Source of the DNA: Patescibacteria group bacterium | Lineage (GTDB): Bacteria > Patescibacteriota > Doudnabacteria > UBA920 | Length of the DNA: 64,000 nucleotides | Direction: 5' to 3' | Assembly: GCA_013387205.1 (NCBI GenBank) | Contig: WARV01000009.1 | Location: 667-64,666 of the forward strand | In this document: one piece after another, positions 1 through 64,000 of the stretch | How positions within the stretch are numbered: the first letter of the stretch is position 1 | Layout of the letters: every line of letters starts with the position of its first letter | Notes under the pieces: generated by a model | The model's input: only the letters and a program-made list of their open reading frames with translations | Database searches by the model: none | What the model was told of the DNA's origin: nothing | Program-made: the position numbers and the translations under genes

Positions 1-72
1 CAGCTAAATGAAAATGCAAATGTAAAAAATAATATACTAACCATAGCAGCCAATCTGCCGGTAAATAACAGG

Positions 73-2598
73 GTGATGCTGCTTGATCGACTAAAGGATT
101 TAATAATTGCCAAACATCAAGACTTTATTTTTTTATCTGCATGTACTTTAATTAAATCTTTGGCAGATGATGGAGAAATTGATGCTGCGCTGGACCTCTC
201 TAAAATATTTCTTGGATTTGTTATGACTCCAGAAAGGGAAATCTCTGTTGGAGAAGGCGAAGTAATTAAGAGATCACCAGAACCGGAAAGTAGGCTCAAC
301 CAGTGGCACTATGCGGAATTTATGCGCAAGGTTTTGCCAGCATTACTAAGGGCAAACCCAGAAAAAACTCTTACAGCTTTAAGTGACCTACTTTGCGATT
401 TTCTCGAGCTTACTTATAAAGATCGGACCGAAAACAGCTACGAAGATTTTCTTTCTATTTCAGTACAAGCTCTAGGAGATCCATCTGAGGGTTTTGGCTA
501 CGAGAGTGTGGAATCAATCTTGGTTTTAGCAATACGAGATTCAGCGTTACGCGTAGTAAATAATCCTGCTAGGATTAAAACTGTTTTAGCTGATTTTGAA
601 AGAAGGCAATGGACAATTTTCCGTCGACTAAGCATGTATGTCTTGAGCCGATTCCTTGAATTTGAGCCAGAAGACATCGCGAAATATTTAACCAATGAGG
701 CCGTCTTAGATGACCAGAATTTTCAGAACGAGTATGCCCAGTTAGCCAAAAAAGGTTTCAAATTTTTAAACGCTGAACAAAAAGATAAAGTTTTTCAGAT
801 GATTGAAGAAGCTAAAAGTATTAAAGATCGAATTGCTGGCACTAAGGAAAAAATTGATGAAACTGTTGCAGCAAATATTGTTGAGTCTTGGCAGCGCGAC
901 AAGTTATCTTACTTTGAAGAGAATCTTTCCCCAGAGTGGCGAAGCCGTTTTGATGATCTACTGGCTAAGCATGGCCAGCCTGACAATCCCGATCGTCCAT
1001 ATCAAGTACACAGCTTTAGTGGGCCTACCAGTGATATAACTGTTGGGGATATTTTGAAAATGGATACAACAACCCTTTTCGCTGCTCTCAAATCTTGGGA
1101 GCCAAAATCTGACCGACATGGATTTGGTCCTACAAAAGAAGGTTTGGGCAGAGAGCTTTCGGCTGCAGTAAAGAAGGAACCGGAAAAGTTTAATAAAGTT
1201 GCTGAACAATTTCAAGAATTGGACCCAACTTATGTACGAGCTTATCTTCAAGCGTTCGATGAACTTGTAAGAAATAAAACCAATATAGACTGGGCACCAA
1301 TTTTAAATTTATGCGAGTGGATAGTGAAACAACCTCGTGAGATACCAAATCGACAAGGAGAAATAATGGATCAAGATCCACATTGGGGATGGGCAAGGCG
1401 AACCGTCGTTTCTTTGATTTCAAGTGGGCTAAATCATAATTTGATTCCCTTTGAGCTCAGGGAGAAAGTTTGGGCTATTGTTGAACCACTAACTACAGAC
1501 CCAAGTCCGACTCCTGAAGAAGAAAAGAAAAAAGATGGGGACTTAGTTGATGACCCTTATGGTTTGGCTATTAACACAGTACGAGGAGAAGCAATTGGAG
1601 CTACAGTAGAATATGCTCTTTGGGTTTACCGCAATATGGAAAAAACCGAGGAAGGCAAGGAGTCACTAAAACAGGGATTTAGCATGATGCCTGAAGTTGG
1701 GAAAGTTTTGGAATATCATCTGGACCCTAAAAATGATTCTTCGGTAGCTATAAGGTCTGTATACGGACGATATTTTCCGTGGATTTTGCTTATGGATCGG
1801 GTCTGGACACTTAAACACATTCCTTACTTATTTCCGCCCGGAGACTTTGACAACCCTTTGTATGCTGGCGCATGGAATTCTTATTTGATCCACGGCCAAG
1901 CTTATAACGAGCCGATGAAAGCGCTGGTTGCGCAGTATAAAGAAGCATTGCAAAATTTAGGGAAAGTAAAACAAGATTCAAGGACGGACAGAGACAAAAG
2001 GTTGGTTCAGCAACTGATGATTTTCTATTGGAGAGGTCTTTTGACAGATGCCGATGATTTAATCACCTCGTTTTGGGATTCTGCTCCAGCAAAATTCCGG
2101 GGCGAAGCATTGGATTTTATCGGTCGAAGTTTGCGTAGCGACACAGATGAGCTAGAACCTAAAGTGCAAGAACTTCTAAAAAACCTGTGGGAGAGGCGTA
2201 TAACTTTAGCAGAAGCGGCGGTTGATAAGAACGAGTTTGCTGAAGAGGCGTCCGCTTTTGGTTGGTGGTTTGCGTCCGGTAAATTTGATCTTGCATGGAG
2301 CTGCGAACAATATTTAAGAGCTCTTGAGATTGGGACGAAGATTCAGTCGGACTATTTTGTTGCAGAGAAACTTGTTGAAACTGTAAAAACATTACCTCTT
2401 CAGGCGGTAAGGATTCTGACTAAGTTAGTAAAAAATGAGGAACCAAAGTGGTTTATCTTCGGAAACAAAGATCAAATCACTCAGGTTCTGTCTGCGGCTT
2501 TAGCTAGCTCAGATGCAGTTGCGCAGCAGGAAGCTCGCGATTTAGTCGGTCGTTTAGTCGCTAAGGGATATACTGAATTTAGTGATTTACTAAAATAA
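73..2598 (+). CDS. large all-alpha hypothetical protein (841 aa from GTG/ATG at 73; frame has no stop back to nt 1, so the gene may be 5'-partial at the window edge)
   Basis: Long uninterrupted ORF of helical-repeat-like composition with no catalytic motif I recognise. Frame 1 stays open from nt 1 to 73. The next gene follows after a 13-nt gap on the same strand. Confidence 0.6.
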   Translation: MMLLDRLKDLIIAKHQDFIFLSACTLIKSLADDGEIDAALDLSKIFLGFVMTPEREISVGEGEVIKRSPEPESRLNQWHYAEFMRKVLPALLRANPEKTLTALSDLLCDFLELTYKDRTENSYEDFLSISVQALGDPSEGFGYESVESILVLAIRDSALRVVNNPARIKTVLADFERRQWTIFRRLSMYVLSRFLEFEPEDIAKYLTNEAVLDDQNFQNEYAQLAKKGFKFLNAEQKDKVFQMIEEAKSIKDRIAGTKEKIDETVAANIVESWQRDKLSYFEENLSPEWRSRFDDLLAKHGQPDNPDRPYQVHSFSGPTSDITVGDILKMDTTTLFAALKSWEPKSDRHGFGPTKEGLGRELSAAVKKEPEKFNKVAEQFQELDPTYVRAYLQAFDELVRNKTNIDWAPILNLCEWIVKQPREIPNRQGEIMDQDPHWGWARRTVVSLISSGLNHNLIPFELREKVWAIVEPLTTDPSPTPEEEKKKDGDLVDDPYGLAINTVRGEAIGATVEYALWVYRNMEKTEEGKESLKQGFSMMPEVGKVLEYHLDPKNDSSVAIRSVYGRYFPWILLMDRVWTLKHIPYLFPPGDFDNPLYAGAWNSYLIHGQAYNEPMKALVAQYKEALQNLGKVKQDSRTDRDKRLVQQLMIFYWRGLLTDADDLITSFWDSAPAKFRGEALDFIGRSLRSDTDELEPKVQELLKNLWERRITLAEAAVDKNEFAEEASAFGWWFASGKFDLAWSCEQYLRALEIGTKIQSDYFVAEKLVETVKTLPLQAVRILTKLVKNEEPKWFIFGNKDQITQVLSAALASSDAVAQQEARDLVGRLVAKGYTEFSDLLK

Positions 2599-2611
2599 GG
2601 AAAGTGCCAAA

Positions 2612-3190
2612 ATGTTACCTACAAATCACTCACCTAAACTTTTTTACAATTTTGATTTAAAAAGGATACCTCAATTTGATGGTGATTTTTATTATGATGT
2701 TTTTGAAATAAATCAAACTTGGCACGACATAGAATACTTGAACTTCTTATTTCACAAATCATTTGGGCAAATGGCAAGTGAAACGAATAACCAAGAGCAA
2801 ATCATGTTGTTCCAATCTTCCAAAATTCTCAGTTCATATTTTTATATCCATTTGGAGATAATCAGAAAAATTTTCGAAGTGAAACTTCTTCGAAAAATTT
2901 CTGATCCGAAATTTAAAAGCCTGTTTAACACTTTTGGAGATAAATTTTGGGACTCTATAGCAATTGCAAGAAATAATATTCTGATCCATAAGGAAAAACC
3001 CAATTATATAAAGAAGCAGTTAACAGTGGAAGGAACTGACCCAGAGTCGTTTATTGTAATAGAAATTAATTACAAAGATCCCTCAGGTAAACTGCAAAAG
3101 ATAGCTTTGCGTCCACTTCAAGATATTGCAATGGCTCAAAAATTTTTGTCTGAGTTTCAAAACCTATTTAATGCAACTTCATTTAATTAG
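2612..3190 (+). CDS. hypothetical protein with HEPN-like Rx4-6H motif (IARNNILIH)
   Basis: 192-aa ORF 13 nt after the 841-aa gene. The R-NNILI-H motif lies in its C-terminal half, as in HEPN domains. The assignment rests on this motif only. Confidence 0.45.
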   Translation: MLPTNHSPKLFYNFDLKRIPQFDGDFYYDVFEINQTWHDIEYLNFLFHKSFGQMASETNNQEQIMLFQSSKILSSYFYIHLEIIRKIFEVKLLRKISDPKFKSLFNTFGDKFWDSIAIARNNILIHKEKPNYIKKQLTVEGTDPESFIVIEINYKDPSGKLQKIALRPLQDIAMAQKFLSEFQNLFNATSFN

Positions 3191-3197
3191 GCCTAGT

Positions 3198-3704
3198 TTA
3201 AAGTCCTAATAATTGTTTTTTCTTTGCGGTAAATTCTGCTTCTGTAATAATACCTTTGTCTTTTAATGTAGCTAACTGCTCTAGTTCAGAAACATTACCG
3301 CCGTTAGACTTTTTACCACTCCTTAATTCTTCTATTGCTTGTTGCCATGGGGCAAAGTAGTTTGCTTGCACCCTGGCAAGCTCACCCATGGCAAGTGAGC
3401 TGTTAAACAGAGAGAAGTACATAAAGTGTGCCGTTTGTTCTTTGCCTTCTGCTCTATAAGTGACATACATATCGCTGGCTGTACTTGCGCCCTTTGCGGT
3501 CCTGACATTAATAATATCTTTAACAGGGATAGAAACAAGTTTTTTACTTTTTCTATCTTGGTGATATAATTCTGTGGTAGTTAGAACTAGCTCTCCTCTG
3601 GTATTTGAGAAGAAACTTTTTTTATACTGAATCTTACCTTCTTTTTTGATGATGTTTTCTTGGTCCATTGGAATAAATATTCTTTCCGCCGGCGTAGATA
3701 ACAC
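3198..3704 (-). CDS. PH-like (bPH) + C-terminal SHOCT domain protein
   Basis: The C-terminus SELEQLATLKDKGIITEAEFTAKKKQLLGL matches the SHOCT short C-terminal oligomerisation motif. The N-terminal ~120 aa is beta-rich, like bacterial PH domains. The start may be the internal Met (MDQENI). Confidence 0.6.
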   Translation of the reverse strand: MLSTPAERIFIPMDQENIIKKEGKIQYKKSFFSNTRGELVLTTTELYHQDRKSKKLVSIPVKDIINVRTAKGASTASDMYVTYRAEGKEQTAHFMYFSLFNSSLAMGELARVQANYFAPWQQAIEELRSGKKSNGGNVSELEQLATLKDKGIITEAEFTAKKKQLLGL

Positions 3705-3932
3705 AAGGCCCCACGCCAGCTGGACCTTGCGGTCCCATACCAGTTTCCCGGTATGGCTCGTGAAAGCGCTGGACGTAGGGTCCAGTATCTTTCACGAGTC
3801 TTTTTCACCATGCCAGCGGTTGCCCGCTGGTTTAGGCTACTTTTATAAATTGTTAATGTAATTATACCACTTAATTGTAAGGTTTTAAAGCTCCTTTCTG
3901 CCCTTTGGGCAATGTAGACAGTACCGCAAGGT

Positions 3933-4442
3933 TCAAGATAAGTCCAGGTTGTTTTCGGGTTCATCATTATCATCCGGAAGAGCCCCTGAAATTTGATTTA
4001 AATCTGGCCTGTTCTTTCGGTAAGCAAAAACGTAATTTATCGCTCTATCTATCGACTCTTTTTGTTCTGGTGTCAGTTCAGGGTCGTTAGCCACTTGCTT
4101 TAACAAATAATCGTAATGCTGCCTTTCTTTCTGGCCGAGCGGTACCATATACACGCTGCGCTTTTGAATGTAGCGAGGGTCGTTGTTAGAAAGAAAATAT
4201 TTAATAGCGCCAAAATTACCTTCTCTAATTAACTTCATTAAGGCAGCTTCTGCAATATCAATATATTGGTTTCGGCCAAGCTCAAGAGCCACTTCAGCAT
4301 CTTGTCTGAACTTTTTGTTATCTCTAATCCAGCGATAGAATGTCGCCCTGGCTACTCCGACTTTTTTACAAGCAAAACTTACATTGGGGCTATCAGCAAG
4401 GATTTTAAGTAGTTCGGATTTTTCACGACTACGTCTCGCCAT
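3933..4442 (-). CDS. phage terminase small subunit-like HTH protein
   Basis: The N-terminal helix-turn-helix VGVARATFYRWIRDNKKFRQ is typical of TerS/HTH_Tnp-like phage proteins. The gene overlaps the downstream ParB-methylase gene by 14 nt, an arrangement common in phage. Confidence 0.5.
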   Translation of the reverse strand: MARRSREKSELLKILADSPNVSFACKKVGVARATFYRWIRDNKKFRQDAEVALELGRNQYIDIAEAALMKLIREGNFGAIKYFLSNNDPRYIQKRSVYMVPLGQKERQHYDYLLKQVANDPELTPEQKESIDRAINYVFAYRKNRPDLNQISGALPDDNDEPENNLDLS

Positions 4443-5823
4443 AAATCTTCACACGCTTTTTGCCAGTGAACTTCTCCCAGCGGTTCATAATAACCTCGGC
4501 GTAGACCGGCGACTTTTCCATAATAAAGCAGCGTCGACCTATGGCTGTTGAGGCGATTAAAGTTGAGCCACTGCCACCGAACGGCTCGAGCACTAATTGG
4601 TTGCGCTTGGTTAAAACTTTGATGTATGGAATAAGAATTTCGATTGGCTTAACCCCAAAGATAATTCCTTGGCCGGAGGATTTTTCGTCTGCGGCATTAA
4701 ATTCAATGAAGTCCGTCGGGCAGTATTTGTTGCCTTTGTTATAACCTTCCCACTGCGGTTTTCCCTGAATAGCAAACAGGGCTGTTTGATATTCATTTTC
4801 TACTAATTCATCTTCTGGTTCTAAGTCTACGCCTAAATGATTCTGGCTGGTGCCGACCATGGCGATGTCGTGCTTGGAGAAAAATTTAAGTTTTGCGGCA
4901 TAGCCTTGGTTACGGTTAGGAAGATGCCAAACCAACATATTGCGGACTTTCCAATGCTGTTCCATGCTGCCCCAAATTTCCCGGAGGTTTTTCCAGTTTT
5001 CATAAACGATAATGGAAAAGTCTTTGTTCTGTACTTTGGCAACATTGTTCATCCAAAGCTCGGTAAAATCTTCCGGCAGACTTTCGGTTTCCAAGTAGCG
5101 GCGATTTTTCTTGGCACCAAAGCCAGTGGTAGATTCACCATTCCTGGTTTTGCCTTTTAAATAATCTAAGCGATACGGAGGGTCAGTCATGACCATGTCA
5201 ATTTTTTGGTCGCCAACTAGCGAAAGCATATCAGCTTCAATGGTGCTGTCACCGCATTTTAATCTTGATCCATCGAGATCATAAATGTCTCCTTTTTTAA
5301 CGGTAATAGTTTCAATTTGGAGTTTCTCTAATTCTTTTTCTAAGTCAAATTGTGTTTCGACTTTTTCCTCCTCAAAGATTTTATCTAAATCTTCCGAGCC
5401 AAACCCGACGTCCGCTAAAAAGCTTTCGTCATAGGCAGCCAGCAAGTCAAAGTCGAACTCACCTTGATTTTTGTTGAGCCTTAAGTTAAGTTCCTTTTCT
5501 TTGTCCAAATCTGGAATGGAAATGAACACTACTGGCACTTGGTCGTAGCCAAGTTGCTTCATCACTTCAAGACGGAAGTGACCACCGATGACAACATTCT
5601 CACGGCCAGGTGCATTGTTGACCACTAATGGGTCAACGACGCCAAATCGTTTTAAAGATTCTTTTAATTGTTCCTCCGCAGTCTTGTCGTGTTTGCGGGG
5701 ATTATACTCAGCCGGTTTAAGTCCGGTAACTGGCACATACTTGATGTGCAACTGCAAGTTGTCTTGCATATGTATTTTTATTTCTGAGCCAAAAGGCTCG
5801 TTATTAATAAAACGCCCAGGCAC
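4429..5823 (-). CDS. ParB-like nuclease domain fused to N6-adenine/N4-cytosine DNA methyltransferase (DPPY type, beta class)
   Basis: The N-terminal ParB/Srx-like region carries GGHFRLE. The DPPY catalytic motif IV (MTDPPYRLDY) is followed C-terminally by the AdoMet motif I (LEPFGGSGSTLIAS). This is the architecture of phage-encoded orphan methylases. Confidence 0.85.
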   Translation of the reverse strand: MPGRFINNEPFGSEIKIHMQDNLQLHIKYVPVTGLKPAEYNPRKHDKTAEEQLKESLKRFGVVDPLVVNNAPGRENVVIGGHFRLEVMKQLGYDQVPVVFISIPDLDKEKELNLRLNKNQGEFDFDLLAAYDESFLADVGFGSEDLDKIFEEEKVETQFDLEKELEKLQIETITVKKGDIYDLDGSRLKCGDSTIEADMLSLVGDQKIDMVMTDPPYRLDYLKGKTRNGESTTGFGAKKNRRYLETESLPEDFTELWMNNVAKVQNKDFSIIVYENWKNLREIWGSMEQHWKVRNMLVWHLPNRNQGYAAKLKFFSKHDIAMVGTSQNHLGVDLEPEDELVENEYQTALFAIQGKPQWEGYNKGNKYCPTDFIEFNAADEKSSGQGIIFGVKPIEILIPYIKVLTKRNQLVLEPFGGSGSTLIASTAIGRRCFIMEKSPVYAEVIMNRWEKFTGKKRVKIYGET

Positions 5824-5909
5824 TCACCACACTTTTGTGTGATAGATGCCTGGGCGTTCCAGGTCTAAGCTCGATTTAGTTTTTTACTTTACTTATTTTG
5901 CTGCTACTC

Positions 5910-6164
5910 CTAAGTTAAACGTAACGTAATCATCGGGGGAGATGACTTAGGTACCAGGGTAACGTATGGCCATTTAAAATTACAGAACGGGCAAGTGGTG
6001 TACGTAACGCTGCTGCAAGAAGCTTGAAATTCTAAATCCACATTAAAAGATTTACCGAATTTATCTTTGCGAATACGAAAACTATGGCTGCTAGTTTTCT
6101 GCAGTACAATCTCTGCGCAGTCCGGACACCTGACTAATGTTTTTTCCTGATATTGGTTTTTCAT
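5910..6164 (-). CDS. small zinc-ribbon protein (CPDC..CPFC)
   Basis: Paired CxxC motifs (VRCPDCAEIV ... TCPFCNF). I chose the start at the internal Met (MKNQYQ). The ORF track extends it to 6206. Confidence 0.4.
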   Translation of the reverse strand: MKNQYQEKTLVRCPDCAEIVLQKTSSHSFRIRKDKFGKSFNVDLEFQASCSSVTYTTCPFCNFKWPYVTLVPKSSPPMITLRLT

Positions 6165-6589
6165 TTTGTTTCTATTTCCGTTGACTCTATATATACATAT
6201 TATCATTAAACCAAAGATAAATAATTTTAATTCAAAATACTCTGGTTTTTTCTATGTGGCTGCAAACAGCTTTTTATGCGGTTTGTGACCGTATATGGCG
6301 TTTACAAAACCGTATCGTGGTGGTTTGTAAGCCCTTTTATGGGGTTTGGGTATTTTATACAAATCTTCAATTTATTGGGGTTTTTGAATTATTCAGCTAT
6401 CTAGCATAACCTGCTTATCCACAAAAATAATCCCAAATCGTATGGCCTTAGGAGTGTCTCATTTGTCTCATGCTCAATTAGCTTATGAGTATAATAGCTG
6501 CTAGAATATAAGGGAAATATGAAAACTACTCTTGAAAAATCAAAGGTTGCTGCTCTTTTAATATCTATAGCTGTCTTATTTGTGTTTTT

Positions 6590-7024
6590 TTGGGACACTA
6601 TTACTTTGGTAGCCACTTCATAAAGTACCTTTGGGTTTTCGACGGTGTATTATTTACCTTCCTGCTGTTTGTCATTATGGCTATCACTGGGTTTTTCATT
6701 CTAAACGCTCTGTTCTTAGTTGCTGCTGAATTGTCTTTGCTGATATTCTTAGCCCAAGCCTATTGCGCAGTCCCGCAACGTACAGCGCAGGCAGACCTGG
6801 CTTTAAAAACTTTGGTTGTTGCTGGACTCATTTATATTGCCGCAAAGTTCATTTATGAGTTCCGTAATAAAGCTCAAGATAAGTTAAAGGCTATTCAAAA
6901 AGAAAAGTGGTCAAAAGAAAAAGTTTTCTTTGTTGTCTGTTTTGCAGTTTTTACAGTATGGTTTATTTGGCAGATTTGCTTAGTCATGTCGCCAATTGTG
7001 TCCGACTTGTGTGTTTTCCGGTAG
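6590..7024 (+). CDS. hypothetical membrane protein (3-4 TM)
   Basis: Hydrophobic helices throughout. It sits directly upstream of the RHS C-terminal toxin fragment and could be an orphan immunity protein. Confidence 0.45.
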   Translation: MGHYYFGSHFIKYLWVFDGVLFTFLLFVIMAITGFFILNALFLVAAELSLLIFLAQAYCAVPQRTAQADLALKTLVVAGLIYIAAKFIYEFRNKAQDKLKAIQKEKWSKEKVFFVVCFAVFTVWFIWQICLVMSPIVSDLCVFR

Positions 7025-7093
7025 TGGGGAGCGTATAGCTATTTTTTTCAACAAAACCAAAACGGCTTCTTAAAATCCTCCAGCACCATTTCT

Positions 7094-8050
7094 ATGGTAG
7101 AAGTTATAACAAAAACCCAAAATACTGAAAGAACCTTTGAAATCCTTCAAGGTTCGCTCTGGTGCTCCAAACCTACTGCGAAGGTTGTTGATTCAGGACA
7201 TGGAGCAGGTGTCGACCAGCGTATTTTCGCAGGCCAAATACTCGACGCTGATACCAACTTGACCTACATGAATGCGAGATACTACGAGGGGAACCGTGGA
7301 CAGTTCCTTTCACAAGATCCGTCGTTCTTAGCAATAGGTGATCCTGTAAAATTCAAAGCTTTGACTGGACAAGACATGATTGATCAGTTGTCTGACCCGC
7401 AGCAGCTAAATTCATATTCATATGCAAGGAATAATCCTTTAAGGTATAATGATCCTACTGGTAATATAAATTGGGATACATTATGGCACCCCTCACAGTA
7501 TCCATCTGTATTAGGCCAAGCAGGTATATGGTATGGAGCTTCTCTTGGATTTAATGTAACTGGTCACCCATTAACAGGAGCTTTGATGCAGCATTCGCTT
7601 ACAGTAGGTCCGAGGGATGTAAATATTAACCAACAAAATCAAAAGTCCTGGGGTAATGCAATTACCCAAATCCAAAATTCTTCTGATTTCACTAATGCCT
7701 TGAACGGTTATTTGTCCACAGACGGTAAAAATGGATCTATTAATCAAACTTATGATGCGTTACAAGGAAGTGTTGTGTTCAATAGCGGTGATTTGAAAAC
7801 AGGTGTACATGGTACCTATTCTACTGCGGTTCAAGGAACTCAAAATCAAGACGGTACTTGGAATTTAAATGTTGCTATCACTGATAGATATGATTATACT
7901 TATCAGAATTATAATGGGGGCGAGGGTGGCAAGACATTAACTGGCGCTAACAATGCAGCAAACTTTAGTCAGAACCAGGGAGTTATTAGCAACTATGGCG
8001 TGACTTTCTCAATAAGTATGCCAAATTATAATCCAAATAAGAAAAAATAA
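7094..8050 (+). CDS. orphan RHS/YD-repeat C-terminal fragment: RHS repeat-associated core tail + novel C-terminal toxin domain
   Basis: YMNARYYEGNRGQFLSQDP ... LNSYSYARNNPLRYNDPTGN matches the conserved end of the RHS repeat-associated core (ARYYDPxxGRFxSxDP ... NxYxYxxNNPxxxxDPxG). The following ~190 aa are a Q/N/T/G-rich domain of unknown type. No RHS body lies upstream in frame. Confidence 0.75.
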   Translation: MVEVITKTQNTERTFEILQGSLWCSKPTAKVVDSGHGAGVDQRIFAGQILDADTNLTYMNARYYEGNRGQFLSQDPSFLAIGDPVKFKALTGQDMIDQLSDPQQLNSYSYARNNPLRYNDPTGNINWDTLWHPSQYPSVLGQAGIWYGASLGFNVTGHPLTGALMQHSLTVGPRDVNINQQNQKSWGNAITQIQNSSDFTNALNGYLSTDGKNGSINQTYDALQGSVVFNSGDLKTGVHGTYSTAVQGTQNQDGTWNLNVAITDRYDYTYQNYNGGEGGKTLTGANNAANFSQNQGVISNYGVTFSISMPNYNPNKKK

Positions 8051-8052
8051 TT

Positions 8053-8526
8053 ATGAAAAAAATAACTAAATATATAATTGGCGGATTGTGTGTACTTGTG
8101 TTAGTTGGAGCAATTTACTTTTTTAGTTTGATTGCTAAGGATGGATTTGGACCAGGTTCGGCAGACTATACTTATAAAATAGCAGGCAGTTGTAACTTAA
8201 CCAGATCCAGTGCTCACGTAGTAGTTATAGGATGTAGTGGAGTAGGGGTTCCCCCAGAAATTATAGAAACTGGGTGGAATGATAGTTATTTACTCGCAGT
8301 AAATAACCCGATCAAAGGTTATCCGAACACTTATTCTGATCCGGATCCATCAGTTAAAAATTGGTGGATAGTAGATTTAAAGAATAAAAAGGCTTACGGT
8401 CCGATGATGACAGAATATGAATTTAATCAGAAAAAAGCATCTTTGGGTATAACAGATATACAGTTAATGCCGATTGAACAGGCAAAAACAAAAGGTACTT
8501 GGGTTAATGGAGACTTCAAGAACTAA
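8053..8526 (+). CDS. putative cognate immunity protein (N-terminal signal anchor)
   Basis: It starts 2 nt after the toxin stop, has one N-terminal TM helix and is 157 aa. This is the position and size expected for a polymorphic-toxin immunity gene. Confidence 0.5.
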   Translation: MKKITKYIIGGLCVLVLVGAIYFFSLIAKDGFGPGSADYTYKIAGSCNLTRSSAHVVVIGCSGVGVPPEIIETGWNDSYLLAVNNPIKGYPNTYSDPDPSVKNWWIVDLKNKKAYGPMMTEYEFNQKKASLGITDIQLMPIEQAKTKGTWVNGDFKN

Positions 8527-8528
8527 CT

Positions 8529-8566
8529 AAAAGAGAGCTCATATGAGCTCTCTTTTAGTTTTTGAT
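8529..8566 (+). terminator. intrinsic terminator hairpin + T-run
   Basis: AAAAGAGAGCTCAT-ATG-AGCTCTCTTTT is followed by AGTTTTTG immediately after the immunity gene stop. Confidence 0.7.
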
Positions 8567-8671
8567 GTTTAGCTGGATGTATTTCCAACCTGCGAAAATA
8601 ATCTTACATCTTTCATCTTCCTTTTGCTTTCCCCGACTAAGTTATTAAACTGGAGAAGGCTAATGATGTCA

Positions 8672-8708
8672 CAAGGGGAACCCTGTATCTGATACAGGGT
8701 TCCCCTTG
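8672..8708. terminator. perfect 17-bp stem hairpin (CAAGGGGAACCCTGTATC/GATACAGGGTTCCCCTTG)
   Basis: Lies between convergent genes (8526+ and the CDF gene stop at 8754-). Probably a bidirectional terminator. Confidence 0.55.
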
Positions 8709-8753
8709 TTTGATAATCGCTTGATTCTTGCTACTTACTACTTGCTACCAGTT

Positions 8754-9611
8754 TCAGTGTTCATGCGGCGGGCAGGCGGTGGTTTCCACTTCAATGGTCG
8801 AGTGGTTTATTTTGAATTTATCTTGCAGGTTCTGCTTAATCTCTTTTACGATTTGCAGGTTTTTTTCCGTGTCGAAAACTTTGGGCACCATATGGCACAC
8901 TAAAGCAGTAGCTTTGGAAGAAATTGTCCAAACGTGCAAATCGTGCAGGCTTAAAACATCCGGGTGCGACAGGATTTGGGCCTGGATATCGCCCAGGTTA
9001 ATTTCTTCAGGTACGCCTTCCAGCAAAACGTGCAGGGCTTTGTTTAATATCTCCCAGCTGGAAAACAGCAGCATGGCACCAATAATGATGCTGATAAAAG
9101 GGTCTACTATGGTTTTTCCGGTAAAGTAAATGATGCCGCCGGCAACAAGTGCGCCAATAGAAGCGATTACGTCATTAGCCATATTCAAATACGCGCTCCT
9201 GACGTTAAGATCGCTGCGGTCTTTGTAAAATATCAGCGCCACGGCTCCGTTGACTAAAATTCCAAAAGACGCCACTATCATTACCCAGCTTCCTTCCACT
9301 CCCTGCGGATGGAGGATTCTCTGGTAAGCCTGGTAAAAAATATACAGGGCGGCAAAAATCAAAATCAGGCTGTTTATGAAAGCCGCGATTATCGTAATTT
9401 TGCCATAGCCGTAAGTGTGCTCGTGCGTGGCCCGCCGCTTGGAAATTTTTTGCGCCGTAAAGGAAACCACGAGGCTCAAAGAGTCGGTTAAATTATGCCC
9501 GGCATCCGAGACCAGGGCCAAGCTGCCGCTGATTATTCCGGTGATAAGTTCAAAAATCGCAAAAGAAGTGTTTAGTACCAAACTGGCTTTAAATTTTGTT
9601 TCCAATTTCAT
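8754..9611 (-). CDS. cation diffusion facilitator (CDF) family metal efflux transporter
   Basis: Six TM helices and the CDF signature region around HEHTYGYGK, plus a C-terminal cytoplasmic domain. Start set at MKLETKF (9611). The longer track ORF would read into the MITE copy. Confidence 0.8.
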   Translation of the reverse strand: MKLETKFKASLVLNTSFAIFELITGIISGSLALVSDAGHNLTDSLSLVVSFTAQKISKRRATHEHTYGYGKITIIAAFINSLILIFAALYIFYQAYQRILHPQGVEGSWVMIVASFGILVNGAVALIFYKDRSDLNVRSAYLNMANDVIASIGALVAGGIIYFTGKTIVDPFISIIIGAMLLFSSWEILNKALHVLLEGVPEEINLGDIQAQILSHPDVLSLHDLHVWTISSKATALVCHMVPKVFDTEKNLQIVKEIKQNLQDKFKINHSTIEVETTACPPHEH

Positions 9612-9620
9612 AAATAGTTG

Positions 9621-9785
9621 TAGAAGTAATCTCGAAATCTCATTTTGGCTGCAATCCCAGAATTTTAGCCATTCGGCCAAAAATTTTTCTCAGCTTAGCT
9701 TCCAGCTAAACATCAAAAAATATTTTGCCCGACTGTCATAAAATTTTGGAATTTCGCCTGAAAAGCAGCTTTCGAAACTACTTCA
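9621..9785. repeat. MITE-like palindromic element copy A (termini TAGAAGTAATCTCGAAA / TTTCGAAACTACTTC)
   Basis: Shares the core CATTTTGGCTGCAAT(T/C)CCAGAATTT ... AAACATCAAAA ... GGAATTTCGCCTGAAAAGCAG with copies at 11.1, 13.9, 15.5, 24.5, 47.2, 59.0 and 59.5 kb. It is intergenic between the CDF and ferric-reductase genes. Confidence 0.8.
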
Positions 9786-11102
9786 AAGAGAAAAATTTTC
9801 AAAATGGATTTTATCCGGCAAAATGCCTGCTTTCAAGAAAGCATTAACCAGGCTCTCCATAAAACCTTTAGGGCCGCAGAGGTAGATGTCCCGTTGCTGG
9901 AAATCCGGCACCGCCTCTTTAATTTTATCCAAATCAATATGTCCATGCTTGAAGTTTGGGTTGGTCTCCTGGCTTAAAACATGGAATACGGGCAAGGAAG
10001 CGCTTTTGGACAAATTGTTTAACTCATCAAGGAATACGATGTCCTTGAAAGTTTTGTTTCCATAAATAAGCGCAGCCTTTTTGCCGTTTTTGGATATCTG
10101 TTCCGCCAGCGCCCTTATGGGAGTTATGCCAATGCCGCCGGCAATGAGCAAAATTTTATCGCTCTTGGAAAAGTTTTCAGTAAAGATTCCGTACGGGCCT
10201 TCTATTATTATTTTGGTGCCTGGCTTTAATAATTTTATCGTGGAAGTATAGTCGCCCACGTTTTTTATGGTAAGCCTTAAGGTTTGCCCGTTCGGAGCCG
10301 CTGACAGGGAAAAGGGATGGGCTTGCCACCAGAAACCTTTTTGCAGAAACCTGACAATCATGAATTGCCCGGCCTGTATCTTGAACTTCTCCATGTTTTT
10401 GCCGGAGATGTATACGGAAGTGACTTTTTCGTTTTCTGCCTTAACTTCTTTTACGTAAAACCTAAAATTTTTAAAATTCCAAAGAGGCAGAAAAATCCGG
10501 TAAAATGCCAGGCTTGCCAGGACAAAAGCGTACAGTAGGTACCAGTAATAAGTAAACAGGGCATTTCCCGCAAAGTCTCCGCCAAGACCCAGCTGGTGGC
10601 TAAAGGCCAAAGCAATGGCTAAATAAGTGAACAAGTGGGAAAAATACCACCATTCGTATTTGACTCTCGCTCTTACCAGGTAGAGCGAGTATCCCACGAC
10701 AAAAAGGAAAAGAAAGAGGCCTATAGCTGCCGCAAGTACGTCTTCGAAATTCCTGATGAAGTCCAAAATTTGGCTAAAAAACCCAAGGCCGGTATTAGCG
10801 GAATATCCCAAAGCCAAAAATATAGGATGGGCGATAATGAAGGTAATTAAGAATGTGCCGTTTAAGTGGTGGAGCCTTGATAGCCTGTCCAGGCCGAAAT
10901 TCTTTTCCAGCCATCCGGTCCTGCCAATCATCAGAAGCTGTAACAGCACAAAGAAGACACTTAAAAGGCCCATTAGCCTGCCAATAGCTAAAAAGGCGGA
11001 TGACATGCTAGTTCTAAACAGTATTCCCGAACCCTGCCACCAGAACCAGAAAATTATAAAAAGGTTAATGGCGAGAAACAAATAAAACCAATTTTTTCTC
11101 AT
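9783..11102 (-). CDS. ferric reductase-like transmembrane domain + FAD/NAD(P)-binding oxidoreductase
   Basis: N-terminal multi-TM region with His-rich helices. The C-terminal FNR-like module has HPFSLSAAP (FAD site) and LIAGGIGITP (NAD site). Confidence 0.75.
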   Translation of the reverse strand: MRKNWFYLFLAINLFIIFWFWWQGSGILFRTSMSSAFLAIGRLMGLLSVFFVLLQLLMIGRTGWLEKNFGLDRLSRLHHLNGTFLITFIIAHPIFLALGYSANTGLGFFSQILDFIRNFEDVLAAAIGLFLFLFVVGYSLYLVRARVKYEWWYFSHLFTYLAIALAFSHQLGLGGDFAGNALFTYYWYLLYAFVLASLAFYRIFLPLWNFKNFRFYVKEVKAENEKVTSVYISGKNMEKFKIQAGQFMIVRFLQKGFWWQAHPFSLSAAPNGQTLRLTIKNVGDYTSTIKLLKPGTKIIIEGPYGIFTENFSKSDKILLIAGGIGITPIRALAEQISKNGKKAALIYGNKTFKDIVFLDELNNLSKSASLPVFHVLSQETNPNFKHGHIDLDKIKEAVPDFQQRDIYLCGPKGFMESLVNAFLKAGILPDKIHFENFSL

Positions 11103-11122
11103 GGATTTTTTAAAAAATTTAC

Positions 11123-11290
11123 TTAGAACCTATACGAAAAATCCTTTATGCTGCAATTCCCAATTTTCAGACAAAACAGCATAAAAATTTGTTCCGCTTA
11201 GCCTTCGGCTAAACATCAAAATTTGTAATGCTGTTTTGTCTCGAAAATTGGGAATTTCGCTTATAAACTATTTTTCGTATAGGTTCTTAA
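11123..11290. repeat. MITE-like element copy B (termini TTAGAACCTATACGAAAAAT / ATTTTTCGTATAGGTTCTTAA)
   Basis: Same core as copy A but with the second terminus type, also seen at 47.2 kb. Its right terminus supplies the last 7 codons and the stop of the phosphoesterase gene. Confidence 0.8.
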
Positions 11291-12392
11291 ACGTCACAAC
11301 CACAATTTCCGAATTGGTGCCGACCCTTGAAACCGGCCCCCAGGTACCGACTCCGTCCGAAGTAAATACCAGCATCTTGCCGAAATACTTTAAGCCGTAG
11401 TCATAACCTTGGTAAATTTTATGTGTCAAATACATTAAAGGGAAGACCTGGGCACGGTGGGTGTGGCCGGAAATTTCCATGGATATTCCTGCTTGTTCGG
11501 CTACGTCCAAGTTAAACGGCGCGTGCTTAAGAAGTATGCTCGGCAAAGATTTGTTAAGGCCTATGCCAGCCAGGATTTTTTTATAATTTTCCCGTCCCGC
11601 GCTTTGGTGGTAATCAACGCCAATTATCTGCAAATTTTCAATGTTAACAAGGCGGTTATCCAAAACCGTTATGCCGGAATTTTTAACCGCTTTTATGAAT
11701 TTGCCATCCGTGGAAAATTCTTCGTGGTTGCCGCTGATAAAGTAACTTCCCATAGCAGGCTTAATGGCTGCTATCGGGGTAATGACTTTATTGGCATCTA
11801 TGGCCACGCCGTCATACAAGTCTCCGCCAATAAATAAAATATCCGGGTTTAAGGATTTGACTTTGTCAGCCAGCCTTTGGCTGTAAGAAATGTTCCTGAC
11901 CTGGCCTAAATGGATATCGCTTATCCAAACCGCGCGCCTGCCTTGCCATGAGGCTGGTAAGTTGGGCAAAGACACGGAAATTTCCGTGACCTTGAAAATG
12001 CTCGCGTGGATTAGGCCATAAATCCCTATTAGTAAACCTAAAGCCAAAACTGCCCTGCTTATTTGGATAACCGGAAAATTACCAGTCAGGATTCTTTCAA
12101 AAATTAAAATTATCGAAACTAAAATAGAAGCCAGGAACAAGAACCATAATATGCCCATCCAGGAGGCGGAAATAGTATATAAAATCCTGGTGAATAAATT
12201 GTTGAAGCGGAAGGCAAACAGGGAAGCCAGCAGGAAACTGACTGACAAAATTGCCATGGTGATTTTAAATGGCAAAAGTAGTCCTGCGCCTTCCAGGTTA
12301 AACAGCCTGGTTACGGTTTTATAAACTACCCAATGCCCGAAAAGTATAACAGCCTGGACAATTGAGATAAAAGTAATAATTTGGTAAGACAT
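11268..12392 (-). CDS. membrane-anchored metallophosphoesterase (calcineurin-like)
   Basis: Four N-terminal TM helices, then the motifs DIHLG, GGDLYDG, GNHE and GHTHR. Confidence 0.8.
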   Translation of the reverse strand: MSYQIITFISIVQAVILFGHWVVYKTVTRLFNLEGAGLLLPFKITMAILSVSFLLASLFAFRFNNLFTRILYTISASWMGILWFLFLASILVSIILIFERILTGNFPVIQISRAVLALGLLIGIYGLIHASIFKVTEISVSLPNLPASWQGRRAVWISDIHLGQVRNISYSQRLADKVKSLNPDILFIGGDLYDGVAIDANKVITPIAAIKPAMGSYFISGNHEEFSTDGKFIKAVKNSGITVLDNRLVNIENLQIIGVDYHQSAGRENYKKILAGIGLNKSLPSILLKHAPFNLDVAEQAGISMEISGHTHRAQVFPLMYLTHKIYQGYDYGLKYFGKMLVFTSDGVGTWGPVSRVGTNSEIVVVTFKNLYEK

Positions 12393-12858
12393 ATCTTAAT
12401 TATAGCACTTTTTAACTTTTTGCGTGGTATACGCGTGGTGTAATAGAGGTAATCATTCGGGTGTTAAGATATGAAAAAAATTGGCCAATATTGGCTTTGC
12501 CGTGATATTTGTTCTGGGTTTGATGTTCAATTTGCTCGCCATGCCGCGGTTCGGCATGCAGTGGGATGAAGCTGTCCAGCAGCACCTGGCAAGAGCCAGC
12601 CTGTCTTTTGCCAAATCCGAAACTTCCCAAATCCAGCTGCTTAGGGATGATTTAACTTTTAATTGCACGGCTAATGCCAAGTACCTGATGTACTTTATAT
12701 CCATGAAGTTTATAAGTATGGCGAAAACGATCCCGCTTTTACAATCAACAGGATGGGATTGGACCTGCTATATGTTTTTAAATTGAAATAAAATAAATTC
12801 TTCCTAATTTGACGGCCGTCAAATTAGGAAGAATAAAAATAAAAAAATATCAAAAACA

Positions 12859-13494
12859 TCAGGGTGTTTGCAGAATTAGGGGACTGTCGTTCTTTGCGGA
12901 ATTTACCAGTGAGGATACCGGCCGCATTTGCATTAGTTCTCTGGGGAATGACGTTAGCATTTTTAAAAGATCATTTTTTTCAAAATCCGGATTAAGCCAG
13001 TCTTTCTCGCGGTTTAGCGGCAAAATTGCCGGCATGCGGTTATGGATTTTTGAAACCAAACTGTTCGGCTCAACCGTGATAATGGAAAAAGCCGGAGTTT
13101 TTTTATCGCTGCTTTCATCCCAAATGCCGGCGAATGCGAACAGTCCGTGAGTTTTTAACTCAAAGCGGTACGGGATTTTCTTTTGGCCTTGCTTTTCCCA
13201 TTCATAGAACCCGTCGCTTAAAATCAGGCAGCGCCGGTTTTGGAAATTATTTTTAAAAGTAGTTTTGGTTTCCAGGGTTTCTTTCCTGGTATTAATAAGC
13301 AGATTTTTACTCCAGGCGGGCTTAAGCCCCCATAAACCCATCTGGATTTGCTTCGGGGATGCGTTTAGGATTACCGGCAAAATTTGCGAGGGACGGGCAT
13401 TGAAGCGCGGGGCAAAAGGCAAAGCCGGCGCTTTGGCATTAAAGCGCTCGGATAGTATTTTATAATCAGACAATAATGAAAATGCTCCGCACAT
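12859..13494 (-). CDS. SOS response-associated peptidase (SRAP/YedK family, abasic-site processing)
   Basis: The N-terminal MCGAF has the catalytic Cys2. GFYEW and HNRMPAIL motifs are also present, and the size (211 aa) fits. Confidence 0.85.
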   Translation of the reverse strand: MCGAFSLLSDYKILSERFNAKAPALPFAPRFNARPSQILPVILNASPKQIQMGLWGLKPAWSKNLLINTRKETLETKTTFKNNFQNRRCLILSDGFYEWEKQGQKKIPYRFELKTHGLFAFAGIWDESSDKKTPAFSIITVEPNSLVSKIHNRMPAILPLNREKDWLNPDFEKNDLLKMLTSFPRELMQMRPVSSLVNSAKNDSPLILQTP

Positions 13495-13588
13495 AATTTG
13501 TTATATGCTAAAACGAAATTAAACCTTAAACCCCCGGCCACAGGCTGGGTTAAGATTTAGGTTTAAGGATTAATTGACGAGCCTTAGG

Positions 13589-13723
13589 CTAGGTGCCCCT
13601 TGGTCTGCCGCCTCCCCGGGAAGCGCGTCCTCCGGCGCTGGCAACCCTCCTGCGGACTTCAGGATCGGCAGAGGCCAGGCCTCTCTTGCTTTTGCCCTTT
13701 TCTTCGTTATAAGTTTTCATCAT
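13589..13723 (-). CDS. small KGG-repeat-like stress-induced protein (44 aa; not in ORF track)
   Basis: Translation MMKTYNEEKGKSKRGLASADPEVRRRVASAGGRASRGGGRPRGT resembles YciG/GsiB-type stress peptides. A strong SD (GGAGGTGAT) lies 8 nt upstream and a hairpin (13524-13570) lies downstream. Confidence 0.45.
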   Translation of the reverse strand: MMKTYNEEKGKSKRGLASADPEVRRRVASAGGRASRGGGRPRGT

Positions 13724-13857
13724 AAAATTAAATCACCTCCTAAATCGCCTTAATTTTTAGCGATGATTAAATGGACGTATCAGGGCCAAAGCATTTTTTC
13801 GGTTATTGCAAAAATGCAGTAATAAAAAGATTTTATCGTCTTTATGCGTATTAATTA

Positions 13858-14066
13858 TAGAAGTAGTCTTGAAAACCTCATTTTGGCTGCAATTCCAGAA
13901 TTACGGCTGCAAACTTTTCATCAAAACTCGTCGTAACCTTGTCAGTCTCTCATGGGGCCTTAAGGCCCCATGAGGCATGATTCCGGCTACACTTTCGTTT
14001 CTCTTCAAAGTTTTCGCTTAAAAATTCTGGAATATCGCCTGAAAAGCAGCTTTTCAAGGCTACTTC
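13858..14066. repeat. MITE-like element copy C with nested perfect hairpin (CTCATGGGGCC-TTAA-GGCCCCATGAG)
   Basis: TAGAAGTAGTCTTGAAAACCTCATTTTGGCTGCAATTCCAGAATT ... TTCTGGAATATCGCCTGAAAAGCAGCTTTTCAAGGCTACTTC. The inner palindrome spans 13948-13976. Confidence 0.8.
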
Positions 14067-14179
14067 GAAGTCAGGCCGCGGGCTTAAAAACGTCCATAGT
14101 TTTAGGACAAATATTTTAAAGCGCTGCTTTAAAAATGATAATTTCCTAACCACGCTTATTTAAAATTATTTTTTAAGAT

Positions 14180-14974
14180 ATGCATTTAAATTTATCAAAA
14201 ATCATTGCTTATTTCCTGCTTGCTGTGTTGGTTTTATCTGCGGCGCCTTTGCTTTTAAACCACGCCAGGCAGGCAAAAGCCGCTTCATTAAAGTACAAAA
14301 CTGCAGCGGTAGCCAAGGCCGGCGCCGCCAAATCCTCGGTTAAAATTCGGGGCTCCCTAAAAACAAAGAAGCCTCAAACAAATACGATAAAAGTTACAGC
14401 CGCCAGCACCGCTTCTACAACCACTAATCCAGCTGCTGAAAATAGCAATAGCGCATATCTGATTCTTTCTTCCTATTACATTTCGCCGGGGCAGTCGTTT
14501 AGCGTTTTTGGCAGGAGATTTTTGCCTAATGAAGAAGTGGAAGTGAGAATTGGCACAACGGCTAAAACCGTTAAAGCCGACAAGAACGGAGAATTTTCCG
14601 TAAATAACATTGGCACCGATCTTGGCAGCTTGAACAATGTGCTGCTTATTTCCGCTACTGGCAAAACCAGCGGGCAAGTAAATCCAATCACGCTCAAAGT
14701 CGGCAGCTTCTATCCTTTTGTCTCGCCCAGCAGCTATTATTTGCATAGCGGCGAAAGAGTTAGCTTTAACGGCATAAGGTTTGCGCCAGGCGAGCAGGTA
14801 TCCATTGAAAGCGGCAAACAGGTTTTGGCAACTGTCTCTGCCGATAGTTCCGGAAGCCTCACCACGCCGCAGTTTGACGTGCCTGGTGCCCTAGGAGATA
14901 AAACATATACCTTTACCGGACAGACCAGCAAGCTATCTTACCAAGTGAAAATTAAAATAGGACAAAAGCAATAA
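14180..14974 (+). CDS. secreted/anchored protein with two Ig-like repeats
   Basis: N-terminal TM/signal, an A/K/T-rich linker and two ~80-aa beta-rich repeats (SPGQSFSVFGRRF.. / SGERVSFNGIRF..). Confidence 0.5.
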   Translation: MHLNLSKIIAYFLLAVLVLSAAPLLLNHARQAKAASLKYKTAAVAKAGAAKSSVKIRGSLKTKKPQTNTIKVTAASTASTTTNPAAENSNSAYLILSSYYISPGQSFSVFGRRFLPNEEVEVRIGTTAKTVKADKNGEFSVNNIGTDLGSLNNVLLISATGKTSGQVNPITLKVGSFYPFVSPSSYYLHSGERVSFNGIRFAPGEQVSIESGKQVLATVSADSSGSLTTPQFDVPGALGDKTYTFTGQTSKLSYQVKIKIGQKQ

Positions 14975-15089
14975 AAAACCCCGCCCCGCCCTTTCTTTTA
15001 AAAGATAACTCATTGCTTATCCATCAATCAAAAATTGATAGTAAAGACAATGTGTTACTCTCAAAGGAAAGGGCGGGGCGGGATTAAAT

Positions 15090-15464
15090 TTACATCGCTT
15101 CCGGCTTTTGGTATTTCGCGATTGAGCCAGCGCTCCATCCGGCAAAGATCACGACCAGAACTCCTAATATCATGTTATTCCACAACGCGTTTGTGGTTGA
15201 AGAGAATCCTAAGAGGAAAGGGGAGAAGAATGTCCAGATTCCCAGAAGCACGTTAAGCCACCTGGTCCAAACCATCCTGGCATTCGCCATTCCTATGAGG
15301 GCGAGGATAAGCACCAATACACCGACAATTATGTCATTCCTGGTGGCGTTGCTGACAGAGGAAAATCTTATTATGTACGGTGAAATGATTAGCCAGATAC
15401 CGGCCAGAATGCTTAAGATACTCCCGGTCCTGGCGGCCCTATTGTTGTCTACAGTTGTTGCCAT
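15090..15464 (-). CDS. SPW-repeat membrane protein
   Basis: Four TM helices with repeated SP(Y/F) motifs (ISPYI, FSPFL). Start set at MATTVDN (15464), preceded by the SD AAAGGGGGTGAGAC. The longer track ORF would read into the MITE. Confidence 0.6.
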   Translation of the reverse strand: MATTVDNNRAARTGSILSILAGIWLIISPYIIRFSSVSNATRNDIIVGVLVLILALIGMANARMVWTRWLNVLLGIWTFFSPFLLGFSSTTNALWNNMILGVLVVIFAGWSAGSIAKYQKPEAM

Positions 15465-15484
15465 ATGTCTCACCCCCTTTCTAT

Positions 15485-15649
15485 TAGAGTTGGTCTCAAA
15501 ACCCCATTTTGGCTGCAAGTGCAAATTTTTGGCATCTTGCCAAAAAAAATTTTTCAGCTTAGCTCTAGCTAAACCTCAAAATTTATTTCCGCCAATCTGC
15601 TCAGAAATTTGCACTTTCGCCTGAAAAGCAGGTTTTGAGACCAACTCTA
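15485..15649. repeat. MITE-like element copy D (perfect 19-bp terminal IR TAGAGTTGGTCTCAAAACC)
   Basis: Third terminus type with the same internal core (CCCATTTTGGCTGCAAGTGCAAATTTTTGGC ... GCACTTTCGCCTGAAAAGCAGG). Confidence 0.85.
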
Positions 15650-15734
15650 GTTTGTCCCTATATTTGACGAGGGGCTTTTTGGTTAGTGACAAACAAAAAA
15701 AGGAGCAAGCGGGTACGCTGCTCCTTAGGGTTTT

Positions 15735-16121
15735 TCAGGATAGGCTGTCTAAAAACATCTTTAACGCTTCCGAAGATCCGGATTTTCCCAGGAAAGTGTC
15801 GAAATGTTCCTTAAAGTGCAAAACATCTTCTTCGCCAAATCCGGTATGCAATGCAATGGTAATGTTGAGCCCAGCGGACTTAATCCGTTTGCATATTTCC
15901 CAGCCATCATTGCAGCTCCGGTTTTTCCTGTTGTCCAGATTGCCGCCCACGATCGCGGCTGTAATGCCATGCGATATAAGGGAGTCTTTTTCTGCCAGTT
16001 TTCTCGCCTCCTCTAAAGTTCTCGCTTCCAAGGCCAGATTATGCTTGCCATACATGCCAATCATCCGCCTTAAGAATAAAATATTCAATTCGCAGTCTTC
16101 TGCCACCAGAATTTTAGCCAT
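15735..16121 (-). CDS. stand-alone response-regulator receiver-like domain protein
   Basis: MAKILVAEDCELN has the acidic pocket. About 128 aa with a CheY-like alternation of hydrophobic strands. The phospho-Asp position is uncertain. Confidence 0.45.
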   Translation of the reverse strand: MAKILVAEDCELNILFLRRMIGMYGKHNLALEARTLEEARKLAEKDSLISHGITAAIVGGNLDNRKNRSCNDGWEICKRIKSAGLNITIALHTGFGEEDVLHFKEHFDTFLGKSGSSEALKMFLDSLS

Positions 16122-16259
16122 CCTGATTCAAATCCTCCTCTTAAGATTTGTAGGAGGCATGGTAGCAAAATATAATTGTTGTTTCAAGGGCTTTGGCAGG
16201 AAAATATTTTTTTCTGCCATTGCAAGCCTAAAAAAGTAGGTTTTGGAACTACTTCCTAA

Positions 16260-16847
16260 TTATTGCTTTTTTTCTTCTTCCGGTTTTAGTTCTGGTTTCG
16301 GCCTGAAAAATATCACCAAAAGCAGCAGGCTGATGGACAGCGATGCCAGCCAACCCGCCAGGGCGATTAAGGTTATGCCGTTAATCCTGTTTTCGATTTC
16401 TTTTAAGGACCTGCCGACTAAAACATAGCCGGATCCGCTGCTGGAAGTATAATGGGTTATTACGGCCGCAATCCGCACGTCTTTTTTCGGCTGCCATGTT
16501 ACCCTGTATTCTCCGCGTTTTTTAGTGGTATCAAAAACTCCGGAAGGGGGAGTGGGCGCGTTGCCGTCCAGCTTGGCTGAAGTGGCTACGGATTTTCCGG
16601 ATTCGTCGAATACCATGATGAAAGGGGATAAAGATTGGGCCATGTCCGTGGAATCTGCCGGTACCAGGGAAGCAGGCGGTATTCCGGTACCCAAAACTTT
16701 AGCCGCGTCCTGGGCGACCTGGATTTGCGGGTCATTGGCGTCCATCCTTAAAATTTGCTGCCCGATCGTGTAGAAAGACCCGAAAATAAGTGTCAATACA
16801 GCCGCGCCAATTATCCAAATTTTTAAAGGTGTTTTGAAATTTTCCAT
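16260..16847 (-). CDS. hypothetical bitopic membrane protein
   Basis: Has an N-terminal and a C-terminal TM helix, with a periplasmic middle domain and a K/E-rich tail. Confidence 0.45.
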   Translation of the reverse strand: MENFKTPLKIWIIGAAVLTLIFGSFYTIGQQILRMDANDPQIQVAQDAAKVLGTGIPPASLVPADSTDMAQSLSPFIMVFDESGKSVATSAKLDGNAPTPPSGVFDTTKKRGEYRVTWQPKKDVRIAAVITHYTSSSGSGYVLVGRSLKEIENRINGITLIALAGWLASLSISLLLLVIFFRPKPELKPEEEKKQ

Positions 16848-17027
16848 AAAATATTTTTTTAATTTCGTTTAAATTCTAGCATACTAGCATATATGACGGT
16901 TTAACAATAACCCTCTTGAACCCTGGGGGTTTCATTTTTTTTGGCTTAAGGATATTGGTTTAAAGCGTGGCGCGGCATAAAACCGCGGTAAGCCTTAATT
17001 CAGCCAAGTTTTCTTTGTAACCCGGTA

Positions 17028-17075
17028 TTGACAAAATTAATTAGCTGCCTTATAATTAGGTAGCTAACTATAATA
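17028..17075 (+). promoter_or_regulatory. sigma-70-type promoter (TTGACA-17-TATAAT) overlapped by inverted repeat TTAGCTGCC..GGTAGCTAA (likely MarR operator)
   Basis: The -35 TTGACA at 17028, a 17-nt spacer and the -10 TATAAT at 17051, about 24 nt before the MarR start. A 9-bp imperfect inverted repeat straddles the -10. Confidence 0.55.
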
Positions 17076-17079
17076 ATTT

Positions 17080-17511
17080 ATGGAACATTTAACCCCCAAA
17101 TTAAAGCACTTGGTGTTTGCCATAAGCAAATCGATAAAAATGGATTTGGAACACAGGTTTGCCAAGGCAGAAGTGAAAATAACTCCTTTCCAGTTTGCTG
17201 TGCTAAAGCATATCAAGACAGGGCAGTTTACTGCCAATGGACTGGCCGGACACTTATCTATAAAGCCGCCGTCGCTAGTTCCAGTACTGGATGCTTTGTC
17301 CAAAGGCGGGTACATTGCCAAAAGCCATGACAAACTTGACCGCAGGAAAATCCATTTGTCCCTGACAGGGAAAGGCCAATACCTGCTTAACCACATCAGC
17401 TGCAGCGACCAGTCCGATTTGCTTTATCACGCCCTGCGCAAACTTGGCCAGAAAAAAGCCAGCAGTTTAATTGCCTTGCTTTCGGAACTGTCAGCCAATT
17501 TGGAAAAGTAA
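17080..17511 (+). CDS. MarR family transcriptional regulator
   Basis: Winged HTH with FQFAVLKHI, SKGGYIAKSHDKLDRRKIHLSLT (DRR wing), 143 aa. Confidence 0.85.
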   Translation: MEHLTPKLKHLVFAISKSIKMDLEHRFAKAEVKITPFQFAVLKHIKTGQFTANGLAGHLSIKPPSLVPVLDALSKGGYIAKSHDKLDRRKIHLSLTGKGQYLLNHISCSDQSDLLYHALRKLGQKKASSLIALLSELSANLEK

Positions 17512-17567
17512 CCATCATTAAAAATATCAGCTAGGGCAAAGCCAGCTGGCTTTGCCTGTAACATATC

Positions 17568-19865
17568 ATGGATTCTAATGTCGCCAATTTAAAAATCGTA
17601 GGAGCCGAAAGCCGGCCTGAAGAAGTAGTTCCTAAAGCCGGGTTCCGCAAGTGGGCGCCTTTAATCGTGCTTAGCCTGGCTTTGGCCATTGTCATTTTAG
17701 ATACTACTATTTTGAACGTTTCGTTAAGGGTGATTATCAACGATTTGCACACGGATATAGAAAACATCCAGTGGGTGATAACCGCTTACTCCCTAATACT
17801 GGCCGCTTTTACCATTACCGGCGGCAGGTTGGGTGATTTGTTCGGCCGCAAAAAAATGTTCGTTTTGGGCGCGGTTATTTTTGCCGTTGGCTCATTCGTT
17901 GCTTCCATCAGCAAAAATGTAGGCATGATGATTGCCGGTGAAGCGATAATAGAAGGGATAGGCGCGGCTTTAATGATGCCAGCCACGGCCTCCCTGCTCG
18001 TTTCCAATTACAAGGGGCGCGACCGCGCCATTGCTTTTGGCGTCTGGGGCGGAATTGCCGGGGCTGCCGCGGCTTTGGGCCCAATCTCCGGCGGATATTT
18101 GGCTACCAATTACACCTGGCGCTGGGCTTTCCGCATTAACGTATTTGTGGCAGCTATGCTGGTTTTAGGGTCTTTCTTAATCAAAGAATTTAAGGACAAA
18201 GAAGAAAAACCAGGTTTGGATTTTGGCGGCATAATTTTGTCAGCGCTTGGTTTATTATCAATCGTGTTTGGTTTTATTAAAGCAACAGATTACGGCTGGC
18301 TGAAAGCCAAAGCGCCAATGGTGCTGTTTGGCCACCAGCTGAACTTGGGCAGCTTGTCAGTGGTGCCGCTCTTTATCGGCCTTGGAATAATCATTATGGG
18401 CTTTTTCCTGTTTTGGGAAAAACGCATGGCTAAGAAATGCAAAACGCCTTTGGTTTCTTTGCGGCTGTTTAAAAACAAGCAGTTTACCATAGGCGCCTCC
18501 ACGTCCGCAATTCTGGCCTTGGGCCAGGCAGGTTTGATTTTTTCCGTGCCCGTATTTTTCCAGGCGGTTAAGGGACTCGATGCTTTCCATACCGGGATAG
18601 CCATGCTGCCCATGTCAATCACATTGCTCGTGGCCGCACCGCTCTCTGCGCTCATTTCCAAATATTTGTCGCCAAAAAGTATTATCCAAATCGGCCTGGC
18701 TATCAGCGTAGCATCTTTCTTTGTGCTGCGGATGGGGATTAATCCTTCATACAGCCAGTGGGCGCTTTCTCCGGGATTTATCTTGTTCGGTTTAGGGATG
18801 GGATTAATGATGGCGCAGGCCAGCAACATAACCTTGTCCGCGGTTTCGGTGCAGGAGTCGGGAGAAGCTTCGGGAGTCAACAACACGTTCAGGCAAGTCG
18901 GGTCCACTTTGGGATCCGCGATTTTGGGAGCGGTTTTGCTTTCCACTCTGGCCACTAATGTCTCAACAGGCATCAGCCAAAGCACGGTGATTCCGGACAA
19001 TTTGAAACCTAAAATAGAAAGCGCGGTTGCCGCGCAGTCTTCCAATATTGAATTTAGTAGCGGACCGGCTGCCGGCAGTGTTAATCTTCCGGAGAGCATA
19101 AAAAATGAAATAACCAGGATTAAAAATGACGCGATTGCCAAATCCAACAAGACCGCATTGGCTTATGGCTCCATATTTATTATTTTAGGCTTCATTATTT
19201 CGTTCTGGCTGCCAAAAGGCAGGGACGTGGAAACCGAGCAGTCAGTAGCCGAGCCTGAAAATAGCGAATTGGTTCCGGTTAAAAAAGCGCGCGCCAGCGC
19301 AATGGTATTCGCCTTGCTTATGGCAATTATTGCCGGCATCTCAGGTTTTTATATCGGCAAAAATAAATACGACAGGCAGGACCAGCGGCAAAACAGCCAA
19401 CCGGCGGTTCTTGGCCAGAATATAACCAATTCCAACACCGATCCGGTTCAGCCAAGAGGCCAGCAGCCGGCCGCACCGGCCCAGCAAACGCCAGCGCAGG
19501 ATAATCGGGAAACGGCCTATAATAATACAGACATGCACTTTAGCCTAATGCTGCCATCTGGCTATAAAGTGGAAAAGACTACGGGCAGCGAGGCTGATAT
19601 TATTTCACAGGATAAATCGCGCTATAGCGTGCAGGTTTATAATGCAAACAGCGGAGACGGCCAGGCTTTGAAAGATTTTTTGTCTGCCCAAAAAGATTTG
19701 CATAACGTGAGCGAGGCCAAAGTAGGCAACCAGGATGCGTTTCGATTCCAGATCGACGGCACCTATAAACAAGGTTATGCGTTTTTGGCTAACGGCCGGC
19801 TGTATTATTTGCTGGGGCCGGAATCTTCGGATCAGCCTTTGTGGGCAAGCTTTACCGCGCTGTAA
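17568..19865 (+). CDS. MFS transporter, DHA2 (EmrB/QacA) family, 14 TMS, with ~190-aa C-terminal soluble extension
   Basis: The N-terminus LSLALAIVILDTTILNVSL matches the DHA2 motif. GRLGDLFGRKK is MFS motif A. The second half has 6+ further TM helices and an extra Q/P-rich tail domain. Confidence 0.85.
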   Translation: MDSNVANLKIVGAESRPEEVVPKAGFRKWAPLIVLSLALAIVILDTTILNVSLRVIINDLHTDIENIQWVITAYSLILAAFTITGGRLGDLFGRKKMFVLGAVIFAVGSFVASISKNVGMMIAGEAIIEGIGAALMMPATASLLVSNYKGRDRAIAFGVWGGIAGAAAALGPISGGYLATNYTWRWAFRINVFVAAMLVLGSFLIKEFKDKEEKPGLDFGGIILSALGLLSIVFGFIKATDYGWLKAKAPMVLFGHQLNLGSLSVVPLFIGLGIIIMGFFLFWEKRMAKKCKTPLVSLRLFKNKQFTIGASTSAILALGQAGLIFSVPVFFQAVKGLDAFHTGIAMLPMSITLLVAAPLSALISKYLSPKSIIQIGLAISVASFFVLRMGINPSYSQWALSPGFILFGLGMGLMMAQASNITLSAVSVQESGEASGVNNTFRQVGSTLGSAILGAVLLSTLATNVSTGISQSTVIPDNLKPKIESAVAAQSSNIEFSSGPAAGSVNLPESIKNEITRIKNDAIAKSNKTALAYGSIFIILGFIISFWLPKGRDVETEQSVAEPENSELVPVKKARASAMVFALLMAIIAGISGFYIGKNKYDRQDQRQNSQPAVLGQNITNSNTDPVQPRGQQPAAPAQQTPAQDNRETAYNNTDMHFSLMLPSGYKVEKTTGSEADIISQDKSRYSVQVYNANSGDGQALKDFLSAQKDLHNVSEAKVGNQDAFRFQIDGTYKQGYAFLANGRLYYLLGPESSDQPLWASFTAL

Positions 19866-19888
19866 ATTTAATCATGGTTTAGTAAAAA

Positions 19889-19927
19889 ACAAGGGGCATC
19901 CTTGCGCAGCGCAAGGATGCCCCTTGT
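19889..19927 (+). terminator. perfect 18-bp stem hairpin after MFS gene
   Basis: CAAGGGGCATCCTTGCGC-AGC-GCAAGGATGCCCCTTG. Confidence 0.55.
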
Positions 19928-20004
19928 ATCGCAAGGCTTGCTATAAGGCTTTGAATATCCACCTCATTTTTTGTTATAATGAAACAAATATTAACTTTAA
20001 ATTT

Positions 20005-20406
20005 ATGCTCAAAGGCTTTAAGCAGTTCATCTTAAGAGGGAATGTCGTTGACCTGGCAGTCGGCGTCGTGGTCGGAGCCGCGTTCGGGGCCGTGGTCAAC
20101 GCTTTGGTTAAAGACATTATCACTCCGCTCATATCGGTTATTGTCAGGATGCCGAATTTTTCCGGACTGGCGTTTAACATAGGCAGGTCCAGGTTTTTAT
20201 TCGGAGATTTTTTCAACGCGGTCATCTCGTTTCTGCTGATTTCCGCGGCGATTTATTTTTTTGTGGTCGTTCCGGTTAATGCTTTAGTCTCCAGAGCCAG
20301 AAAAGAAGATCCGGTAGACCCGACCACCAAAAAGTGCCCGCAATGCTTAAGCGAAATTCCCATAGAAGCTAAGCGCTGCGCGTATTGCACGCAGGTTGTA
20401 GAATAA
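20005..20406 (+). CDS. mscL: large-conductance mechanosensitive channel MscL with C-terminal CxxC..CxxC zinc-ribbon extension
   Basis: MLKGFKQFILRGNVVDLAVGVVVGAAFG is the MscL N-terminal signature. Two TM helices follow, and the tail is KCPQCLSEIPIEAKRCAYCT. Confidence 0.85.
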   Translation: MLKGFKQFILRGNVVDLAVGVVVGAAFGAVVNALVKDIITPLISVIVRMPNFSGLAFNIGRSRFLFGDFFNAVISFLLISAAIYFFVVVPVNALVSRARKEDPVDPTTKKCPQCLSEIPIEAKRCAYCTQVVE

Positions 20407-20573
20407 TATCGCTTAATTTACACAAAGGACATTCCTATTTATCGGGATGTCCTTTGTTTTCCTACCTTGATAAAATTGGGCAATAAGGTTAAAATAAGTA
20501 ACCGCAAACTTCAGGGCTTCTTTCCTGCCTTGGGCGGTAAATTCCATGAAAGGGAAGGTTTAAAGGAGGTCGT

Positions 20574-21320
20574 ATGGAAGAGCTTACGCCTTTGGTTGAG
20601 TATCCACATGCGTTTATGGCTATCTGCCACGGGTTTAAAAATGCGGCAGATGCCAGGGAGTTTAGGGCCAAACTGGTTAACTGTCCTGTTAACGGAATCG
20701 AACCGCTTCTCATTACGTCGAGGTCTTCGTATGTTTTCCGGCCGGATGTGGGCTGCTACAGCACCAGTATGCTTTCTGCCAGGCTATTTAGCGGGGACCG
20801 CAGGAAAGTTTTAATGCTGCGTCCCAAGTCCAGGCCGCGCTATTTCGATAATTTCAATGTCGGTTTGGTTTGCCAGGGAGTGTCCCGGGCGATCGTTGGC
20901 GGTATCCAGGTCGGCTGTTATTCTATTTGGCGCTACTCTGACGGCAGCGCCTTGAGCATTCCTGTCTTTAAAGACAGGAATAAAGACCGCTCGTGGTATG
21001 CAGTAAAAAGCGGCTGCGGGGTGCTTTACGCGCGAAGCATTGGCAGGGATCCTTATACCCAAAAAGCATTGACTTTGGACACGGCTATTCTTGGTATTAT
21101 GTTCAAGATTTGCGACTCCAACCAGGATAAAGACGACATGCTGTTTGTCGACATTAAGTTCCAGTTGAAAAAGGAATCGTTTAACCTAAGCAGTCACCTT
21201 GATCCGGAGTTGCCCGGCGGAACGCCGAACTATTTTAAGGACATGATCTACCATGCCAGGAGGAACTACGAGAAGCACCATCTCATGGACTGCCTGGATA
21301 ACGGCAATAAAAAAGCGTAA
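20574..21320 (+). CDS. hypothetical protein
   Basis: 248-aa ORF with somewhat higher GC than its neighbours and no motif I recognise. Confidence 0.4.
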   Translation: MEELTPLVEYPHAFMAICHGFKNAADAREFRAKLVNCPVNGIEPLLITSRSSYVFRPDVGCYSTSMLSARLFSGDRRKVLMLRPKSRPRYFDNFNVGLVCQGVSRAIVGGIQVGCYSIWRYSDGSALSIPVFKDRNKDRSWYAVKSGCGVLYARSIGRDPYTQKALTLDTAILGIMFKICDSNQDKDDMLFVDIKFQLKKESFNLSSHLDPELPGGTPNYFKDMIYHARRNYEKHHLMDCLDNGNKKA

Positions 21321-21607
21321 GACGAGCTAAAACGGTCGTAAAATTTTAAAGAGCCTGACCAGCTCTTTTTCTTTTTGCTTCGCCACGCCGGAGTATAAAC
21401 GAAGGCGGGTATTTGCCACGCTTAAATCCTGATTATAATCCGGGGGAAGGCTGATAATTTTTAATTACATATTTAACCTGCCTCTCCGGCGGACCTGCCG
21501 GAGAGGCGGATTACGTAATTCAAAAATGAAATAAAATCAACAGATTTTTGTATTAAATGAAACCGGAATGTTTTTAAACGCGTATTAGATATAAAGACAA
21601 AGTTTTT

Positions 21608-22183
21608 ATGGAAATAAACACTAAATTGCTGGAAAAAGCCAAAAAGGGGGATTTGGGAGCTTTCGAAGAAATTGTCAGCCTTTTTGAAAGGCCGATTTTC
21701 AGTTTTGTTTACAGGCTTTTAGGCAACAGGCAGGATGCGGAAGACGCTACCCAGGAAACATTTGTTAAGCTGTATAAAAAAATCGGCAAAGCTGACACAT
21801 CCCAAAATTTCAAGTCCTGGATTTATACCATCGCTACTAATACGGCTTACGATATTTTAAGAAAGCGCAAGCATGTCGTGGAAACGGAACTGGAAGAAGC
21901 GATTTTAATTCCGGATGAAACCGAAACCGGGGAAGATCCGTATTACCAGGCAGACAGGCAGTTTGATGCAGGGGTAGTGCAAAGCCATCTGTTAAAGCTA
22001 AAGCCCGCACAGAGGTCTGTTATCCTTTTGCATTACAACCAGGATTTCAGTATAGAACAGATAGCTGCTATTACCGGGCTGCCGACAGGAACAATAAAAA
22101 CCCATTTGCACCGCGGCCGGAATGAGCTAAAAAAAATAATCGCCAAATACTATGAGCCACAACTCATTAAAGAATATGCCTGA
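21608..22183 (+). CDS. ECF (sigma-70 family) RNA polymerase sigma factor
   Basis: Region 2 (RLLGNRQDAEDATQETFVKLY, SWIYTIATN) and region 4 (SIEQIAAITGLPTGTIKTHLHRGR). Confidence 0.85.
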   Translation: MEINTKLLEKAKKGDLGAFEEIVSLFERPIFSFVYRLLGNRQDAEDATQETFVKLYKKIGKADTSQNFKSWIYTIATNTAYDILRKRKHVVETELEEAILIPDETETGEDPYYQADRQFDAGVVQSHLLKLKPAQRSVILLHYNQDFSIEQIAAITGLPTGTIKTHLHRGRNELKKIIAKYYEPQLIKEYA

Positions 22184-22529
22184 AATGGAATTTCCGCAAA
22201 ATCTGCATGCCAAGATAATGAGGAGGATTATGTTTTATAAATTCAGGACGGCTTTATTGCTCTTATCCGCATTTTTAGCCGCCAACCTCGGCCTTATTAT
22301 TTACCGGATTTCTGTCCACGTTTCCGAATTCCAGTCGTTTGCCATTTTAAGCAGCATCTTAAAAGATTTTGAATTAAGCTGGGAATATTTGTCCTCGCTG
22401 CTATCCATGGGCGCAGAAGTATTGCCGTTAAACCTGTTAGTTTTTGGGGTAATCAATGCCGCGTTGCTGGCTTATTTGATTTCTTTATCGTTTAAATTTA
22501 AAAAATTAATTAATGGTTCGGCCGCATAA
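22152..22529 (+). CDS. putative anti-sigma factor (small membrane protein)
   Basis: Overlaps the sigma gene stop and has 2-3 TM helices. Confidence 0.45.
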   Translation: MSHNSLKNMPEMEFPQNLHAKIMRRIMFYKFRTALLLLSAFLAANLGLIIYRISVHVSEFQSFAILSSILKDFELSWEYLSSLLSMGAEVLPLNLLVFGVINAALLAYLISLSFKFKKLINGSAA

Positions 22530-22557
22530 AAAATGCCGGACATAAAAAGGAAAAAGT

Positions 22558-22986
22558 ATGAAAATAAATTCAAGAAAAATAGCAGTGGTTGCGGGGATCT
22601 TGGCTACGCTGGCAGTTGCTGCCCCGGCATTAGCCCAGCAAGACAGTACGTCTACCGGGACCAGCCAGAACACCACAACCACCCAGAATAAAAAGGCTGC
22701 TTACAAGGCTTACCAGGCTGCTTTAAAGCTTGCCAGGGATGCCAGAGCCGCTTCATTAAAACAGGCCAGGCTCAATTTTGATACAGCCATGAAAGCCGCC
22801 CGCGATGCCAGAAAAAACGCTTTGACTTCTGCCAAGACTAAAGACGACAAAACCGCTGCCAACACCGCTTACAAAACCAGCGTAAAAGCCGCGCAAGATG
22901 CTTATAAGGCAGCTAGGCAGGCAGCAGAGAAACAGTTTCAGGCTGACAAAAAAGCCGCCCAGGACCAGTACCTGAAGAATAAATAA
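22558..22986 (+). CDS. secreted Ala/Lys-rich repeat protein
   Basis: Signal peptide ending AAPALA-QQ, followed by repeated KAAxDAxKAAR helical units. Confidence 0.5.
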   Translation: MKINSRKIAVVAGILATLAVAAPALAQQDSTSTGTSQNTTTTQNKKAAYKAYQAALKLARDARAASLKQARLNFDTAMKAARDARKNALTSAKTKDDKTAANTAYKTSVKAAQDAYKAARQAAEKQFQADKKAAQDQYLKNK

Positions 22987-23000
22987 TTTTAGGCTCGAGC

Positions 23001-23042
23001 AAAAACCCCGCCCAAATAGTACCTAAGGGCGGGGTTTTTTTC
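23001..23042. terminator. bidirectional intrinsic terminator
   Basis: AAAAACCCCGCCC-AAATAGTACCTAA-GGGCGGGGTTTTTTT lies between convergent genes. Confidence 0.85.
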
Positions 23043-23057
23043 GCATGCAATTAAGTG

Positions 23058-23864
23058 TTATTTTATAACAGACTCATCTTTTATTTTAGTAGCTATAACC
23101 TGGACGTTTTCGGACACGTGTTTTCCTTCAACTTTGAGCGTGTCGCCTATGTTGAAGAGGCCAAGAGAAATTGTTTTACCGTTTTTGTCGACGAGTTTGG
23201 CCTTGTTGGCATCAACCCCATAAATTACATGGTTATCGCCTTCTATTGTCAGGGCGTAAAGGTTTTTCATGGCTAACCTGCCGGTAACGCTTATGTTTAC
23301 CAGCCGCGCGGTTGTTTGCACGTCCTTGGCCAAAACATTGGAATTTGTCCTGTCCCAAATGCCTTTGACTTTGGCAGTATATCCCAGCTCCAAATCCCTA
23401 AAGGTAGAATTTTTGCTGTTCTTTTTGTAATTAGTCAGTTCGTTTGTACGGATAGTCTGCGTGCCATACTGCTTGCTCTGCATGGTAAAATTCAGGTTGG
23501 ATGGGTCTATGGCAGTGATTTTTCCGTTAAAGGTGCCGTTGTGCACATAGAGCGACATATTCCGGATATACGATGCGCTTATGCTGTTATCCGGCCATAA
23601 CCTGCCTTTGACTTCAAGTTTGTCGCCTATTAAAACCTCGTCAAATTTCATTGTTGCCCCATTCTTGCGCGCCAGCACGGCGCTGCCGGTTTCCGCATTG
23701 TATGTTGCCGCGCTTGTGGTCTTAAACACAAATTGGCTGCCATTAATTTTTGTTATCGTGCCGGAAAAAACTTTTTCCGCCGAAGGGCCAAAGGCCAGGC
23801 TGATGCCCGGAATAATTAGGCACAAAGCCATAACTAACGCGAACTTTTGGTATTGTTTTTTCAT
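23058..23864 (-). CDS. secreted hypothetical protein (signal peptide, beta-rich)
   Basis: MKKQYQKFALVMALCLIIPGISLAFG signal sequence. No catalytic motif. Confidence 0.5.
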   Translation of the reverse strand: MKKQYQKFALVMALCLIIPGISLAFGPSAEKVFSGTITKINGSQFVFKTTSAATYNAETGSAVLARKNGATMKFDEVLIGDKLEVKGRLWPDNSISASYIRNMSLYVHNGTFNGKITAIDPSNLNFTMQSKQYGTQTIRTNELTNYKKNSKNSTFRDLELGYTAKVKGIWDRTNSNVLAKDVQTTARLVNISVTGRLAMKNLYALTIEGDNHVIYGVDANKAKLVDKNGKTISLGLFNIGDTLKVEGKHVSENVQVIATKIKDESVIK

Positions 23865-24046
23865 TTTTTAAATTTTTAATAAAAAACGCCTCAACTTTTG
23901 AGACGTAATCTTTCTTTTATGAAGGACTCGATAGTCTCTAAGTTTGTAAGTTTAGTATATCACTTAAAATAAGTTATAGCCAGCCAGAAAAAAATATGAT
24001 TAAAATTAGCCAAGGCATCTGCCTTGGCTAATTTTTTTGGATGTTG

Positions 24047-24445
24047 CTATTCGGTTGTTACGCCGTCGAATTCAGCTTCGTTAGCTACAGCTTCTTCTTT
24101 GGTAGAGCGTACGATGCCGTCTTTGTGGTGGGCAGGGGAGTAAATGGTGTAAAGCTTTAAATCTTCAGAGTCTGAAACATTTACGACATTGTGCTGGGCG
24201 CCTTTTGGGACAATAATTGCCGAGCCGTCGCTTACTTGGTATTCATTGCCGTCAATTATGCACTTGCCTTGCCCTTTTTCAAAGCGGAAGAACTGGTCGC
24301 TGTCTCCGTGGACTTCCATCCCGATTTCTTCTTTGGGCTTAAGGCACATCAGCACTAACTGGCTGTGCTTGCCCGTGTATAAAACCTTGCGGAAATTATT
24401 ATTCTCCAAGGTCTCTTTTTCTATGTTGGCGTTAAATCCTTTCAT
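24047..24445 (-). CDS. cupin domain protein
   Basis: Cupin motifs G(x)5HxH-like (GMEVHGDSDQFF) and a second motif (GSAIIVPKGAQHNVVN). Start set at MKGFNANIE. The longer track ORF reads into MITE copy E. Confidence 0.7.
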   Translation of the reverse strand: MKGFNANIEKETLENNNFRKVLYTGKHSQLVLMCLKPKEEIGMEVHGDSDQFFRFEKGQGKCIIDGNEYQVSDGSAIIVPKGAQHNVVNVSDSEDLKLYTIYSPAHHKDGIVRSTKEEAVANEAEFDGVTTE

Positions 24446-24456
24446 AAAATTTATTT

Positions 24457-24621
24457 TAGAGACGGTTTCAAAACGTGCTTTTGAAGCGAAATTGGATAAT
24501 TTCAAGCAGATTGGCACAAACAATTTTTGAGGTTTAGCTAAAGCTAAGCGGATAAAATTTTTGTGACAAGCTGCTGAAATTATACATTTGCAGCCAAAAT
24601 GAGGTTTTGAGACCGGCTCTT
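24457..24621. repeat. MITE-like element copy E (reverse orientation; termini TAGAGACGGTTTCAAAAC / GTTTTGAGACCGGCTCT)
   Basis: Reverse complement of the copy D type, with the internal GAGGTTTAGCTAAAGCTAAGC block. Confidence 0.75.
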
Positions 24622-24634
24622 AATTAATTACCTA

Positions 24635-24859
24635 TCAATCCCTTCTTGGGGTGAATAAAATTAATAACCCCGGAATGATTAAAAACAACGGCCAAAGTTT
24701 TCCCCATACATCACCTTTTATTATGCCGTAATTATTCAGCAAAAACACTAGCCCGATCACAAGCAAAATAGTACCTGGGAGGATGCGGCCGTAACGGCTA
24801 TGCCGCCTGGCCTTTTGGGAATTATTATCCGCCTGGATAGGGGGTTGGTTATTTTCCAT
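24635..24859 (-). CDS. small two-TM membrane protein
   Basis: 74 aa, two hydrophobic helices. Confidence 0.4.
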   Translation of the reverse strand: MENNQPPIQADNNSQKARRHSRYGRILPGTILLVIGLVFLLNNYGIIKGDVWGKLWPLFLIIPGLLILFTPRRD

Positions 24860-25077
24860 AAAACTCCTTCCTATTTTTTAATACTTACAGCTTTCCAGCG
24901 GCTAAATTGCCCCGCCAGCTGGCGGATTAGCCGTAGGAAAGCATTTAAACAACATTATAAATAGTACCTATTAATAGTATATACCCTAAATAACGCATAA
25001 ACAAAGGGGTGGTTAACTAAGCACTATAAAAACAGCCCCTTCTTAACAGATTGGGGCTGTGCCTGCTGCTTAAAGAG

Positions 25078-25545
25078 TTAACTGTGCAATTCTATCAGTT
25101 CTTTAATTTTTTGATGTTCATTTTTCCAGGAATCCCAGACAGATTCGGCCCATTGTTTTATCGCCTCATCCCGCAATAAGCCAGGCTTGGTGTTTAAAAC
25201 TTCCCTTACTGTAATGTGCGGGCGTTCTTTAGGCGGAATAAATTGCGGCCAGGTTTTTTTATTTTTTGCCAGAGCCATATGCGCTTTCTGGACTGCTTTG
25301 CCTGTATATTTTTTTTCAGCAAAAAGATAAAGGCCAATTAGGGCAAAGGCATTGGTAATGGGTTTTGGGTTGTCTGTTGCGTGCTGGGCCGCGTAGGCGT
25401 CAACTATATATTGATGTATGAAAAATTCCGGGTCGGAATGCTGCAGGGTATAGTAAGACAGCTCGTTGTAGAGGTCTCTGCAGGTTGCGTAACCGGAAAT
25501 GTCAGCGCTGCAGGTTGGGCAAGCGGTTAGGGTATTCGTCGGCAT
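25078..25545 (-). CDS. hypothetical protein (N-terminal CPTC motif)
   Basis: 155 aa with the start MPTNTLTACPTCSADISGYATC. Confidence 0.45.
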   Translation of the reverse strand: MPTNTLTACPTCSADISGYATCRDLYNELSYYTLQHSDPEFFIHQYIVDAYAAQHATDNPKPITNAFALIGLYLFAEKKYTGKAVQKAHMALAKNKKTWPQFIPPKERPHITVREVLNTKPGLLRDEAIKQWAESVWDSWKNEHQKIKELIELHS

Positions 25546-25579
25546 GATTTAATTATGCACTTTACATTTGCGCGGTGTT

Positions 25580-25759
25580 TTATTTTTTCCATTCGTTTTT
25601 TTGTCCCCGCTTTGCTTTTAAAGATTTCATCCGGGCTTTGCTAAGCAATGTCCAGGCAAGTACGCCGACAGCGGCCAAAACGGCTTCTTTTTCTTCAGTT
25701 GGAAACTTGTATTTGTCCAGCATCTTAATTAAAACGTCAGCTGCTTCTTTGTGCTCCAT
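25580..25759 (-). CDS. small helical hypothetical protein (59 aa; not in ORF track)
   Basis: MEHKEAADVLIKMLDKYKFPTEEKEAVLAAVGVLAWTLLSKARMKSLKAKRGQKNEWKK is read from the minus strand. It is 4 nt from the ABC permease stop. Confidence 0.3.
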   Translation of the reverse strand: MEHKEAADVLIKMLDKYKFPTEEKEAVLAAVGVLAWTLLSKARMKSLKAKRGQKNEWKK

Positions 25760-25763
25760 AGCT

Positions 25764-27056
25764 TTAAAACGTCTTTTTCTTTTTCAGGTTCAAGTTCATC
25801 GTTAAGATTTTGTCGGAGGAGAAGATTTTTGCGGCTATGTAGACAAAGACTACAAAGAGCAATGCCATGTAGCCAATACCCAGCCAAATGTTCCCGTACC
25901 GGTGCAGCATTAAATTCGGCGCGGCTAAAAACGGATGCGAGAACGGTATGGCGTAAATAAAATACTTCAAGGCCGGAGAAACGGCGTTTAAATCCAGAAA
26001 CATTACCATGAAATAGGGGATTAAAATAAGCATCATCAGCGGCGTTATTACGCCTTGGGCGCTTTTTGCATCCTGGGCAAAAGACCCTAAAATCAAGGCT
26101 ATGGAAAGAGCCACCAAAATTCCGAAGAACAGGGATAAGCCCAGCATAATGTAATCAAAGCTGCAGAATACCAGACCCAGCTGCAATGCGGCCTGGTGCA
26201 TGCCTCCGGCATCAACTCCGGCACCCATAAGTCCGCTAAGGCCGCTTGTATAACTGCGCATGCCAATAAGGTAAACAGCAGAAGCAAATAGCGCGACCAG
26301 TCCGGCGCCCACTAACTTGGCCGTTACCAGCGCCTTCCGGCTTACCGGGCTGGAAAGCAGGGTTTCCAAAGTTTTGTTCTCCTTTTCTGTGGCTATTGAA
26401 GTGGCGATAAGCTGGGAAGCGAGGATGATCACCAAAAATAAGATAATGGGGATAAGCGTGGTCTGGGAAGTAATGTATCCGCTGACAACTGCCGGGCTGA
26501 CATGGGCCTGGTTGCTGCCGATAATCACATAATCATCGGTTTTTACCGGCTGTTTTATGCTGGCCGGATCTGCGTTTTGCGAAAGCTTTAAAATTTGGCT
26601 TTTGCTTAAATTGTCGTTTATCGCGGCAATGGCTGCTGCCAGGCTCTGTCCGGCCCGAGAACCGGCAAAAGAAAAATTCTCCATTATGGTATAGGTGGGC
26701 AAGGGGACAGTTTTTTGGGAATTCAAGTCGCGTTCGAACCCGGCGGGCACGACGACCAAAGATTTGTTGTTTTCGCTTTTCGCTTTCGCTATGGCATCTT
26801 CAACGGAGATGTTGCTTAAGGCTTCAACGTCAAAGCGGCTGTTTTTTAAAGCTGCTTCGAAATTTTTGGAAGCCGCGGAATTGTCCTGGTCCAATACTAT
26901 GACAGGTACGTTTTTTTTGGCAGACAGAGCCGCCTGTTTGCCTGCCACTTTGCCTATGAACATAAATACCACTACCACTGCCAAAAGAGGCACTGTCATC
27001 TGCGGGGTAAGCAGCTCCTTGACTTCTTTTTTTACCAGGATGTAGAATTTTTTCAT
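25764..27056 (-). CDS. ABC-2 type transporter permease with large extracytoplasmic loop
   Basis: An N-terminal TM, a ~150-aa periplasmic domain, then five C-terminal TM helices. Overlapping/adjacent to the ATPase gene. Confidence 0.75.
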   Translation of the reverse strand: MKKFYILVKKEVKELLTPQMTVPLLAVVVVFMFIGKVAGKQAALSAKKNVPVIVLDQDNSAASKNFEAALKNSRFDVEALSNISVEDAIAKAKSENNKSLVVVPAGFERDLNSQKTVPLPTYTIMENFSFAGSRAGQSLAAAIAAINDNLSKSQILKLSQNADPASIKQPVKTDDYVIIGSNQAHVSPAVVSGYITSQTTLIPIILFLVIILASQLIATSIATEKENKTLETLLSSPVSRKALVTAKLVGAGLVALFASAVYLIGMRSYTSGLSGLMGAGVDAGGMHQAALQLGLVFCSFDYIMLGLSLFFGILVALSIALILGSFAQDAKSAQGVITPLMMLILIPYFMVMFLDLNAVSPALKYFIYAIPFSHPFLAAPNLMLHRYGNIWLGIGYMALLFVVFVYIAAKIFSSDKILTMNLNLKKKKTF

Positions 27057-27084
27057 AAGAGTAATAATTATCAGCGTCCTTAAG

Positions 27085-27804
27085 CTAGCGCGACAACTTC
27101 ATAAATACCTCTTCCAGGTTAGCGGCCTGGTATTTTGTTTTTAAATCATGTGATGTTCCGACTTCCATAAGGCAGCCCTTTTCAATAATCCCGACACGGT
27201 CGGACAAGAATTCTATTTCCAGCATGTTGTGGGACGAAAGCAAAACAGCCATTCCCTGCCCGGCCAGCTCGCGGATGGTTTTGCGTATTTCCAATCCGTT
27301 AATGATATCCAGGCCCGAGGTCGGCTCGTCTAAAATTGCCAGCTTAGGCCGGCTCATGACAGTGCGCGCCAGCAGCAGTTTCCTTGTCATGCCTTTGCTG
27401 TAAGTTTTTATTTTGTCTTTCAGCCTGTCCTTAAGGCCAGTTACCTCGCCGCCGAAGTCTACGAATTCTTTCTGTTTTTTTTGGTCGTCGTTATAAATTG
27501 CGGCCATGAATTCCAAGTATTCTTTGCCGCTTAAATTTTTGTAGGCACCTGCCTCTTCCGGCAAATAGCTAATAATTTTTCTGACTTCGTCCGGCTGCTT
27601 TATCAAGTCCTGGCCGTATATTTCAGCCTTGCCGGAAGTCGGGGTCAAGATAGTGGCCAGCATTTTTAAGGTGGTGGATTTCCCGGCACCGTTCGGGCCA
27701 ATGAGCGCGAAAATTTCTTTTTCAGCCACAGCAAAATTAATGCCTTTTACGGCCTCAAATTTGCCATAGCTCTTTTTTAAATTTTCTACGTTAAGGGCAA
27801 ACAT
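27085..27804 (-). CDS. ABC transporter ATP-binding protein
   Basis: Walker A GPNGAGKST, an ABC-signature-like YSKGMTRKLLLAR, Walker B AILDEPTSGLD and an H-loop. Confidence 0.9.
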   Translation of the reverse strand: MFALNVENLKKSYGKFEAVKGINFAVAEKEIFALIGPNGAGKSTTLKMLATILTPTSGKAEIYGQDLIKQPDEVRKIISYLPEEAGAYKNLSGKEYLEFMAAIYNDDQKKQKEFVDFGGEVTGLKDRLKDKIKTYSKGMTRKLLLARTVMSRPKLAILDEPTSGLDIINGLEIRKTIRELAGQGMAVLLSSHNMLEIEFLSDRVGIIEKGCLMEVGTSHDLKTKYQAANLEEVFMKLSR

Positions 27805-27993
27805 ATCTTTATATCGGATTTTTCTATAATATTATATTCCGTATATTAATTATAACCATTTTTTTATCTCTGAATCAAGTTGTTGTTTTGGGTTTCAATG
27901 CATGTTGGAACTAAGTCTGTGGGGGAAGCTGTATTTGATATTTTATAATTCGATTTTCCGTTAAAATAGTAACATAATTTTAAAAGTAATAAT

Positions 27994-28030
27994 AACGGCT
28001 AAAACGTAGATTTATTACGTTTTAGCCGTT
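27994..28030. terminator. conserved-stem hairpin family copy 1 (AACGGCTAAAACGTA-GATTTAT-TACGTTTTAGCCGTT)
   Basis: Lies downstream of the minus-strand wHTH gene. The same stem sequence recurs 8 more times in the window. Confidence 0.6.
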
Positions 28031-28085
28031 AATTTTACCTATAACCACCTCCCAACAAACTTGAGAATGTTGGGATGTTATTGGG

Positions 28086-28436
28086 TTAGATTTTGGTGTA
28101 TTTGACAGAGCGGCCTTCGGCGCCGACCTGCTTGAGTTTGCCTTCGTTTTCCAGCTCCTGCAGGTAATTGGTCGCCGTGGCATCGCTGACATTCAGCAGC
28201 TTTTGCACATCGTCATTGGAGATTTCATCCTGGCTCCCAGCCATCTCCATAATTTTATTTTTGCCCGCCACTTTCTCCTGCTGTCTTTTTTCATTAACGG
28301 CATCAAGCCTTGCGTTATTCTCTACCTTTCCGGCGTCATTCTGAGACGCAGGCGAAGAATCTCTCTTTCTTCTCATCACTAACACAATCACAATCACTGC
28401 CAACACTATTGTCACAAAGTATATCATTAAATCCAT
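28086..28436 (-). CDS. membrane-anchored winged-HTH protein
   Basis: An N-terminal TM (MDLMIYFVTIVLAVIVIVLV) and a C-terminal wHTH (DVQKLLNVSDATATNYLQELENEGKLKQVG). Start set at the Met at 28436. Confidence 0.5.
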   Translation of the reverse strand: MDLMIYFVTIVLAVIVIVLVMRRKRDSSPASQNDAGKVENNARLDAVNEKRQQEKVAGKNKIMEMAGSQDEISNDDVQKLLNVSDATATNYLQELENEGKLKQVGAEGRSVKYTKI

Positions 28437-28452
28437 ATTTTTGTTTTTTATG

Positions 28453-28869
28453 TTAATTGTTATTTTTATGGTATTCAAGAAAGAATCTTCCTAACTCTGA
28501 ATTGAGCTTCCTTATCCATTCGACAGTTGAGGTTTCTTTATAAAAATTTTCAAAACGTTTATCATTATATTCATGCTTCCTTGGGTAATGAAAAGTTGCA
28601 TTACGATAATGTCTTAATAAATCAGTATTTTTGGATTTTAGCAACATATCAATAGCATCGTCCTTTAATTTGAGGTCCTTCCACCCTTCCACAACCACAT
28701 AAAGCAAACCATACCATACTGACATATATATCATCCATTCAATCTCAATCCCATGTTCATCAATCTCATTATTCATGTGCTTTCCCAAAATGTCATCAAA
28801 ATGAACTCGCATCCTGTTAGCCCAAATAAAATATCGATGAAGAATATTAATAGGATCGTCAGGCCTCAC
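28453..28869 (-). CDS. hypothetical protein with HEPN-like Rx4H motif (LRHYRNATFHY)
   Basis: 138 aa, helical, with the motif near the C-terminal third. It sits immediately upstream of the wHTH gene. Confidence 0.4.
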   Translation of the reverse strand: MRPDDPINILHRYFIWANRMRVHFDDILGKHMNNEIDEHGIEIEWMIYMSVWYGLLYVVVEGWKDLKLKDDAIDMLLKSKNTDLLRHYRNATFHYPRKHEYNDKRFENFYKETSTVEWIRKLNSELGRFFLEYHKNNN

Positions 28870-28963
28870 ATGTTTTTTACTTCTACTGACTTTCTTGTTG
28901 AATAGGTCATTTTTTAATGAATAAATAATGAGAAAAAGGTGTCAGGTATTTTTTTGCCCAAGT

Positions 28964-30190
28964 TTAGTTAGCCTGGCTATTTATTTTATCTCTTGTCACT
29001 TTATCTAAAATACCAGTTTGTTTTAATTTTTGAGATTTCTGATATTTCTTTAAAGCATCCCGTGTTGTTGCGCCAAAAATACCATATATTGTCGGTTTTT
29101 TGATTTTTAGTAATTGTTTAACCTCCAAAAAGTTTTGTAAAATTTCAACATCAGTGCCTTTGCTCCCCATCTTTAAATCTTGAGTAAAGTTGTATGAACC
29201 GGTTTTTATACCCAATACCTGGCTGGCTTGAATATTATTATTTGATATCTCCGGAACACACAAAGTTTTACTCTCATTTAATACAAAACCACCACTGCAA
29301 CTACAATTTTCATATGCTGAACCTATAGCCTGAAAATCATTGTTCTTTACTAAAGCGTTAGATCCCAACTCACGTATACAATAAGCAGCACGTGAAATAC
29401 AACTATTAGTTTTAGTATCAAAAATAGTTAATGAGTCACAAGCAAGATATATTGAAATACAACTACTCCTGTCTTTATTCCAAGTAAAATTTGTATCGCA
29501 AATGCATTGATTAGCTCCATAAGATTTGGCACCTAAACCATATTGGCTCTTACAAGTCTGATCTAAAGTAACACAAGTATTGTTTGTTTTATCAAAATAA
29601 TATCCATCATTACAGACACATTGATTTAAACTATCCACCTTAGCATTATATCCATATAAATTTTTACAATACTGGTCCATTGAAATGCAATATGTCTTAT
29701 CGGAATTAAAAACGTAACCATCACCACATTTACATTGTGTTAGTCCATAAGATTTAGCATTTCCAAATTGCCTTTGGCATGATTCATCAGTGGAAAAAAT
29801 GGAAGAATTATTTGATTGATAATCATAACCAGAACCAGAATTACTAGAATAACCCGGTAATGAATAGTTATATGAATTGTTATAACTGGGCGAACTATAG
29901 TTATAATTAAAATTTGTTCCTAAACTGCCACTGCTATTGTTATAGTAATTTTTCAGATAAGTATCGGAGTTGCCATCCGCAGTTTTTCCCGTATAAGGGT
30001 TAGTATTCCCGGGATAACTCCAATTATTATATGGATTACCATCGGGAGCTGAACGATAGTGGGGTTGTACATATGTTCCATTTTTTCTATAGTAACCATT
30101 TACATGAACACTTCCTCGAGCTTCAGTAAAATTGAAAAAACCAACACTAAAAATCGCGGCTAATAAAAATGCAGCTATGATTTTTTTCAT
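28964..30190 (-). CDS. secreted Cys-rich repeat protein with C-terminal peptidoglycan-binding domain
   Basis: Signal peptide, an N/S/Y-rich region and five CxCxDGYxFxxxxxxC..DQxCKxxYG repeats. The C-terminus GSKGTDVEILQNFL ... ALKKYQKSQKLKQTGILD is PG_binding_1-like. Confidence 0.65.
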   Translation of the reverse strand: MKKIIAAFLLAAIFSVGFFNFTEARGSVHVNGYYRKNGTYVQPHYRSAPDGNPYNNWSYPGNTNPYTGKTADGNSDTYLKNYYNNSSGSLGTNFNYNYSSPSYNNSYNYSLPGYSSNSGSGYDYQSNNSSIFSTDESCQRQFGNAKSYGLTQCKCGDGYVFNSDKTYCISMDQYCKNLYGYNAKVDSLNQCVCNDGYYFDKTNNTCVTLDQTCKSQYGLGAKSYGANQCICDTNFTWNKDRSSCISIYLACDSLTIFDTKTNSCISRAAYCIRELGSNALVKNNDFQAIGSAYENCSCSGGFVLNESKTLCVPEISNNNIQASQVLGIKTGSYNFTQDLKMGSKGTDVEILQNFLEVKQLLKIKKPTIYGIFGATTRDALKKYQKSQKLKQTGILDKVTRDKINSQAN

Positions 30191-30205
30191 ATGTTTCTGT
30201 TTTAA

Positions 30206-30646
30206 TTATTTTGCTTTGCAAGAATTTCCCACTTTCCTATAACCATAATTGCAATACCAAGTTGAGCCGGAAACATAGGCATTTTTTGGAGCAATGACTT
30301 TCTTACAGACTTTGCCTACTTTTTTATATCCTGAGTCGCAACTAAAACCTATTCCGGAAGCAGAGGTATTGGCATTTTCAGGAACTTTCTTTAAGGCACA
30401 GTTATAGCAGTCTTTATAATAACCGCTGGGCGGGTAGATTACGCCGCCGCTTTTTGGGTAAGTCGGATACAAACAAGGATGTCCGGCATCACCACAAGTA
30501 TACGAACCGCTATCGGAAGGGCAAGAATGCCAGCGGTGACAGCCAGACCTATGAGCAGAGGCATAATCAAAAATAATAAAGCTACCTAATAAGGTTAGTG
30601 TAATTACTACGATTCGTATTCGCCTTTTTAAACTTAAAATATCCAT
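30206..30646 (-). CDS. secreted Cys-rich small protein (paralogous repeat type)
   Basis: Signal peptide and repeated C..GY(K/R)KVG..CK units. Confidence 0.5.
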   Translation of the reverse strand: MDILSLKRRIRIVVITLTLLGSFIIFDYASAHRSGCHRWHSCPSDSGSYTCGDAGHPCLYPTYPKSGGVIYPPSGYYKDCYNCALKKVPENANTSASGIGFSCDSGYKKVGKVCKKVIAPKNAYVSGSTWYCNYGYRKVGNSCKAK

Positions 30647-30802
30647 ATCATCTTAAGCATATACCTAAGCCAAAAAATTGTAAATATGGCTTGTTTAAGA
30701 TGGATGGACTGAGGAGGGCGCCTTGAGCGATTTGCCCACTGCGGAGTGCAGAGAGCGCGTTTTAGACCAGTTATCTTTATGCCTTAAAATCATGTATTAA
30801 AA

Positions 30803-30839
30803 AACGGCTAAAACCTAAGAAATTTACGTCTTAGCCGTT
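30803..30839. terminator. conserved-stem hairpin family copy 2
   Basis: AACGGCTAAAACCTAAGAAATTTACGTCTTAGCCGTT, downstream of the giant surface-protein gene. Confidence 0.6.
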
Positions 30840-30976
30840 AGTGGTGTTAAATGCAATCTCATACAAAGTGTATTTGAAAAAAGGATAATAAAAAAAGCCC
30901 CAAAGTTTCCCTTGAGGCCCGAGGCTTGTATTGAGCTAAGTGTGAGAATGGTAACCGCAGGTCTTACTACCGCCTG

Positions 30977-33900
30977 CTAGTTTACCGTGAAAGCACTGGA
31001 ATAAGCTGTTCCGTAGGCAGTTTGTAGCTTGATCTGCCAGCTACCGGTGCTAAGCAATATATTGATGATTCGGATGGTGTTCAGAGACTGGATGGTGAGT
31101 CCAGCAACACCGTTCGTTCCACCGTCATTCGGATAGCAGGTGTTGGTGCCACTGACGCAGAACCACACCTTTGTGCTTGGTGTAAAACCCGTGCCGTAGA
31201 TGTACCCTGAGAACTGGACACCACCCACTGGCTGATTGTCCCAGTAGTAGCCCCCTGTTCCAGAATTGATCGTTGGCGCCACGCCGTTGACCGTAACACT
31301 GCAACTATTGGAAGTAGTGGTATTGCTGCTGTCCTTAACGGTAACGTTGTAGGTGAATGTTCCAGCGTCGTTTGGCAATACAGTAGCGCTGTTGCTTGAC
31401 TGGTAAGATCCTCCGTTGAGGCTGTACAGATAACCGCCAGTGCCGCCTGTTGCGTTCCCAATAAGGGACGAGCCGTTTCCTAAGTTAACAGGATTCGGCG
31501 ACAGGTAGCAGCTTACGGAAAGCGGAGCAGGAGGCGGCGCTGTCACGGTCAAGGTCGGATAGAGGTATTGGTCAACCCCTCCGCCCTGAGCGTGTAGCGT
31601 TAATGTGTAAGTCCCTGTTGGGGTAGATCCAGTAGTCTGCAAAGTCAGGGTAAAACTTGCCCCGCTTGTTGGACCGATGGAAAATACCAAAGACGAAGGA
31701 CTGGCAATTGTGGTATTTGCAGGTAAACCGGAAACAAATACTGTCACCTGATAGGTAAAGTTGTTGACGGGTGTAAGGTTTAAGTCAAACCCGACAGAAT
31801 CTCCAGCCTGTGCAGACTTGTTTCCGTTGAGCATGGTAAAAGTGTAAGTCGGAGTTGGAGTACTAGCCAGATTCACCGCAAAACTCACTGTTCCGCCAGC
31901 AGACAGGGTCTGGGTGGCAGCAGGAGTGATGGAATTGATGGTGTAGCCAGAAGGAGCCGTGCAGGACAAGGTGTAACTGCCTGCAGCCTGGCTGTTCAAG
32001 GTCGCCGGTGCCGAAATGTTCGTACCGTTAAGCGTACAACTAACCGTTCCTGCATAACCGCTGACTGTGACATTGACGGTGCCGGCGGAGGAAGACTGAC
32101 CCCCACTATATAGATTCGCAATCTCAGCCACGCTCAAAACCCGGCTGAAAATTGCAAGGTCGTCTAGCAAACCATCGAAACTGCGGTAAGCGCTGTTAAC
32201 ATACCAGCTACCGAGCAAGACGTTGGAAAGATCCAAAGATGGAGTGGTGGTAAAGGTGTTGGTTTTGTCCAAAACCCCATCAATGTAATACTTTATGGTC
32301 TTGTTGTTGACATCTATTGTGGTGGCAACATGGTGCCAGTTCTGGTCACTGATGGCAGAAGACACATAGTTTACGTCCCAACCTGGGTCAGGAATTCCAT
32401 ACACATACGAGCTTAGCCTGTCATTGTAGTAACCGACACGCGTGGTCATCATGAAAGCAAACTGGCCATTTGAACCAAAGCCGTTAGAACCAAACATGGC
32501 CCTATCCGTGTGGACAGTGGTAAAAGAAGTGGGCTTTATCCAGGCCGTGATTGTCACGGCATTGTTCCCAGTTCCATTGACGTCTCCAACGGTAATACGG
32601 CTATTGGAAGCATTGGAAAGCAATGCTCCTTGGCCGAACTTACCATAGCTGGTGCCATAGGTTACACTGGTGTCATTGCCGTTATGTCCGCCTTTGATAT
32701 CATTACTGTTTCCTTCAAAGCGGTAGTAAGCAAGCAGGTTCGGGTCATTGTAGAGCGAGGTGGAGAAGAGCTCGGTGGGACCGGAAGGCGCAGCCGTGAC
32801 GGTAAATGCATTGGAAAGATTGGACCATGTACCTGTACCGTTGCGTACCTTCACTTTCCAATCACCAGCAGAAAGGTTAATGCTAGAAATTACCGCTTGA
32901 CTGCCATCGATATTGGCAGCGACGGTAATTCCCGCGGGTTGCTGGTAGCAAGTGGTGTATCCGGGATCCTGGCAAAACCACACTTGTAGATTGCCAGGAA
33001 CTTGGTCAAAGTTGAGTCCGCTGACAATTCCATCGAAAGGAGTTCCAGCGGTAGCGGAACTGCTTGTGACGCCGAAAAGGTTGACAGAAGGCTGGCCGAG
33101 TTGGATTTGGTTGACACAGGTTGTGTGGGTTTGGTTACCCAGAGAGTCTGTGACATACAAATCCACGCCTGACAAGTATCCACCGTTGGTATAAGTGGTG
33201 GTGACCGAATTTCCTGTTCCGACAGCGCCGTTCTCCCAACTTATGGAGTGAGAAGATGAGCCACCGGAGACGGTAGCCGTGTAGGTCACTGGCGTATTAA
33301 CTGAAAGGATGCTGCTGTTCGGAGAGCATACCGCAGTCAACGAAGGGTTAATGACGAGGTTTTGGCTATTAGACAAAGACCCGCCAGGCCCGTTCCTTAA
33401 CTGAAACTGGTATGTATCCGCTTGCAACGGAGCAGTAAAACTGCCGACATAAGAAGTGGTCGTGGCATCGATCTTAGTTCCAAGACACCCGTTTGAACAT
33501 CCAGGTCCATAAATTAGACCTTGTATGTTCGCAGGATCCACAGAGCTAGCAGTGGCATACACATTGAAATTGTTGCCAACTGTCATGCCGCCAGATACTC
33601 CAACTGCGTTAATAGTGGGGGTGGTACTGGTTGGTGTCCCGCTATACAAATTCGCAATCTCAGCGTCTGTTGGCATGCGGTTAAAGAACGCGACGTCATC
33701 CATGTAACCGTTCCAGTACCGGTAGTTGTTAGTGGCGAATACCCCCAAGCTAGTAGGGGCGCCCGTTGCTATGCTTTCGGTATTGGTGAAGGTTGCCGAA
33801 TTATCGAGTACGCCGTTGATGTAGATCTTGGTAACACCGGTGGTAGCGTTGTAGGCTACGTCCCACATGTACCAAGTATTGGTTGTCAAGGTGGTGTTGG

Positions 33901-35545
33901 TCGATGATAAAACATTTGCTTTTGTATCGTAAAGCTCCAGATGGAGCTTGAATTGCGTCGCTGAAGTTCCTCTGATGTGCCAGAAAAGCTGCCCCAACGT
34001 GGACCACGTAGGCGAAGACCATATGGTTTCGTCGTAAGGGTAGCCTGGGGCAACAAGGACGTTAAACCATCCGTGTATCCAGAGGATGTTACCGCTGGGA
34101 GGTATTGCCGATAAGCCAAGGGCGATATTGGAAGAATTGCCGTTGAAGAGCGCCCCCTGCCCAAATTTCCCATAGCTTGAACCGTACGCCATGTTGGTGT
34201 CGCTGCCGTTGTGGCCGCCTTTGGTATCGTTACTGTTTCCTTCAAAGCGGTAGTAAGCAAGCAAGCTCGGGTCAGTGTAGAGCGAGGTGGAGAAGAGCTC
34301 GGTGGGGCCGGAACCACCCGGAACAGGCGGCTCAATTGCCTGGATGGTTAATGTGGAAGAGGGAGTAGCGCCCACACTACCGTTATTATCCTGAAAAACC
34401 GTTTGAAGTTTTGCAGAATAAGTACCAAGCGGTGTTTGAGAAGGTACGTAGATGAGACTCTTAGCTGGTACAGTGGCGTTGGCCGACAGCACTTTATTGC
34501 CGTCTGAAAATGAGAGTATACTAGCTGGTGTTGATACTACGTTTCCTTGAGCGGTTCCTGCAAAGTTTAGCATGCTCTGTAGGTTAAACGGAATTTCTCC
34601 CATACCACCTTGAGTAATGGAAATAGAAGATGGAACCGATGTTAGGTTTACTTTGGGATTTGTAGTTGAAATTCCTGCTGCAGAAATGTTGTTATCCGGG
34701 GTATTGGCCGTGTTAGTTAGCCATTGAATTGGGTCAGTAAAGCCATATGTCTCCTGCCAGGTCGATTTGGTCTGAGGTATATAGTCAGTATCGTACCCTA
34801 AGCCCAATTTTTGATTAACCATTGGTATTGAAGGGAAGTTGGGATTAGTATTTGGAACAAAAATCCCTAAATGTAAATGCCTTGCGTTTGCTCCTTCCCA
34901 ATCTCCAATCAGTGCAAATGGTTGCCCAGCGACAATTGGATCATTAAGTTGAAACGGCAGTTTCGTAACAATATTGTAATCCAGTACGTGGCCGTAAACA
35001 CCCCAGAAGAAGTTGTTACTGCCTGCGATTTTGTGTTTAACTAAAATCGCAACGTTGTACTTTCTTATTCCAACACCGCAATTGGGATCTTTCCACTGTA
35101 CCAGATCTTTCATGGTTTCGCATTTTGTTGTGCCCCAATTAGCCAAATCCGTAGATACGTAACCGGACTGGTTGAAGTACCCAGGTGTTGGCGAAGCATC
35201 ACCGCTGATACCTTTACTAACATTAGTAACTATACCATCGGCAATTGCATAGACCGAGTGCCCTATACCATTAGGCGTACCATCTGTGTAGGTAGGGCTG
35301 CTTACAAGCATATCCTGACCCGTGTGATAGAGCTTGGGCCTGTAGCAACCGTGGCCGGTTCCGCCCGGACTTCGCGACAACCAATCACTACATCCATTTT
35401 GATTTCGTGTCGCATCTGCTCCCGCAGGGTTGTAGTAACCAGTTGCACTGACTTGAGTGTGACCAAAGACTTGGTCAAATGCGGACTGTGCTTGAGCCAA
35501 GCCCACAAAGATAACAACCGTGGTCAATAAAATCAACTTTCTCAT
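30977..35545 (-). CDS. giant secreted multidomain surface protein: N-terminal M23 peptidase-like domain, Ig-like/beta-rich regions, two LamG (concanavalin A-like) domains
   Basis: Signal peptide MRKLILLTTVVIFVGLAQA. M23 motifs HTGQD (HxxxD) and ARHLHLGIF (HxH). Two copies of ELFSTSLY(T/N)DP(S/N)LLAYYRFEGNSND(T/I)KGGHNG, typical of Laminin_G_3 starts. Start set at 35545, preceded by the SD AAGAGGAAAAG. Confidence 0.7.
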   Translation of the reverse strand: MRKLILLTTVVIFVGLAQAQSAFDQVFGHTQVSATGYYNPAGADATRNQNGCSDWLSRSPGGTGHGCYRPKLYHTGQDMLVSSPTYTDGTPNGIGHSVYAIADGIVTNVSKGISGDASPTPGYFNQSGYVSTDLANWGTTKCETMKDLVQWKDPNCGVGIRKYNVAILVKHKIAGSNNFFWGVYGHVLDYNIVTKLPFQLNDPIVAGQPFALIGDWEGANARHLHLGIFVPNTNPNFPSIPMVNQKLGLGYDTDYIPQTKSTWQETYGFTDPIQWLTNTANTPDNNISAAGISTTNPKVNLTSVPSSISITQGGMGEIPFNLQSMLNFAGTAQGNVVSTPASILSFSDGNKVLSANATVPAKSLIYVPSQTPLGTYSAKLQTVFQDNNGSVGATPSSTLTIQAIEPPVPGGSGPTELFSTSLYTDPSLLAYYRFEGNSNDTKGGHNGSDTNMAYGSSYGKFGQGALFNGNSSNIALGLSAIPPSGNILWIHGWFNVLVAPGYPYDETIWSSPTWSTLGQLFWHIRGTSATQFKLHLELYDTKANVLSSTNTTLTTNTWYMWDVAYNATTGVTKIYINGVLDNSATFTNTESIATGAPTSLGVFATNNYRYWNGYMDDVAFFNRMPTDAEIANLYSGTPTSTTPTINAVGVSGGMTVGNNFNVYATASSVDPANIQGLIYGPGCSNGCLGTKIDATTTSYVGSFTAPLQADTYQFQLRNGPGGSLSNSQNLVINPSLTAVCSPNSSILSVNTPVTYTATVSGGSSSHSISWENGAVGTGNSVTTTYTNGGYLSGVDLYVTDSLGNQTHTTCVNQIQLGQPSVNLFGVTSSSATAGTPFDGIVSGLNFDQVPGNLQVWFCQDPGYTTCYQQPAGITVAANIDGSQAVISSINLSAGDWKVKVRNGTGTWSNLSNAFTVTAAPSGPTELFSTSLYNDPNLLAYYRFEGNSNDIKGGHNGNDTSVTYGTSYGKFGQGALLSNASNSRITVGDVNGTGNNAVTITAWIKPTSFTTVHTDRAMFGSNGFGSNGQFAFMMTTRVGYYNDRLSSYVYGIPDPGWDVNYVSSAISDQNWHHVATTIDVNNKTIKYYIDGVLDKTNTFTTTPSLDLSNVLLGSWYVNSAYRSFDGLLDDLAIFSRVLSVAEIANLYSGGQSSSAGTVNVTVSGYAGTVSCTLNGTNISAPATLNSQAAGSYTLSCTAPSGYTINSITPAATQTLSAGGTVSFAVNLASTPTPTYTFTMLNGNKSAQAGDSVGFDLNLTPVNNFTYQVTVFVSGLPANTTIASPSSLVFSIGPTSGASFTLTLQTTGSTPTGTYTLTLHAQGGGVDQYLYPTLTVTAPPPAPLSVSCYLSPNPVNLGNGSSLIGNATGGTGGYLYSLNGGSYQSSNSATVLPNDAGTFTYNVTVKDSSNTTTSNSCSVTVNGVAPTINSGTGGYYWDNQPVGGVQFSGYIYGTGFTPSTKVWFCVSGTNTCYPNDGGTNGVAGLTIQSLNTIRIINILLSTGSWQIKLQTAYGTAYSSAFTVN

Positions 35546-35700
35546 ACTTTTCCTCTTTTGCGTTGTGAAGGTGCTAATGGGTTTATACCCACGACTTGCC
35601 CATAAAATTATGAGCAAGATGATGGGAATAATATAAATGTGTGAATTGCGTAGTTGATATGGCTATGTTACAATAAAATACCATCAATAAGACTTAAAAT

Positions 35701-36198
35701 ATGATAAAAAAAATATTATTTTTTACATTTTTTTTAGGGTTGTTAGGGGCAGGCTGCAATAAAACTGAACCAATCAACAATTCACGAGAAACTTATACTA
35801 ACACCAAATACGGTTATAAAGTGGAGTATCCTTCTGGATATGTAGTTGATACATTTAAGACAACTGATGCAGGAGAAGACCTTCCTACAACTCCAGCACA
35901 AGCAGATTCTAACCCCGTAACAATAAGTAAGAATGGAAGTAAAAATTGGATCTCTATAAATGTATACATGGGGGCTTTGCCATTAACAGATGAGAATGTA
36001 GGAAAAGGTTTTGCCACCAACCCTACGGTAACAAAGATACAAGTTGCTAATTTACCAGGTTATAAATTGACATTTCCAGATACGCCATACGAGTTATACT
36101 TTGTCCAAAAATTTAACGGGCCACGTATTGGAATTAAAATACCTGTTAATAATTCCTTATCTGAAGATATGCTCAAAAGCTTTAGTTTTACCAATTGA
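35701..36198 (+). CDS. lipoprotein, hypothetical
   Basis: Lipobox LLGAGC after a hydrophobic leader. Confidence 0.55.
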   Translation: MIKKILFFTFFLGLLGAGCNKTEPINNSRETYTNTKYGYKVEYPSGYVVDTFKTTDAGEDLPTTPAQADSNPVTISKNGSKNWISINVYMGALPLTDENVGKGFATNPTVTKIQVANLPGYKLTFPDTPYELYFVQKFNGPRIGIKIPVNNSLSEDMLKSFSFTN

Positions 36199-36361
36199 TC
36201 CAAACTTTTTCAATTTTAGGCTCTTGTAAAAAATTTCAATATGAAACTAAAAATCCGCTTGTAAATATTCAGCGGATTTTTTAATTTTCCTCATAAATTA
36301 TACAGTTTTTATAATATTTGTCAAGATTATGCGGTTTTTTCAAAAAGGATATTAACAAAAC

Positions 36362-36397
36362 AACGGCTAAAACCCAGGAAATTTAGGTTTTAGCCGT
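36362..36397. terminator. conserved-stem hairpin family copy 3 (between convergent genes)
   Basis: AACGGCTAAAACCCAGGAAATTTAGGTTTTAGCCGTT. Confidence 0.6.
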
Positions 36398-36409
36398 TTA
36401 GGGAATTTA

Positions 36410-36955
36410 TTATTTTGAGGATTTGATTTCTTCGGCGATGGTGTTGGTCCAGGATTCGATTTCTTTCCAGTCGCGGAAGTCGCCTTCGGGCATATTTTGG
36501 CGGGCAGAGGGGATTTTTTGCACTATCCTGTAGACAAAGCCGACAAAGCCGGTCAATTTTTCCCCAAAAAGCGCGCCAAAGAAAACTTTGTGGCCGCGGG
36601 GTTTGACAAGGGCCTTTAGCCCATCTATCTCTTGAGGCATTACTGAGGTTTCAAGCAAATCGCGTCCCTTGGCGTCCGTCTTCTTGTCGCTTGTGGGTCC
36701 GCTGGAAAATAGCCACACAGGGCGAGTGGAAAGCAGGGCCTGGTTTTTGGAAACAAACTGTTTTGCCTGTTTCATCCAGCTGCCCATGAACACGGCGCTG
36801 CCAATAACAAACGCGTTATAGCTTTCTAAATTTTTTACTTCATCTACATTAATCACGTCCGCTTCCAGTCCATGCTCGTTGAGTTTTTTGCCAATATGTT
36901 CGGCAATCCCTTTGGTGGAACCATATTTGCTCGCATAGGCTACTAAAATTTTCAT
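36410..36955 (-). CDS. flavodoxin-like fold protein
   Basis: MKILVAYASKYGSTKGIAEHIG is the flavodoxin FMN-phosphate loop (T/S-x-T-G). 181 aa. Confidence 0.7.
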   Translation of the reverse strand: MKILVAYASKYGSTKGIAEHIGKKLNEHGLEADVINVDEVKNLESYNAFVIGSAVFMGSWMKQAKQFVSKNQALLSTRPVWLFSSGPTSDKKTDAKGRDLLETSVMPQEIDGLKALVKPRGHKVFFGALFGEKLTGFVGFVYRIVQKIPSARQNMPEGDFRDWKEIESWTNTIAEEIKSSK

Positions 36956-37046
36956 ATATTTATTTAATTAATTTAATATTGTTTTTAGTGGTACAGTTAT
37001 TATTAATGACTATATAAATTGTATCACCTTACATTTCCAACAAAAA

Positions 37047-37400
37047 TTAATTTTCACCCTTATCGCTTGGGATGTGGAATTTGTGCAGCAGGCGGTGGAT
37101 TATCGGTGCCAGCAGGACGCCTACTGAAACCAGGAACACGACGCCGGAGAATAGGGCGTAAAGGGAGGCGAATATTTTCCCCGCGTTTGTATTCAATTGG
37201 TTAACCGGTCCCATGCCGCCTAAAATCATTGCTGCATTCAAAGTGGAATCTATCCACGACATGCCTTCTAATAGTTTGTAGCCAAGGATGCCAATGAACC
37301 AGGACACTGCGACAAGCAGTAATGCGCTTGCGGCAAACCGCCCCATCCTGCGAATAAAAGCCCGCCTGGAAATTAAAGGTTGTTGATGATGTTCGAACAT
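37047..37400 (-). CDS. two-TM pore-loop channel-like protein with non-canonical filter (ILGGMGPV)
   Basis: Paralogous to the K+ channel at 59178: SWIDSTLNAAMILGGMGPV...TNAGKIFASLYALFSGV versus [40 protein letters not shown]. Confidence 0.5.
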   Translation of the reverse strand: MFEHHQQPLISRRAFIRRMGRFAASALLLVAVSWFIGILGYKLLEGMSWIDSTLNAAMILGGMGPVNQLNTNAGKIFASLYALFSGVVFLVSVGVLLAPIIHRLLHKFHIPSDKGEN

Positions 37401-37539
37401 AAATAAAAATTATTTCTTGTATTTTTATTATACGATAATTTAATTATTATAGATAGATTAAGAAATTTTTATACTAACCCGTCATAAGTGTTATAATGAT
37501 TTTATAAGGTTTAGGAGTATCTGCCATTAATAATATTCT

Positions 37540-38580
37540 ATGAAAGCTACTATTTTTCAAGGATCGGGCAAGATTGAAGTGCGGGAAGTGCCGGATCCGG
37601 TTATTCAAAATCCAGATGAGGCTATAGTTAAAATTACATATAGCTGCATTTGCGGTTCTGACTTGTGGTATTATCGCGGACTTAGTCCGCTTGAAGTCGG
37701 CGGCCGCATTGGCCATGAGTTTATGGGGATTGTGGAAGCGGTTGGGGAAAATGTAAAAAATATTAAGCCCGGCGATTTAGTTGTGGCGCCGTTTGTCGCC
37801 TCGGACGGTACGTGTCCCGAATGCCTGGTTGGGCAGACCAGGTTATGCCGCAATTTCAAGTTTTGGGGTACCCAAGGTTATGACGGGGGACAGGGGCAAA
37901 AGGTGCGCGTGCCAATGGCAGACGGAACATTGTTTGTCATACCAAAAGATAAGGCAAAAGACGAGCATATGATGCGGGCGCTATTGCCTCTCTCTGACGT
38001 TTTAGGTACCGGGCATCATGCCGCCGTAAGCGCTGGAGTTAAACAAGGATCTACCGTGGCAGTTGTTGGCGATGGGGCAGTGGGGCTGTGCGCTGTTGCA
38101 GCAAGCAAGAGATTAGGGGCTTTGAGGATATTTTTAGTGAGCACTCATGAAGACCGCGCAGAAATAGGAAAAAAATTCGGTGCGACAGATATTATAGCGG
38201 CACGGGGTGAGGAAGCGATAAGACAAATAAAAGTAGCGACAGGAGATTTGGGAGTTGATTGCGCTTTGGAATGCGTGGGTACGCCCGAATCGTGGGATGC
38301 CTGTTTTGGCGCGGTGCGCAAAGGCGGTAATATTGGTGCGGTGGGGGTGCCTCATGGCGTGGCTGATATCCCTGTTTCCAGAATTTTTACCGCTAACATA
38401 GGAGTAAAAGGCAGTGGTGCGCCGGTGGCCCATTATATCCCGGAGCTGATGCCGGACGTGCTGTCTGGTAAATTAGATGTGTCAGATATTTTCACCAAAA
38501 CTATCCCGCTATCGGACATCGCCCAAGGTTATAAAGATATGGACGAGCGGAAAGAAATAAAAGTTTTGATTAAACTATGA
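37540..38580 (+). CDS. zinc-dependent alcohol dehydrogenase (MDR) family oxidoreductase
   Basis: GHEFMGIVEAVG (catalytic Zn), CPECLVGQTRLC (structural Zn) and GDGAVGLCAV (Rossmann). Confidence 0.9.
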   Translation: MKATIFQGSGKIEVREVPDPVIQNPDEAIVKITYSCICGSDLWYYRGLSPLEVGGRIGHEFMGIVEAVGENVKNIKPGDLVVAPFVASDGTCPECLVGQTRLCRNFKFWGTQGYDGGQGQKVRVPMADGTLFVIPKDKAKDEHMMRALLPLSDVLGTGHHAAVSAGVKQGSTVAVVGDGAVGLCAVAASKRLGALRIFLVSTHEDRAEIGKKFGATDIIAARGEEAIRQIKVATGDLGVDCALECVGTPESWDACFGAVRKGGNIGAVGVPHGVADIPVSRIFTANIGVKGSGAPVAHYIPELMPDVLSGKLDVSDIFTKTIPLSDIAQGYKDMDERKEIKVLIKL

Positions 38581-38616
38581 AATTAACAATACTTTATAGA
38601 AATAACAAAAAACATC

Positions 38617-39459
38617 ATGACAACCATTAAGGCTTTCATAGAGCGCCACTCGCTGCCGATATATTTTATACTAACGTTCGCTATCTCTTGGGGCGGCATT
38701 CTGTTCATGGTTGGCCCTGGCGGAATCCCGGGTTCGCCGGTGCAAACCGCAAAGCCTCCATATGTGTATTCGGTTTTACTCTTTGGTCCCAGCGTAGCTG
38801 GTATCCTGTTGACCGGACTTGTCCGCGGAAGGGCGGGCTATCGCGAATTACTGTCCCGGTTATTCAGGTGGAGGGTGAGTGCCCGCTGGTACGCAATAGC
38901 TCTCCTGACTGCTCCGCTTTTGACAATGGCGGCACTTCTTGCGCTTTCGCTTGCTTCCCCGACTTTCCTTCCTGGCATATTCACCTCTGGTAATAAGGCC
39001 TCCATGCTGCTGGTTGGTATCGCGCTGGGGCTTACTGTCGGTATTTTTGAAGAGATCGGCTGGACAGGGTTTGCTATCCCTAAGCTTAAACAGCGCTATG
39101 GCGTGCTAACTACAGGGCTCGTTGTGGGTTTCTTATGGGGCGCGTGGCACTTTATTATGTTTTGGGAAAGCGACAGTTTTTCCAGGGCACTTCCTCTAAC
39201 TCTCTTGCTGGTGCGCCTATTTTCCTGGCTGCCGGCCTATAGGGTGCTCATGGTGTGGGTTTACGACAGGACCGGGAGCCTGCTTTTGGCGATACTTATG
39301 CACGCAAGTCTCGTGGTTAGCCAATTAACCCTCTTGCCTCTGGCGATATCAGGAGCGTTCCTTTTAGCTTCCATCCTTGTATGGGCCGCCGCGCTGTGGG
39401 TCGTCGTGTTCGTTTTTTTGCGAAAAAGACAATTGCCAGAATTGCAAATGGAAACATGA
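38617..39459 (+). CDS. CPBP (CAAX protease/Abi) family intramembrane metalloprotease
   Basis: Multi-TM with GIFEEIGWTGF (EExxxR-like motif) and LWGAWHF (FxxxH). Confidence 0.65.
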   Translation: MTTIKAFIERHSLPIYFILTFAISWGGILFMVGPGGIPGSPVQTAKPPYVYSVLLFGPSVAGILLTGLVRGRAGYRELLSRLFRWRVSARWYAIALLTAPLLTMAALLALSLASPTFLPGIFTSGNKASMLLVGIALGLTVGIFEEIGWTGFAIPKLKQRYGVLTTGLVVGFLWGAWHFIMFWESDSFSRALPLTLLLVRLFSWLPAYRVLMVWVYDRTGSLLLAILMHASLVVSQLTLLPLAISGAFLLASILVWAAALWVVVFVFLRKRQLPELQMET

Positions 39460-39525
39460 TCTATATTAAATTGAAAAACAGGCTGACAAAATCAGCCTGT
39501 TTTTTTGGTTTGCAAACTGGAAGAA

Positions 39526-40191
39526 TTAAGTTTCACTTTCTTTTGTATGCAAAAGCGTAATAGATAATATTGCCGTCCATAGCATAGGTGAGTAGACGCT
39601 AATGCGTTCCATAACGCCCATCCACGGAGTGGGCAATTGCGCCACCATCTTGGGAGCTTGCATTCCCGTAAGAGCCCCAAAAACTAGCATGGCTAAGATT
39701 GTCAGGACAGAATATAGGCGAAACCATTTCCCATTCACGCCAGAACCAAAGGCAATGAAAGCTACCATAAGAGGAACGGTAATGGCTGTCATGACTATGT
39801 GCATGGTATCGGTAGCAGACCCCAAGGCTCCGCGCAAGTGCATTGGGAAAAACAGCCAAGCAAATCCTAGAATACCCCATATCGTCAGCAGGATTCCCGC
39901 AATACGCAGAGCGCGCTTCTCCTTGGATAATATCCAAACGCCTATTCCGAACGCTGCAACAAGAGGGTTAAACAAAAAACTCATGGCGATCCATGTGGTT
40001 CTGGTCGGGGCTCCGATTGCCGACAGTTCGCTGATGGTTTGAGAGGTGTAGCTATAACTTGTCCAGCTTAATGCCAGCAGTGTATCGGTAATAATATAGA
40101 GCAGCGCCGCAACAATGCCGCAAATGAGCAGGGGCTTAATAACAGCAGTCCGTTTTAGGGCCGTTTGATTGGCTGGTATCTGGTTTTCCAT
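39526..40191 (-). CDS. DUF998-like membrane protein
   Basis: Six TM helices with an ISELSAIGAPT motif region. Confidence 0.5.
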   Translation of the reverse strand: MENQIPANQTALKRTAVIKPLLICGIVAALLYIITDTLLALSWTSYSYTSQTISELSAIGAPTRTTWIAMSFLFNPLVAAFGIGVWILSKEKRALRIAGILLTIWGILGFAWLFFPMHLRGALGSATDTMHIVMTAITVPLMVAFIAFGSGVNGKWFRLYSVLTILAMLVFGALTGMQAPKMVAQLPTPWMGVMERISVYSPMLWTAILSITLLHTKESET

Positions 40192-40372
40192 ATAAATTTT
40201 TTATGTTATTGATGACATCTTAAGTTTAAATCTGAATTTTTATTTATGCAAGGCTTAAGGGTAAAACTATGGGATTAAAAATGCCAAATCGGCAGATTTA
40301 CCTTCCTGGCCTATTAGTGATAGAATAAAATATATTTAATTAATGGTGTTTATATTCGTTTAAAGAATATAT

Positions 40373-40756
40373 ATGGATATTAAAGCAAAACTTTCAACTT
40401 TGTGGTTATTCGCGACACTTAATTATCTTTATGCCGATGTTGTTGGATTAATGAATCCTGGGCTGCTCAGGCAATACCTGACGGGTACCGTAAACGGCGT
40501 TCATTTTAGCCAAGCGTTCCTATTGGGGGCATCAGTTTTAATAGAAATTCCTATTGCAATGGTCCTGCTGTCGCGGGTATTAAAATATGCTCCAAATCGG
40601 TGGGCAAACGTGATTGCAGGCACAATAATGACCGTTGTTCAGTTTGCAACGCTCTTTCTGGGAACACCAGCTTCTTATTATATATTTTTCAGTGTCTTAG
40701 AAATTTTAACCACTTCACTAATTGTCTGGTACGCCTGGCGGTGGCATCAGGCTTAA
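40373..40756 (+). CDS. hypothetical 4-TM membrane protein
   Basis: Hydrophobic throughout; 127 aa. Confidence 0.45.
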   Translation: MDIKAKLSTLWLFATLNYLYADVVGLMNPGLLRQYLTGTVNGVHFSQAFLLGASVLIEIPIAMVLLSRVLKYAPNRWANVIAGTIMTVVQFATLFLGTPASYYIFFSVLEILTTSLIVWYAWRWHQA

Positions 40757-40768
40757 AGTTATTTAATT

Positions 40769-41425
40769 ATGAATAACGATGAAATAAGTTCGTTGAATAA
40801 AACCGCAAGAGTCGCGGGACTGCTGTACCTTTTGGTTGCGATATTTAGCGGCTTCGCAGCGGTTGTCCGTTCTGGTTTGGTCGTATCGGGAGATGCTGCT
40901 GCGACGGTTAGCAACATTCAATCTTCTTTAATGCTATTTCGTTTTGGTATTGTCAGTGATTTGGTAGGACAAGTGTTTCATATTTTTTTGGCTTTGGCTT
41001 TATATGAGCTGTTCAAAACAGTGAATAAAACTCAAGCTTTGCTGATGTTGGTATTAGCTTTGGTGCCGGTTCCCATTGCGATGCTTAATCAGCTTAACCA
41101 ATTTGCTGTCCTGCCGCTTTTGGGCGGCGCTAGCCAATCTCAGGTAATGTTCTTCCTCAATTTACATAACTTTGGGGTGCTTATTGCCCAAATTTTTTGG
41201 GGCCTGTGGCTGTTTCCTTTAGGCTTTCTGGTATTTAAGTCGGGTTTTGTCCCCAAAATTCTCGGGCTGTTTTTAATAATCGCTGGTTTTGGCTATGTCA
41301 TAGACAGCTTTGGTAAATTTCTTTCCCCCAGCTACTCTTTAACCATTTCCGTGTTCACATTTATTGGAGAAGTGCTGTTTCTTTTATGGCTTTTGATTAA
41401 AGGGGTTAAAGTTCCAGCGAGTTAA
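40769..41425 (+). CDS. DUF4386-like membrane protein
   Basis: The N-terminus ARVAGLLYLLVAIFSGFA, and 6 TM helices. Confidence 0.5.
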   Translation: MNNDEISSLNKTARVAGLLYLLVAIFSGFAAVVRSGLVVSGDAAATVSNIQSSLMLFRFGIVSDLVGQVFHIFLALALYELFKTVNKTQALLMLVLALVPVPIAMLNQLNQFAVLPLLGGASQSQVMFFLNLHNFGVLIAQIFWGLWLFPLGFLVFKSGFVPKILGLFLIIAGFGYVIDSFGKFLSPSYSLTISVFTFIGEVLFLLWLLIKGVKVPAS

Positions 41426-41453
41426 AAAATATACGGGAACTGATTGTTTGTTT

Positions 41454-41496
41454 GCCAATAAAAATCACCAATGAGTATTGGTGATTTTTATTGGCT
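41454..41496. terminator. 19-bp perfect stem hairpin (GCCAATAAAAATCACCAAT-GAGT-ATTGGTGATTTTTATTGGC)
   Basis: Lies between convergent genes. The stem core CACCAATG...CATTGGTG recurs at 49.6 kb and as CCACCGATG..CATCGGTGG at 42.2 kb. Confidence 0.6.
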
Positions 41497-41556
41497 CCGC
41501 TGTGTCGGGCAAGCCAGGAAATTTTGTATGCAAGAGTCGATTTATTCCGGGGTTTG

Positions 41557-42036
41557 CTATTTTACCAGAAATTTTTCGAGCTTGTCGAACTGTTGATTGT
41601 AACCCCACTGCATACCCTCGACCGCCATTTTGGCATTTGGTCCGACCTTATTGATTGTGGCTTTTAATGTCATTTTGGTTTTACCGTTATCTTTGGTCAA
41701 AACAAGTTCGACCACTTGATCTATTTCTGTCTCTTCTTCTTCCTGGCCTTCGGTCCAGGCTTTGGCTGTATATGACAGCTTCGAACCGGTCTCTATCAAC
41801 GTAAACCTGCCTTCCATCGGCCATCTCGTGCCTTTGTAAGAACCCGTCGCTTCGCCAGCTTCCATTACAATGTAAATTTTTCCGCCGACCCTGAGGTCAA
41901 CTTCGCATTCTGGAATACTGACATCGTTTGGGCCCCACCACTGTTTCAGCATTTCGGGGTCAGTCCAAGCCTGCCAAACCGACTCCGGTGAGGTGTCAAA
42001 TGTTCGCTCAAACATCACTTCTTTAATTGGTTCCAT
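41557..42036 (-). CDS. SRPBCC/AHSA1-like domain protein
   Basis: MEPIKEVMFERTFDTSPESVWQAWTDPEMLKQWWGP is the Activator-of-Hsp90-ATPase-like/SRPBCC start. Start set at MEPIK, preceded by the SD AAGAAGGAGAAAA. Confidence 0.75.
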   Translation of the reverse strand: MEPIKEVMFERTFDTSPESVWQAWTDPEMLKQWWGPNDVSIPECEVDLRVGGKIYIVMEAGEATGSYKGTRWPMEGRFTLIETGSKLSYTAKAWTEGQEEEETEIDQVVELVLTKDNGKTKMTLKATINKVGPNAKMAVEGMQWGYNQQFDKLEKFLVK

Positions 42037-42180
42037 ATTTTTCTCCTTCTTGCCAGCCCTGGTCCGACTCAGGCGGACGACGGGTCTGTTAATCGATTTA
42101 AAATTCTTATCTAATGACGAAAAAAGGGGCATAACCCGTCGTTAATCAAACAGTCACCTGAGTGATTTTTATTATACAAT

Positions 42181-42213
42181 CAAAATCCACCGATGCGCAT
42201 CGGTGGATTTTGA
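42181..42213. terminator. hairpin CAAAATCCACCGATG-CG-CATCGGTGGATTTTG
   Basis: Perfect 15-bp stem upstream of the SRPBCC gene. Confidence 0.45.
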
Positions 42214-42268
42214 CGGCTTACTTCGTTGGCAGTATTAGAACCTGCTTCTTAGAAGTTATTGCCCCGGA

Positions 42269-42667
42269 TTATTTTTTAGAGTTATCCTTCATAGCCTTGA
42301 GGCTCGCTCGGACAAGCTTCTTTATAAGCGCCACCGGTATCTTTTTATCTGCCGGGAAGCTGACAATGGCCGTTGTTGTAGGATAGCCGGCGAGCTCTTT
42401 TTTGTGATTTTTTATCACCGGAGGCCATACATGCAAACGCATAAACGGCTCCTTAAAACTGAACCAAACGAACATGCCGTTATACGCGTAGTCTCCGGTA
42501 TAAAAATATCCAGGTATTTGGAAATAGTTGACCGTCTCAACGGCATCGGGGGCGACCTGCCGTATAGCCGCCCTTGTATCCTTTAAGGTAGCTTGGGCGT
42601 TTTTCGGACACTTGGCGATGTAGCTTTCCACGCCGCCGGGTTTAATATCAGATTTCTTTTTTGCCAT
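42269..42667 (-). CDS. DUF1801 (YdhG-like) domain protein
   Basis: 132 aa; VESYIAKCP ... FSFKEPFMRLHVWP pattern. Confidence 0.6.
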   Translation of the reverse strand: MAKKKSDIKPGGVESYIAKCPKNAQATLKDTRAAIRQVAPDAVETVNYFQIPGYFYTGDYAYNGMFVWFSFKEPFMRLHVWPPVIKNHKKELAGYPTTTAIVSFPADKKIPVALIKKLVRASLKAMKDNSKK

Positions 42668-42819
42668 AATTATTTTTCAAATTTCAAAGCAAAATTATAA
42701 ACAATTATTTGTTATTTGTATTATATCACGGCTTCGAACGTCTCACTTGGGTAAATAAAAATCATCCATTTTTATGAGTGGCTTTTTATTGCTCGGGAGG
42801 GGAATTTTGAATCTATAAC

Positions 42820-42846
42820 AAACGGCTAAATCGGGGATTTAGCCGT
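42820..42846. terminator. conserved-stem hairpin family copy 4
   Basis: AACGGCTAAATCGGGGATTTAGCCGTT, downstream of the DUF2207 gene. Confidence 0.6.
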
Positions 42847-42866
42847 TGATTTGAACATATTTTAAT

Positions 42867-44618
42867 TTACCAGCCTCCTCCACCGCCGCCCCCGCCTCCA
42901 CCACCAGAGCCGCCGCCGGAAAAGCCGGAACCGGAGCCGGGTGGGGTTGAGGCCGCGGCTACTGCGCCGGTAAAGGATTTGCCGACTGTGGAAGCAAAAT
43001 CGTTCGCGCTAAAGTGGGTCAAGGAACCGTAATACCAGAGGGGTGCGTATTTGACTCCTCGGTTATCTAAGCGGGCAAAGACTTCGGCGAATTGCTGGGC
43101 CCACTGGTGCTCCACGTCCAAAGCTAAAGCATAGGGCAGTATCTTTTCAAATAGTTCGGGGGTCTTTTCCGGCGGATTGTGAAAGTTCAGCCGATCTTTT
43201 TCCGTGACAGTCAAAAACCACTTAAAGCCTTCTATCTCATCTGCCAATTTTCGGCCTTCTAAGGTATAAGCTCTCATTAACCAGGCAAAGATGATGTTTA
43301 CTGCCACCATTGCCAGAATGAAAATCGGCCAAAACATTATCGGCAGAAGAGAGTCAACGCTAAAGCGTACAAAAACGGCTGATATTATGGCTAAGGCAAC
43401 CACACCCAAAGACAGAAGAGCGCCTCCGACCACGACCAGAATATTCCTGGAAAAAAATTGCCTGCCTGCCTGCTCCTTTAAGGAGTCGGCGAATTTTTCA
43501 CGGATCTTTAAGGTCTCGGTCGCGTTTTCTTTTTCCAGTTTGTAAGAATCGGCGCCGGAGAAAAATTCATCCATCAATATCTGTTCTTCTTTCGGCAATT
43601 CAATTTGGGGTGCCTCGCTCTTTTTGGTTAAGGTGTAGGTCTTACTCCAAAACAAGCCTTTTACTTCTGTAACAGTCAGCTTGTTTCTAACTCCCAAATC
43701 GATGATGGCCGAAGCGAACGCACGGTTATCATTACCCATGCGGTTTATGAAGCGGAGCAGACCAGGCGAAAATCCGCACGGCGGCTCGTAATAGGGGATT
43801 ATGGTTCCCTTTTTGGGGTCGCGTCCGTGCTTATTCCACATATATAGATAGAAAGCCAAGACCAGCAAGAAGCCCAAAATACCGACAATGTAATCTGAGT
43901 TCGCCTTAAGTCCGGCCCAAAGGTTTTGGGCTTTAGTGGGAGGTGTAATATAGCCTTTTGGCCAGCCGACCGCTATGGTCAATCCTTCATTGGGACCAAG
44001 CGGGCGGGTGGTCTTGAATTCCGCGACGGAGTTGCCGGTTACGGTCGCCATGCCATCCTTTGCAGTTGAACCTTGTCTGCCAGTGTAAAGCGCGGTCGTA
44101 ATTTTCTCTTTGGGGATGTCGTTGGGAAGCTTGATTGTGGCTGTGGCCGAATCGATAGGGAAGACCCAGCCGTTTCCAGTGACGTTCCAATAAAGCTCGT
44201 CGTGGTCCTGGAAAAATCCCAACTGCCGGTCGGTTTTGTAAGTTAAAACATATTCCTGTTCGCCTAAGGGGACCAAGGTATCTTTTTTGCCTATGTATAT
44301 CCTCAGTCCGTTGCCTCCGCGCTCAATGTGATATTGTTCTGCCATTCCATCACGTTTGGCATCCAATAGCTCAAACCCCACTTGGTAGCGGTGACCTAAT
44401 TGGTCTTTGTAAGCGATGGGGAAATCGCGGTAAATGCCGTGGTTGATCTGCTGGTGCGCACTTATTACTTTGATGGTCTCCGTCACTATCATGGAGGAAT
44501 CTGCCTTCACTTCTATCTTACTGTCATATGAAAGGATGCGCTCTTGGGTTTGAGCGCTGGTCAGCAGGGGAAAGGTCAAAAGTATAGCACAAAGACTGAT
44601 CTTAAAGAATTTAATCAT
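42867..44618 (-). CDS. DUF2207-like membrane protein with Gly-rich C-terminal tail
   Basis: Signal/TM, a large extracellular N-domain, a mid TM cluster and the C-terminus [23 protein letters not shown] typical of this family. Start set at MIKFFK. Confidence 0.65.
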
Positions 44619-45065
44619 ATAAGTTGTTTTTGTCTCCGGCTTAATAAATGGAGTTACGAGACTATTAAGGTTGGGCCGCACATTAAAATGACGGCAAAAG
44701 GTGCATGAAAAGCGGGAATATCATCATCCAACCGCCAAATCCCTCAAGGACGTCAAAGGCGAATATGGAAATGAAAAAAACAAAGGCCAAAGACAATATC
44801 CTCGGCAACCGGATTACGGTTTGTTTTGTGCTTGGTATGGAATTACAGCAAAGTGCTTACGAATCTGCCGATGTAGTAAGGCCAGATTACGATGGCCAGC
44901 ACGCCCTGCCAGAACGAGAGATGTAGAAAGCCGATGGTGAAGATCCACGCGGCAAACCAGGAAAAGGCGGTAAAACTATGGTTTTCGATTTTAATTTTTT
45001 CCATAGTTTAATTATAACATATCTCAAAAACTCGCAGCCTGTTCGAATCCTGTTGTTGAATGCAT

Positions 45066-45100
45066 TGAAAAACAGACTACGTAAAAGTAGTCTGTTTTTC
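45066..45100. terminator. intrinsic terminator hairpin with flanking A/T runs
   Basis: GAAAAACAGACTAC-GTAAAA-GTAGTCTGTTTTTC. Confidence 0.8.
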
Positions 45101-45204
45101 AATGGCTCAACTTAAGTCTTCAAAGTCAGAACCAAGATTCGGGAGAGCAAGGGATATATTTATATACCAGACCTAGCAATGCAGGGTTGGATTTAGTTTG
45201 TCAA
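45101..45204. repeat. conserved ~105-nt intergenic element, copy 1
   Basis: AATGGCTCAACTTAAGTCTTCAAAGTCAGAACCAAGATTCGGGAG ... is ~85% identical to 48729-48833. Both copies lie between a terminator hairpin and the stop of a minus-strand secreted-protein gene. Confidence 0.6.
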
Positions 45205-45206
45205 AA

Positions 45207-45617
45207 TCAAGGGTTAACCGTTATGGTACCAGTATCGCTCTCGTTTAAGTGGTTATGGAAATCCCAAACGCCAGTACGGGCAAACGTAAAAATGTAATCT
45301 TGCCCTGGCGGATAAGAACGATTAGCGTTGAATTCGGGATACGCGTTGTCGTAAGGGTGGGGGCCCGATGCAACCCATAGGCTTGCCGAACTGTCGTTCC
45401 TGAATATTATTTTTTGCCCAGTTTTAACCGTTAACTTGTTTGGCGAAAACCCCTTGTCGGTATAATCAATTGTAATGGGTCTGGAATTTATGGCTGGAAC
45501 TGAAACTGCCGCGGGTTGATTTGGCACAGCGGATTTTTTACTTTTTGCCAAAACCAAACCTGTCCCTGCAACTATCAAAATAATGATACCGACTGTCAAC
45601 GCATAGGTTTTATTCAT
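45207..45617 (-). CDS. cupredoxin-like domain protein (Cupredoxin_1/EfeO-type, no obvious Cu ligand set)
   Basis: N-terminal TM, then YTDKGFSPNKLTVKTGQKIIFRN ... WDFHNHLNESDTGTITV. Confidence 0.55.
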   Translation of the reverse strand: MNKTYALTVGIIILIVAGTGLVLAKSKKSAVPNQPAAVSVPAINSRPITIDYTDKGFSPNKLTVKTGQKIIFRNDSSASLWVASGPHPYDNAYPEFNANRSYPPGQDYIFTFARTGVWDFHNHLNESDTGTITVNP

Positions 45618-45640
45618 AATTGCTCCATGGCAGATTAAAG

Positions 45641-46495
45641 TTATTCAACCTGGACTTTTATAACGTATGGTTTTTGGATATTTGTGGCTGGCCAATAAGG
45701 GATGAAGGTGAAAGAATTGGTAGCAGTAAAACTGACAGTCTTGGAACTGCCTGTGACTATGGTTCCTGTACTTAGGTTTGGGCTCCTAAAATCCAGACCG
45801 CCATGATACGTTTCGTTGGCAGCAACATTAAATTTAATACTGACAATATCTCCTTTACTGGCAGTAATCGTCGTTAAGTTTGCCGAGTTGTCGTTGGCGT
45901 TGACGGTAAAATTCTTTTGAGCTGGGCTCGGCATGCTGGAAGCGGAGACGGATGGCGATGTTTTTACAGGCTGGGAAGTTGGAGAGGTCACCATAGCGGC
46001 TGGTTTAGCAGGTAATCGATTGGCTGATTGTGAGAAGGCGGCTGCAGAGGCCGAGGGTTGGGTAACCACAATAGTTCCGCCCTCGCTGGGATTTAGGTGG
46101 TTATGGTAGCCCCAGCTGCCCACGATATCAAATTTAAAACTCCATGCTTGATTAGGGGCGATATTAGCGCAGGAGTCAAAGGTACTGCCCACACAGCCGC
46201 CAGTGGTTGGGTAACCATTGTGAATAGGGTGGGGGTTGGAAGCCACCCGCGCATCATCTGAAGCTTTATTCTCAAATACCACGGTATCTCCCTTTTTGAT
46301 AGTTAATGTTTTCGGGGAAAATCCGTTATCAGTATACGTAACCACGTTTTGCGCATTTTGCGGGATCGCGGTTATGTTGTTGTTTCCTGCATTTCCCGAC
46401 TGGTTATTCGCGGAAGGCGTGGATTTGGAGTTGCACGCCGCGGCCAACAGCGCCACCAAGCTTAAGGGGATGATAATTTTGTATTTTATATTCAT
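45641..46495 (-). CDS. cupredoxin-like domain lipoprotein + S/T/P-rich C-terminal region
   Basis: Lipobox LLAAC. YTDNGFSPKTLTIKKGDTVVFEN ... WGYHNHLNPSEGGTIVV, paralogous to 45207. Confidence 0.55.
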   Translation of the reverse strand: MNIKYKIIIPLSLVALLAAACNSKSTPSANNQSGNAGNNNITAIPQNAQNVVTYTDNGFSPKTLTIKKGDTVVFENKASDDARVASNPHPIHNGYPTTGGCVGSTFDSCANIAPNQAWSFKFDIVGSWGYHNHLNPSEGGTIVVTQPSASAAAFSQSANRLPAKPAAMVTSPTSQPVKTSPSVSASSMPSPAQKNFTVNANDNSANLTTITASKGDIVSIKFNVAANETYHGGLDFRSPNLSTGTIVTGSSKTVSFTATNSFTFIPYWPATNIQKPYVIKVQVE

Positions 46496-46519
46496 GGCGT
46501 TAGGAATTATTTTTTAAAT

Positions 46520-47182
46520 TTAATATCGCGGAAACGACGGAGCAGAAGGCTGCGGAGCGGAGAAGCGTCTGCTCAAATTTAGCCGAAAGCTGAATCTGCG
46601 GCGGGGAATTATTCTGAGGAAGGACCTGTGCAATGGGGTGAAGAAACGGATAGTTGGCGGATTATAAGACGGAAGCGGGCGATTTTGGTTAGCAGGCGGT
46701 ATATACGGCGGAGGGGGGTTCTGGCCGGGCATCGGCATGTTCATTGTCGGCGGAGGGTTCGTGGGTGGCATTGGAGGATTATTTGGCGGCGGCATAATCA
46801 TTGGGGGCGGGTTAGTTTGGCTGGCAGACATGACAGTGACCGTTCCTGACATTCCAACTCCTCCTGGGCCGCCGTGAAAGCGACAATAGTAGGCAAACGT
46901 GCCAGGCGTGTTGAAGGCGAACATAAATGTCCCGCCAGGGTTGATTGTGCCACTGTCAAACATGCCGTTATCCGCAGTAACCGTGTGCATAAGGTTACTT
47001 TGGTTTGTCCACATCACCGCAGTACCTCGGCTTATGGTTATATTAGCAGGCGAAAACATCATACCCACCATAGCCACGTTCGTCTGGTTGTCAGCTCGGC
47101 CTGGATATGGAGCGATGGCCAAAACCGCCGCAAATATAATTACAGGCAAAAACAATATAGTTGTCTTAGTTCTCATATACAT
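46520..47182 (-). CDS. type-1 blue copper protein (plastocyanin/amicyanin-like) with Pro-rich tail
   Basis: Signal peptide. The ligand set H (LMHTV), C-x2-H-x7-M (YYCRFHGGPGGVGM) is in a ~100-aa beta-sandwich, followed by a PPxP-rich linker. Confidence 0.7.
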   Translation of the reverse strand: MYMRTKTTILFLPVIIFAAVLAIAPYPGRADNQTNVAMVGMMFSPANITISRGTAVMWTNQSNLMHTVTADNGMFDSGTINPGGTFMFAFNTPGTFAYYCRFHGGPGGVGMSGTVTVMSASQTNPPPMIMPPPNNPPMPPTNPPPTMNMPMPGQNPPPPYIPPANQNRPLPSYNPPTIRFFTPLHRSFLRIIPRRRFSFRLNLSRRFSAPQPSAPSFPRY

Positions 47183-47222
47183 TCACCTCCCTTACAAACA
47201 AGCGGTTAATTGGCAATTTACC

Positions 47223-47387
47223 TTAGAACCTATACGAAAAATCCTTCTTGGCTGCAATTGCAGAATTTCGGCCATTCGGCCAAAAAATTTTTCCGCTTAT
47301 CCTGCGGATAAGCATCAAAATTTATTTTGCCCGACTGTCTCGAAATTCTGCAATTTCGCCTAAAAACTATTTTTCTTATAGGTTCTT
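47223..47387. repeat. MITE-like element copy F (TTAGAACCTATACGAAAAAT termini) with inner hairpin GCTTATCC-TGC-GGATAAGC
   Basis: Same type as copy B. It lies directly upstream of the blue copper gene. Confidence 0.8.
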
Positions 47388-47397
47388 GCATAAAAAT

Positions 47398-47430
47398 AAA
47401 GCCGCACAAGAGGCGGCTTTATTACAAATT
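47398..47430 (-). terminator. intrinsic terminator of anti-sigma gene
   Basis: AAAGCCGCCTCTTGTGCGGCTTTATTTTTAT on the minus strand, directly after the stop at 47436. Confidence 0.75.
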
Positions 47431-47435
47431 TTGGT

Positions 47436-48086
47436 TTAATCCGGATATTGCCTTAATTTAGAGTCAACTCCCTGTTCATACTGGGAAGTTTTACTTAGCA
47501 GCGACTGAAGCTGGGCCTGTGTGCGCTGGTCGCTAACAGAAGAAAGACGATTTTGGATAGTGCCTTTCAACGTATCCAGATAATTGCCGTAAGTTCTGTA
47601 GACAGCCAAGCATTGAGCCATGGTGTACTTGCCTGGCTCGCCTTTTAAATTGAGGGCACGGACATATCCGTCAGTTTGGGACGCTGCTTGCGATAAGTAG
47701 GTCAATTGCAGGGCGAGGTTTTGATTTTTGGTTGACTGTAAGGCGTATAGCTGTTTTTGGGAAAGTTCCAAGGCAAGTTTTGCTTTTTCAAAACGATTAG
47801 GAGCCAAGGCTATTTCCGTACGGTCCCATAATAATTGCGCTTGCGGTAAAACCAAATTTCTTTCCGTAACAGTTGCCACTACCAGCAGGCAAACCGCCAA
47901 CGCGCCAGCCGCCAGGACAGGCCGAGTTTGCAGTCGTCTGACTAATGTCCCTAGTTTTTCCTTCAGGCTTGGAGCTGGCATGGCTTGGCCAGCTTTAATG
48001 CGGCTTTCCAAAACAGCCAAAGTTTTTTGGGAAGGCTCAAGTTTCTTTAGTTGTTTCAACTTTTCAATAAGCTCGTTGTCGTTCAT
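47436..48086 (-). CDS. putative anti-sigma factor (single-pass membrane protein)
   Basis: Overlaps the sigma gene by 4 nt. Has an N-terminal cytoplasmic helix, a TM at ~aa 65-85 and an extracytoplasmic domain. Confidence 0.55.
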   Translation of the reverse strand: MNDNELIEKLKQLKKLEPSQKTLAVLESRIKAGQAMPAPSLKEKLGTLVRRLQTRPVLAAGALAVCLLVVATVTERNLVLPQAQLLWDRTEIALAPNRFEKAKLALELSQKQLYALQSTKNQNLALQLTYLSQAASQTDGYVRALNLKGEPGKYTMAQCLAVYRTYGNYLDTLKGTIQNRLSSVSDQRTQAQLQSLLSKTSQYEQGVDSKLRQYPD

Positions 48087-48583
48087 AATTTTCCTTTCAA
48101 CTCCTTTAAAGCCCGATGGATTAATACCCTTACGGCATTTTCGGTTTTTTGTACTATTTCGGCTATATCGGGCACCTCGACTTCTTCGATATAGTAAAGA
48201 ATTAAGATATCCTGGTAATCTTCTCTTAATTCGTGCAATTTGGCAAATAACTGGCTAATTTGCCGTTCCTTGTCCAGTTTGTTGTCCAAATCGTCAGTCG
48301 TAAAGATTAAGCCTTCAATCTGTTCCAGCGGAACATGAGTTCTGTGATCCCTTCTGCGATAATAGTCTACAACAAGGCCGCGGGCGATAAAAAACAGAAA
48401 GGCTTTGGGATTTTTAACAACCTGCCCTTTATAAAGAGCTTTCCAGAATTTCAGAAAAGTCTCCTGGGTGATATCCAGCGCCGTTTCGTAATCCGAGACT
48501 TTAAAATATACAAATCGAAAAATCGCCTTAACGTGCGCGTGGTAAACTTCCTCAAATTTCTGGTGGGGGTTTTGGTTCTCCAT
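48083..48583 (-). CDS. ECF RNA polymerase sigma factor
   Basis: Region 2 (ALDITQETFLKFW, FFIARGLVVDYYRRR) and region 4 (VPDIAEIVQKTENAVRVLIHRA). Confidence 0.85.
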   Translation of the reverse strand: MENQNPHQKFEEVYHAHVKAIFRFVYFKVSDYETALDITQETFLKFWKALYKGQVVKNPKAFLFFIARGLVVDYYRRRDHRTHVPLEQIEGLIFTTDDLDNKLDKERQISQLFAKLHELREDYQDILILYYIEEVEVPDIAEIVQKTENAVRVLIHRALKELKGKL

Positions 48584-48728
48584 TTTAGAAGCCGTAAAGT
48601 TTGTATTATTATTACAAAATCAAAAACTGTTTGATTCACTTGACTATATTATAGACGTTTATAGTTCCGACGTTATCAACTCTCTACAAATCTCAAATCA
48701 GAAACCCCCCAAATTATTGAGGGGTTTA

Positions 48729-48833
48729 TGTTGGCTCAACCTAAGTCTTCAAAGTCAGAACCAAGATTCGGGAATCTAAAGAGTATGTTTACATAACCGA
48801 TCTTATGATACAGGGCTAGATTTAGGTTGTTTA
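48729..48833. repeat. conserved ~105-nt intergenic element, copy 2
   Basis: TGTTGGCTCAACCTAAGTCTTCAAAGTCAGAACCAAGATTCGGGAA ..., preceded by the hairpin CCCCAAATTATTGAGGGG. Confidence 0.6.
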
Positions 48834-49523
48834 TTATTTTAGAAATTTTAAAGTTTTTTCAATACTGCCACTATTAGTATAGAAGTAGCTTGAGGTATCA
48901 AACCGATATACCGTGTTTTTATATTGGATTAAATATTGCTCTTCACAAATATCGCCGCAGCCTCCTGTGTTATACATCGGCTGGCCGTTTATAGTTGCAA
49001 ATACCTTTAGCTCCTCTGGCGTATTGTCTGAGGCAGCCCAGCATTGCTTAAGAGAAGTGCTGTCTGGACAACTTTGATATTGTTTATAAGCATCAAGAGT
49101 TGGAAACCGTTGGACCGTTAATACTGGTAGTCCAATAAACTGGTCTAAACTTAAATTTTGAAATGCTTGCTGATTCTGTTGATAGTATTTAGTACCTGCA
49201 GTTTTGTCTACAAAGGTTACCACGTCTCTGTGAGTGGTTTTGCCTAATTCCCAATTTGATGGTACCACAAATTCAATACCCCAACTTTGATTGGTGTATA
49301 ATTGCCCGTTACTGCTTGAAGACAATGTTCCCATGCTTTGTTGTTCTTGTGGTTGAGCTTGCTTCTGAGGAGTGCTTGTGGTGGAGGTAGTCATTTGTTG
49401 ACTAGGAACTTTTATAGTTTGGGAAGGTGGAGTTGATGGAGTATTCACAGCCTGCGGAGAAGATGAGTTGCAGCCTGCCGCCAAGAATAACACCAACGGA
49501 ATAATAAAAGATATTTTTTTCAT
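48834..49523 (-). CDS. secreted hypothetical protein with S/T/P/Q-rich linker
   Basis: Signal peptide + lipobox-like LAAGC, followed by a low-complexity linker and a globular C-domain. Confidence 0.5.
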   Translation of the reverse strand: MKKISFIIPLVLFLAAGCNSSSPQAVNTPSTPPSQTIKVPSQQMTTSTTSTPQKQAQPQEQQSMGTLSSSSNGQLYTNQSWGIEFVVPSNWELGKTTHRDVVTFVDKTAGTKYYQQNQQAFQNLSLDQFIGLPVLTVQRFPTLDAYKQYQSCPDSTSLKQCWAASDNTPEELKVFATINGQPMYNTGGCGDICEEQYLIQYKNTVYRFDTSSYFYTNSGSIEKTLKFLK

Positions 49524-49754
49524 AAATAATGGGTTTATTCTCTTATTACCATTATACTCTTCTTTAGTTACGACGTCATTAACTTTCTAAACATAAAATA
49601 CCAATGTTCATTGGTGTTTTTATGTTGGCTCAAAACTGCAGACGCTGTTTGAACCTGGTTTGTTGAAAAAGGCTGGATATTTATTGCGCTCAAAAAAAAG
49701 CGCCGTGTCCCCAAGGTAGTGGGGGCGTGCGCCGTAGTTGTTCTACACAACGTC

Positions 49755-50060
49755 TCACAAGCCGCGAGTCAAGCTCATTCCAGCCACAAAAGGCCGTCCG
49801 CGTGGCCGGAAGTTTTTCAGTCGCCGTTTGACATCCGCAGTGTCAATATCCGTACGTACGATGCGAGTACCAACCCGCTGCTTCTTAAAGAGGGTCAAGC
49901 CGAGAAATCGTCGCCCTTTTTGATTGAACGCTCTTTTGGCGATGATCTCAGCTTTCTGGCGAGCTTCTTCGTCATTATCAGCTTTGAACCGGATGCCACC
50001 ACAAGTGACATGCGCTATTGACCCAACTTCAGTCCATACTGGCACTACATAGTAAGGCAT
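49755..50060 (-). CDS. hypothetical basic protein (101 aa)
   Basis: A strong SD (AAAGGAGGAGGAATG) precedes the start. GC is higher than the neighbours. No motif recognised. Confidence 0.5.
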   Translation of the reverse strand: MPYYVVPVWTEVGSIAHVTCGGIRFKADNDEEARQKAEIIAKRAFNQKGRRFLGLTLFKKQRVGTRIVRTDIDTADVKRRLKNFRPRGRPFVAGMSLTRGL

Positions 50061-50294
50061 TCCTCCTCCTTTCTGCCTGTAGTTATAAATTATACCTATA
50101 AATCCGAAAAAGTCTAGAATAAGTTTACTACTTAAATAAAAAACACAAGCTGGTGCTAATGTTCTTTATTTGGCTCGCCATACGAGACTTGAACTACCCC
50201 GAAGGACTCTGAGCAGGCACTTGGGTCTTGGGCTATGGGAAACGTAAATTAGTCAACTTCAATATGATTGAGTTTTAAGTCCCTTGTTTTACGT

Positions 50295-51368
50295 TCAACC
50301 TAATACCTGGGCTAATTTTCTGACTCCAACATTTTCTTGAAAGGTCAACGTTCCTTGAATAAAATCTTTTATATCTTTATGTAACTGATTGAGGCTGTTA
50401 AAGTCTAACTCATACCACTCTCCGCCGATATTATATTGTTTATACTTTTTATGTAAGTATCTTTCCAGAATCCAAGCTTTATCAGTCCTATAATAATTGT
50501 AGATTTCAATCTGATTCGGGTTTCCAGTTTGTATATTACTGACGCGCTGTTTCAAATTTTGAGTCACACCGATTTTGAAATTGCTGGTTCCAAGAGAACG
50601 AACTATATAAAGCCCTAATTCATCGTTAGCTACGTCGTACACAACATTCTCAGCAAGGTTGCCTTCTTTATAAACCCGTCCGTTAAGTCTAGCCACACGA
50701 CCAAAACCATCATTCATTAAACTGAACCCCAAATCTTCCAACATCCATTCTTGGGCGTGATAAACCGGATCTTTATCATATTCTTTCAGCACATGGCAAA
50801 CTTTTTTGGCAACAGCGTCCCGGTAGTCGTAACCTTCGTAATTTTCGTGAAACCTGGCCGCTTGTGAAGAATTGGTAGCCACAATAAACCAATTCTCATC
50901 ATTGTCCTTGGTCGTAACCCAATATAGATGTTTAGGCTTTGTATACAAAGCTGCTCGCGTAATTAAATGTTTATTTACTATGTAAGAATCTTCACCTTCA
51001 AAGCTATATAGCTGATTTTTATCATCCAAATCCAGCCATTCGTAAGTATTTTTAACAATGCCGCCACGATAAATAACTCTAACACCAATCATATCTAAGA
51101 ACCTGTCGCAACAGTGGATATCTTGATATTTTAATATGGTATATTTTTTCCTAGTGGAAAACTCCCGGTCTATAGAAAAACGGAATGATTCTCCAAGTAG
51201 CTTTTGAATGCACTCTTTAATGTATGATAAATCATCCGTCTGAGCCATTTCCCATCCACGGACGTCTTTATATGGCAGTTGATACTTAAATTCTGAACGG
51301 TTTAACCTGTGGGCTAAAATCTTGCCATTAGGGTGCGTTATTAGAAATCGTAGGCCTGTGATATACAT
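50295..51368 (-). CDS. T5orf172 (GIY-YIG superfamily, MUG113-like) C-terminal domain protein with unknown N-terminal domain
   Basis: The C-terminus GLYIVRSLGTSNFKIGVTQNLKQRVSNIQTGNPNQIEIY...ERYLHKKYKQYNIGGEWYEL matches the T5orf172 pattern (YKIGxTxNxxxRxxxLxTGxP ... gEWFel). It lies ~70 nt downstream of the intron-containing tRNA. Confidence 0.65.
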   Translation of the reverse strand: MYITGLRFLITHPNGKILAHRLNRSEFKYQLPYKDVRGWEMAQTDDLSYIKECIQKLLGESFRFSIDREFSTRKKYTILKYQDIHCCDRFLDMIGVRVIYRGGIVKNTYEWLDLDDKNQLYSFEGEDSYIVNKHLITRAALYTKPKHLYWVTTKDNDENWFIVATNSSQAARFHENYEGYDYRDAVAKKVCHVLKEYDKDPVYHAQEWMLEDLGFSLMNDGFGRVARLNGRVYKEGNLAENVVYDVANDELGLYIVRSLGTSNFKIGVTQNLKQRVSNIQTGNPNQIEIYNYYRTDKAWILERYLHKKYKQYNIGGEWYELDFNSLNQLHKDIKDFIQGTLTFQENVGVRKLAQVLG

Positions 51369-51438
51369 ATATCTTTCAATTATTGACTAAATAAAAAAAC
51401 AAAAACCACCAAATTTTTGATTTTTAGTGGTTTTTGTT

Positions 51439-51812
51439 TGGCTCGGGAGGTGGGATTCGAACCCACGGCCAATCGATTACACTTATCCTGATGTTTCCAA
51501 AAGGGGTGGACTATATCATCATCCTATTCCAGGTGGCTCGGGAGGTGGGATTCGAACCCATCTCTTACCATCTAAAAATATAGGATGCGAGGCGCTTCGT
51601 TCCAAAGTTTTTAGAACTACTCCCATAAAGGGATAGTCTCTGAACCTTCCCGCCTGTTGAGCGGGCTTGGCTGCTGATTACCATTTTACAGGTTTCCAGC
51701 AATTCACCTCGTTTTTCCATTCCCAATTACTTGGGAAGGCTGCTAATGTTTGATCTCCTTTAGAGCGAGATCAGGTCTACAGTCGATTGCTCTACCGCTG
51801 AGCTACTCCCGA
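51439..51812 (-). tRNA. tRNA-Asn(GUU) interrupted by a 299-nt group I intron (exons 51812-51779 and 51479-51439)
   Basis: The joined exons give a canonical 75-nt cloverleaf: acceptor UCGGGAG/CUCCCGA, D stem GCUC/GAGC, anticodon stem AUCGA/UCGAU, loop CUGUUAA, T stem GUGGG/CCCAC, T loop UUCGAAU, G73 and an encoded CCA. Confidence 0.7.
51480..51778 (-). ncRNA. group I self-splicing intron (IC-like core) in anticodon loop between nt 35/36
   Basis: In the minus-strand reading: P1 candidate CUGU/GCAG, P2 CCCAAGUAAUUGGG, P element AAUUGCUGGAAAC, Q AAUCAGCAGCC, P6 CCCGCUCAACAGGCGGG, R GUUCAGAGACUA, S GAUAUAGUCC, and a terminal G before the 3' exon. The P8 region is enlarged and contains a tRNA 3'-half-like copy (51535-51562). 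Confidence 0.65.
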
Positions 51813-52078
51813 ATATGTTGTTTTATAAATTGCCTGCCTCGATGGCTTTTAAGCTGTTTTTCTCTTATCAAGGCTTGTTGGCGAGTATCAACATTTTCTG
51901 AATATATTAGTTGCCACTCACCATCAAAACTTGAAGTGTATCCCTTAAAAGTATGTTCGTTATGTAGCCTTAAACGCTCTGTTAAATTTTCGGTTTGACC
52001 GATATATATTTTCTTATGTTTTGGATTATAGATAGCGTAAACGCTAAACATTAGTGTCGATTGCTCTACCTCCGCCAT
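51803..52078 (-). CDS. small GIY-YIG nuclease family protein (YhbQ/UPF0213-like)
   Basis: VYAIYNPKHKKIYIGQTENLTERLRLHN is the GIY-YIG motif pair. The 3' end (IRE-stop) overlaps tRNA nt 1-10. The 5' end overlaps a duplicated tRNA 5' fragment. The start may be the second Met (52051). Confidence 0.7.
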   Translation of the reverse strand: MAEVEQSTLMFSVYAIYNPKHKKIYIGQTENLTERLRLHNEHTFKGYTSSFDGEWQLIYSENVDTRQQALIREKQLKSHRGRQFIKQHIRE

Positions 52079-52112
52079 CCGCCAACTGGCGGAGGCGGAG
52101 AGCTACTCCCGA
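52056..52112 (-). other. duplicated tRNA-Asn 5' fragment (acceptor/D/anticodon-stem 5' side) with 29-nt palindromic insertion in the D-loop
   Basis: The minus-strand read TCGGGAGTAGCTC[TCCGCCTCCGCCAGTTGGCGGATGGCGGA]GGTAGAGCAATCGAC matches tRNA nt 1-13 and 18-32. Confidence 0.7.
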
Positions 52113-52221
52113 ATACTATTGAATTTTTGAATTCCTAAATATTTTAACAATATTTTAATCTTTTGGCAATACTGGTTTTGTGGAAGTTTTTCATCAAAAT
52201 TATTGGATTTTTTTGTATTTC

Positions 52222-52248
52222 AACGGCTAAACTAATGATTTAGCCGTT
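52222..52248. repeat. conserved-stem hairpin family copy 5 (in divergent promoter region)
   Basis: AACGGCTAAACTAATGATTTAGCCGTT. This is the only copy not in a terminator position. Confidence 0.55.
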
Positions 52249-52306
52249 TAATTTTGCTATCATTGCTTAAAACCACCGCCGTCTTATATAGTGATTAACG
52301 AAATTT

Positions 52307-53002
52307 ATGGATATAAAAAACAAGGTCGCAATTATTACCGGCGCGTCTTCTGGCATTGGCTTGGCTTTGGCTAAAGAATTGTCTGCACGTGGCGCTAAAG
52401 TTGTCATTTCGGCCAGGTCAGGAGATAAATTAAAGCAGCTGGAAAGTGAAATTCCAAATTCTTTTGCCTTGCCCGCTGATATGGGTAAACCAGAAGATAT
52501 AAAAAATCTCATCCGGCAAACTTTGGAAAAGTTTGGGCAGATAAATATTTTGGTCAACAATGCCGGCCAGGGTTTGCGCGCGCCTCTGGAAAAAATTGAT
52601 GCCCAAGACTTCCGCGACTTAATGGAGATAAATGTTTTTGGGCCGCTTATTGCCATGCAGGAAGCTATCCCGATTATGAAAAAGCAGGGCGGGGGATTAA
52701 TTATAAACATTAGTTCCCAAGTCACTAGAGGCCATATTCCAAATTTATCAGCCTACTCCTCGACAAAATACGCGCTTAATTCCATTTCGCTGACTGCCAG
52801 GCAGGAATTGGAAAAGGATAATATTGTTGTCAGTGTTTTTTATCCCAAAACGACTGCCACCAATTTTGGGCAAAACGTACGCGGGGAAAAATACGACTCC
52901 AGGACCGTCCGTCCGGGGATAATAGCGGATACGCCGGAAGCCGTGGCAGAAAAGATCGCCGACCAGATAGAAACCGAAACCGCCGAAGAGTTTATGCGAT
53001 AA
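52307..53002 (+). CDS. SDR family oxidoreductase
   Basis: TGASSGIGLALA (TGxxxGxG), NNAG, and YSSTKYAL (YxxxK). Confidence 0.9.
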   Translation: MDIKNKVAIITGASSGIGLALAKELSARGAKVVISARSGDKLKQLESEIPNSFALPADMGKPEDIKNLIRQTLEKFGQINILVNNAGQGLRAPLEKIDAQDFRDLMEINVFGPLIAMQEAIPIMKKQGGGLIINISSQVTRGHIPNLSAYSSTKYALNSISLTARQELEKDNIVVSVFYPKTTATNFGQNVRGEKYDSRTVRPGIIADTPEAVAEKIADQIETETAEEFMR

Positions 53003-53122
53003 ACTAAAATATTTTTCCCTCTATATTTAACGGCCGTCATTTATAGAGGAGTTGAATTACATAACCAATTATGCAATTTAAAGTAACATCGATTGCCTGT
53101 TATTCGTTATATAGACATAGGT

Positions 53123-53791
53123 ATGAAAAAAATATTTATTATTCCAATTATTATCTTATTGGCCGTCGGGTGCAATTTGCCCGCGCAGACTGGTAATCAA
53201 AATCCGGTTGCTGAAAACAGCAGTACAACTCCTGCGCCTACATCAACCAGTTCTGGCGTTTTAAAACCAAAAAAACCTGACGCACTGTCACAAATTGTTT
53301 TGCCAATAAGCCAGGCTAAGGACCGCATCACTAAAAAGTTTTTTGGCACGTATGTTACCCCGCAAAATTCTCCGGTCCAGCCCGAGCGTTTTAAAGGTTA
53401 CCACACGGGCCTGGATTTTGAAACTTTTGCAAACGAGCAGAATTCCGAAGTGGCCGTTAACGTAATTTGCAGTGGCAAGATTTTGCGCAAGGGTTATGCT
53501 AGCGGCTATGGGGGATACGCTGTGCAGGCCTGCGTAATAAACGGCCAAACAGCCACTGTGGTTTATGGGCACCTGAGAGAACCGAGCATAACAGGGAAGC
53601 TAGGGCAAAAGCTGACAGCCGGCGATAGTTTAGCGGTTTTGGGCACGGGTTATTCCAGCGAAACTGATGGCGAACGCAAGCATTTGCATTTGGGCATCCA
53701 TAAAGGGGCATCTGTAAATATAATTGGCTACGTACAAAATCAAAACGAACTTTCCGGTTGGATGGATCCTCAAAAGGTTTTGGGATTGTAG
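53123..53791 (+). CDS. M23 family metallopeptidase lipoprotein
   Basis: Lipobox LLAVGC, then YHTGLDFE (HxxxD) and HLHLGIH (HxH). Confidence 0.8.
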   Translation: MKKIFIIPIIILLAVGCNLPAQTGNQNPVAENSSTTPAPTSTSSGVLKPKKPDALSQIVLPISQAKDRITKKFFGTYVTPQNSPVQPERFKGYHTGLDFETFANEQNSEVAVNVICSGKILRKGYASGYGGYAVQACVINGQTATVVYGHLREPSITGKLGQKLTAGDSLAVLGTGYSSETDGERKHLHLGIHKGASVNIIGYVQNQNELSGWMDPQKVLGL

Positions 53792-53854
53792 TGTTAAAGA
53801 AGGAAACAAAATTAGTGTATAATTAAAATAGAAAAATCATTAAACAAAAATTTT

Positions 53855-54268
53855 ATGGCTAAATGGTTATTCGGGGCAGTTTTGGCATTAGGGGCGCATT
53901 TTGCCGCGTCCTATATTATTCCTCTGGACCAAAAAGGGCAGGAAACTTTCGCCGGGCTTATGAAATGGTTTTGGCCTTGGGCTCATGGCAATAGCGGCCC
54001 GCTAGGCACAATATTGCCCTCCGGATTTCCGGTTCCGGGTTTTTTTATTGCTGTCACCGCTGCCGGACTGTTTATCCTTGCGGCCTTGGCTTTTGTCGGC
54101 ATTTGGGTTCCGTTCATCTGGTGGCGGGTATGCGCATTTGCAGGAGCGCTAATTTCATTATTCCTTATGCTGATGTTTTTCGGCCCGACGAAAATAATCC
54201 CAATTGCCCTGGATATTTTTGTGCTTTGGGCAGCTTGGAATAACTGGACTTTAGCCGCAATCCACTGA
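53855..54268 (+). CDS. hypothetical 4-TM membrane protein
   Basis: Hydrophobic helices; 137 aa. Confidence 0.45.
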   Translation: MAKWLFGAVLALGAHFAASYIIPLDQKGQETFAGLMKWFWPWAHGNSGPLGTILPSGFPVPGFFIAVTAAGLFILAALAFVGIWVPFIWWRVCAFAGALISLFLMLMFFGPTKIIPIALDIFVLWAAWNNWTLAAIH

Positions 54269-54474
54269 CCTAGAAGCAGTCTTGTTAAAAGCAGCTTTTG
54301 AGACTGCTTCTTAATAAAACAATTAGCAAACAATATATTTAAATGTTTAAAAAACACCAGTGAAAGCTGGTTTTTTGTTTAAGAGGAAGTCCCAGACTAA
54401 AGCCTGCATTAAATCCACTGAGAAAAAGAACATTGTATTTTGAATATGATATACTTAAGGAAACATAAAAACGC

Positions 54475-55593
54475 ATGGAAACAAATATTAAAACCAAACC
54501 AATATTCAAAGCCAAAAAATTTTGGATTGCTGTTTTAGCATTCTTGGTGCTGATTGTAATTTATTTTAAAGTGTCAGATTCGGGCCGCGATAAAATTTTT
54601 TCAGTTGAAAATATCACGCAGGTAAAATCTGCCGAAAAGCAGGCTGTTGCTGAAACGCCAAAGCTAGATATGGCAAGCTATGATAAAAAACTAAATGAAA
54701 TCGCAAATAATCTTACTAACGCATCAGCTACTTCACCCTCACCTTTATCCTCTCCCATCCAGGGAGAGGAGTGGAAAAAAGAATGGCCGGTAAAAACTGT
54801 TTATCCAAATGCCGGAGCGCTTTTGCCGTTTAACCGGATTGTTGCGTATTACGGCAATTTGTATTCTAAGAATATGGGCGTTTTGGGAGAATATCCAGAA
54901 GATGAAATGCTGAAAAGGCTAAATGAAGAAGTGAAAAAATGGGAAGAGGCTGACCCAAACACTCCCGTAATTCCGGCTTTGCACTATATTGCAGTGGTGG
55001 CGCAAAAAGGCGCTGGCCGCGACGGCAAACACCGGTTGCGCATGCCGGATAAGGAAATAGACAAGGTGCTGAAAATGGCAGAAAAAATTAACGGCATTGT
55101 TTTTTTGGACGTGCAGGTGGGAAAAAGCAATGTGCAGGCCGAAATTCCGCTGCTGGAAAAATATTTAAAACTTCCCCAGGTGCATTTGGGTATTGATCCG
55201 GAGTTTTCCATGAAGAGCGGGGCAGTCCCAGGCACATCCATTGGCACGCTGGACAGCCAGGACATAAACTTTGCGGCAGACTACCTGTCGAAAATCGTCA
55301 AAGACAACAACCTGCCTCCCAAAGTTTTGGTCATCCATCGCTTTACGCAAAAAATGGTAACGAGCTTTAAAGACATTAAGCCCTTGCCCGAAGTACAGAT
55401 TGTAATGAACATGGACGGTTTTGGCGGGCAAGCCAACAAATTAAACACTTACAAGCAATACATTTCCAAACAGCCCGTGCAGTTTACCGGCTTTAAGCTG
55501 TTTTATAAGAATGATGCGGCTAAGGGAGCAATGCTTACTCCCGAAAGGCTTCTTAAACTTACCCCCATTCCGGTTTATATACAATACCAATAG
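54475..55593 (+). CDS. hypothetical membrane-anchored extracytoplasmic protein (possible TIM-barrel glycoside-hydrolase-like fold)
   Basis: An N-terminal TM and an alternating beta/alpha pattern in a ~330-aa ectodomain. No firm catalytic motif. Confidence 0.4.
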   Translation: METNIKTKPIFKAKKFWIAVLAFLVLIVIYFKVSDSGRDKIFSVENITQVKSAEKQAVAETPKLDMASYDKKLNEIANNLTNASATSPSPLSSPIQGEEWKKEWPVKTVYPNAGALLPFNRIVAYYGNLYSKNMGVLGEYPEDEMLKRLNEEVKKWEEADPNTPVIPALHYIAVVAQKGAGRDGKHRLRMPDKEIDKVLKMAEKINGIVFLDVQVGKSNVQAEIPLLEKYLKLPQVHLGIDPEFSMKSGAVPGTSIGTLDSQDINFAADYLSKIVKDNNLPPKVLVIHRFTQKMVTSFKDIKPLPEVQIVMNMDGFGGQANKLNTYKQYISKQPVQFTGFKLFYKNDAAKGAMLTPERLLKLTPIPVYIQYQ

Positions 55594-55608
55594 ATGGTGA
55601 TATATTTC

Positions 55609-55635
55609 AACGGCTAAAACATCGATATAGCCGTT
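55609..55635. terminator. conserved-stem hairpin family copy 6
   Basis: AACGGCTAAAACATCGATATAGCCGTT, 16 nt after the stop. Confidence 0.6.
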
Positions 55636-55813
55636 GAAACACAACAAAAATATAAAAATAACATCCTTACATTCTCAAGTATGTAAGGATGTTATTGTAT
55701 GAAAATATGTACCAAAACAAAACCCGACTAAGACTTTTAGTCTTAAGTTTACCCATAAGTAATCATAGTTTTATCCGTCAAAATTCATAAGCAAAAGAAT
55801 TAACAAAAATTTT

Positions 55814-56209
55814 ATGGACCCAGTAGTGCATTTTGAGATGCCGGCAGAGGATAAAAGCCGGATGGTAAAATTTTACGAAAGCGTGTTTGGCTGGCAAACT
55901 AAAACGCTAGGCAAAGACATGGGTGAGTATGTTTTGGCTACCACCACCGAGCGGGATGAAAAAACCGGTTTTCCAACCAGGCCCGGGGCTATTAATGGCG
56001 GCTTTTATACCAAAAAAGAAAATTGGCCGGCGCAGCATCCATCCATAGTCATTGCCGTGGAAGATATTAGAGATTGTATGATGAAAATTGCCGATGCCGG
56101 AGGTAAGGTGCTTGGCGAGCCGGTGGAAATACCAGGCATGGGCCAGTACGTTTCATTCACCGATACCGAAGGCAACCGTGTAAGCATAATCCAGCCCAAA
56201 TCCATGTAG
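55814..56209 (+). CDS. VOC (glyoxalase/bleomycin-resistance) family protein
   Basis: HFEMPAEDKSRMVKFYESVFGW, and a C-terminal GGKVLGEPVEIPGMGQYVSFTDTEGNRV repeat half. Confidence 0.7.
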   Translation: MDPVVHFEMPAEDKSRMVKFYESVFGWQTKTLGKDMGEYVLATTTERDEKTGFPTRPGAINGGFYTKKENWPAQHPSIVIAVEDIRDCMMKIADAGGKVLGEPVEIPGMGQYVSFTDTEGNRVSIIQPKSM

Positions 56210-56226
56210 TATTTTGCCATCCTTTC

Positions 56227-56263
56227 AACGGCTAAATCCTAAGAAAACTACGATTTAGCCGTT
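56227..56263. terminator. conserved-stem hairpin family copy 7
   Basis: AACGGCTAAATCCTAAGAAAACTACGATTTAGCCGTT. Confidence 0.6.
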
Positions 56264-56314
56264 GTTTTGCTTTTGTTTATCCTGTAAACTTTCTAAAATT
56301 TTACCTCGCTTAGA

Positions 56315-57028
56315 TTGATTTATCTAAGCGGCTTGCTACAATTAAAACATATGGACAATCTAAACATAAAAGCGTGGTCTGGGCTTGCCTTTTTAGCCAT
56401 CGCGATGGGTCTTTTGCTTTTTGTCCCAGCGGGGACTGTTTATTATTGGCAAGCTTGGGTCTACCTGGGTGTTTTTTTCGGAGTAACCATCTTCATTACG
56501 TTCTACCTCATGAAAAAAGATCCAGCCCTTCTGGCAAGGCGGGTGAGCGCCGGGCCTGCTGCGGAGAAAGAAACCAAACAGAAAATTATCCAATTTTTTA
56601 CCTCATTGGGATTTATAGCCATACTGGCCGTATCCGCGCTCGATCATCGTTTCATGTGGTCAAGAGTGCCATTCTTTTCGGTTTTGTTAGGTGATGCGTT
56701 AATAGTATTGGGATTTGCCATTGTCTTTCGCGTTTTTAAGGAGAACACTTTTACCTCCGCTACTATTGAAATAGCCAAGGGACAGAAGGTGATTTCTACC
56801 GGACCATACGCTATTGTGCGCCACCCGATGTATGCAGGCGGCGCAATGTATATGCTTGGAATGCCTCTTGCCCTGGGTTCCTTTTGGGGATTTGTCCCAT
56901 TTATAGCTGTGCTGCCTTTCTTATTGTGGCGGCTTTTTGACGAAGAGCAGTTTTTGGCAAAGAATCTGCCCGGGTATACAGAATACACTAAACAAGTGCG
57001 CTGGCGTCTGATCCCTGGCATTTTTTAA
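56315..57028 (+). CDS. isoprenylcysteine carboxyl methyltransferase (ICMT/PEMT) family membrane methyltransferase
   Basis: GPYAIVRHPMYAGGAMYMLG and a C-terminal EEQFL motif region. 5-6 TM helices. Confidence 0.75.
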   Translation: MIYLSGLLQLKHMDNLNIKAWSGLAFLAIAMGLLLFVPAGTVYYWQAWVYLGVFFGVTIFITFYLMKKDPALLARRVSAGPAAEKETKQKIIQFFTSLGFIAILAVSALDHRFMWSRVPFFSVLLGDALIVLGFAIVFRVFKENTFTSATIEIAKGQKVISTGPYAIVRHPMYAGGAMYMLGMPLALGSFWGFVPFIAVLPFLLWRLFDEEQFLAKNLPGYTEYTKQVRWRLIPGIF

Positions 57029-57045
57029 CTTTTTATCTACCTACC

Positions 57046-57108
57046 AACGGCTAAAACACCCTAGTTAACTGGACTGCAAGTTAACGGGGGTAAACTTTTT
57101 TAGCCGTT
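57046..57108. terminator. conserved-stem hairpin family copy 8 (long loop with inner GTTAACT palindrome)
   Basis: AACGGCTAAAACACC ... GTAAACTTTTTTAGCCGTT, between convergent genes. Confidence 0.55.
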
Positions 57109-57639
57109 TGTTTTATGCCTGTGCCCGTGTTTGGTTGCCGTTTGCGCTTTATAGAACGGTTTGTGCGGGGTTTCCCGCATCCTTTTATCCAGCAGTTCAG
57201 CCAGCCACTGGAAGTATTCGCCTAAGAACGGGTCAGGCGTTTTTTCGCGCATATCCAAAAACATAACTTTGTATTTCTCCCATGAAGTCACGACAAATGA
57301 GCCGAGAGTGATATCTACCAAGTCGATATTAATAAACCGCTTTGCCACAAGAATGCCGAGCGATTCCATCTGCTGCGCGAGTTGGATAAAGGCAACCTGT
57401 TCGCCGTGGGGGAGCGCCCGCAATTCTTCTTGGCTGGTTGGCATTTTGTGCGAGGTTATATAGTGGATGAGTTCGGCAAATCCGCGCGTCTGGAAGTTGT
57501 GCAGCGTCTCGAGCGTGAGGCGTTCCCTGCGGTCGCGCTCTGCCGCTTTAACCTGCGCAATGCCAAACACGAGCGCCACGATGAACGATAGCGCCAGCGC
57601 AAGGTTAGCGATATTGGATATTATTTCGCTGCTTGTCAT
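57100..57639 (-). CDS. hypothetical membrane-anchored protein co-transcribed with MFS transporter
   Basis: 4-nt overlap with the upstream MFS gene. An N-terminal TM. Confidence 0.45.
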   Translation of the reverse strand: MTSSEIISNIANLALALSFIVALVFGIAQVKAAERDRRERLTLETLHNFQTRGFAELIHYITSHKMPTSQEELRALPHGEQVAFIQLAQQMESLGILVAKRFINIDLVDITLGSFVVTSWEKYKVMFLDMREKTPDPFLGEYFQWLAELLDKRMRETPHKPFYKAQTATKHGHRHKTNG

Positions 57640-59030
57640 ACAGCTGTGTGACGTTTGCGTAATAATTTTTTTTCTTCCGGAAGTTTACCCTGGGGGTTTT
57701 GGATGCCCACAGCAGAAACCAGCCCGCCAATTGTTACAAGCAAGGCCATTACGATTATCCCTTTGTGAAAGCCGGTAATATTTAACTGCGTGCCTACCAC
57801 CAAGCCAATGGTAGCCACAGCAACCAGGCCGGCAATCCGCGACACGGCGTTATTGACTGCTGAGCCTATGCCGGCATGCTCAGGCGGTATGTTGCCGAGC
57901 ACGGCAGCGGTAAGCGGCGCTACGGTCATGGACAATCCCAAACCAAAAACCACGACTCCAGGCAGTACCTGGAAAACATAAGTTGCAGCAGCGTTTACGT
58001 TAAGCAGCAGCATGAATCCAATACCTGCTACTATTGGCCCAATAGCCATAAAAAAACGCGGGCCGAACTTTCCAGCCAGTGCGCCAAACCGGGGTGAAAG
58101 CAAAAACATAATTATAGTCACGGGAAGAAACGCCAAGCCCGCCTCGAGCGCTGAGTAGTGCCCGATCTGCTGCAGCGCAATAATTATCAGGAAAGTCGCC
58201 ACGGCCAGACCTGCGTAAATAGTAACTGTGGCAAGGTTGCCGACAGAAAAATTCCTGATGCGAAACAGCTCAAGCGGCAACATTGGCTGGGAAGTCCGGT
58301 TTTCATACCAAAGAAAGCATGCTAAAAGCACTAAGCCGAACAAAAGGGGGATAAAAATTATAGGGCTGCCCCAACCGTAATGCGGCTGCTCAATTAGCGC
58401 GTAAACCGAGCCGCAAAGGCCAAGCGTGCATAAGACTGCCCCAGCCACATCCACTTTAGTTTCCTTTTTTAACTCCCGGGCTTGCTCTAATGATTTCATC
58501 AACCAAAGCGTTATGGCAATTGGGATGACGTTAATGAGAAAAATCGCCCGCCACGAAATAACATCAACTAAAAAGCCGCCGACCAGCGGCCCGACTATAA
58601 AAGAAATGCCTGTCCAGGCTGTCCAGGTGCCGATTGCTTTTGCTTGCTCGGCCCCCTGAAAAGCAGAAATTACAAGAGCGAGCGAGCTTGGAACCAGCAA
58701 GGCTCCGGCGATGCCTTGGAGGCCGCGCGCTAAAATTAAGAGCTCGCTTTTGGGTGCTATTGCGCATAATACCGAAGCTGCCCCGAACCCGATTAATCCT
58801 ATACCCAAGACTCTTTTCCTTCCCCAGAGGTCTGAAAGTGAGCCGGCAATGAGTATGAGCGAGCCAAGCGTAAGCAGATACGCATCTACGACCCATTGCT
58901 GGGCGGCCAAGCCGCCGCCAAGGCTATGGGCAATGGCCGGAAGCGCGACGTTAACGACAGAGGAATCTAAAAATGCGACAAACGAAGCTAGGATGCTAAT
59001 TATTAAGACGAGTTGCTGTTGTTTATTCAT
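57636..59030 (-). CDS. MFS transporter, DHA2 family (14 TMS)
   Basis: FVAFLDSSVVNVALP and GSLSDLWGRKR (motif A). 14 predicted helices. Confidence 0.85.
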   Translation of the reverse strand: MNKQQQLVLIISILASFVAFLDSSVVNVALPAIAHSLGGGLAAQQWVVDAYLLTLGSLILIAGSLSDLWGRKRVLGIGLIGFGAASVLCAIAPKSELLILARGLQGIAGALLVPSSLALVISAFQGAEQAKAIGTWTAWTGISFIVGPLVGGFLVDVISWRAIFLINVIPIAITLWLMKSLEQARELKKETKVDVAGAVLCTLGLCGSVYALIEQPHYGWGSPIIFIPLLFGLVLLACFLWYENRTSQPMLPLELFRIRNFSVGNLATVTIYAGLAVATFLIIIALQQIGHYSALEAGLAFLPVTIIMFLLSPRFGALAGKFGPRFFMAIGPIVAGIGFMLLLNVNAAATYVFQVLPGVVVFGLGLSMTVAPLTAAVLGNIPPEHAGIGSAVNNAVSRIAGLVAVATIGLVVGTQLNITGFHKGIIVMALLVTIGGLVSAVGIQNPQGKLPEEKKLLRKRHTAV

Positions 59031-59040
59031 TTATATTTAT

Positions 59041-59119
59041 TAGAAGTAGTCTCAAAACTTGTTTTTCAGGCTAATTCTGAAATTGCAGCCAAAATGAGGT
59101 TTTCAAGACCACTTCCTAA
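59041..59119. repeat. MITE-like element copy G (compact ~80-nt version: termini only)
   Basis: TAGAAGTAGTCTCAAAAC...GCAGCCAAAATGAGGTTTTCAAGACCACTTCCTA. Confidence 0.7.
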
Positions 59120-59177
59120 TTACTTTTTAGTTTACTGCCTTTGGCTTCCGCATCCGCTTGCTATACAGTTGAGTCAT

Positions 59178-59519
59178 TTAAAGTGTCTTACTTGTTTTTG
59201 TTTTCCTCCGGTCTGTTATCTTTTTCATCCTCTTTTTAACCGTGCGTTCAATAACGGCATTGGCAAAACCAATTAACACGCCAATGCCGGTTAAAACGTA
59301 AAATATGGTGAAAATTTTTCCTGCTGCCGTGTGAGGAGTGATATCGCCATAACCGACTGTTGCCAAAGTGATGACCGTAAAGTAAGCGGAGTCCAGCCAG
59401 CTTAAATGTTCAACCAAATGGTAAAACACAACACCAATGAGAATGGTTAGTAAACTGATGTATGCCAAAATCCTAAACTGCAGGATTTTATCTAATTGAT
59501 CTTGTTCTTTTTCGGCCAT
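59178..59519 (-). CDS. minimal 2-TM potassium channel (KcsA-like)
   Basis: Selectivity filter TLATVGYGD between two TM helices; 113 aa. Confidence 0.8.
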
Positions 59520-59530
59520 AAAATTATTTT

Positions 59531-59602
59531 TTAGGACCTATTCGAAAAACATTTTATGCTGCAATTCCCGATTTACGGCTAAACATCAAAAATCATTTTG
59601 AG
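59531..59602. repeat. MITE-like element partial copy H (left half of copy-B type)
   Basis: TTAGGACCTATTCGAAAAACATTTTATGCTGCAATTCCCGATTTACGGCTAAACATCAAAA. Confidence 0.65.
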
Positions 59603-59819
59603 AACAATTTGTACGCTTTTTACTATAATTTTTGTTTTTAGCTTGAGTTTCCTCAAGTTGTAAAAATGCTTAAAATGGCCCTATTTAAAGATTTTTATCC
59701 AAAAAGAAAAGAATGCGGCGTTTATTATGACGTAAATTACCATGGGGTTTTTGCAAGCAAAGCATGGATTCGGCGTTATATAACATAAGTTAAGTTATGG
59801 CAAATATAAACAATGGTTT

Positions 59820-60311
59820 ATGCCTGAAAATTCCAAAGAAGTGCAGTTTGTTTTGCAAAAAATCCAGCCGGCGCTGCTTGGGCTTATGGACGGGGCGGTT
59901 TCGACCATGGCGCCGATTTTTGCTACGGCTGAACTTACAAAAAACAGCCATAACGCGTTCATTATCGGGACTGCTAGCGCGCTCGGTGCCGGAATCAGCA
60001 TGGGTTTTGCCGAAGCCTTATCTGACAACGGGGAGGTGACGGGGCGGGGGCGGCCGGAATCCCGCGGGCTTATTACAGGATTAGCCACGGCCGTTGGCGG
60101 CATGCTGCACACCTTCCCGTTTTTAATTCCTGACCTGCAAGCCGCTTTGCATTTGGCTTACGCGGTTGTGGCGATGGAACTTTTGGTCATCGCCTTCGCC
60201 CGCTATAAATTCATGAACAGCCCTTTGGCAAAAACCGTTTTCCAAGTGGTGGTAGGCGGCGGCATTGTCTTTGCGGTCGGTTTGTTTTTGGGTCGCCTTG
60301 GCGCACAATGA
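59820..60311 (+). CDS. VIT1/CCC1 family (putative iron/manganese transporter) membrane protein
   Basis: [18 protein letters not shown] at the N-terminus and glycine-rich TM helices, as in the VIT family. Confidence 0.55.
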
Positions 60312-60452
60312 CAATTTAAATTTTTTATTCCTGGATTCGTGATGGTCGTCACGAATCCAGGAATTGTTTTAATTGAGTAACCAATTACATAATCCGCACT
60401 TTCTCCTCTAAGCAGGCAAGCGACTGACCTTTTAAGAGGGCAGGTTTAAGCC

Positions 60453-60968
60453 ATGCGGATTTCCACCGTCATAATTATCGGACTTAAAGTAAAAAATATG
60501 GATGAAAAAGAGCAATTAATTGAAAATTGGCAGGCTGAATTTCCGGTAACTTTTAAAGTGCTGATGAATTTTCCGCCCGACAAGACAGATTTAAAGCCGC
60601 ACGAAAGGTCGCGCAGCGCCAAGGATTTGGGACGGACTTTTGTCTTTGATATGCATTTGATGCGCCAGGCCATTGCCGGAAAAATCGATTTCGGCCAATT
60701 GAAATTCATGCCCATGCCGGAATCCTGGCAGGAAATTCTGGCCAGTTTGGAAATGGCTTATAAAGGGTTTATGGAAGAACTTGAGCAGTCTCCGGAAAGC
60801 GAACTTAATAAGCCTGTCACTTTCGGCAACGGATCGGTGAGGAGGATGGATGTCGTTTGGGAAATTTTAAAAGACATGATACACCATCGCGGCCAGTTCT
60901 CTGTATATTTGCGTATGGCAGGCGGCAAAGTCCCTTCTATTTATGGGCCTTCAGCGGATGAACCGTAG
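60453..60968 (+). CDS. DinB/YfiT-like (DinB_2) family protein
   Basis: The ILKDMIHHRGQFSVYLR motif. The start is probably the internal Met (MDEKEQL). Confidence 0.65.
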   Translation: MRISTVIIIGLKVKNMDEKEQLIENWQAEFPVTFKVLMNFPPDKTDLKPHERSRSAKDLGRTFVFDMHLMRQAIAGKIDFGQLKFMPMPESWQEILASLEMAYKGFMEELEQSPESELNKPVTFGNGSVRRMDVVWEILKDMIHHRGQFSVYLRMAGGKVPSIYGPSADEP

Positions 60969-60978
60969 GGGAATGACC

Positions 60979-61052
60979 TGCCTTCGTTCCGACCTTGTTG
61001 GAACTTCGGCGTGGCGAGGCCCACCTTCGTTTACACTTCGGCGTGGCGAGGC
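60979..61052. repeat. tandem direct repeat (2 units ending ACTTCGGCGTGGCGAGGC)
   Basis: (T)GCCTTCGTT..ACTTCGGCGTGGCGAGGC / CCACCTTCGTTTACACTTCGGCGTGGCGAGGC. Confidence 0.6.
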
Positions 61053-61160
61053 AAGAATTTTGTAATAAACCAGACCTAATTTTAGGGTTGGTTTTTTTGT
61101 TACCAAAATAAAAACATATCGTAATATAATATGAAGCAAGCTTTGGACGCCCTTTTTTGA

Positions 61161-61198
61161 GTATTCCATTTTTTCACGGCCGTGAAAAAATGGAATAC
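61161..61198. promoter_or_regulatory. perfect 19-bp inverted repeat GTATTCCATTTTTTCACGG|CCGTGAAAAAATGGAATAC
   Basis: Lies 85 nt upstream of an ECF sigma gene. It may be an operator or a terminator. Confidence 0.5.
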
Positions 61199-61282
61199 CA
61201 TAAAATATTATATGCAAATTTGCAAGCCGCGTTTTTATAGGCGATAATATAATCACTAAAAACAAAGTTAATATAACCACCA

Positions 61283-61855
61283 ATGGATTTTCCAGAATCA
61301 CAAATAATCGCCGATTGCCAAAAAGGGGAGTATTCCCAGTTTGGACAGCTCTATGACGCGTACATAAAAAAGATTTACAGCTTCATTTATTTCAGGACCC
61401 ATCATAAGGAAACGGCAGAAGACTTGACCAGTGTCGTCTTTATGAAGGCTTTGGAAAAAATCTCGAGCTTTAACGGCAACAAGGGGCAATTCTCTTCCTG
61501 GCTGTACCAGATTGCCAGAAATTCTATCATTGACCATTACCGCACTTTTAAAGCGGAAGAAGATTTGGAAAACGCCTGGGACGTTCCTTCAAACAGCAAC
61601 GTGGAAAGGGACGCGGATATTTCAAGGCAAATGGAAAACGTCAAAAAACAGCTGGCCGAACTTCCGGCCCAGCAGCGGGACGTGGTGGTTATGCGCGTGT
61701 GGGACGGTTTGAGCCATAAGGAGATTGCCGAAATTTTGAGGATAAGCGAATCCAGCAGCAAGATGTCTTTTTCCAGGGCTCTGGCCAAAATCAACAAAGA
61801 GACGGTTACAACTTTGGCCGCTTTGGCTGTAATTTTGGGAAATCAAAATTTTTAA
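61283..61855 (+). CDS. ECF RNA polymerase sigma factor
   Basis: Region 2 (FIYFRTHHKETAEDLTSVVFMKA, WLYQIARNSIIDHYR) and region 4 (LSHKEIAEILRISESSSKMSFSRA). Confidence 0.85.
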   Translation: MDFPESQIIADCQKGEYSQFGQLYDAYIKKIYSFIYFRTHHKETAEDLTSVVFMKALEKISSFNGNKGQFSSWLYQIARNSIIDHYRTFKAEEDLENAWDVPSNSNVERDADISRQMENVKKQLAELPAQQRDVVVMRVWDGLSHKEIAEILRISESSSKMSFSRALAKINKETVTTLAALAVILGNQNF

Positions 61856-61868
61856 ACCATCAATATTT

Positions 61869-63356
61869 ATGGATAATAATATAGAAAAAATTTTACAGGA
61901 GCTTTATGTAATGGACGCGGGATTTAAATCCCACGAAGCCAAGCTGAAAACCTTGCTTAGCGAACTTTTGCAGAACAAGCCTGATGTTAAGCTTGATGAG
62001 GAATTCGTATTAAACTTGCGCAGGAAACTTTTGGCCAAAGCCGATTTGATGCAGTCGCAAAACGCGTCGCGGTTTCCGCTCAAAGCTATTGCGTTTTCTT
62101 TAAGCGGTTTAATGGTTGTAGTTTTGGCTGTTTTGGTTGGAGTGTATTCCAGGCAAATAAAAACCAAACAGCTTCCTGCCACGCAACCTTATATTTTTGG
62201 CGGTAAAAGCGACAAACTTTTAAATGCCAGTGTTAATATTAACAAAGTCAGCCAGCAGGCTTTTGGTAAATTATCTATGGCAGATTTTTCTCCGGTCGGA
62301 CGCGGCGGAGGCGGAGCAGGGGCAGGAGCGGCGGAATCTTTTAGCAGTGCCGCGGCAGCGCCAACAATGTCGCCAGATGCGAAAGTTGCCATTATGCCGC
62401 CGATAACCACTTACTCATACGTATATAAAGGCGGCGAGATTGATTTGAAGGATACAGAGCTGCCGGTCTTTAAGAGGGTTAAAGGCCTGGGTGATAATTT
62501 TGATGCCAAATCCTTGCTCAAGCAGCTGGACTTCGGCTCAATCGACATGGATAAATTTGAAAATACTAAAATACAATCGCTGAATATTCTGCAAGACATG
62601 GAGTACGGCTATAACTTTTACATCAATTTGGAAGACGGGATTATTAACATGAGCGAGAATTGGGCAAAGTGGCCGAATCCGGAAAAGAGCTGCCAGGATA
62701 CACAGTGCTACCAAAACACGCGGCTTAAAATTAGCGATGTGCCCAGCGACGAAGAGCTGATAAATATCGCTAATAGGTTTTTGCAGGACCACAACATTTC
62801 CCTGGCTTCTTACGGCCAGCCCGCGGTGGCTGATACCTGGAGGCAGGAATATGAGAATATGTCAGATAAGTCGCAGGCTTATATCCCGGCAATTTATAAT
62901 ATAATTTATCCTTTGCAGGTTGAGGGCGAGGATGTTTATGATCCGAGCGGCTATAAGGCCGGGCTGGCTGTCGGCGTGGATATTAGGTTTAAAAAGGTTT
63001 CAGGTATGGCGGATTTGGCAAGCTTAAAATTCGAGAGTTCGGATTATCCTGTTATCACCCAAAGCCAAGAAATTATAAAGTATGCCGAGCGCGGCGGGGC
63101 GGCTAATCCCAATTTTTACATGCAAGGCTCCAGGGAAGTTAAATTGGAACTCGGCGATCCTTTTAAGGTTTACGTAAAAATTATGAAAAATGACGGCGCT
63201 TCAAGCCAGGAATTGTTAGTACCTGCTTTAATTTTCCCAATCAAGAATAGGCCGGCTGGCGCGGCCTATGCCCATAAGGGGATAGTGGTTCCGCTGGTAA
63301 AGGGAATTCTGAATGACCAGGCAACTGGCGGCGGCCCGGTGAGGATCTACAAATAA
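61869..63356 (+). CDS. putative anti-sigma factor with large extracytoplasmic domain
   Basis: Begins 14 nt after the sigma gene. An N-terminal helical region, a TM (~aa 75-95) and a ~400-aa ectodomain with a Gly-rich linker. Confidence 0.55.
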   Translation: MDNNIEKILQELYVMDAGFKSHEAKLKTLLSELLQNKPDVKLDEEFVLNLRRKLLAKADLMQSQNASRFPLKAIAFSLSGLMVVVLAVLVGVYSRQIKTKQLPATQPYIFGGKSDKLLNASVNINKVSQQAFGKLSMADFSPVGRGGGGAGAGAAESFSSAAAAPTMSPDAKVAIMPPITTYSYVYKGGEIDLKDTELPVFKRVKGLGDNFDAKSLLKQLDFGSIDMDKFENTKIQSLNILQDMEYGYNFYINLEDGIINMSENWAKWPNPEKSCQDTQCYQNTRLKISDVPSDEELINIANRFLQDHNISLASYGQPAVADTWRQEYENMSDKSQAYIPAIYNIIYPLQVEGEDVYDPSGYKAGLAVGVDIRFKKVSGMADLASLKFESSDYPVITQSQEIIKYAERGGAANPNFYMQGSREVKLELGDPFKVYVKIMKNDGASSQELLVPALIFPIKNRPAGAAYAHKGIVVPLVKGILNDQATGGGPVRIYK

Positions 63357-63455
63357 CTACAGATCTACGAATTCATCCGAATCTACAGATACCTACAGAT
63401 GTGCTTAGAAGATTATCTGTAGGCAATCCGTAGATCCGTAGATAATCTGTAGTTC
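63340..63455. repeat. array of 8-bp motif CTACAGAT (x3) and its complement ATCTGTAG (x3) plus CCGTAGAT variants
   Basis: ATCTACAAATAACTACAGATCTACGAATTCATCCGAATCTACAGATACCTACAGATGTGC..TATCTGTAGGCAATCCGTAGATCCGTAGATAATCTGTAGTTCTGTAG. Confidence 0.6.
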
Positions 63456-63464
63456 TGTAGAATA

Positions 63465-63500
63465 AACGGCTAAATCCTAGGAAATTTACGTTTTAGCCGT
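63465..63500. terminator. conserved-stem hairpin family copy 9
   Basis: AACGGCTAAATCCTAGGAAATTTACGTTTTAGCCGTT followed by an A8 run. A second imperfect hairpin lies at 63508-63561. Confidence 0.6.
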
Positions 63501-63578
63501 TAAAAAAAAGAGCCGGGGCTCTCTTAGGAGATATGTTCTCCAATAAGAGAGTCCCGGCTTAAGGTATTGCAGACTTTG

Positions 63579-63986
63579 TCAGCAGAGCAGGTTGATGTTG
63601 GTCTGCCCGCGCGCGGTGTTGGCGACTGCTGTCGCCGCGGTGTAGGTGGGTTTGATGACGTTGTATTCCACCTTGTTAGCTGCGCCGTCGATCGGCTTGT
63701 TAGCCACTACCAGATTCGCTACTGCTGCGGCCGTGCCGGCGGGTGCGCCGGTATTGGCCGTGTCAAGAGCGATACCCGTGTCGAAGCCGGCGATCATCGT
63801 CGTCGTGTTGCCGGATTTGACCGTGGTCGAGAAAACGGTGCTGTCCAAAATCACGCCATTGTTTGCCTGATCCACACAGGCCCACGTTATGGTTGGTGGA
63901 GAGGCGGTCGGGCCTGGCGCTGCGAAAGCCATCATAATGCCGGAGAGTCCGAGCATTAAGACGACAATAGCAAGCGCTGAAGACAC
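63579..63986 (-). CDS. secreted A/T/G-rich hypothetical protein
   Basis: Signal peptide ALAIVVLMLGLSGIMMAFA, then a low-complexity T/A/G/N-rich beta-type sequence. Confidence 0.45.
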   Translation of the reverse strand: MSSALAIVVLMLGLSGIMMAFAAPGPTASPPTITWACVDQANNGVILDSTVFSTTVKSGNTTTMIAGFDTGIALDTANTGAPAGTAAAVANLVVANKPIDGAANKVEYNVIKPTYTAATAVANTARGQTNINLLC

Positions 63987-64000
63987 CTTGCGAAAGTCTG

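Follow-up and report, generated by a model that had tools for sequence, protein, structure and literature searches.

One of the questions raised by this locus is why the very end of an RHS core, joined to a long polar C-terminal domain, should stand as a gene of its own. What does that domain do, and what is the role of the small membrane protein encoded directly behind it? The locus, at positions 7094-8526, is considered here within a window of 64,000 nt, this being the whole stretch of DNA that was analysed (contig WARV01000009.1 of assembly GCA_013387205.1, from a Patescibacteria group bacterium). Orphan rhs modules are a textbook architecture, and on its sequence features 7094-8526 is very probably an orphan RHS toxin/immunity module. 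The architecture is ordinary and the toxin/immunity family is moderately novel.

The first gene of the module (7094..8050, plus strand) has an ATG start and encodes a 318-aa product that is identical to NCBI protein P0001, from a 73,159-bp contig. It is made up of a neo-N-terminus, an RHS core tail and a toxin domain. The RHS repeat-associated core tail (aa 43-123; 7220..7462, plus strand) is matched by TIGR03696 (Rhs_assc_core) with E=1.1e-14 and 54.7 bits against a cutoff of 32.5. The motifs cited in the initial annotation, ARYYEGNRGQFLSQDP and LNSYSYARNNPLRYNDPTGN, are both present, with the second ending at aa 123, and the tail closes on ...NNPLRYNDPTGN, which fits the PxxxxDPxG boundary of RHS toxins. 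In the terminal NNPLRYNDPTG-N the cleavage would fall between G and N, NDPTG-N being the expected autoproteolysis site and toxin boundary. What remains of the RHS core is its last part, about 80-95 residues, and this tail shares 50-69% identity with those of many RHS proteins bearing other toxin domains, including Ntox44, HNH, CHAP, SLT, Tox-REase-7 and ADPRT, a polymorphism of tips upon a shared tail.

How much of an RHS protein is present? A Pfam search of the protein gave no match to PF05593 or PF25023 that would indicate a YD/RHS shell, and across the whole 64-kb window tblastn with 14 RHS proteins aligned only at 7178-8029, and thus the ORF is a fragment and not a full RHS protein. The alignments of RHS proteins to the orphan begin at nt 7178-7226, and RHS homology starts only at aa ~29-45. 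The first 36 residues (7094..7201, plus strand) are an in-frame extension with neither homologue nor signal peptide, for which a blastp-short comparison with 268 relatives gave no match before aa ~36. Because the homology starts so late, these residues are unmatched and the window holds no other RHS sequence, the orphan is understood as a 5'-truncated rhs fragment with residues 1-36 as the truncation junction. Anatomy and truncation are both directly supported, and the earlier description of an ORF that starts within the RHS core tail with no RHS body upstream is thereby borne out. The 1546-aa ORF at 30977-35617 was considered as the missing RHS body and rejected, being a Laminin_G_3 surface protein without RHS repeats, and an alternative genetic code was discarded as the long ORFs are intact under table 11.

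The fragment lies in a particular neighbourhood. On the minus strand at 3933..5823, 1.3 kb upstream of the module, is a phage-derived gene pair consisting of a terminase-small-like HTH gene and a ParB_N-DNA methyltransferase fusion (Pfam, PHROGs), which matches phrog_498 with E=3e-79 as well as terS phrogs, and the GC content of 2600-8600 is 0.389 versus 0.44 for the remainder of the window. Given this pair and the low GC, the module is placed in a low-GC accessory patch adjoining phage-derived genes. A GTDB scan with the flanking CDF transporter returned matches from many phyla, none above 42% identity, and no synteny. Directly upstream of the module is a 144-aa multi-TM ORF (6590..7024, plus strand; 3 predicted TM segments), whose relation to the module is uncertain; a T7 run near 6585 may have shifted the frame of its N-terminal part. 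The initial annotation saw in it a possible immunity gene left over from an earlier displacement. That suggestion is unsupported and was abandoned, since the ORF is unlike every partner gene of the related loci compared and has no Pfam or PHROG family match. The ORF is also in frame with the orphan, with a single TAG (7022-7024) between them, as would be expected if the two were, formerly or by read-through of the TAG, one gene for a membrane N-terminus followed by the RHS tail and toxin. Such an arrangement is extremely improbable: one time in three two ORFs would share a frame by chance, a terminator-like hairpin with a T-run (7007-7038) separates the two, neither the linker nor the first 36 aa has a homologue, and a multi-TM N-terminus of this sort is seen in no relative.

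The C-terminal 195 aa (aa 124-318; 7463..8047, plus strand) form the toxin domain, in which Q, N, T and G account for 43% of residues, in keeping with the Q/N/T/G-rich domain of ~190 aa that had been described. It has no match in Pfam, NCBIfam or PHROG. A family profile search nevertheless gathers 1029 cluster representatives (clusters at 50% identity), 469 of them at E<=1e-10, and membership of this family is directly supported, with relatives of the orphan reaching E=5e-84, far beyond chance. The domain is typically C-terminal on Sec-exported RHS proteins: RHS repeats are present in all nine of the long carriers tested, most complete long carriers start with a Sec signal peptide, and the tip is found on RHS proteins with varied N-termini. 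Among 105 short relatives that start with Met, at least 20 also have Sec signal peptides, including a recurrent short form where the core tail begins immediately after the signal peptide (P0008, P0150, P0157, P0141). The recurrence of this signal peptide-RHS tail-toxin form suggests that the RHS-associated core tail may be functional without the YD shell. A word-indexed homologue search returned only 2 proteins for the toxin domain alone and only 3 for the partner, scans of GTDB species representatives with toxin patterns and of viral contigs gave no match, a metagenome scan returned only the already known L002 contig, and a literature search on the LOOT motif found no relevant paper.

Is there a relationship between this domain and any known fold? 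The comparison that matters is with the Colicin M family (PF14859), taken here as ColM, PaeM, PflM, syringacin M and pectocins M1 and M2. The AF2 model of the domain (pLDDT 82.7, pTM 0.79) was compared by Foldseek with 350,542 PDB chains, where the top two matches are PaeM 4g75 and 4g76 (prob 0.95 and 0.89) and the next has E=0.36; the PaeM superposition has a TM-score of only 0.35 with an rmsd of 7 A, and among the 50 matches listed only PaeM appears, with neither ColM nor syringacin M. Alignment by hhalign of a 144-sequence profile of the family with a 6-sequence ColM family gave 84% probability and E 7e-6 over 70 columns that include the DxYD, with a score of 37.7; column-shuffled controls, 200 profiles in all, scored 11.9+-2.2 (maximum 19.4), and reversing the profile gave 11.2. 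This sequence-profile homology is strongest only across the C-terminal 70 columns, the catalytic half. A shallow family HMM of 10 sequences found no ColM among PDB sequences, only noise at E>=0.12, and Pfam Colicin_M (PF14859) neither matches the window protein at E<=0.1 nor appears among the families listed for 131 relatives at E<=1. The relation to ColM in sequence is directly supported, that in fold is more tentative, and the profile and model together make it likely that the toxin domain is homologous to the ColM fold as a divergent member. The claim that the domain matches no familiar toxin fold stands in so far as curated libraries do not see it, and probably falls with respect to its fold, for which structure prediction, a check named at the outset, puts PaeM at the top.

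Fundamental to what this homology could mean is the near-invariant motif D264-R-Y266-D267-Y268 (7883..7897, plus strand), which hhalign aligns to ColM D226-K-Y228-D229-F and in which D264 is conserved in 99% of 144 members, Y266 in 95%, D/N267 in 99% and F/Y268 in 100%. In ColM, D226, Y228 and D229 are essential, with D226 binding a cation, and the activity is a Mg2+-dependent hydrolysis of lipid I/II to undecaprenol and 1-PP-MurNAc-peptide (PMC8469651). The downstream H-R of ColM is likewise essential, mutants keeping <2% of activity, and the ColM domain of PmnH, which has lost it, is considered inactive (PMC8469651). The corresponding x5-HR (ColM H235, R236) is absent from all 142 motif-bearing members, across which no His or Arg is conserved within 22 residues past the motif. 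As judged by the alignment, then, the toxin family keeps the metal-binding D-x-Y-D-[FY] of ColM and loses the downstream H-R. Other conserved polar residues of the family are H167/S168, D233, H239, N286/N287 and Q293.

By analogy with ColM the domain may hydrolyse lipid II, a proposal to which we give slightly less than even credence. The alternative is that the ColM fold carries a different chemistry, in which an active site rewired around DxY[DN][FY] and this other set of polar residues, with no H-R, is directed at another membrane-surface target (such as the head group of a phospholipid, or a precursor of teichoic acid or capsule linked to undecaprenyl) or sequesters lipid II without hydrolysis. 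The uniform loss of H-R and the conservation of a different polar set speak for such a change, as does the concentration of the homology signal in the C-terminal 70 columns, and there is precedent in the harm that pectocin M1 can do to cells even when catalytically dead, and in the existence of motif-degenerate ColM domains (PMC5821083). Yet no positions in the family are conserved more strongly than the cation-binding Asp with the Tyr and Asp next to it, which argues for retained metal-dependent phosphoester chemistry, and a lipid II-type site of action would suit partners that are anchored in the membrane and extracytoplasmic; a different chemistry is considered unlikely.

These partners bring us to the second gene. 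The stop codon of the orphan (TAA 8048-8050) and the ATG at 8053 are separated by a 2-nt spacer, 'tt', and the gene that follows (8053..8526, plus strand) encodes a 157-aa DUF3997 protein (PF13162, E=8.6e-9, 36.1 bits against a cutoff of 25, aa 66-137) as the candidate for immunity. It has one N-terminal hydrophobic TM helix (aa 8-26, nt 8074-8130, N-in), in agreement with the signal-anchored protein that had been noted 2 nt downstream, and a beta-rich ectodomain that is predicted to be extracytoplasmic and carries invariant cysteines C47 and C61. The pairing recurs, and is directly supported, at locus L091, where the RHS protein P0126 (at least 1875 aa) has the closest toxin domain, its tail and toxin being 54% identical to those of the window, and is followed after 5 nt by a DUF3997 gene whose product is 48% identical to the window partner (E=6e-45). 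The partner orthologues P0122, P0123 and L091_151 are likewise PF13162 proteins. This recurrence favours the earlier view of the partner as the membrane-anchored immunity protein of the toxin, and from the pairing we infer that the DUF3997 protein is the candidate cognate immunity protein. In L007 a DUF3997 gene also lies two genes past an RHS tail whose toxin is a different one.

In other related loci P0004 and P0007 have partners from a family of 169-aa proteins that carry two cysteines and a single TM helix, the gene after P0003 encodes a 4-TMH protein, and the candidate partners across related loci are all membrane proteins. Partner type co-varies with toxin sub-clade, and by analogy the variety of partners would mirror the Cmi, PmiB and PmiA types of ColM immunity (PMC5821083). 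The topology and two invariant cysteines of the window partner fit the Cmi/PmiB type with no sequence or fold similarity to Cmi/YebF: Pfam gave no match to Cmi/YebF (PF13995), and Foldseek with the mediocre AF2 model (pLDDT 67.8) gave no significant match to solved structures, including Cmi/YebF and BamE. Between DUF3997 and the 169-aa family hhalign reported a probability of 18%, then 51%, to which the TM helix contributed, and a literature search on DUF3997 found nothing. The membrane-protein partners, together with the Sec signal peptides of the short relatives, support an extracytoplasmic site of action for the toxin.

What, then, could a truncated copy be kept for? Two relatives of the same toxin family, P0003 (L002) and P0007 (L005), each lie downstream of a main RHS gene with its own immunity gene; in both loci the main gene is of the ~2000-aa SpvB/FG-GAP/RHS/Ntox44 type, and in L005 the orphan and the main rhs core share 221 nt at 92% identity. 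The placement as an orphan CT/immunity module, as first proposed, is therefore seen in its classical form in close relatives, and the shared block in L005 is the trait that would make such modules substrates for recombination, as had also been claimed. No full-length rhs gene occurs within the 64-kb window, so the classical downstream position is not seen here and a recombination role for the copy at 7094-8526 is one that we infer by analogy with L005. Similar isolated orphans adjoin recombinases and transposases, not rhs genes (L006 and the contigs of P0002 and P0005). Such isolation would suit an immunity-only relic, in which the toxin is a non-functional remnant, selection keeps DUF3997 against armed neighbours and nothing recombines back into an rhs gene. 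The detached DUF3997 gene of L007 would suit it too, as would a toxin ORF that has neither signal peptide nor shell, starts in no recognisable context and has no rhs gene within 64 kb. The toxin frame, however, is intact across 280 homologous codons and all family-conserved residues are present, which is unexpected for a decaying relic, and the retained core segment is just what recombination needs, as L005 illustrates; a relic is accordingly regarded as rather unlikely.

Could the 318-aa protein be made and used as it stands? The two-gene module is closed by a strong intrinsic terminator with a perfect 18-bp palindromic stem and a T-run (8525..8560, plus strand; hairpin search), and a search for flanking repeats around the module gave only short, chance-level matches besides the two terminator palindromes. 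Promoter-like sites are fewer than in shuffled sequence, making these signals uninformative, and the one weak site, at 7048-7076, has a match no better than chance. The missing Shine-Dalgarno sequence was rejected as an argument against expression, since 21 of the 23 well-supported genes of the window also have none. A stand-alone mini-toxin, set free when cells lyse or through some unknown exporter, would have its counterpart in the shell-less signal peptide-core tail-toxin proteins described above, and the site at 7048-7076 could be its promoter. That site is at chance level, though, the orphan product has neither signal peptide nor TM segment, its first 36 residues are unique, and a cytoplasmic ColM-type enzyme would have its substrate out of reach, all of which makes a mini-toxin very unlikely.

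The preferred explanation combines the orphan module, the ColM homology and lipid II hydrolysis, and as a whole is considered fairly probable. Recombination or insertion would have left the last ~95 rhs core codons fused to an intact toxin domain, immunity gene and terminator. In the full-length Sec-exported RHS version the toxin domain would be encapsulated in the YD shell, freed by autoproteolysis at the NDPTG-N boundary and able to act on the outer face of the target cytoplasmic membrane, where, by means of the metal-binding Asp of D-x-Y-D-[FY], it would cleave by hydrolysis the pyrophosphate bond in lipid II, or in a related precursor linked to undecaprenyl, and so block wall synthesis. 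The DUF3997 protein, with its single TM anchor and its domain outside the membrane, would shield the producer at the site of toxin action, by analogy with Cmi, PmiB and BmiB against ColM-type bacteriocins. As it has no shell and no signal peptide, the truncated copy probably does not deliver the toxin by itself; it would rather supply immunity and a spare toxin tip, swappable into a full-length rhs gene through the retained core.

More tentatively still than lipid II hydrolysis, we propose that the C-terminal domain represents a database-invisible branch of the ColM fold (>1000 clusters at 50% identity) with a rewired active site and DUF3997 as its dedicated immunity, recruited by Sec-exported RHS proteins and minimal signal peptide-tail-toxin proteins of uncultivated bacteria. 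An abundant, unannotated toxin family of 1029 representatives thereby becomes testable as a ColM-like attack on lipid-linked wall precursors, and ColM-fold toxins would reach past TonB-dependent bacteriocins to RHS and Sec-secreted carriers. Provided that the rewired site is still able to cleave lipid II or another undecaprenyl-linked precursor, ColM-type wall attack would extend far beyond proteobacterial bacteriocins. The family, having no H-R half of the ColM signature, is a natural test of what activity in the ColM fold needs, and DUF3997 gains a first functional hypothesis, immunity at the outer face of the cytoplasmic membrane.

How does the module compare with known systems? Orphan rhs toxin/immunity modules are reported from the rhs loci of Enterobacteria such as E. 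coli and Salmonella (reportedly Jackson 2009 and Koskiniemi 2014). Like these, the window copy has a 5'-truncated core that ends at a DPxG boundary, a variable toxin and, close behind it, an immunity gene, and its relatives in L002 and L005 lie directly downstream of a main rhs gene, with core DNA homology shown in L005. Unlike them, it is beside no rhs gene within 64 kb and adjoins phage-derived genes, and the full-length carriers of its family are Sec-exported RHS proteins of SpvB/FG-GAP or DUF6443 type and not linked to T6SS PAAR/VgrG. The Colicin M family gives the toxin domain its top-ranked fold match, at a TM-score of 0.35, and a significant profile match over the catalytic half, and has in common with it the D-x-Y-D-[FY], a proposed extracytoplasmic site of action and heterogeneous partners, known or candidate, for immunity (a single TM helix with two Cys, or four TM helices). 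It differs in being invisible to PF14859, in having no H-R five residues past the motif and an extra N-terminal helical segment, in its carriers, which are RHS proteins or signal peptides in place of a TonB-box and receptor-binding domain, and in its partner, DUF3997 as opposed to Cmi/YebF (PF13995). The ColM-like domains of T6SS and cystatin-like lipoprotein carriers are similarly invisible to sequence annotation and found only through structure or sensitive profiles, and are also polymorphic toxin tips with membrane-anchored periplasmic immunity, but here the carrier is RHS and the immunity protein DUF3997, as against DUF943 or BamE-like proteins. The parallel with TelC lies in neither fold nor delivery system, both of which are unrelated, and no similarity to the toxin domain was detected. 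TelC (eLife 2017) is said to be an LXG/T7SS lipid II phosphatase of the monoderm Streptococcus intermedius that is delivered by contact or secretion and degrades lipid II extracellularly, and that has for its neutralisation an immunity protein outside the cell in association with the membrane.

The stretch at 7094-8526 is a genuine orphan RHS toxin/immunity module, correctly described as such in the initial annotation, and its architecture is ordinary. Both ORFs lie on the forward strand: a truncated rhs ORF (7094-8050, 318 aa) is followed, after its TAA and a further 2 nt, by a partner ORF (8053-8526, 157 aa) and then by a terminator-type hairpin (8525-8560) with a perfect 18-bp stem and a T-run after it. 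Residues 43-123 of the first product form the RHS core tail (NCBIfam TIGR03696, E=1.1e-14, above cutoff). The match stops at ...NNPLRYNDPTG|N, beyond which lies the C-terminal 195-aa toxin domain (7463-8047, +), with a Q/N/T/G content of 43%. An NCBI protein encoded on a contig of 73,159 bp has the same sequence as the 318-aa product, and some homologues of the core tail are labelled Patescibacteria. Promoter-like matches at the module are no better than chance. Shine-Dalgarno-like sequences are missing in 21 of the 23 well-supported genes of the window, whose upstream regions are A/T-rich, a feature which, taken genome-wide, may help to place the organism. Between the module terminator and a convergent cation-efflux gene (8754-9680, -) there is also a perfect palindrome (8671-8709; 19-nt arms, 1-nt loop; ACAAGGGGAACCCTGTATC / GATACAGGGTTCCCCTTGT), which is probably the terminator of that gene or a bidirectional one.

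The absence of an upstream RHS body, claimed from the sequence alone, holds when 14 RHS proteins, including some of around 2000 aa, are compared with the window by tblastn, in that RHS similarity is confined to 7178-8029 and no alignment starts 5' of nt 7178. Residues 1-36 of the ORF have no match among 268 relatives, and neither a signal peptide nor a TM segment is found in them. Taken with the tblastn limits, this means that about 95 core codons are kept and that the YD shell, the repeat body of a full-length RHS protein, is wholly absent. The sole other large protein in the window, a 1546-aa product (30977-35617, -), was considered as an RHS protein and rejected, as it is a Laminin_G_3/ConA-like surface protein without RHS repeats. 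Two stretches of it, each about 250 aa long, share 35% identity with the N-terminal part of P0134, an RHS protein of 2704 aa that carries a toxin domain of the family found here, so that this genome shares surface-domain modules with such carriers.

Upstream of the module lies a multi-TM ORF (6590-7024, +) with a TTG start, which shares its reading frame with the orphan rhs ORF, one TAG (7022-7024) separating the two. In a different frame, MKTTLEKSKVAALLISIAVLFVFF starts from an ATG at 6520 and would become continuous with this ORF if the frame moved by 1 nt at the T7 run near 6585; slippage, a pseudogene or an error in sequencing could account for the frame break. The proposal that this ORF is a leftover immunity gene finds no support, since it has no detectable similarity to any immunity gene.

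The toxin domain belongs to a large family. An exhaustive search with a profile of 10 trimmed toxin domains returns 1029 cluster representatives at E<=1e-3, of which 469 reach E<=1e-10. Among the 144 best full-coverage members 13 exceed 1000 aa and 121 are of 520 aa or less. RHS repeats are present in all nine long carriers tested, the N-termini of which vary (DUF6443, DUF6531, Ig-like, Gly_rich_2). Most complete long carriers open with a Sec signal peptide and lack a T6SS-type N-terminus. Sec signal peptides are also present on at least 20 of the 105 Met-initiated short members, and thus the domain is habitually exported. In several of these short members (for instance P0008, P0141, P0150 and P0157, with about 16 more) the signal peptide is joined straight onto the start of the core tail, followed by the toxin with no YD shell, the junction in P0157 reading '...ALAADTNYRFTGKPLD', which suggests that the TIGR03696 tail can work on its own as a pro- or processing module.

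What kind of toxin might this be? The domain had been called unrecognised, which is true of Pfam, NCBIfam and PHROG, where it has no match; its fold, however, is likely of the colicin M (ColM) type. AlphaFold predicts the domain with good confidence (pLDDT 82.7, pTM 0.79), and among 350,542 PDB chains the first two Foldseek matches are to PaeM (4g75/4g76, E 4e-3, probability 0.95/0.89), a colicin M-like bacteriocin of P. aeruginosa, with the third-ranked match at E=0.36; the TM-score to PaeM is low at 0.35. A ColM alignment was rebuilt from ColM, pectocins M1 and M2 and syringacin M (PDB-verified) together with annotated Serratia and Pantoea genes. When the 144-member family is compared with this profile by hhalign, 70 columns of the catalytic half align with 84% probability (E=7e-6) and a score of 37.7, against 11.9+-2.2 (maximum 19.4) for 200 column-shuffled ColM profiles and 11.2 for the reversed profile. 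D264-R-Y266-D267-Y268 (nt 7883-7897) aligns to ColM D226-K-Y228-D229-F, and it is at these positions that the family is conserved most strongly (D 99%, Y 95%, D/N 99%, F/Y 100%). In ColM D226, Y228 and D229 are essential, the first Asp binding a divalent cation, as are the H-R residues of DxYDx5HR (PMC8469651). This H-R pair is absent throughout the toxin family, in which other conserved polar residues (H167/S168, D233, H239, N286/N287, Q293) might stand in for it. Pfam Colicin_M matches neither the window protein nor any of 131 relatives, and a shallow family HMM run against PDB sequences does not reach ColM. On balance the domain is quite probably homologous to the ColM fold; that it hydrolyses lipid II is a more tentative proposal, a shade short of an even chance.

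The 157-aa partner is membrane-anchored, as first proposed, and matches DUF3997 (PF13162) above threshold. Its Lys-rich N-terminus, followed by a single TM helix (aa 8-26), predicts an N-in, C-out topology for a beta-rich ectodomain with two invariant cysteines, C47 and C61; a mediocre predicted model of DUF3997 matched no solved fold. An orthologue (48% identity, E=6e-45) follows the RHS gene of P0126, the carrier of the closest toxin domain, at a distance of 5 nt; the DUF3997 protein is the candidate immunity protein. Elsewhere in the family P0004 and P0007 are partnered by members of a 169-aa family that has two cysteines and a single TM helix, P0003 by a 4-TMH protein and then a member of the 169-aa family, and P0006 by a 3-TMH protein. 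Comparison of DUF3997 with the 169-aa family by hhalign gave probabilities of 18% and 51%, in part owing to the TM helix. The type of partner co-varies with toxin sub-clade, as toxin/immunity pairs do, and the mixture of single-TM two-cysteine and multi-TM proteins matches that of the ColM immunity proteins Cmi, PmiB/BmiB and PmiA (PMC5821083). As a limit on the immunity reading, one DUF3997 gene, 50% identical to that of the window, is found downstream of an RHS tail that bears another tip (L007, 2-1787), with a gene for a 103-aa membrane protein in between. The start of that tip resembles LysM by eye, and the DUF3997 gene may be either an orphaned immunity gene or the first part of a further module that the contig end truncates.

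The relatives occupy several kinds of locus. P0003 (L002) and P0007 (L005) lie in the classical orphan position, each after an SpvB/FG-GAP/RHS/Ntox44-type protein (2059 and 1968 aa, respectively) and a small gene. At L005 the first 221 nt of the orphan are 92% identical to an internal stretch of the main rhs core, a block that would supply the homology needed for tip replacement; at L002 the identity is only 70-76%. In L091 the tail and toxin of P0126, 54% identical to those of the window over 272 aa, form the C-terminal end of an RHS protein that is 1875 aa or longer, the 5' end of its gene being cut by the contig edge. P0006 (L006), P0002 and P0005 are isolated orphans beside serine recombinases or transposases, a hint that mobile elements may carry such modules. 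At these sites (L006 4709-5884 and 3161-4579, and the P0002 and P0005 contigs) the neighbours are serine recombinases (Resolvase + Recombinase), a DDE transposase or a TrwB/DUF87 ATPase. The window copy resembles these isolated orphans. The GC content of the patch around it is 0.389 versus 0.44 outside, and a phage-type pair lies 1.3 kb away, consisting of a terminase-small-like HTH ORF (3933-4442) and an adjoining ParB_N-DNA methyltransferase ORF (4429-5823; phrog_498, E=3e-79). Between the former and a SHOCT-domain ORF (3198-3704) sits a LOOT RNA (3722-3838, -; RF03000, 87.3 bits versus a gathering score of 46.4). Together these look like an isolated phage-derived block, with no further phage genes seen nearby among Pfam and PHROG matches.

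Further along the window, at 51422-51810 (-), a tRNA gene overlooked by ARAGORN is split by a group I intron (core 51487-51762; RF00028, 87.6 bits). Its exons supply the acceptor TCGGGAG...CTCCCGA, a D-arm and the T-arm GGTTCGAATCC, then GCCA; after in-silico splicing a tRNA is called, although the anticodon, around GTA, is ambiguous. On either side of the gene lie a GIY-YIG-like ORF (51803-52078, -) and a T5orf172/MUG113 ORF (50295-51368, -).

In a full-length RHS protein the tip would be exported by Sec and enclosed in the YD shell, from which autoproteolysis at NDPTG|N would free it. Its substrate would be lipid II, or a similar precursor linked to undecaprenyl, which a ColM-like tip would reach on the external side of the target membrane, and the membrane-anchored DUF3997 ectodomain would shield the producer at the same site. 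As it has neither shell nor leader, the window copy most likely serves as an immunity gene and a silent spare tip.

The architecture is that of enterobacterial orphan rhs modules, but this copy stands alone, with no full-length rhs gene in the window. Unlike established ColM family members, the toxin falls outside the PF14859 HMM and lacks H-R; it is probably descended from that family and would work in a similar way. The idea of a cryptic ColM-fold tip is not new, given the T6SS effector T6EC1 and a 'novel Colicin M-like domain' paired with BamE-like immunity proteins. Carriage by RHS proteins, pairing with DUF3997 and the size of the family appear undescribed in the literature searched, and the toxin family that makes up the cargo is moderately novel and probably ColM-like, with DUF3997 as its candidate immunity partner.

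Follow-up and report, generated by a model that had tools for sequence, protein, structure and literature searches.

A palindromic hairpin element of Patescibacteria and its association with a transmembrane winged-helix gene

Results

Nine intergenic hairpins with a shared stem

The window analysed here is a 64-kb stretch of a 73-kb contig from a Patescibacteria group bacterium (WARV01000009.1), and all counts given for the window cover those 64 kb. It contains nine hairpins with the arms AACGGCTAAA and TTTAGCCGTT, every one of them intergenic, and a gene for a 116-residue protein with a transmembrane (TM) helix and a winged helix. The hairpins (H1 to H9), a possible further copy and the TM-winged-helix gene are as follows.

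24898-24934, strand not given: possible degenerate tenth copy, GCGGCTAAAT ... ATTAGCCGT, intergenic, with an inner GC hairpin; z-score only -2.2
27994-28030, minus strand: H1, long 37-nt form with a 15-bp stem (-20.4 kcal/mol, z-score -7.5), 55 nt past the stop of the TM-winged-helix gene and, judged by its loop, in the sense orientation of that gene
28086-28436, minus strand: TM-winged-helix gene, 116-residue protein, proposed partner of the hairpin
30803-30839, strand not given: H2, 37 nt, right arm CTTAGCCGTT, 137 nt past the stop of the gene for a 1546-residue surface protein, with a canonical terminator (30895-30920, minus strand) in between
36362-36398, strand not given: H3, 37 nt, between the convergent genes 35701-36198 (plus strand) and 36410-36955 (minus strand, flavodoxin)
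42821-42847, strand not given: H4, short 27-nt form with a 12-bp stem and a 3-nt loop, 19 nt past the stop of a DUF2207 gene (42867-44681, minus strand)
52222-52248, strand not given: H5, 27 nt, in the region from which a GIY-YIG gene (51803-52078, minus strand) and an SDR gene (52307-53002, plus strand) diverge
55609-55635, strand not given: H6, 27 nt, right arm TATAGCCGTT, flanked by TTTC and GAAA, 15 nt past the stop of a 372-residue gene and followed by a hairpin of a second family at 55657-55696
56227-56263, plus strand: H7, 37 nt, 17 nt past the stop of a glyoxalase-family gene and upstream of a PEMT-family gene whose homologues, at most 73% identical, come from many phyla
57046-57108, strand not given: H8, 63 nt, enclosing an inner hairpin and lying between convergent genes; the last codons, Asn-Gly-stop, of a DUF4760 gene (57100-57639, minus strand) come from its right arm, and the encoded protein ends in HKTNG
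63465-63501, plus strand: H9, 37 nt, 108 nt past the stop of a 495-residue gene (61869-63356, plus strand)

An earlier note on this DNA described nine hairpins with an identical stem, and all nine are present; eight of the starts that it gave stand, and the fourth is at 42821 rather than 42820. Counted over both strands there are 17 exact copies of the 10-mer, where dinucleotide shuffles of the window lead one to expect 0.41 ± 0.60, and none of 100 such shuffles reached that number. The stem is not identical throughout, in that two copies have a right arm with one mismatch (at 30830 in H2 and at 55626 in H6), the former pairing as G-U in the sense transcript. The extension of the arms that had been described, (A/T)C ... 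G(T/A), is found in eight of the nine copies, and the copy at 52222 has CT ... GA in its place. The elements are 27-63 nt long with perfect stems, and three of them are 27-nt forms with loops of 3-7 nt. When stems are taken as 10-12 bp the loops measure 3-43 nt, and not 10-38 nt as first described. All nine copies form the predicted fold, with RNA minimum free energies between -8.8 and -26.6 kcal/mol and z-scores between -3.1 and -7.5.

Between 28 and 64 kb the copies have a density of about one per 4 kb (nine in 36 kb), at spacings of 0.6-9 kb. A stop codon lies 0-163 nt before the hairpin in eight of the nine, in agreement with the earlier note, and the copy at 52222 is indeed in a divergent region; the "several" copies between convergent genes come to two, at 36362 and 57046. 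In five of six long-form copies the loop, when read in the sense of the upstream gene, is rich in A. The element ends in AACGGCT/AGCCGTT and its flanks are not conserved. Nearly all exact arms in the window are paired (17 of 18), the one unpaired 10-mer lying inside an open reading frame (ORF) at 14557, and single arms with one mismatch occur in the window at about the level expected by chance, with no excess. Rfam has no family at the hairpin positions. It is uncertain whether the sequence at 24898-24934 is a tenth copy of the element.

A conserved core across Patescibacteria

Patescibacteria (CPR) account for about 30 of 114 genome matches to the stem pattern and include multi-copy genomes, namely two metagenome-assembled genomes (MAGs) of Taylorbacteria with 4-5 loci each, one of Saccharibacteria with 4 and one of Paceibacteria with 5; in other phyla the matches are single only. 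An origin of the window in Bacteroidota (Saprospiraceae), suggested by some of the first matches, was rejected, since those are single terminators bearing A/T tracts and are about as frequent as the share of that phylum would predict. Groundwater metagenomes contain the stem in abundance, and there the flanking genes are diverse, with 158 clusters among 215 flanking proteins. The best named homologues of the window proteins are from Ca. Doudnabacteria and other Patescibacteria, and the window is syntenic with the locus L237. The element is missing from two contigs of related organisms, L235 (21.7 kb) and L236 (13.6 kb), and a scan of viral contigs gave 44 single stem matches and no multi-copy contig.

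The usual form of the element is AACGGCTAA ... TTAGCCGTT, with inner stems that are specific to lineages and, at L237 (position 4127), L163 and L175, with nested or partly duplicated arms. In other lineages, as in the window, arms hardly ever occur singly. In the 17 copies that were not fixed by the search pattern, compensatory changes at stem pairs 1, 2, 8 and 10 amount to 15 cells, a number reached by none of 500 shuffles, and stem positions 3-7 (CGGCT) are invariant; together these observations indicate that pairing of the stem is under selection. We conclude that the hairpins are a palindromic element specific to Patescibacteria, in which the core CGGCT/AGCCG is invariant and the inner stem and loop are free. 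Literature searches brought up no relevant report on the sequence itself or on palindromes, terminators or uptake sequences in CPR.

As at H8, an arm of the element can end a reading frame. Such copies, ending an ORF of at least 60 codons, number 34 of 244 (about 14%), compared with 17 in control frames, and we rejected a general role for the stop codon in the arm because the proportion is this small and only about twice that in the control frames.

A TM-winged-helix gene with the hairpin at its 3' end

The protein encoded next to H1 belongs to a family of proteins of about 110 residues, for which we find 1769 clusters at 50% identity (E ≤ 1e-10); NCBIfam has no curated family for it and none of the viral contigs searched encodes it. 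In the window protein an N-terminal TM helix is followed by a long helix and then, at the C-terminus, by a winged helix whose recognition helix is SDATATNYLQELE. The AlphaFold model shows the same three parts, and the fold matches are to generic winged helices with weak scores. Arg and Lys immediately follow the TM helix, so that by the positive-inside rule the winged helix is predicted to face the cytoplasm. The recognition helix, SDATATNYL, is nearly invariant and the rest of the family is about 40% identical.

The hairpin accompanies this gene in other genomes. A search that started from the protein alone led to seven loci (the window, L237, L240, L241 with a degenerate hairpin, L242, L243 and L244); every one of them has a hairpin at the 3' end of the gene, 0-55 nt from its stop, and the proteins of the associated loci are 40-65% identical. 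In most of the six fetched loci this gene-end hairpin is the sole copy, or one of two, in 4-18 kb. A further seven loci selected by their hairpins also contain the gene, with one exception to the arrangement, L170, where the hairpin is upstream of the gene and not downstream. The association could mark an old or favoured insertion site that was kept for the sake of the 3' end of the gene.

The final codons of the gene, Asn-Gly-stop (AAC GGC TAA), come from the left arm in many lineages. Of 86 homologues with an Asn-type recognition helix (...TATNYL), 28 end in NG, and of 61 with an Arg-type helix (...TATRYL) none does (Fisher test, 4e-8); these counts are phylogenetically non-independent, and the contrast may reflect just two clades. 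In the sole Arg/Glu-type locus that was read, L289, the hairpin is TTGCGGCTCAGTC|GACTGAGCCGCAA, so that a change of the stem base from AA to TG goes with a change of the helix from TN to ER.

Discussion

The conservation of this element across Patescibacteria and its tie to one gene of the window go beyond what the earlier note had seen in it. We think it more probable that the TM-winged-helix protein recognises the hairpin than that the hairpin is a signal for uptake or a terminator of the usual kind, and the explanation that we tentatively favour, at a little short of even likelihood, is that it is a REP-like amplified element and the predicted cognate site of this protein. The founding and conserved copy would be the one at the 3' end of the membrane-anchored winged-helix gene, from which the element would have been amplified, in this genome, into other intergenic sites in the manner of REP sequences. 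The cytoplasmic winged helix would read the base of the stem sequence-specifically; its near-invariant recognition helix would match the invariant stem base, and the copies would then be binding sites of the protein. At its own gene the hairpin could provide feedback on expression, and the dispersed copies could be further sites at which nucleic acid is held at the membrane, with protection of RNA or weak termination as a side effect of a stem-loop at the transcript 3' end. Loops of such different sizes make the element a poor fit to a dimer bound on duplex DNA, and the ligand may be a cruciform, a single-stranded hairpin or RNA; for a winged helix to read base pairs in an A-form RNA stem would be unusual.

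A more elaborate version of this proposal is possible, if doubtful. The protein and the palindrome would constitute a two-part membrane tether, in which the protein reads the folded palindrome by a simple code relating helix to base (Asn with A-T, Arg with G-C). Many sites, on the chromosome or on transcripts, would in this way be fixed to the membrane of these ultra-small cells, and the copy in which the stop codon is embedded would serve the protein to regulate its own gene. Such a tether would be widespread in Patescibacteria and previously unrecognised.

Alternatively, the hairpin could be a selfish or domesticated REP-like element that is copied by an enzyme encoded elsewhere, either a RAYT-type Y1 transposase or another, with the copy at the winged-helix gene an old and tolerated insertion whose arm brings its own stop codon. 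A REP-like dispersed hairpin was the closest of the earlier note's ideas, and the resemblance to the REP/RAYT systems of Enterobacteria, Pseudomonas and Stenotrophomonas is considerable: those too are extragenic palindromes of 20-40 nt, in many copies and with a patchy distribution, in which the stem base is conserved and the apex freer and one copy lies beside a dedicated gene. The window elements are likewise short, extragenic, multi-copy and missing from the two related contigs, their lineage-specific inner stems resemble separate bursts, nested and partly duplicated arms occur, and the TAA of the arm ends other genes, such as the DUF4760 gene and those behind the excess over control frames. 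However, REP palindromes have a conserved GTAG or CGTC tetranucleotide at one end (PMC3733652), and no such tag is found at the end of this palindrome, GTAG occurring only within the H1 loop; nor are there REPIN doublets. Searches by tblastn with hand-typed IS200 TnpA and E. coli RAYT queries gave no match in the window and 236 loci (1.5 Mb of hairpin-bearing DNA), and none of the 60 window ORFs scanned has a RAYT-type Y1 family in Pfam or NCBIfam. No target-site duplications are visible around the window copies, and no empty sites were found among 276 hairpin flanks, a result to be expected of loci chosen for carrying a hairpin. The neighbour here is a small non-enzymatic TM-winged-helix protein and not a Y1 HUH transposase, and conservation of the core spans classes of a phylum, whereas in REP it is particular to a species. 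Selfish spread leaves unexplained both the association of seven loci out of seven with one gene and the combination of a cross-class core with NG ends limited to one helix type, and we regard it as unlikely.

The positions of most copies are those of terminators, as the earlier note said, and a stem-loop at the transcript 3' end that terminates transcription or stabilises RNA, with no dedicated binding protein, would account for the eight stable hairpins that follow stops, for the A-rich loops in sense orientation and for the G-U pair of H2. Like intrinsic terminators, the element forms stable stems past stop codons, and in one groundwater group it has A- and T-tracts that resemble a bidirectional intrinsic terminator; both tracts are present in 26 of 119 copies overall. 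Yet none of the eight exact window copies has both tracts, only three of the nine pass the terminator rule (stem plus T-tract), and of the 34 copies in named CPR genomes 30 are without either tract and one has both. The element thus mostly lacks the T-tract of an intrinsic terminator, its stem is AT-rich with a fixed sequence, and separate canonical terminators lie beside copies in the window (30895-30920) and at L237 (7720-7752). Uniformity would on this explanation have to come from gene conversion and from the constraint of coding overlap, but conversion within a genome cannot keep CGGCT constant across CPR classes, and the overlap covers 9 nt of one arm at some loci only. We consider this explanation improbable.

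The earlier suggestion of inverted-pair DNA uptake sequences, which would bias natural transformation towards the organism's own DNA, fares much worse, and we consider it very improbable. The element shares with the DUS of Neisseria and the USS of Pasteurellaceae a conserved sequence of 9-12 nt (here a 9-10-mer) in inverted pairs downstream of genes, and its inner stems could be viewed as lineage "dialects"; Patescibacteria, or at least Saccharibacteria, are reported to be naturally transformable (PMC10633639). Uptake sequences are over-represented as single motifs on either strand, within genes too, and selection on them acts on the sequence and not on pairing; here one of 18 exact window arms is unpaired, unpaired arms within coding DNA are no commoner than chance predicts, and the arms of variant copies change together, with compensatory double changes at four stem positions. 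The element is missing from contigs of related organisms, and the DNA-binding domain of the associated protein is predicted to face the cytoplasm.

Guide-RNA units that stand alone (TIGR units of the stem-loop type, or orphan CRISPR repeats) were considered because the right arm starts GTTTTAG and TIGR arrays with palindromic stems are known in CPR bacteria (bioRxiv 10.64898/2026.09.09.750476), and have almost nothing to recommend them: the copies are dispersed and not in tandem (the earlier dismissal of a CRISPR array was right), two spacers together with a 9-nt loop and box C/D would not fit into most of the loops (3-17 nt), the 60 window ORFs scanned include no protein with a Nop domain and no Tas or Cas protein, and the two unassigned ORFs that neighbour copies have no PDB sequence match. 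Integron attC sites were rejected because they require R''/R' boxes (RYYYAAC ... GTTRRRY) over 57-141 bp with extrahelical bases, cassettes in one orientation and an integrase; the present elements are 27-63 nt with perfect stems, their flanks do not fit GTTRRRY, the neighbouring genes are on both strands and no integrase is among the scanned ORFs. The box sequences and fixed spacing of Xer/dif-type sites do not fit either.

Two other systems are instructive as comparisons. ParB with parS, one site of which is in spo0J, and Noc with NBS act at many dispersed palindromic sites, and Noc recruits DNA to the membrane. The present system is similar in having a DNA-binding type of protein, dispersed palindromes, one of them at the protein's own gene, and a membrane association that is here predicted from sequence; it differs in that the partner lacks the ParB fold, and the variable spacing of the arms points to a folded hairpin rather than to a fixed 16-bp duplex palindrome. 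The SDR elements of cyanobacteria (Elhai et al. 2008) are reportedly hairpin-forming sequences of about 21-27 nt dispersed between genes, and in this they resemble the present element. No transposase, no tie to a particular gene and no phylum-wide conservation is known for SDR elements, and the element described here differs from them in the last two respects.

A large part of bacterial diversity lies in the Patescibacteria, and the organisation and regulation of their genomes are almost unexplored. The element is a short, sequence-defined cis element that is conserved across several classes of the group, and its tie to one small protein family (about 1,800 sequence clusters, with no assigned function) provides a concrete protein together with a candidate site. 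In practical terms, the hairpin and the C-terminal Asn-Gly that it adds to proteins are markers for CPR contigs, and annotators should bear in mind that in these genomes a repeat can supply the ends of genes.

Nine hairpins of one family in the window

The earlier note had described nine hairpins with the same stem in the window, and we confirmed all nine; each is intergenic, and we refer to them as H1–H9:

H1, 27994
H2, 30803
H3, 36362
H4, 42821
H5, 52222
H6, 55609
H7, 56227
H8, 57046
H9, 63465

The 10-mer AACGGCTAAA is over-represented: counting both strands, the window contains it 17 times, against 0.41 ± 0.60 in dinucleotide shuffles, none of 100 of which reached 17. Sixteen of the 17 are accounted for by the two arms of eight hairpins, and one further hairpin arm pairs with a one-mismatch partner; right arms with one mismatch are present in two copies (30830, CTTAGCCGTT; 55626, TATAGCCGTT). 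There is only one lone exact arm, at 14557 within an ORF, and one-mismatch single arms in the window show no excess over chance. Three copies have a 27-nt form (stem 10–12 bp, loop 3–7 nt), five a 37-nt form with an inner part approximating C-TA-RGAAANN-TA-C/G, and one a 63-nt form with an inner hairpin. All fold as drawn, with predicted energies of -8.8 to -26.6 kcal/mol and z-scores of -3.1 to -7.5. No main-family copies are present in window positions 1–24.8 kb, and 24898–24934 may be a degenerate tenth copy. Directly upstream of H9 is a cluster of short repeats (63383–63464; CTACAGAT, CCGTAGAT and CTGTAG), and a further long hairpin follows H9 at about 63510–63560.

The hairpin is patchily distributed among Patescibacteria

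We scanned one genome per species (596 Gb) with the pattern AACGGCTAAA-N(3–33)-TTTAGCCGTT and obtained at least 114 matching stretches. The majority of the matches listed come from unrelated phyla and are terminator-like hairpins occurring singly; these should be the chance yield expected of a 596-Gb search. At least about 30 stretches among the matches listed are from Patescibacteria (CPR), including multi-copy genomes that differ in their inner stem (CAC, CGC or CTTC):

Two Taylorbacteria MAGs, at least 4 and at least 5 loci
Saccharibacteria MAG, at least 4 loci
Paceibacteria MAG, at least 5 copies

A metagenome scan with arms of 12 nt gave at least 120 stretches; among the matches listed, the 27-nt form recurs frequently in groundwater samples and the groundwater neighbours are diverse, with 215 flanking proteins falling into 158 clusters. 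Viral contigs have single matches only, and the hairpin is absent from two contigs of relatives of the window organism, L235 (21.7 kb) and L236 (13.6 kb). We therefore conclude that the element is associated with the CPR, that its distribution is patchy, and that scattered lineages have it in multiple copies. The best named relatives of the DUF2207 protein adjoining H4 (about 60% identity) are in Ca. Doudnabacteria and 'Patescibacteria group bacterium'. Together with the relatives of the TM-winged-helix protein and the synteny of L237 described below, this leads us to treat the window organism as belonging to the Patescibacteria (CPR), a placement made by protein similarity rather than by marker genes.

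Conservation of stem pairing and core sequence

Conservation was assessed with copies free of the search pattern, namely secondary copies and those reached through a protein. Variants changed in both arms include ATCGGC...GCCGAT, AACGGCTCAA...TTGAGCCGTT (in three lineages), and the inner variants ...CAC...GTG and ...CAG...CTG. In 17 such pattern-free copies, compensatory changes at stem pairs 1, 2, 8 and 10 fill 15 cells, a number matched in 0 of 500 shuffles, and slid controls collapse; the core CGGCT (stem positions 3–7) is invariant in all 17. The compensatory changes and the invariant core together indicate that both pairing and core sequence are under selection.

The arm is duplicated or nested at three loci (L237, 4127–4161; L163, 2039–2074; L175, 903–938), as AACGGCTCAACGGCTAAAAC... 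and AACGGCTAAAACGGCTAAATAGCCGTTTTAGCCGTT, which suggests slippage or an element inserted into itself. Copies on nine Ga0310122 contigs with a GC content of about 0.5 (L131, L136, L146, L150, L155, L164, L172, L187 and L190) have TTTT to the left and AAAA to the right, giving a longer palindrome and not a terminator-like tail. On five groundwater contigs (L123, L133, L176, L177 and L203) the hairpin is positioned between modules GGGCTCATAACCCGCTC..AAATATAAATATCTT and GCGGAAGCTTCAGAAATAACATTTATTCTGTTTT with variable insertions between the modules, so these intergenic regions are built of several repeat modules.

Linkage to a TM-winged-helix gene

H1 is 55 nt past the stop of a small ORF:

28086–28436, minus strand, 116-residue protein with an N-terminal hydrophobic helix, then RRKRD, a long helix and a C-terminal winged helix

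Named relatives of this TM-winged-helix protein are in Patescibacteria only. At six metagenomic or MAG loci selected by hairpin, a homologue runs into the hairpin, the left arm of which (AAC GGC TAA) constitutes its final codons and stop. Six other loci were chosen by protein alone and are thus unbiased toward the hairpin, and the 3' end of the gene carries the element in every one:

L237 (JGI contig, syntenic with the window around the gene), hairpin 5 nt past the stop
L240, hairpin overlaps the stop (...ING*)
L241, degenerate hairpin (...IG*), with the contig end there
L242, AA of AACGGC comes from the stop TAA
L243, hairpin 4 nt past the stop, flanks TTTC/GA
L244, hairpin immediately past the stop, AAGGCT variant

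Because the element at most of these loci is the sole copy or one of two per 4–18 kb, and is found six times at what is about one gene in 10–20 per locus, a chance association of gene and hairpin is very unlikely. Since the codons in the arm read Asn-Gly-stop, a C-terminal Asn-Gly ('NG') is a proxy for overlap of gene and hairpin, and 18 of 42 close homologues end in this way. The arm of H8 likewise ends a DUF4760 gene, the product of which ends ...HKTNG*. The winged-helix profile also matches 11 separate stretches of P0284, an 818-residue tandem multi-HTH protein with only generic HTH matches in NCBIfam.

Recognition helix and stem base

The winged-helix family comprises 1769 representatives of 50%-identity clusters (E <= 1e-10), for which we found no curated name; fold searches matched generic winged helices only (ArsR/MarR regulators, ribosomal protein eS25 and Z-alpha). 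The recognition helix SDATATNYLQELE is almost invariant, compared with about 40% identity over the rest of the protein, and has two main types, ...TATNYL (Asn-type) and ...TATRYL or ...TAERYL (Arg-type). The 'NG' end is present in 28 of 86 Asn-type and 0 of 61 Arg-type proteins (Fisher test, 4e-8), although the types may simply be two clades. L289, the sole Arg/Glu-type locus read, has no AACGGCT hairpin; about 155 nt downstream is TTGCGGCTCAGTC|GACTGAGCCGCAA, in which the CGGCT core is kept and the stem base is changed from AA to TG. This pattern is what co-evolution of protein and site would look like, with one locus as the direct example.

Comparison with REP elements, terminators and uptake sequences

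The hairpins had been read in the earlier note as mostly in terminator positions and reminiscent of REP-like elements or paired uptake sequences. This is supported in part: the element is REP-like, and neither an uptake sequence nor a canonical terminator. The main hairpin behaves like a REP family and is most suitably classed among the dispersed extragenic palindromes, as a variant. It resembles REP elements in size, position and patchiness but is without the GTAG/CGTC tag and without doublets, and, unlike in REP systems, the gene beside it encodes a small non-enzymatic membrane protein. No match was found by tblastn of 1.5 Mb of hairpin-bearing DNA with approximate sequences of IS200 TnpA and the E. 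coli RAYT, and no IS200/RAYT-kind transposase is among 60 scanned window ORFs.

A canonical terminator is disfavoured by the rarity of flanking tracts. H1, H3 and H5 alone pass a stem-plus-T-tract rule, and an A-tract and T-tract occur together at none of the eight exact copies in the window, at one of the 34 from named CPR genomes and at 26 of 119 overall, being common in one groundwater group; canonical terminators adjoin copies in the window (30895–30920) and in L237 (7720–7752). Single arms are nearly absent and both arms co-vary, which argues against an uptake sequence. TIGR or CRISPR units are rejected, as the loops are too short and the copies lie outside arrays, in agreement with the observation in that note that no CRISPR array is present.

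Other features of the window

Two further hairpin families, a set of palindromes and two structured RNAs are also present:

28046–28082 and 55657–55696, second hairpin family
8671–8709, 19889–19927 and 20422–20457, third hairpin family
12797–12834, 61161–61198 and 60327–60364, three near-perfect 38-nt palindromes
51390–51812, minus strand, interrupted tRNA gene with intron 51487–51762
3722–3838, minus strand, LOOT RNA (Rfam RF03000, 87.3 bits, full length)

Loop and apex are conserved in the second family (AACATCC..ACATTCTCAAGT.TGT..GGATGTT), and the family itself is conserved across CPR lineages (L037, L070, L144/L183/L194 and L203). Both window copies are within about 20 nt of a main hairpin (H1 and H6), and a second-family copy likewise comes after the winged-helix gene and the associated hairpin in L183. 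The third family has the same design, its stem base ACAAGGGG...CCCCTTGT being conserved and its inner part free; this family occupies a part of the window without the main hairpin, and was not present in the fetched loci. The 38-nt palindromes, with ATTC/GAAT-type ends and centre ACGGCCGT (or GATGGTCGTC), may be another family.

A full-length group I intron (Rfam RF00028, 87.6 bits) splits the tRNA gene within its anticodon loop. ARAGORN called no tRNA in the window as it stands, and found one, with GTA in the anticodon region, when the intron was excised by hand. The 3' half of the tRNA is partly duplicated inside the 3' end of the intron, a 91-residue GIY-YIG ORF (51803–52078) is just upstream of the gene, and a T5orf172/MUG113-domain gene (50295–51368) is downstream.

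Positions 1–8500 have a lower GC content (0.39–0.40), contain no main-family hairpin, and may be an acquired island. The genes are of defence or mobile type, with a weak Dsr1-like match, an Rhs-associated core and, in the region of the LOOT RNA, an HTH_Tnp-like ORF and a ParB-domain DNA methyltransferase.

A model for the hairpin and its proposed partner

The element is structured, sequence-constrained, locked to the winged-helix gene, and amplified in this genome. We propose that the winged helix would bind the stem base, and that the domain should be cytoplasmic, because of the positive-inside rule, and kept at the membrane. Feedback would then come from the copy beside the protein's own gene, where the stop codon is inside the stem in many lineages, and the dispersed copies would offer the protein additional sites to bind. 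As the arms are 3–43 nt apart and pairing is selected, the evidence points to a folded ligand (a cruciform, single-stranded DNA hairpin or RNA stem-loop) rather than a dimer on a duplex palindrome. There are weak hints of RNA in the long-form A-rich loops, which in five of six copies in the window run in the sense direction, and in the H2 mismatch, which is a G-U pair on the sense strand. Winged helices that read bases specifically typically do so on B-form duplex, a preference that hints at DNA.

The arrangement recalls ParB-parS and Noc, in which a protein has its site at the gene encoding it and draws DNA to the membrane, as a comparison and not as membership. We found no paper on the motif or on the gene–hairpin pairing, and it is this pairing across the Patescibacteria that is new and can be tested.

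Follow-up and report, generated by a model that had tools for sequence, protein, structure and literature searches.

Within the window examined here (64,000 nucleotides of a Patescibacteria group bacterium contig, WARV01000009.1), a small GIY-YIG open reading frame (ORF) runs into the 5′ end of a tRNA-Asn gene, and a second, broken copy of the 5′ part of that tRNA lies upstream of the ORF. The locus thus raises the question of what this unit is, and whether it moves. On the minus strand, from 5′ to 3′, a sigma-70-like promoter is followed by the split tRNA-Asn copy, the GIY-YIG ORF and an intact, intron-bearing tRNA-Asn(GUU) (Table 1); all elements listed in the initial annotation of the locus were recovered in that order and at those coordinates. 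The unit between promoter and tRNA is ~300 bp long, its sole gene content is the ORF of 82 amino acids (aa), and no recombinase is encoded. The same arrangement, identical over 1013 nt, is present in an independent assembly (L081, SRR19769811), so the window locus is no assembly artefact, and it is far beyond chance because the arrangement recurs in >70 other genomes.

Table 1. Features of the tRNA-Asn locus (window coordinates).
Feature	Position	Strand	Basis
Promoter-like site TTGCCA-17 nt-TAAAAT with TG extension	52141..52169	-	10/12 match
Displaced copy, tRNA-Asn positions 1-13 (acceptor 5′ strand, U8, A9, D-stem 5′ strand)	52100..52112	-	repeat 16/16
GC-rich hairpin TCCGCCTCCGCCAGTTGGCGGATGGCGGA in place of D-loop nt 14-16	52071..52099	-	inverted repeat, 29 nt
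Displaced copy, tRNA-Asn positions 17-32 (D-loop 3′ part, D-stem 3′ strand, anticodon-stem 5′ strand)	52056..52070	-	repeat 15/15
GIY-YIG ORF, 82 aa (MFSVYAIYNPKHKKIYIGQT...FIKQHIRE*)	51803..52051	-	Pfam PF01541, E 5.7e-16
tRNA-Asn(GUU) exon 1 (positions 1-35)	51779..51812	-	sequence, and ARAGORN on joined exons
Group I intron, 299 nt, at 35/36	51480..51778	-	RF00028, 87.6 bits, E 5.6e-21
27-nt perfect copy of tRNA T-arm, acceptor 3′ strand and CCA, in intron P8 loop	51534..51560	-	direct repeat
tRNA-Asn exon 2 (positions 36-76, CCA encoded)	51439..51479	-	ARAGORN on spliced sequence
Terminator-like hairpin then T-run, directly after tRNA	51397..51439	-	17-nt arms, 94% complementary
T5orf172/MUG113 ORF, 357 aa, domain at residues 259-332	51368-50295	-	MUG113 E 7.7e-16

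The duplicated tRNA 5′ fragment is real. On the 5′ side of the hairpin, 52115-52100 equals 51815-51800 in 16/16 nt (tRNA positions 1-13 plus the 3 nt upstream, up to 52115), and on its 3′ side 52070-52056 equals 51796-51782 in 15/15 nt (tRNA positions 17-32). The hairpin itself had been taken for a perfect 29-nt palindrome in place of D-loop nt 14-17: the 29-nt inverted repeat is there, yet it replaces nt 14-16 and is imperfect (TCCGCC-TCCGCC-AGTT-GGCGGA-T-GGCGGA, with a one-base bulge and 14-nt arms that are 86% complementary). It is an extended variant of a family palindrome, TCCGCCAGCTGGCGGA, and the same extended variant occurs also in L082, L005, L042 and L049.

The reported overlap between the ORF and the tRNA 5′ end likewise holds, as the final codons and stop of the ORF (ATT CGG GAG TAG; the last 10 nt including TAG) are tRNA positions 1-10, with the stop formed by U8-A9-G10. 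The N-terminus MAEVEQST, supposedly encoded by the duplicate, does not. The true start codon is almost certainly the downstream ATG at 52051 (82 aa, MFSVYAIYN...), because nearly all homologues are 82-83 aa long and start there, and MAEVEQST would therefore be a read-through of the hairpin by the ORF caller. Upstream-extended ORF calls in protein databases translate fragment and hairpin as well (SGVALRQLAEVE and PPAGGG; CLPAGR and LPAGRQG).

The ORF span 52078-51803 matches the Pfam GIY-YIG family PF01541 (E 5.7e-16, 59 bits; cutoff 22.6). Residues Y5, Y16, G18, R26, H30 and E64 are invariant in 37 homologues, and no invariant Asn follows E64 in them. The AlphaFold model (pLDDT 95.4) has the secondary-structure order E-E-H-E-H-H of the GIY-YIG fold, and its top PDB structure matches are all GIY-YIG domains, with 1zg2 and 1ywl first; the TM-score on the query (TMq) is 0.63-0.67 for Slx1 (6seh, 4xm5, 7cq3), as against 0.49 for I-TevI and 0.46 for UvrC. 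A profile search of PDB sequences also placed 1ywl first (E 9e-4). By sequence and model, the protein is a Slx1/UPF0213-type minimal GIY-YIG domain, closer to Slx1/UPF0213 than to the UvrC/homing-endonuclease branch. No separate DNA-binding module was found, the whole 82-aa protein being one catalytic domain. It had been read as a classical homing endonuclease; without a DNA-binding domain and within the structure-specific Slx1/UPF0213 lineage, however, sequence-specific homing is doubtful.

The combination of ORF/tRNA overlap and duplication, treated initially as a one-off, is instead the conserved hallmark of a large family. At least 544 relatives of the protein were found in GTDB species genomes, and the best 80 of them, from Patescibacteria genomes, were fetched for locus analysis. 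Among these best 80 of at least 544, a same-strand tRNA lies directly downstream of the ORF in 70 (69 tRNA-Asn and one tRNA-Lys), and upstream of it ~74 carry the 5′ part of the local tRNA with the palindrome TCCGCCAGCTGGCGGA inside. Where the overlap could be scored (65 loci), it is 10-11 nt in 40, 21 nt in 8 and 37 nt in 3. Across the loci compared, the fragment begins at tRNA position 1 (+/-2 nt), and this start speaks against an earlier reading in which the 3′ end of an older ORF precedes the fragment; similarity reaches further upstream in two loci only (L026 and L062), both with additional hairpin copies. The 13-mer 5′ of the hairpin is identical to the tRNA of its own locus in 49/70 loci, versus 4.5% of non-self pairs, which shows a local origin of the tRNA-derived sequence on that side. 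L040, for example, combines a tRNA-Lys target with a Lys-like fragment. The displaced copy carries the interrupting hairpin, yet an intact tRNA adjoins the ORF in every occupied locus.

The layout recurs in a second GIY-YIG subfamily (42% identical), which has its own hairpin, CCTGCCTGCCGGCAGGCAGG. This subfamily is found at tRNA-Arg(CCU) in the cultured Bacteroidota Pedobacter and Cyclobacterium, and also at Arg(ACG), at Leu(CAG) in Ignavibacteriaceae and at Asn in Patescibacteria. The architecture is therefore conserved over two phyla, in hundreds of genomes and at tRNAs of several identities, and ORF subfamily and hairpin are coupled across different tRNAs. Each hairpin has preferred contexts: GCTC^AGC^GG and GAGT^AGC^TC in subfamily 1, ATA^GA(A/G) and TTC^GAT in subfamily 2. 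Simple roles for the hairpin were considered and set aside. Shine-Dalgarno sequestration does not fit, as 17-35 nt separate the GGAGG from the ATG and the motif is missing when the hairpin follows position 8; termination is ruled out on sequence, no T-run following the hairpin. The leader and downstream elements matched no known RNA family in Rfam.

Occupancy and copy number vary. The presence/absence comparison suggested with the initial annotation brought out empty-site alleles: of 35 informative tRNA-Asn loci from metagenomes that share an identical 29-nt 5′ end, ~27 have no cassette, and partly syntenic loci (gene X orthologues, 66-67% identical) occur in three states, namely with this cassette, with another subfamily or empty. 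The closest relative, L082, has over 8 kb no clear orthologues in common with the window. Cyclobacterium carries three tandem units in one assembly and two in another; two units are found in L139 and one each in L142 and L144. A single tRNA in L007 bears two different subfamilies in a stack, and each brings its own hairpin; a reading of this locus as a sign of decayed fragments in older cassettes was withdrawn, both fragments matching the local tRNA. Furthermore, second or truncated copies are present in L013, L029 and L070, decayed remnants in L110 and L119, and in L049 old outer tRNA halves flank the ORF plus a different tRNA-Asn allele.

Promoter-like sites (>=9/12) were found upstream of the fragment in 27/60 loci, upstream of the intact tRNA in 2/60 and in 3/60 random windows. 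In the window, the whole unit has a single good promoter candidate, TTGCCA-17 nt-TAAAAT. Co-transcription of fragment, ORF and tRNA from one promoter is thus predicted, the tRNA being transcribed through the cassette. An essential, probably single-copy tRNA would in this way be placed under transcription through a nuclease gene, and since the ORF stop lies inside the tRNA in the main family, RNase P processing and nuclease translation should compete.

We regard these loci, with somewhat better than even confidence, as a dynamic, probably mobile cassette in tRNA genes that regenerates the tRNA 5′ part. For the initial proposal that a GIY-YIG cassette had inserted in the 5′ side of the tRNA and restored that part, the layout agrees (displaced copy upstream, intact tRNA downstream), and the insertion itself carries the confidence just given. 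The cassette would consist of the 5′ part of the target tRNA from position 1, the subfamily-specific hairpin within it and the gene of an ~80-aa Slx1/UPF0213-type nuclease. Placed between the tRNA's own promoter and the intact tRNA, it would split the gene in its 5′ half and supply a fresh 5′ part, with the ORF usually ending inside the tRNA. Spread or persistence may proceed by recombination through tRNA homology, either as gene conversion after a nuclease-made break or as Campbell-type integration and excision of a unit of tRNA 5′ part, hairpin and ORF; in either case the DNA intermediates would be generated or resolved by the structure-specific nuclease. The hairpin may stop the displaced copy from acting as a target or as a functional tRNA; most recombination that deletes the ORF would be lethal, because a crossover 3′ of the hairpin moves the hairpin into the only functional tRNA. 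As an intact tRNA adjoins the cassette, simple immunity through destruction of the target by insertion is inapplicable. That the cassette is selfish and mobile we infer from its distribution alone. No family members were found among IMG/VR viral contigs (distant N-terminal matches only), PLSDB plasmids or INPHARED phages, and the cassette therefore has no known vector. A point against the mobile-cassette reading is that it does not account for a hairpin lying inside sequence from different local tRNAs. A further step is tentative: the loci could represent an unrecognised minimal mobile class, in which a ~300-bp unit of tRNA 5′-mimic, signature hairpin and Slx1-like nuclease uses homology to integrate into tRNA genes, excise from them and amplify there, while its nuclease makes or resolves the intermediates and the hairpin acts as a 'poison pill'.

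A narrower version of the mobile cassette would be classical homing, in which a sequence-specific, free-standing GIY-YIG enzyme cuts a cassette-less tRNA gene in the D-arm, at the hairpin site, and the cassette is copied by double-strand-break repair. Presence/absence polymorphism at identical targets and subfamily-specific hairpins at preferred sequence contexts would both be expected from it. There is also a precedent in SegB of phage T4, a free-standing GIY-YIG gene in a tRNA gene cluster that is inherited with flanking tRNA sequence (PMC2330249), with segmental, tandem amplification of tRNA loci (PMC13096335). The cassettes resemble T4 Seg genes in lying free between genes of a tRNA region, yet differ from them in three respects: (i) Seg proteins exceed 200 aa and have DNA-binding domains, whereas the cassette protein is 82 aa long and Slx1/UPF0213-like; (ii) Seg genes have neither a flanking tRNA duplication with signature hairpin nor an overlap with the tRNA; (iii) Seg genes are phage-borne, whereas the cassettes are chromosomal and absent from the phage and viral collections. 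Since the enzyme is a bare domain modelled closer to Slx1 than to I-TevI, every occupied locus retains an intact, presumably cleavable tRNA, and the homology arm 5′ of the hairpin is only 8-26 nt, we consider classical homing rather unlikely.

The ORF might instead be a resident cellular gene with a host role in tRNA/RNA metabolism or tRNA-gene stability, vertically inherited and frequently lost, whose tRNA-like leader acts as a 5′ UTR with a regulatory or stabilising role, such as a site of autoregulatory binding or cleavage, and is kept tRNA-like by selection or gene conversion. Such a gene would account for an ORF that almost all loci keep intact, with its catalytic residues invariant, for the single predicted promoter, for the missing vector and for the hairpins, which are located at cloverleaf loops or junctions (8/9, D-loop, 21/22, 26/27 and T-loop) and change their stems in a compensatory manner (variants in L037, L041, L046, L057 and L064), four variants yielding G.U pairs on the sense strand. 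Moreover, methyltransferase genes recur as linked neighbours or fusion partners of stand-alone Slx1-like domains, with COG4123 in both roles and, in one fusion, an orthologue of TrmH, which methylates tRNA position 18 (PMC1564403), so that a cellular RNA-related role is possible. However, identical tRNAs often lack the cassette, a single tRNA can bear two stacked subfamilies, the target tRNA varies between lineages, and tandem copies, copy-number variation, pseudogenised copies and remnants occur. A regulatory leader, too, needs neither an exact start at tRNA position 1 nor a match to the local acceptor stem. Class-level phylogenetic signal is absent, with a protein identity of 0.629 within and 0.626 between Patescibacteria classes; horizontal transfer need not be the cause of this flatness, as strong constraint on so short a protein could produce it too. 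Taken together, a resident gene seems unlikely.

It is very improbable that the tRNA fragment is a scar left by an integrase-mediated genomic island, with the GIY-YIG gene surviving from its cargo. Such an origin would suit the role of tRNA genes as classical sites of integration, and some target tRNAs are adjoined on the 3′ side by a serine recombinase (in L082) or a tyrosine integrase (in L136); tRNA 3′-end fragments also lie downstream in 8 loci. Against it, the unit measures only ~300 bp and is built in the same precise way in hundreds of genomes, integrases are absent from the 5′ side, the fragment follows directly on the promoter, and the association of hairpin and ORF subfamily is constant across different tRNAs.

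The tRNA of the window also harbours a group I intron, which follows a U and ends in G and scores 87.6 bits in Rfam; the spliced exons form a canonical 75-nt tRNA-Asn(gtt) in ARAGORN, which misses the unspliced tRNA. Introns at 35/36 of tRNA-Asn, exactly this type, are already published for Patescibacteria, as are ARAGORN misses of some such genes, self-splicing of related introns (the window's intron is known from sequence) and HNH homing endonucleases encoded in this intron type in some Patescibacteria; the intron is not part of the GIY-YIG cassette, and text searches of that report found no mention of GIY-YIG or duplication (PMC13011429). A third repeat, absent from the first description, is a 27-nt stretch of the intron identical to the tRNA 3′ end (51560-51534 equals 51465-51439). 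It is present also in the homologous intron of L093 and lies in the P8 loop of the predicted intron fold, and it belongs to the intron lineage and not to the GIY-YIG cassette. The intron is independent of the cassette, as both single states occur: it is found in only ~10 of the best 80 of at least 544 cassette loci, in the close relative L082, whose protein is 79% identical and whose hairpin is of the same extended form, the cassette sits at an intron-less tRNA, and L093 and many metagenome loci have the intron lineage without the cassette. As for the T5orf172 protein downstream, its domain is confirmed, but its membership in a complex with the cassette is not. In tblastn against loci L001-L121 the only homologue was the identical copy in L081, and the protein is apparently an unrelated neighbour. 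Its candidate status as a 3′-side insertion with a tRNA 3′ duplicate (50240-50170) was rejected, the matches being non-colinear, 9-11 nt long and without a tRNA call. The collaborative intron/homing complex of the initial annotation, in which the GIY-YIG enzyme would target intron-less tRNA-Asn, the genome carrying the intron would be shielded by it and T5orf172 would act as a second nuclease, has in its favour the adjacency of the three elements in the window and the HNH precedent, but it is already contradicted by these distributions and by the same cassette type at intron-less Arg, Leu and Lys tRNAs, and scarcely tenable.

Integrative elements of tRNA genes, which bring a copy of the tRNA end and so restore the gene they enter, are kilobases long; they rely on a tyrosine or serine recombinase and in most cases replace the 3′ part. 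The cassette is like them in its insertion in a tRNA gene, with a displaced fragment at one boundary of the unit and an intact, regenerated tRNA at the other; it differs in having no recombinase, replacing the 5′ part, measuring ~300 bp and carrying a hairpin inside the displaced fragment. If mobile, it would be among the smallest autonomous elements, using a Slx1/UPF0213 nuclease lineage not previously tied to mobility. Bacterial UPF0213 proteins, among which we take E. coli YhbQ to be a member of the stand-alone Slx1-like group, are widespread, and we know of no clear established function for them; the minimal-mobile-element reading, if true, would give this family its first clear biological role. 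Of its members (E. faecalis EF2693, 1ywl; B. halodurans BH0048, 1zg2), 1ywl is the best PDB sequence match to the cassette protein, and the family is, with eukaryotic Slx1, the best structural match, being similarly minimal, without auxiliary domain or invariant C-terminal Asn (PMC1564403). That account of the stand-alone Slx1-like family, by contrast, gives methyltransferase genes as the only context and reports no tRNA-gene nesting, tRNA 5′ duplication or hairpin. The overlap with target duplication had been called undescribed; no description of the cassette was found by an open-access full-text search or in PMC13011429 and PMC1564403, which agrees with that claim for the open-access literature and does not prove novelty.

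The cultured hosts, Pedobacter and Cyclobacterium, open the cassette to experiment. Annotation of Patescibacteria is affected as well, as ORF callers extend genes through the hairpin and tRNA finders miss the window tRNA. Many contigs end at or just after the target tRNA.

On the minus strand of the window, a GIY-YIG ORF overlaps the 5′ end of an intron-bearing tRNA-Asn gene and is preceded by a copy of the 5′ part of that tRNA, which is split by a hairpin; the displaced 5′ part, the hairpin and the ORF are together called the cassette. Both repeat blocks match the tRNA gene itself without a mismatch (16/16 and 15/15 nt), the spliced exons give a canonical tRNA-Asn(GUU) of 75 nt, and tRNA positions 1–10 form the last codons and stop of the ORF (ATT CGG GAG TAG). 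An independent assembly of the locus (L081) is identical over 1013 nt. The elements listed in the initial annotation thus hold, with three corrections: the palindrome, described as perfect, has a one-base bulge; the ORF starts not within the duplicate but at the ATG at 52051, giving 82 aa as in nearly all homologues; and the repeat inventory, right about the 5′ duplicate, had missed that 27 nt of the tRNA's own 3′ end are repeated without a mismatch (T-arm, acceptor 3′ strand and CCA; 51560–51534, minus strand) in the loop of intron P8. ARAGORN, run on the whole unspliced 64-kb window, returned zero tRNAs despite this tRNA-Asn, because the 299-nt intron hides it; tRNA-Asn missed by such tools has been reported for the 35/36 intron type (PMC13011429).

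Elements of the cassette-bearing tRNA-Asn locus in the window
Feature	Position	Strand	Remark
Promoter-like site TTGCCA-17-TAAAAT	52169-52141	-	10/12 match
Copy of tRNA-Asn positions 1-13	52112-52100	-	
GC hairpin	52099-52071	-	29 nt, imperfect
Copy of tRNA positions 17-32	52070-52056	-	
ORF start (ATG)	52051	-	82 aa
ORF end	51803	-	
tRNA-Asn exon 1	51812-51779	-	
Group I intron	51778-51480	-	RF00028, 87.6 bits
tRNA-Asn exon 2	51479-51439	-	CCA encoded
Terminator-like hairpin	51439-51397	-	

The arrangement is a family trait and no local accident. A protein search returned 173 close relatives, almost all of 82–83 aa and, where named, from Patescibacteria; a scan of GTDB species genomes found at least 544, of which the best 80 loci were taken for layout counts. 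A same-strand tRNA comes next downstream in 70 of the 80 (69 tRNA-Asn(GUU) and one tRNA-Lys(UUU)); in most other cases the contig breaks off within the tRNA. Among 65 scorable loci, the overlap between ORF and tRNA is 10–11 nt in 40, with U8-A9-G10 as the stop, 21 nt in eight (C-terminus ‘...VAQR*’, the stop being the UAG of GGUAGAGC) and 37 nt in three, where the UAA of the anticodon loop is used. Just 5′ of the ATG, ~74 of the 80 loci carry the 5′ part of their own tRNA, starting at tRNA position 1 (±2 nt) and split by the palindrome TCCGCCAGCTGGCGGA. This hairpin is placed after position 13 in ~51 loci and after position 8 in ~7, and both placements are found among the closest relatives of the window locus (L082 versus L084 and L085). 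In 49 of 70 loci the 13-mer 5′ of the hairpin is identical to that of the local tRNA (4.5% for non-self pairs), and the one tRNA-Lys locus (L040) has a Lys-like fragment; 3′ of the hairpin, similarity between fragment and tRNA is mostly lost beyond the D-stem. Stem variants are compensatory (TCCGGC...GCCGGA, TCCGCT...AGCGGA and TTCGCT...AGCGAA), two give G·U pairs on the sense strand, and the central four bases are free to vary. A second cassette palindrome (CCCGCCAGCTGGCGGA) is present at window positions 24911–24926, at the tip of a ~52-nt intergenic inverted repeat (0.07 such matches expected by chance in the window). In another contig (L059, 2848–2952), a full-length pseudo-tRNA-Asn lies just 3′ of the genuine gene; the acceptor stem and GUU anticodon arm of this pseudo-tRNA are intact, and cassette-type palindromes stand in for its D-loop and for its T-arm.

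A second subfamily, one of those met in the metagenome scan below and 42% identical to the window protein, has relatives of ~60–65% identity in cultured Bacteroidota and Ignavibacteria. Its cassettes are located at tRNA-Arg(CCU) in Pedobacter sp. KR3-3 and in Cyclobacterium plantarum, where one assembly holds three tandem units and another two, with an in-frame stop in the second unit; at an rpsP-linked tRNA-Arg(CCU), with one or two units depending on the sample; at a tRNA-Arg(ACG) (overlap of 15 nt, ORF stop within the D-loop); and at tRNA-Leu(CAG) in Ignavibacteriaceae. All these loci carry the local tRNA 5′ part, reaching position 26, 43 or even ~65, and the same palindrome, CCTGCCTGCCGGCAGGCAGG, splits every fragment where the cloverleaf has a loop or junction (21/22, 26/27 or the T-loop). 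Both subfamilies are stacked before a single tRNA-Asn in one contig (L007), each ORF behind a fragment with its own hairpin. Across these loci, then, each hairpin goes together with its ORF, and the flanking tRNA sequence is local. The same signal comes independently from upstream-extended ORF calls in protein databases, which translate fragment and hairpin (SGVALRQLAEVE, PPAGGG or SASWR in one subfamily; CLPAGR, PACRQAG or LPAGRQG in the other). Cassettes are found in two phyla, at genes for five tRNA identities; the order is permuted in L126 (intact tRNA, ORF, hairpin-bearing copy), and in L049 the ORF and a different tRNA-Asn allele lie between old outer tRNA halves. Among 1.84 billion cluster representatives searched with a profile, 784 clusters matched at E ≤1e-10 and 9834 at E ≤1e-3, and protein identity was 0.629 within Patescibacteria classes versus 0.626 between classes.

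The presence/absence polymorphism of the ORF raised in the initial annotation was borne out. A metagenome scan with the first 29 nt of the window tRNA as pattern returned 36 loci, among which 35 were informative: ~27 are empty, with a plain promoter, no ORF and the 35/36 intron present or absent; six carry more distant GIY-YIG subfamilies in unchanged layout (promoter, local 5′ part split by different GC hairpins, ORF, 10-nt overlap ending ‘...IRE*’); and two are remnants, namely a C-terminal ORF stub (L110) and a lone fragment (L119). Moreover, orthologues (66–67% identical) of a window gene at 54475–55593 lie divergent from tRNA-Asn in L091/L096, where the site is empty, and in L113, where it holds another subfamily; thus three states exist at partly syntenic loci of related genomes. 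Genomes can do without the cassette, which varies in copy number, can be stacked and decays.

The window ORF matches Pfam GIY-YIG, with Y5, Y16, G18, R26, H30 and E64 invariant and no DNA-binding domain. Among PDB sequences, UPF0213 protein EF2693 (1ywl) matches it best, and the catalytic domain of I-TevI comes next. The structure model is confident (pLDDT 95.4), and its nearest solved structures are UPF0213 (1zg2 and 1ywl) and the eukaryotic Slx1 nuclease domain (TMq 0.63–0.67), with I-TevI (0.49) and UvrC (0.46) lower. The protein therefore falls within the Slx1-like branch of minimal, structure-specific nucleases described by Dunin-Horkawicz et al. (PMC1564403), in the available part of which the family is linked to COG4123 and TrmH methyltransferase genes and no nesting in a tRNA gene is reported.

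The cassette separates the tRNA from its promoter. Promoter-like sites are enriched 5′ of the fragment (27 of 60 loci) and absent 5′ of the intact tRNA (2 of 60, versus 3 of 60 random windows); transcription of the tRNA therefore has to pass through the cassette. Since the stop codon of the main family lies inside the tRNA, RNase P cleavage should leave a stop-less mRNA, a predicted built-in limit on nuclease expression.

We infer that the cassette is selfish or mobile and that its tRNA-derived sequence serves as a homology arm. If the ORF were instead a resident cellular gene whose regulatory leader resembles a tRNA, this would account for the intact ORFs, the hairpins at cloverleaf loops, the compensatory and G·U stem changes and the family's methyltransferase associations, as well as for the lack of any vector among IMG/VR viral contigs, PLSDB plasmids and INPHARED phages; however, the empty sites, the stacking, the remnants, the varying number of tandem copies and the switches of target tRNA fit this reading poorly, and it is considered less likely. 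For a mobile cassette, two routes are proposed: (a) break-induced gene conversion, in which a cassette-less tRNA would be cut at the hairpin position and an occupied allele would serve as repair template, so that the hairpin, the ORF and a new 5′ part are copied in; (b) Campbell-type integration and excision, with the hairpin-bearing 5′ part and the ORF as the unit; here, only crossovers 5′ of the hairpin would give a viable product. Route (b) would explain why the hairpin sits in the upstream copy and how the permuted L126 form can arise where the element's copy is nearly full length. Under either route, deletion via homology 3′ of the hairpin would move the hairpin into the only functional tRNA and poison it, so that viable loss would be confined to the 8–26 nt 5′ of the hairpin. 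An Slx1-like enzyme that cuts branched DNA would fit (b) or local amplification better than sequence-specific homing. The cassette is similar to free-standing homing endonuclease genes and to tRNA-restoring integrative elements, yet fails their defining features. The open-access literature yielded no description of such a cassette, in which a tRNA gene harbours an Slx1-like GIY-YIG gene with displaced 5′ part, subfamily-specific hairpin and ORF/tRNA overlap, and there is a substantial chance that it represents a distinct class of minimal mobile element.

The intron-linked model of the initial annotation, which joined ORF, intron and the downstream T5orf172/MUG113 protein in one mobile complex, is contradicted by distribution and unit size. 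Only ~10 of the 80 cassette loci have the intron. L082, with a 79% identical protein, the same extended hairpin and nearly the same tRNA, is intron-less, and L093 has a homologous intron, including the tRNA 3′-end copy in P8, behind an ordinary promoter and no cassette; cassette and intron are thus found in each of the four possible combinations. The 35/36 tRNA-Asn intron itself is already known (group IA, Patescibacteria, missed by standard tools; published in 2026, PMC13011429), and text searches of that article found no mention of GIY-YIG or duplications. The T5orf172/MUG113 protein has no homologue in the other loci compared (L001–L121) apart from the identical copy in L081, with domain-level matches only in PHROGs and none in NCBIfam. 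A model of the repeats as integrase scars is likewise contradicted by distribution and unit size.

The P8 copy, shared with L093 over 30/30 nt, is predicted to fold into an extended P8 hairpin with the T-arm at its tip, and is possibly a tRNA-end mimic or a recombination relic. Past the T5orf172 gene, a 71-nt stretch (50170–50240, minus strand) ending ...GGCGAGCCA shows weak tRNA-like acceptor pairing (TTCCCAT/ATGGCGA), was called by neither ARAGORN nor Rfam, and may be a decayed tRNA or nothing. Inverted tRNA-Asn 3′-end copies lie ~100 nt upstream of intron-bearing, cassette-less tRNA-Asn in L114 and L120. A LOOT RNA (Rfam RF03000) is encoded at window positions 3722–3838 (minus strand; 87.3 bits) and in the related contig L082 (7796–7925; 58.7 bits).

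On the 3′ side of tRNA-Asn, a conserved element of ~150 nt without an Rfam match was found in distant Patescibacteria (L012, 2840–3010; L073, 2270–2440; also L009 and L070), in the order terminator, inverted T-arm copy, GGGTCGGGAAA(A)CGGGAGTTT(T)CCCG hairpin and direct tRNA 3′-end copy. Copies of the tRNA-Asn 3′ end also lie 100–300 nt past the intact tRNA in L032 (2860–3135), L049 (1362–1460), L045 and L065; in the first two, the same cassette palindromes adjoin them, and in L049 the outer 5′ fragment pairs with the outer 3′ one, both differing from the resident tRNA. Immediately 3′ of tRNAs with a cassette are a large serine recombinase (L082, 4273–5949) and a tyrosine integrase (L136, 1632–2655) that is absent from the sister contig L137, and many contigs among the fetched GTDB loci end within or just past the tRNA; thus, the 3′ side of the tRNA is also a variable hotspot.
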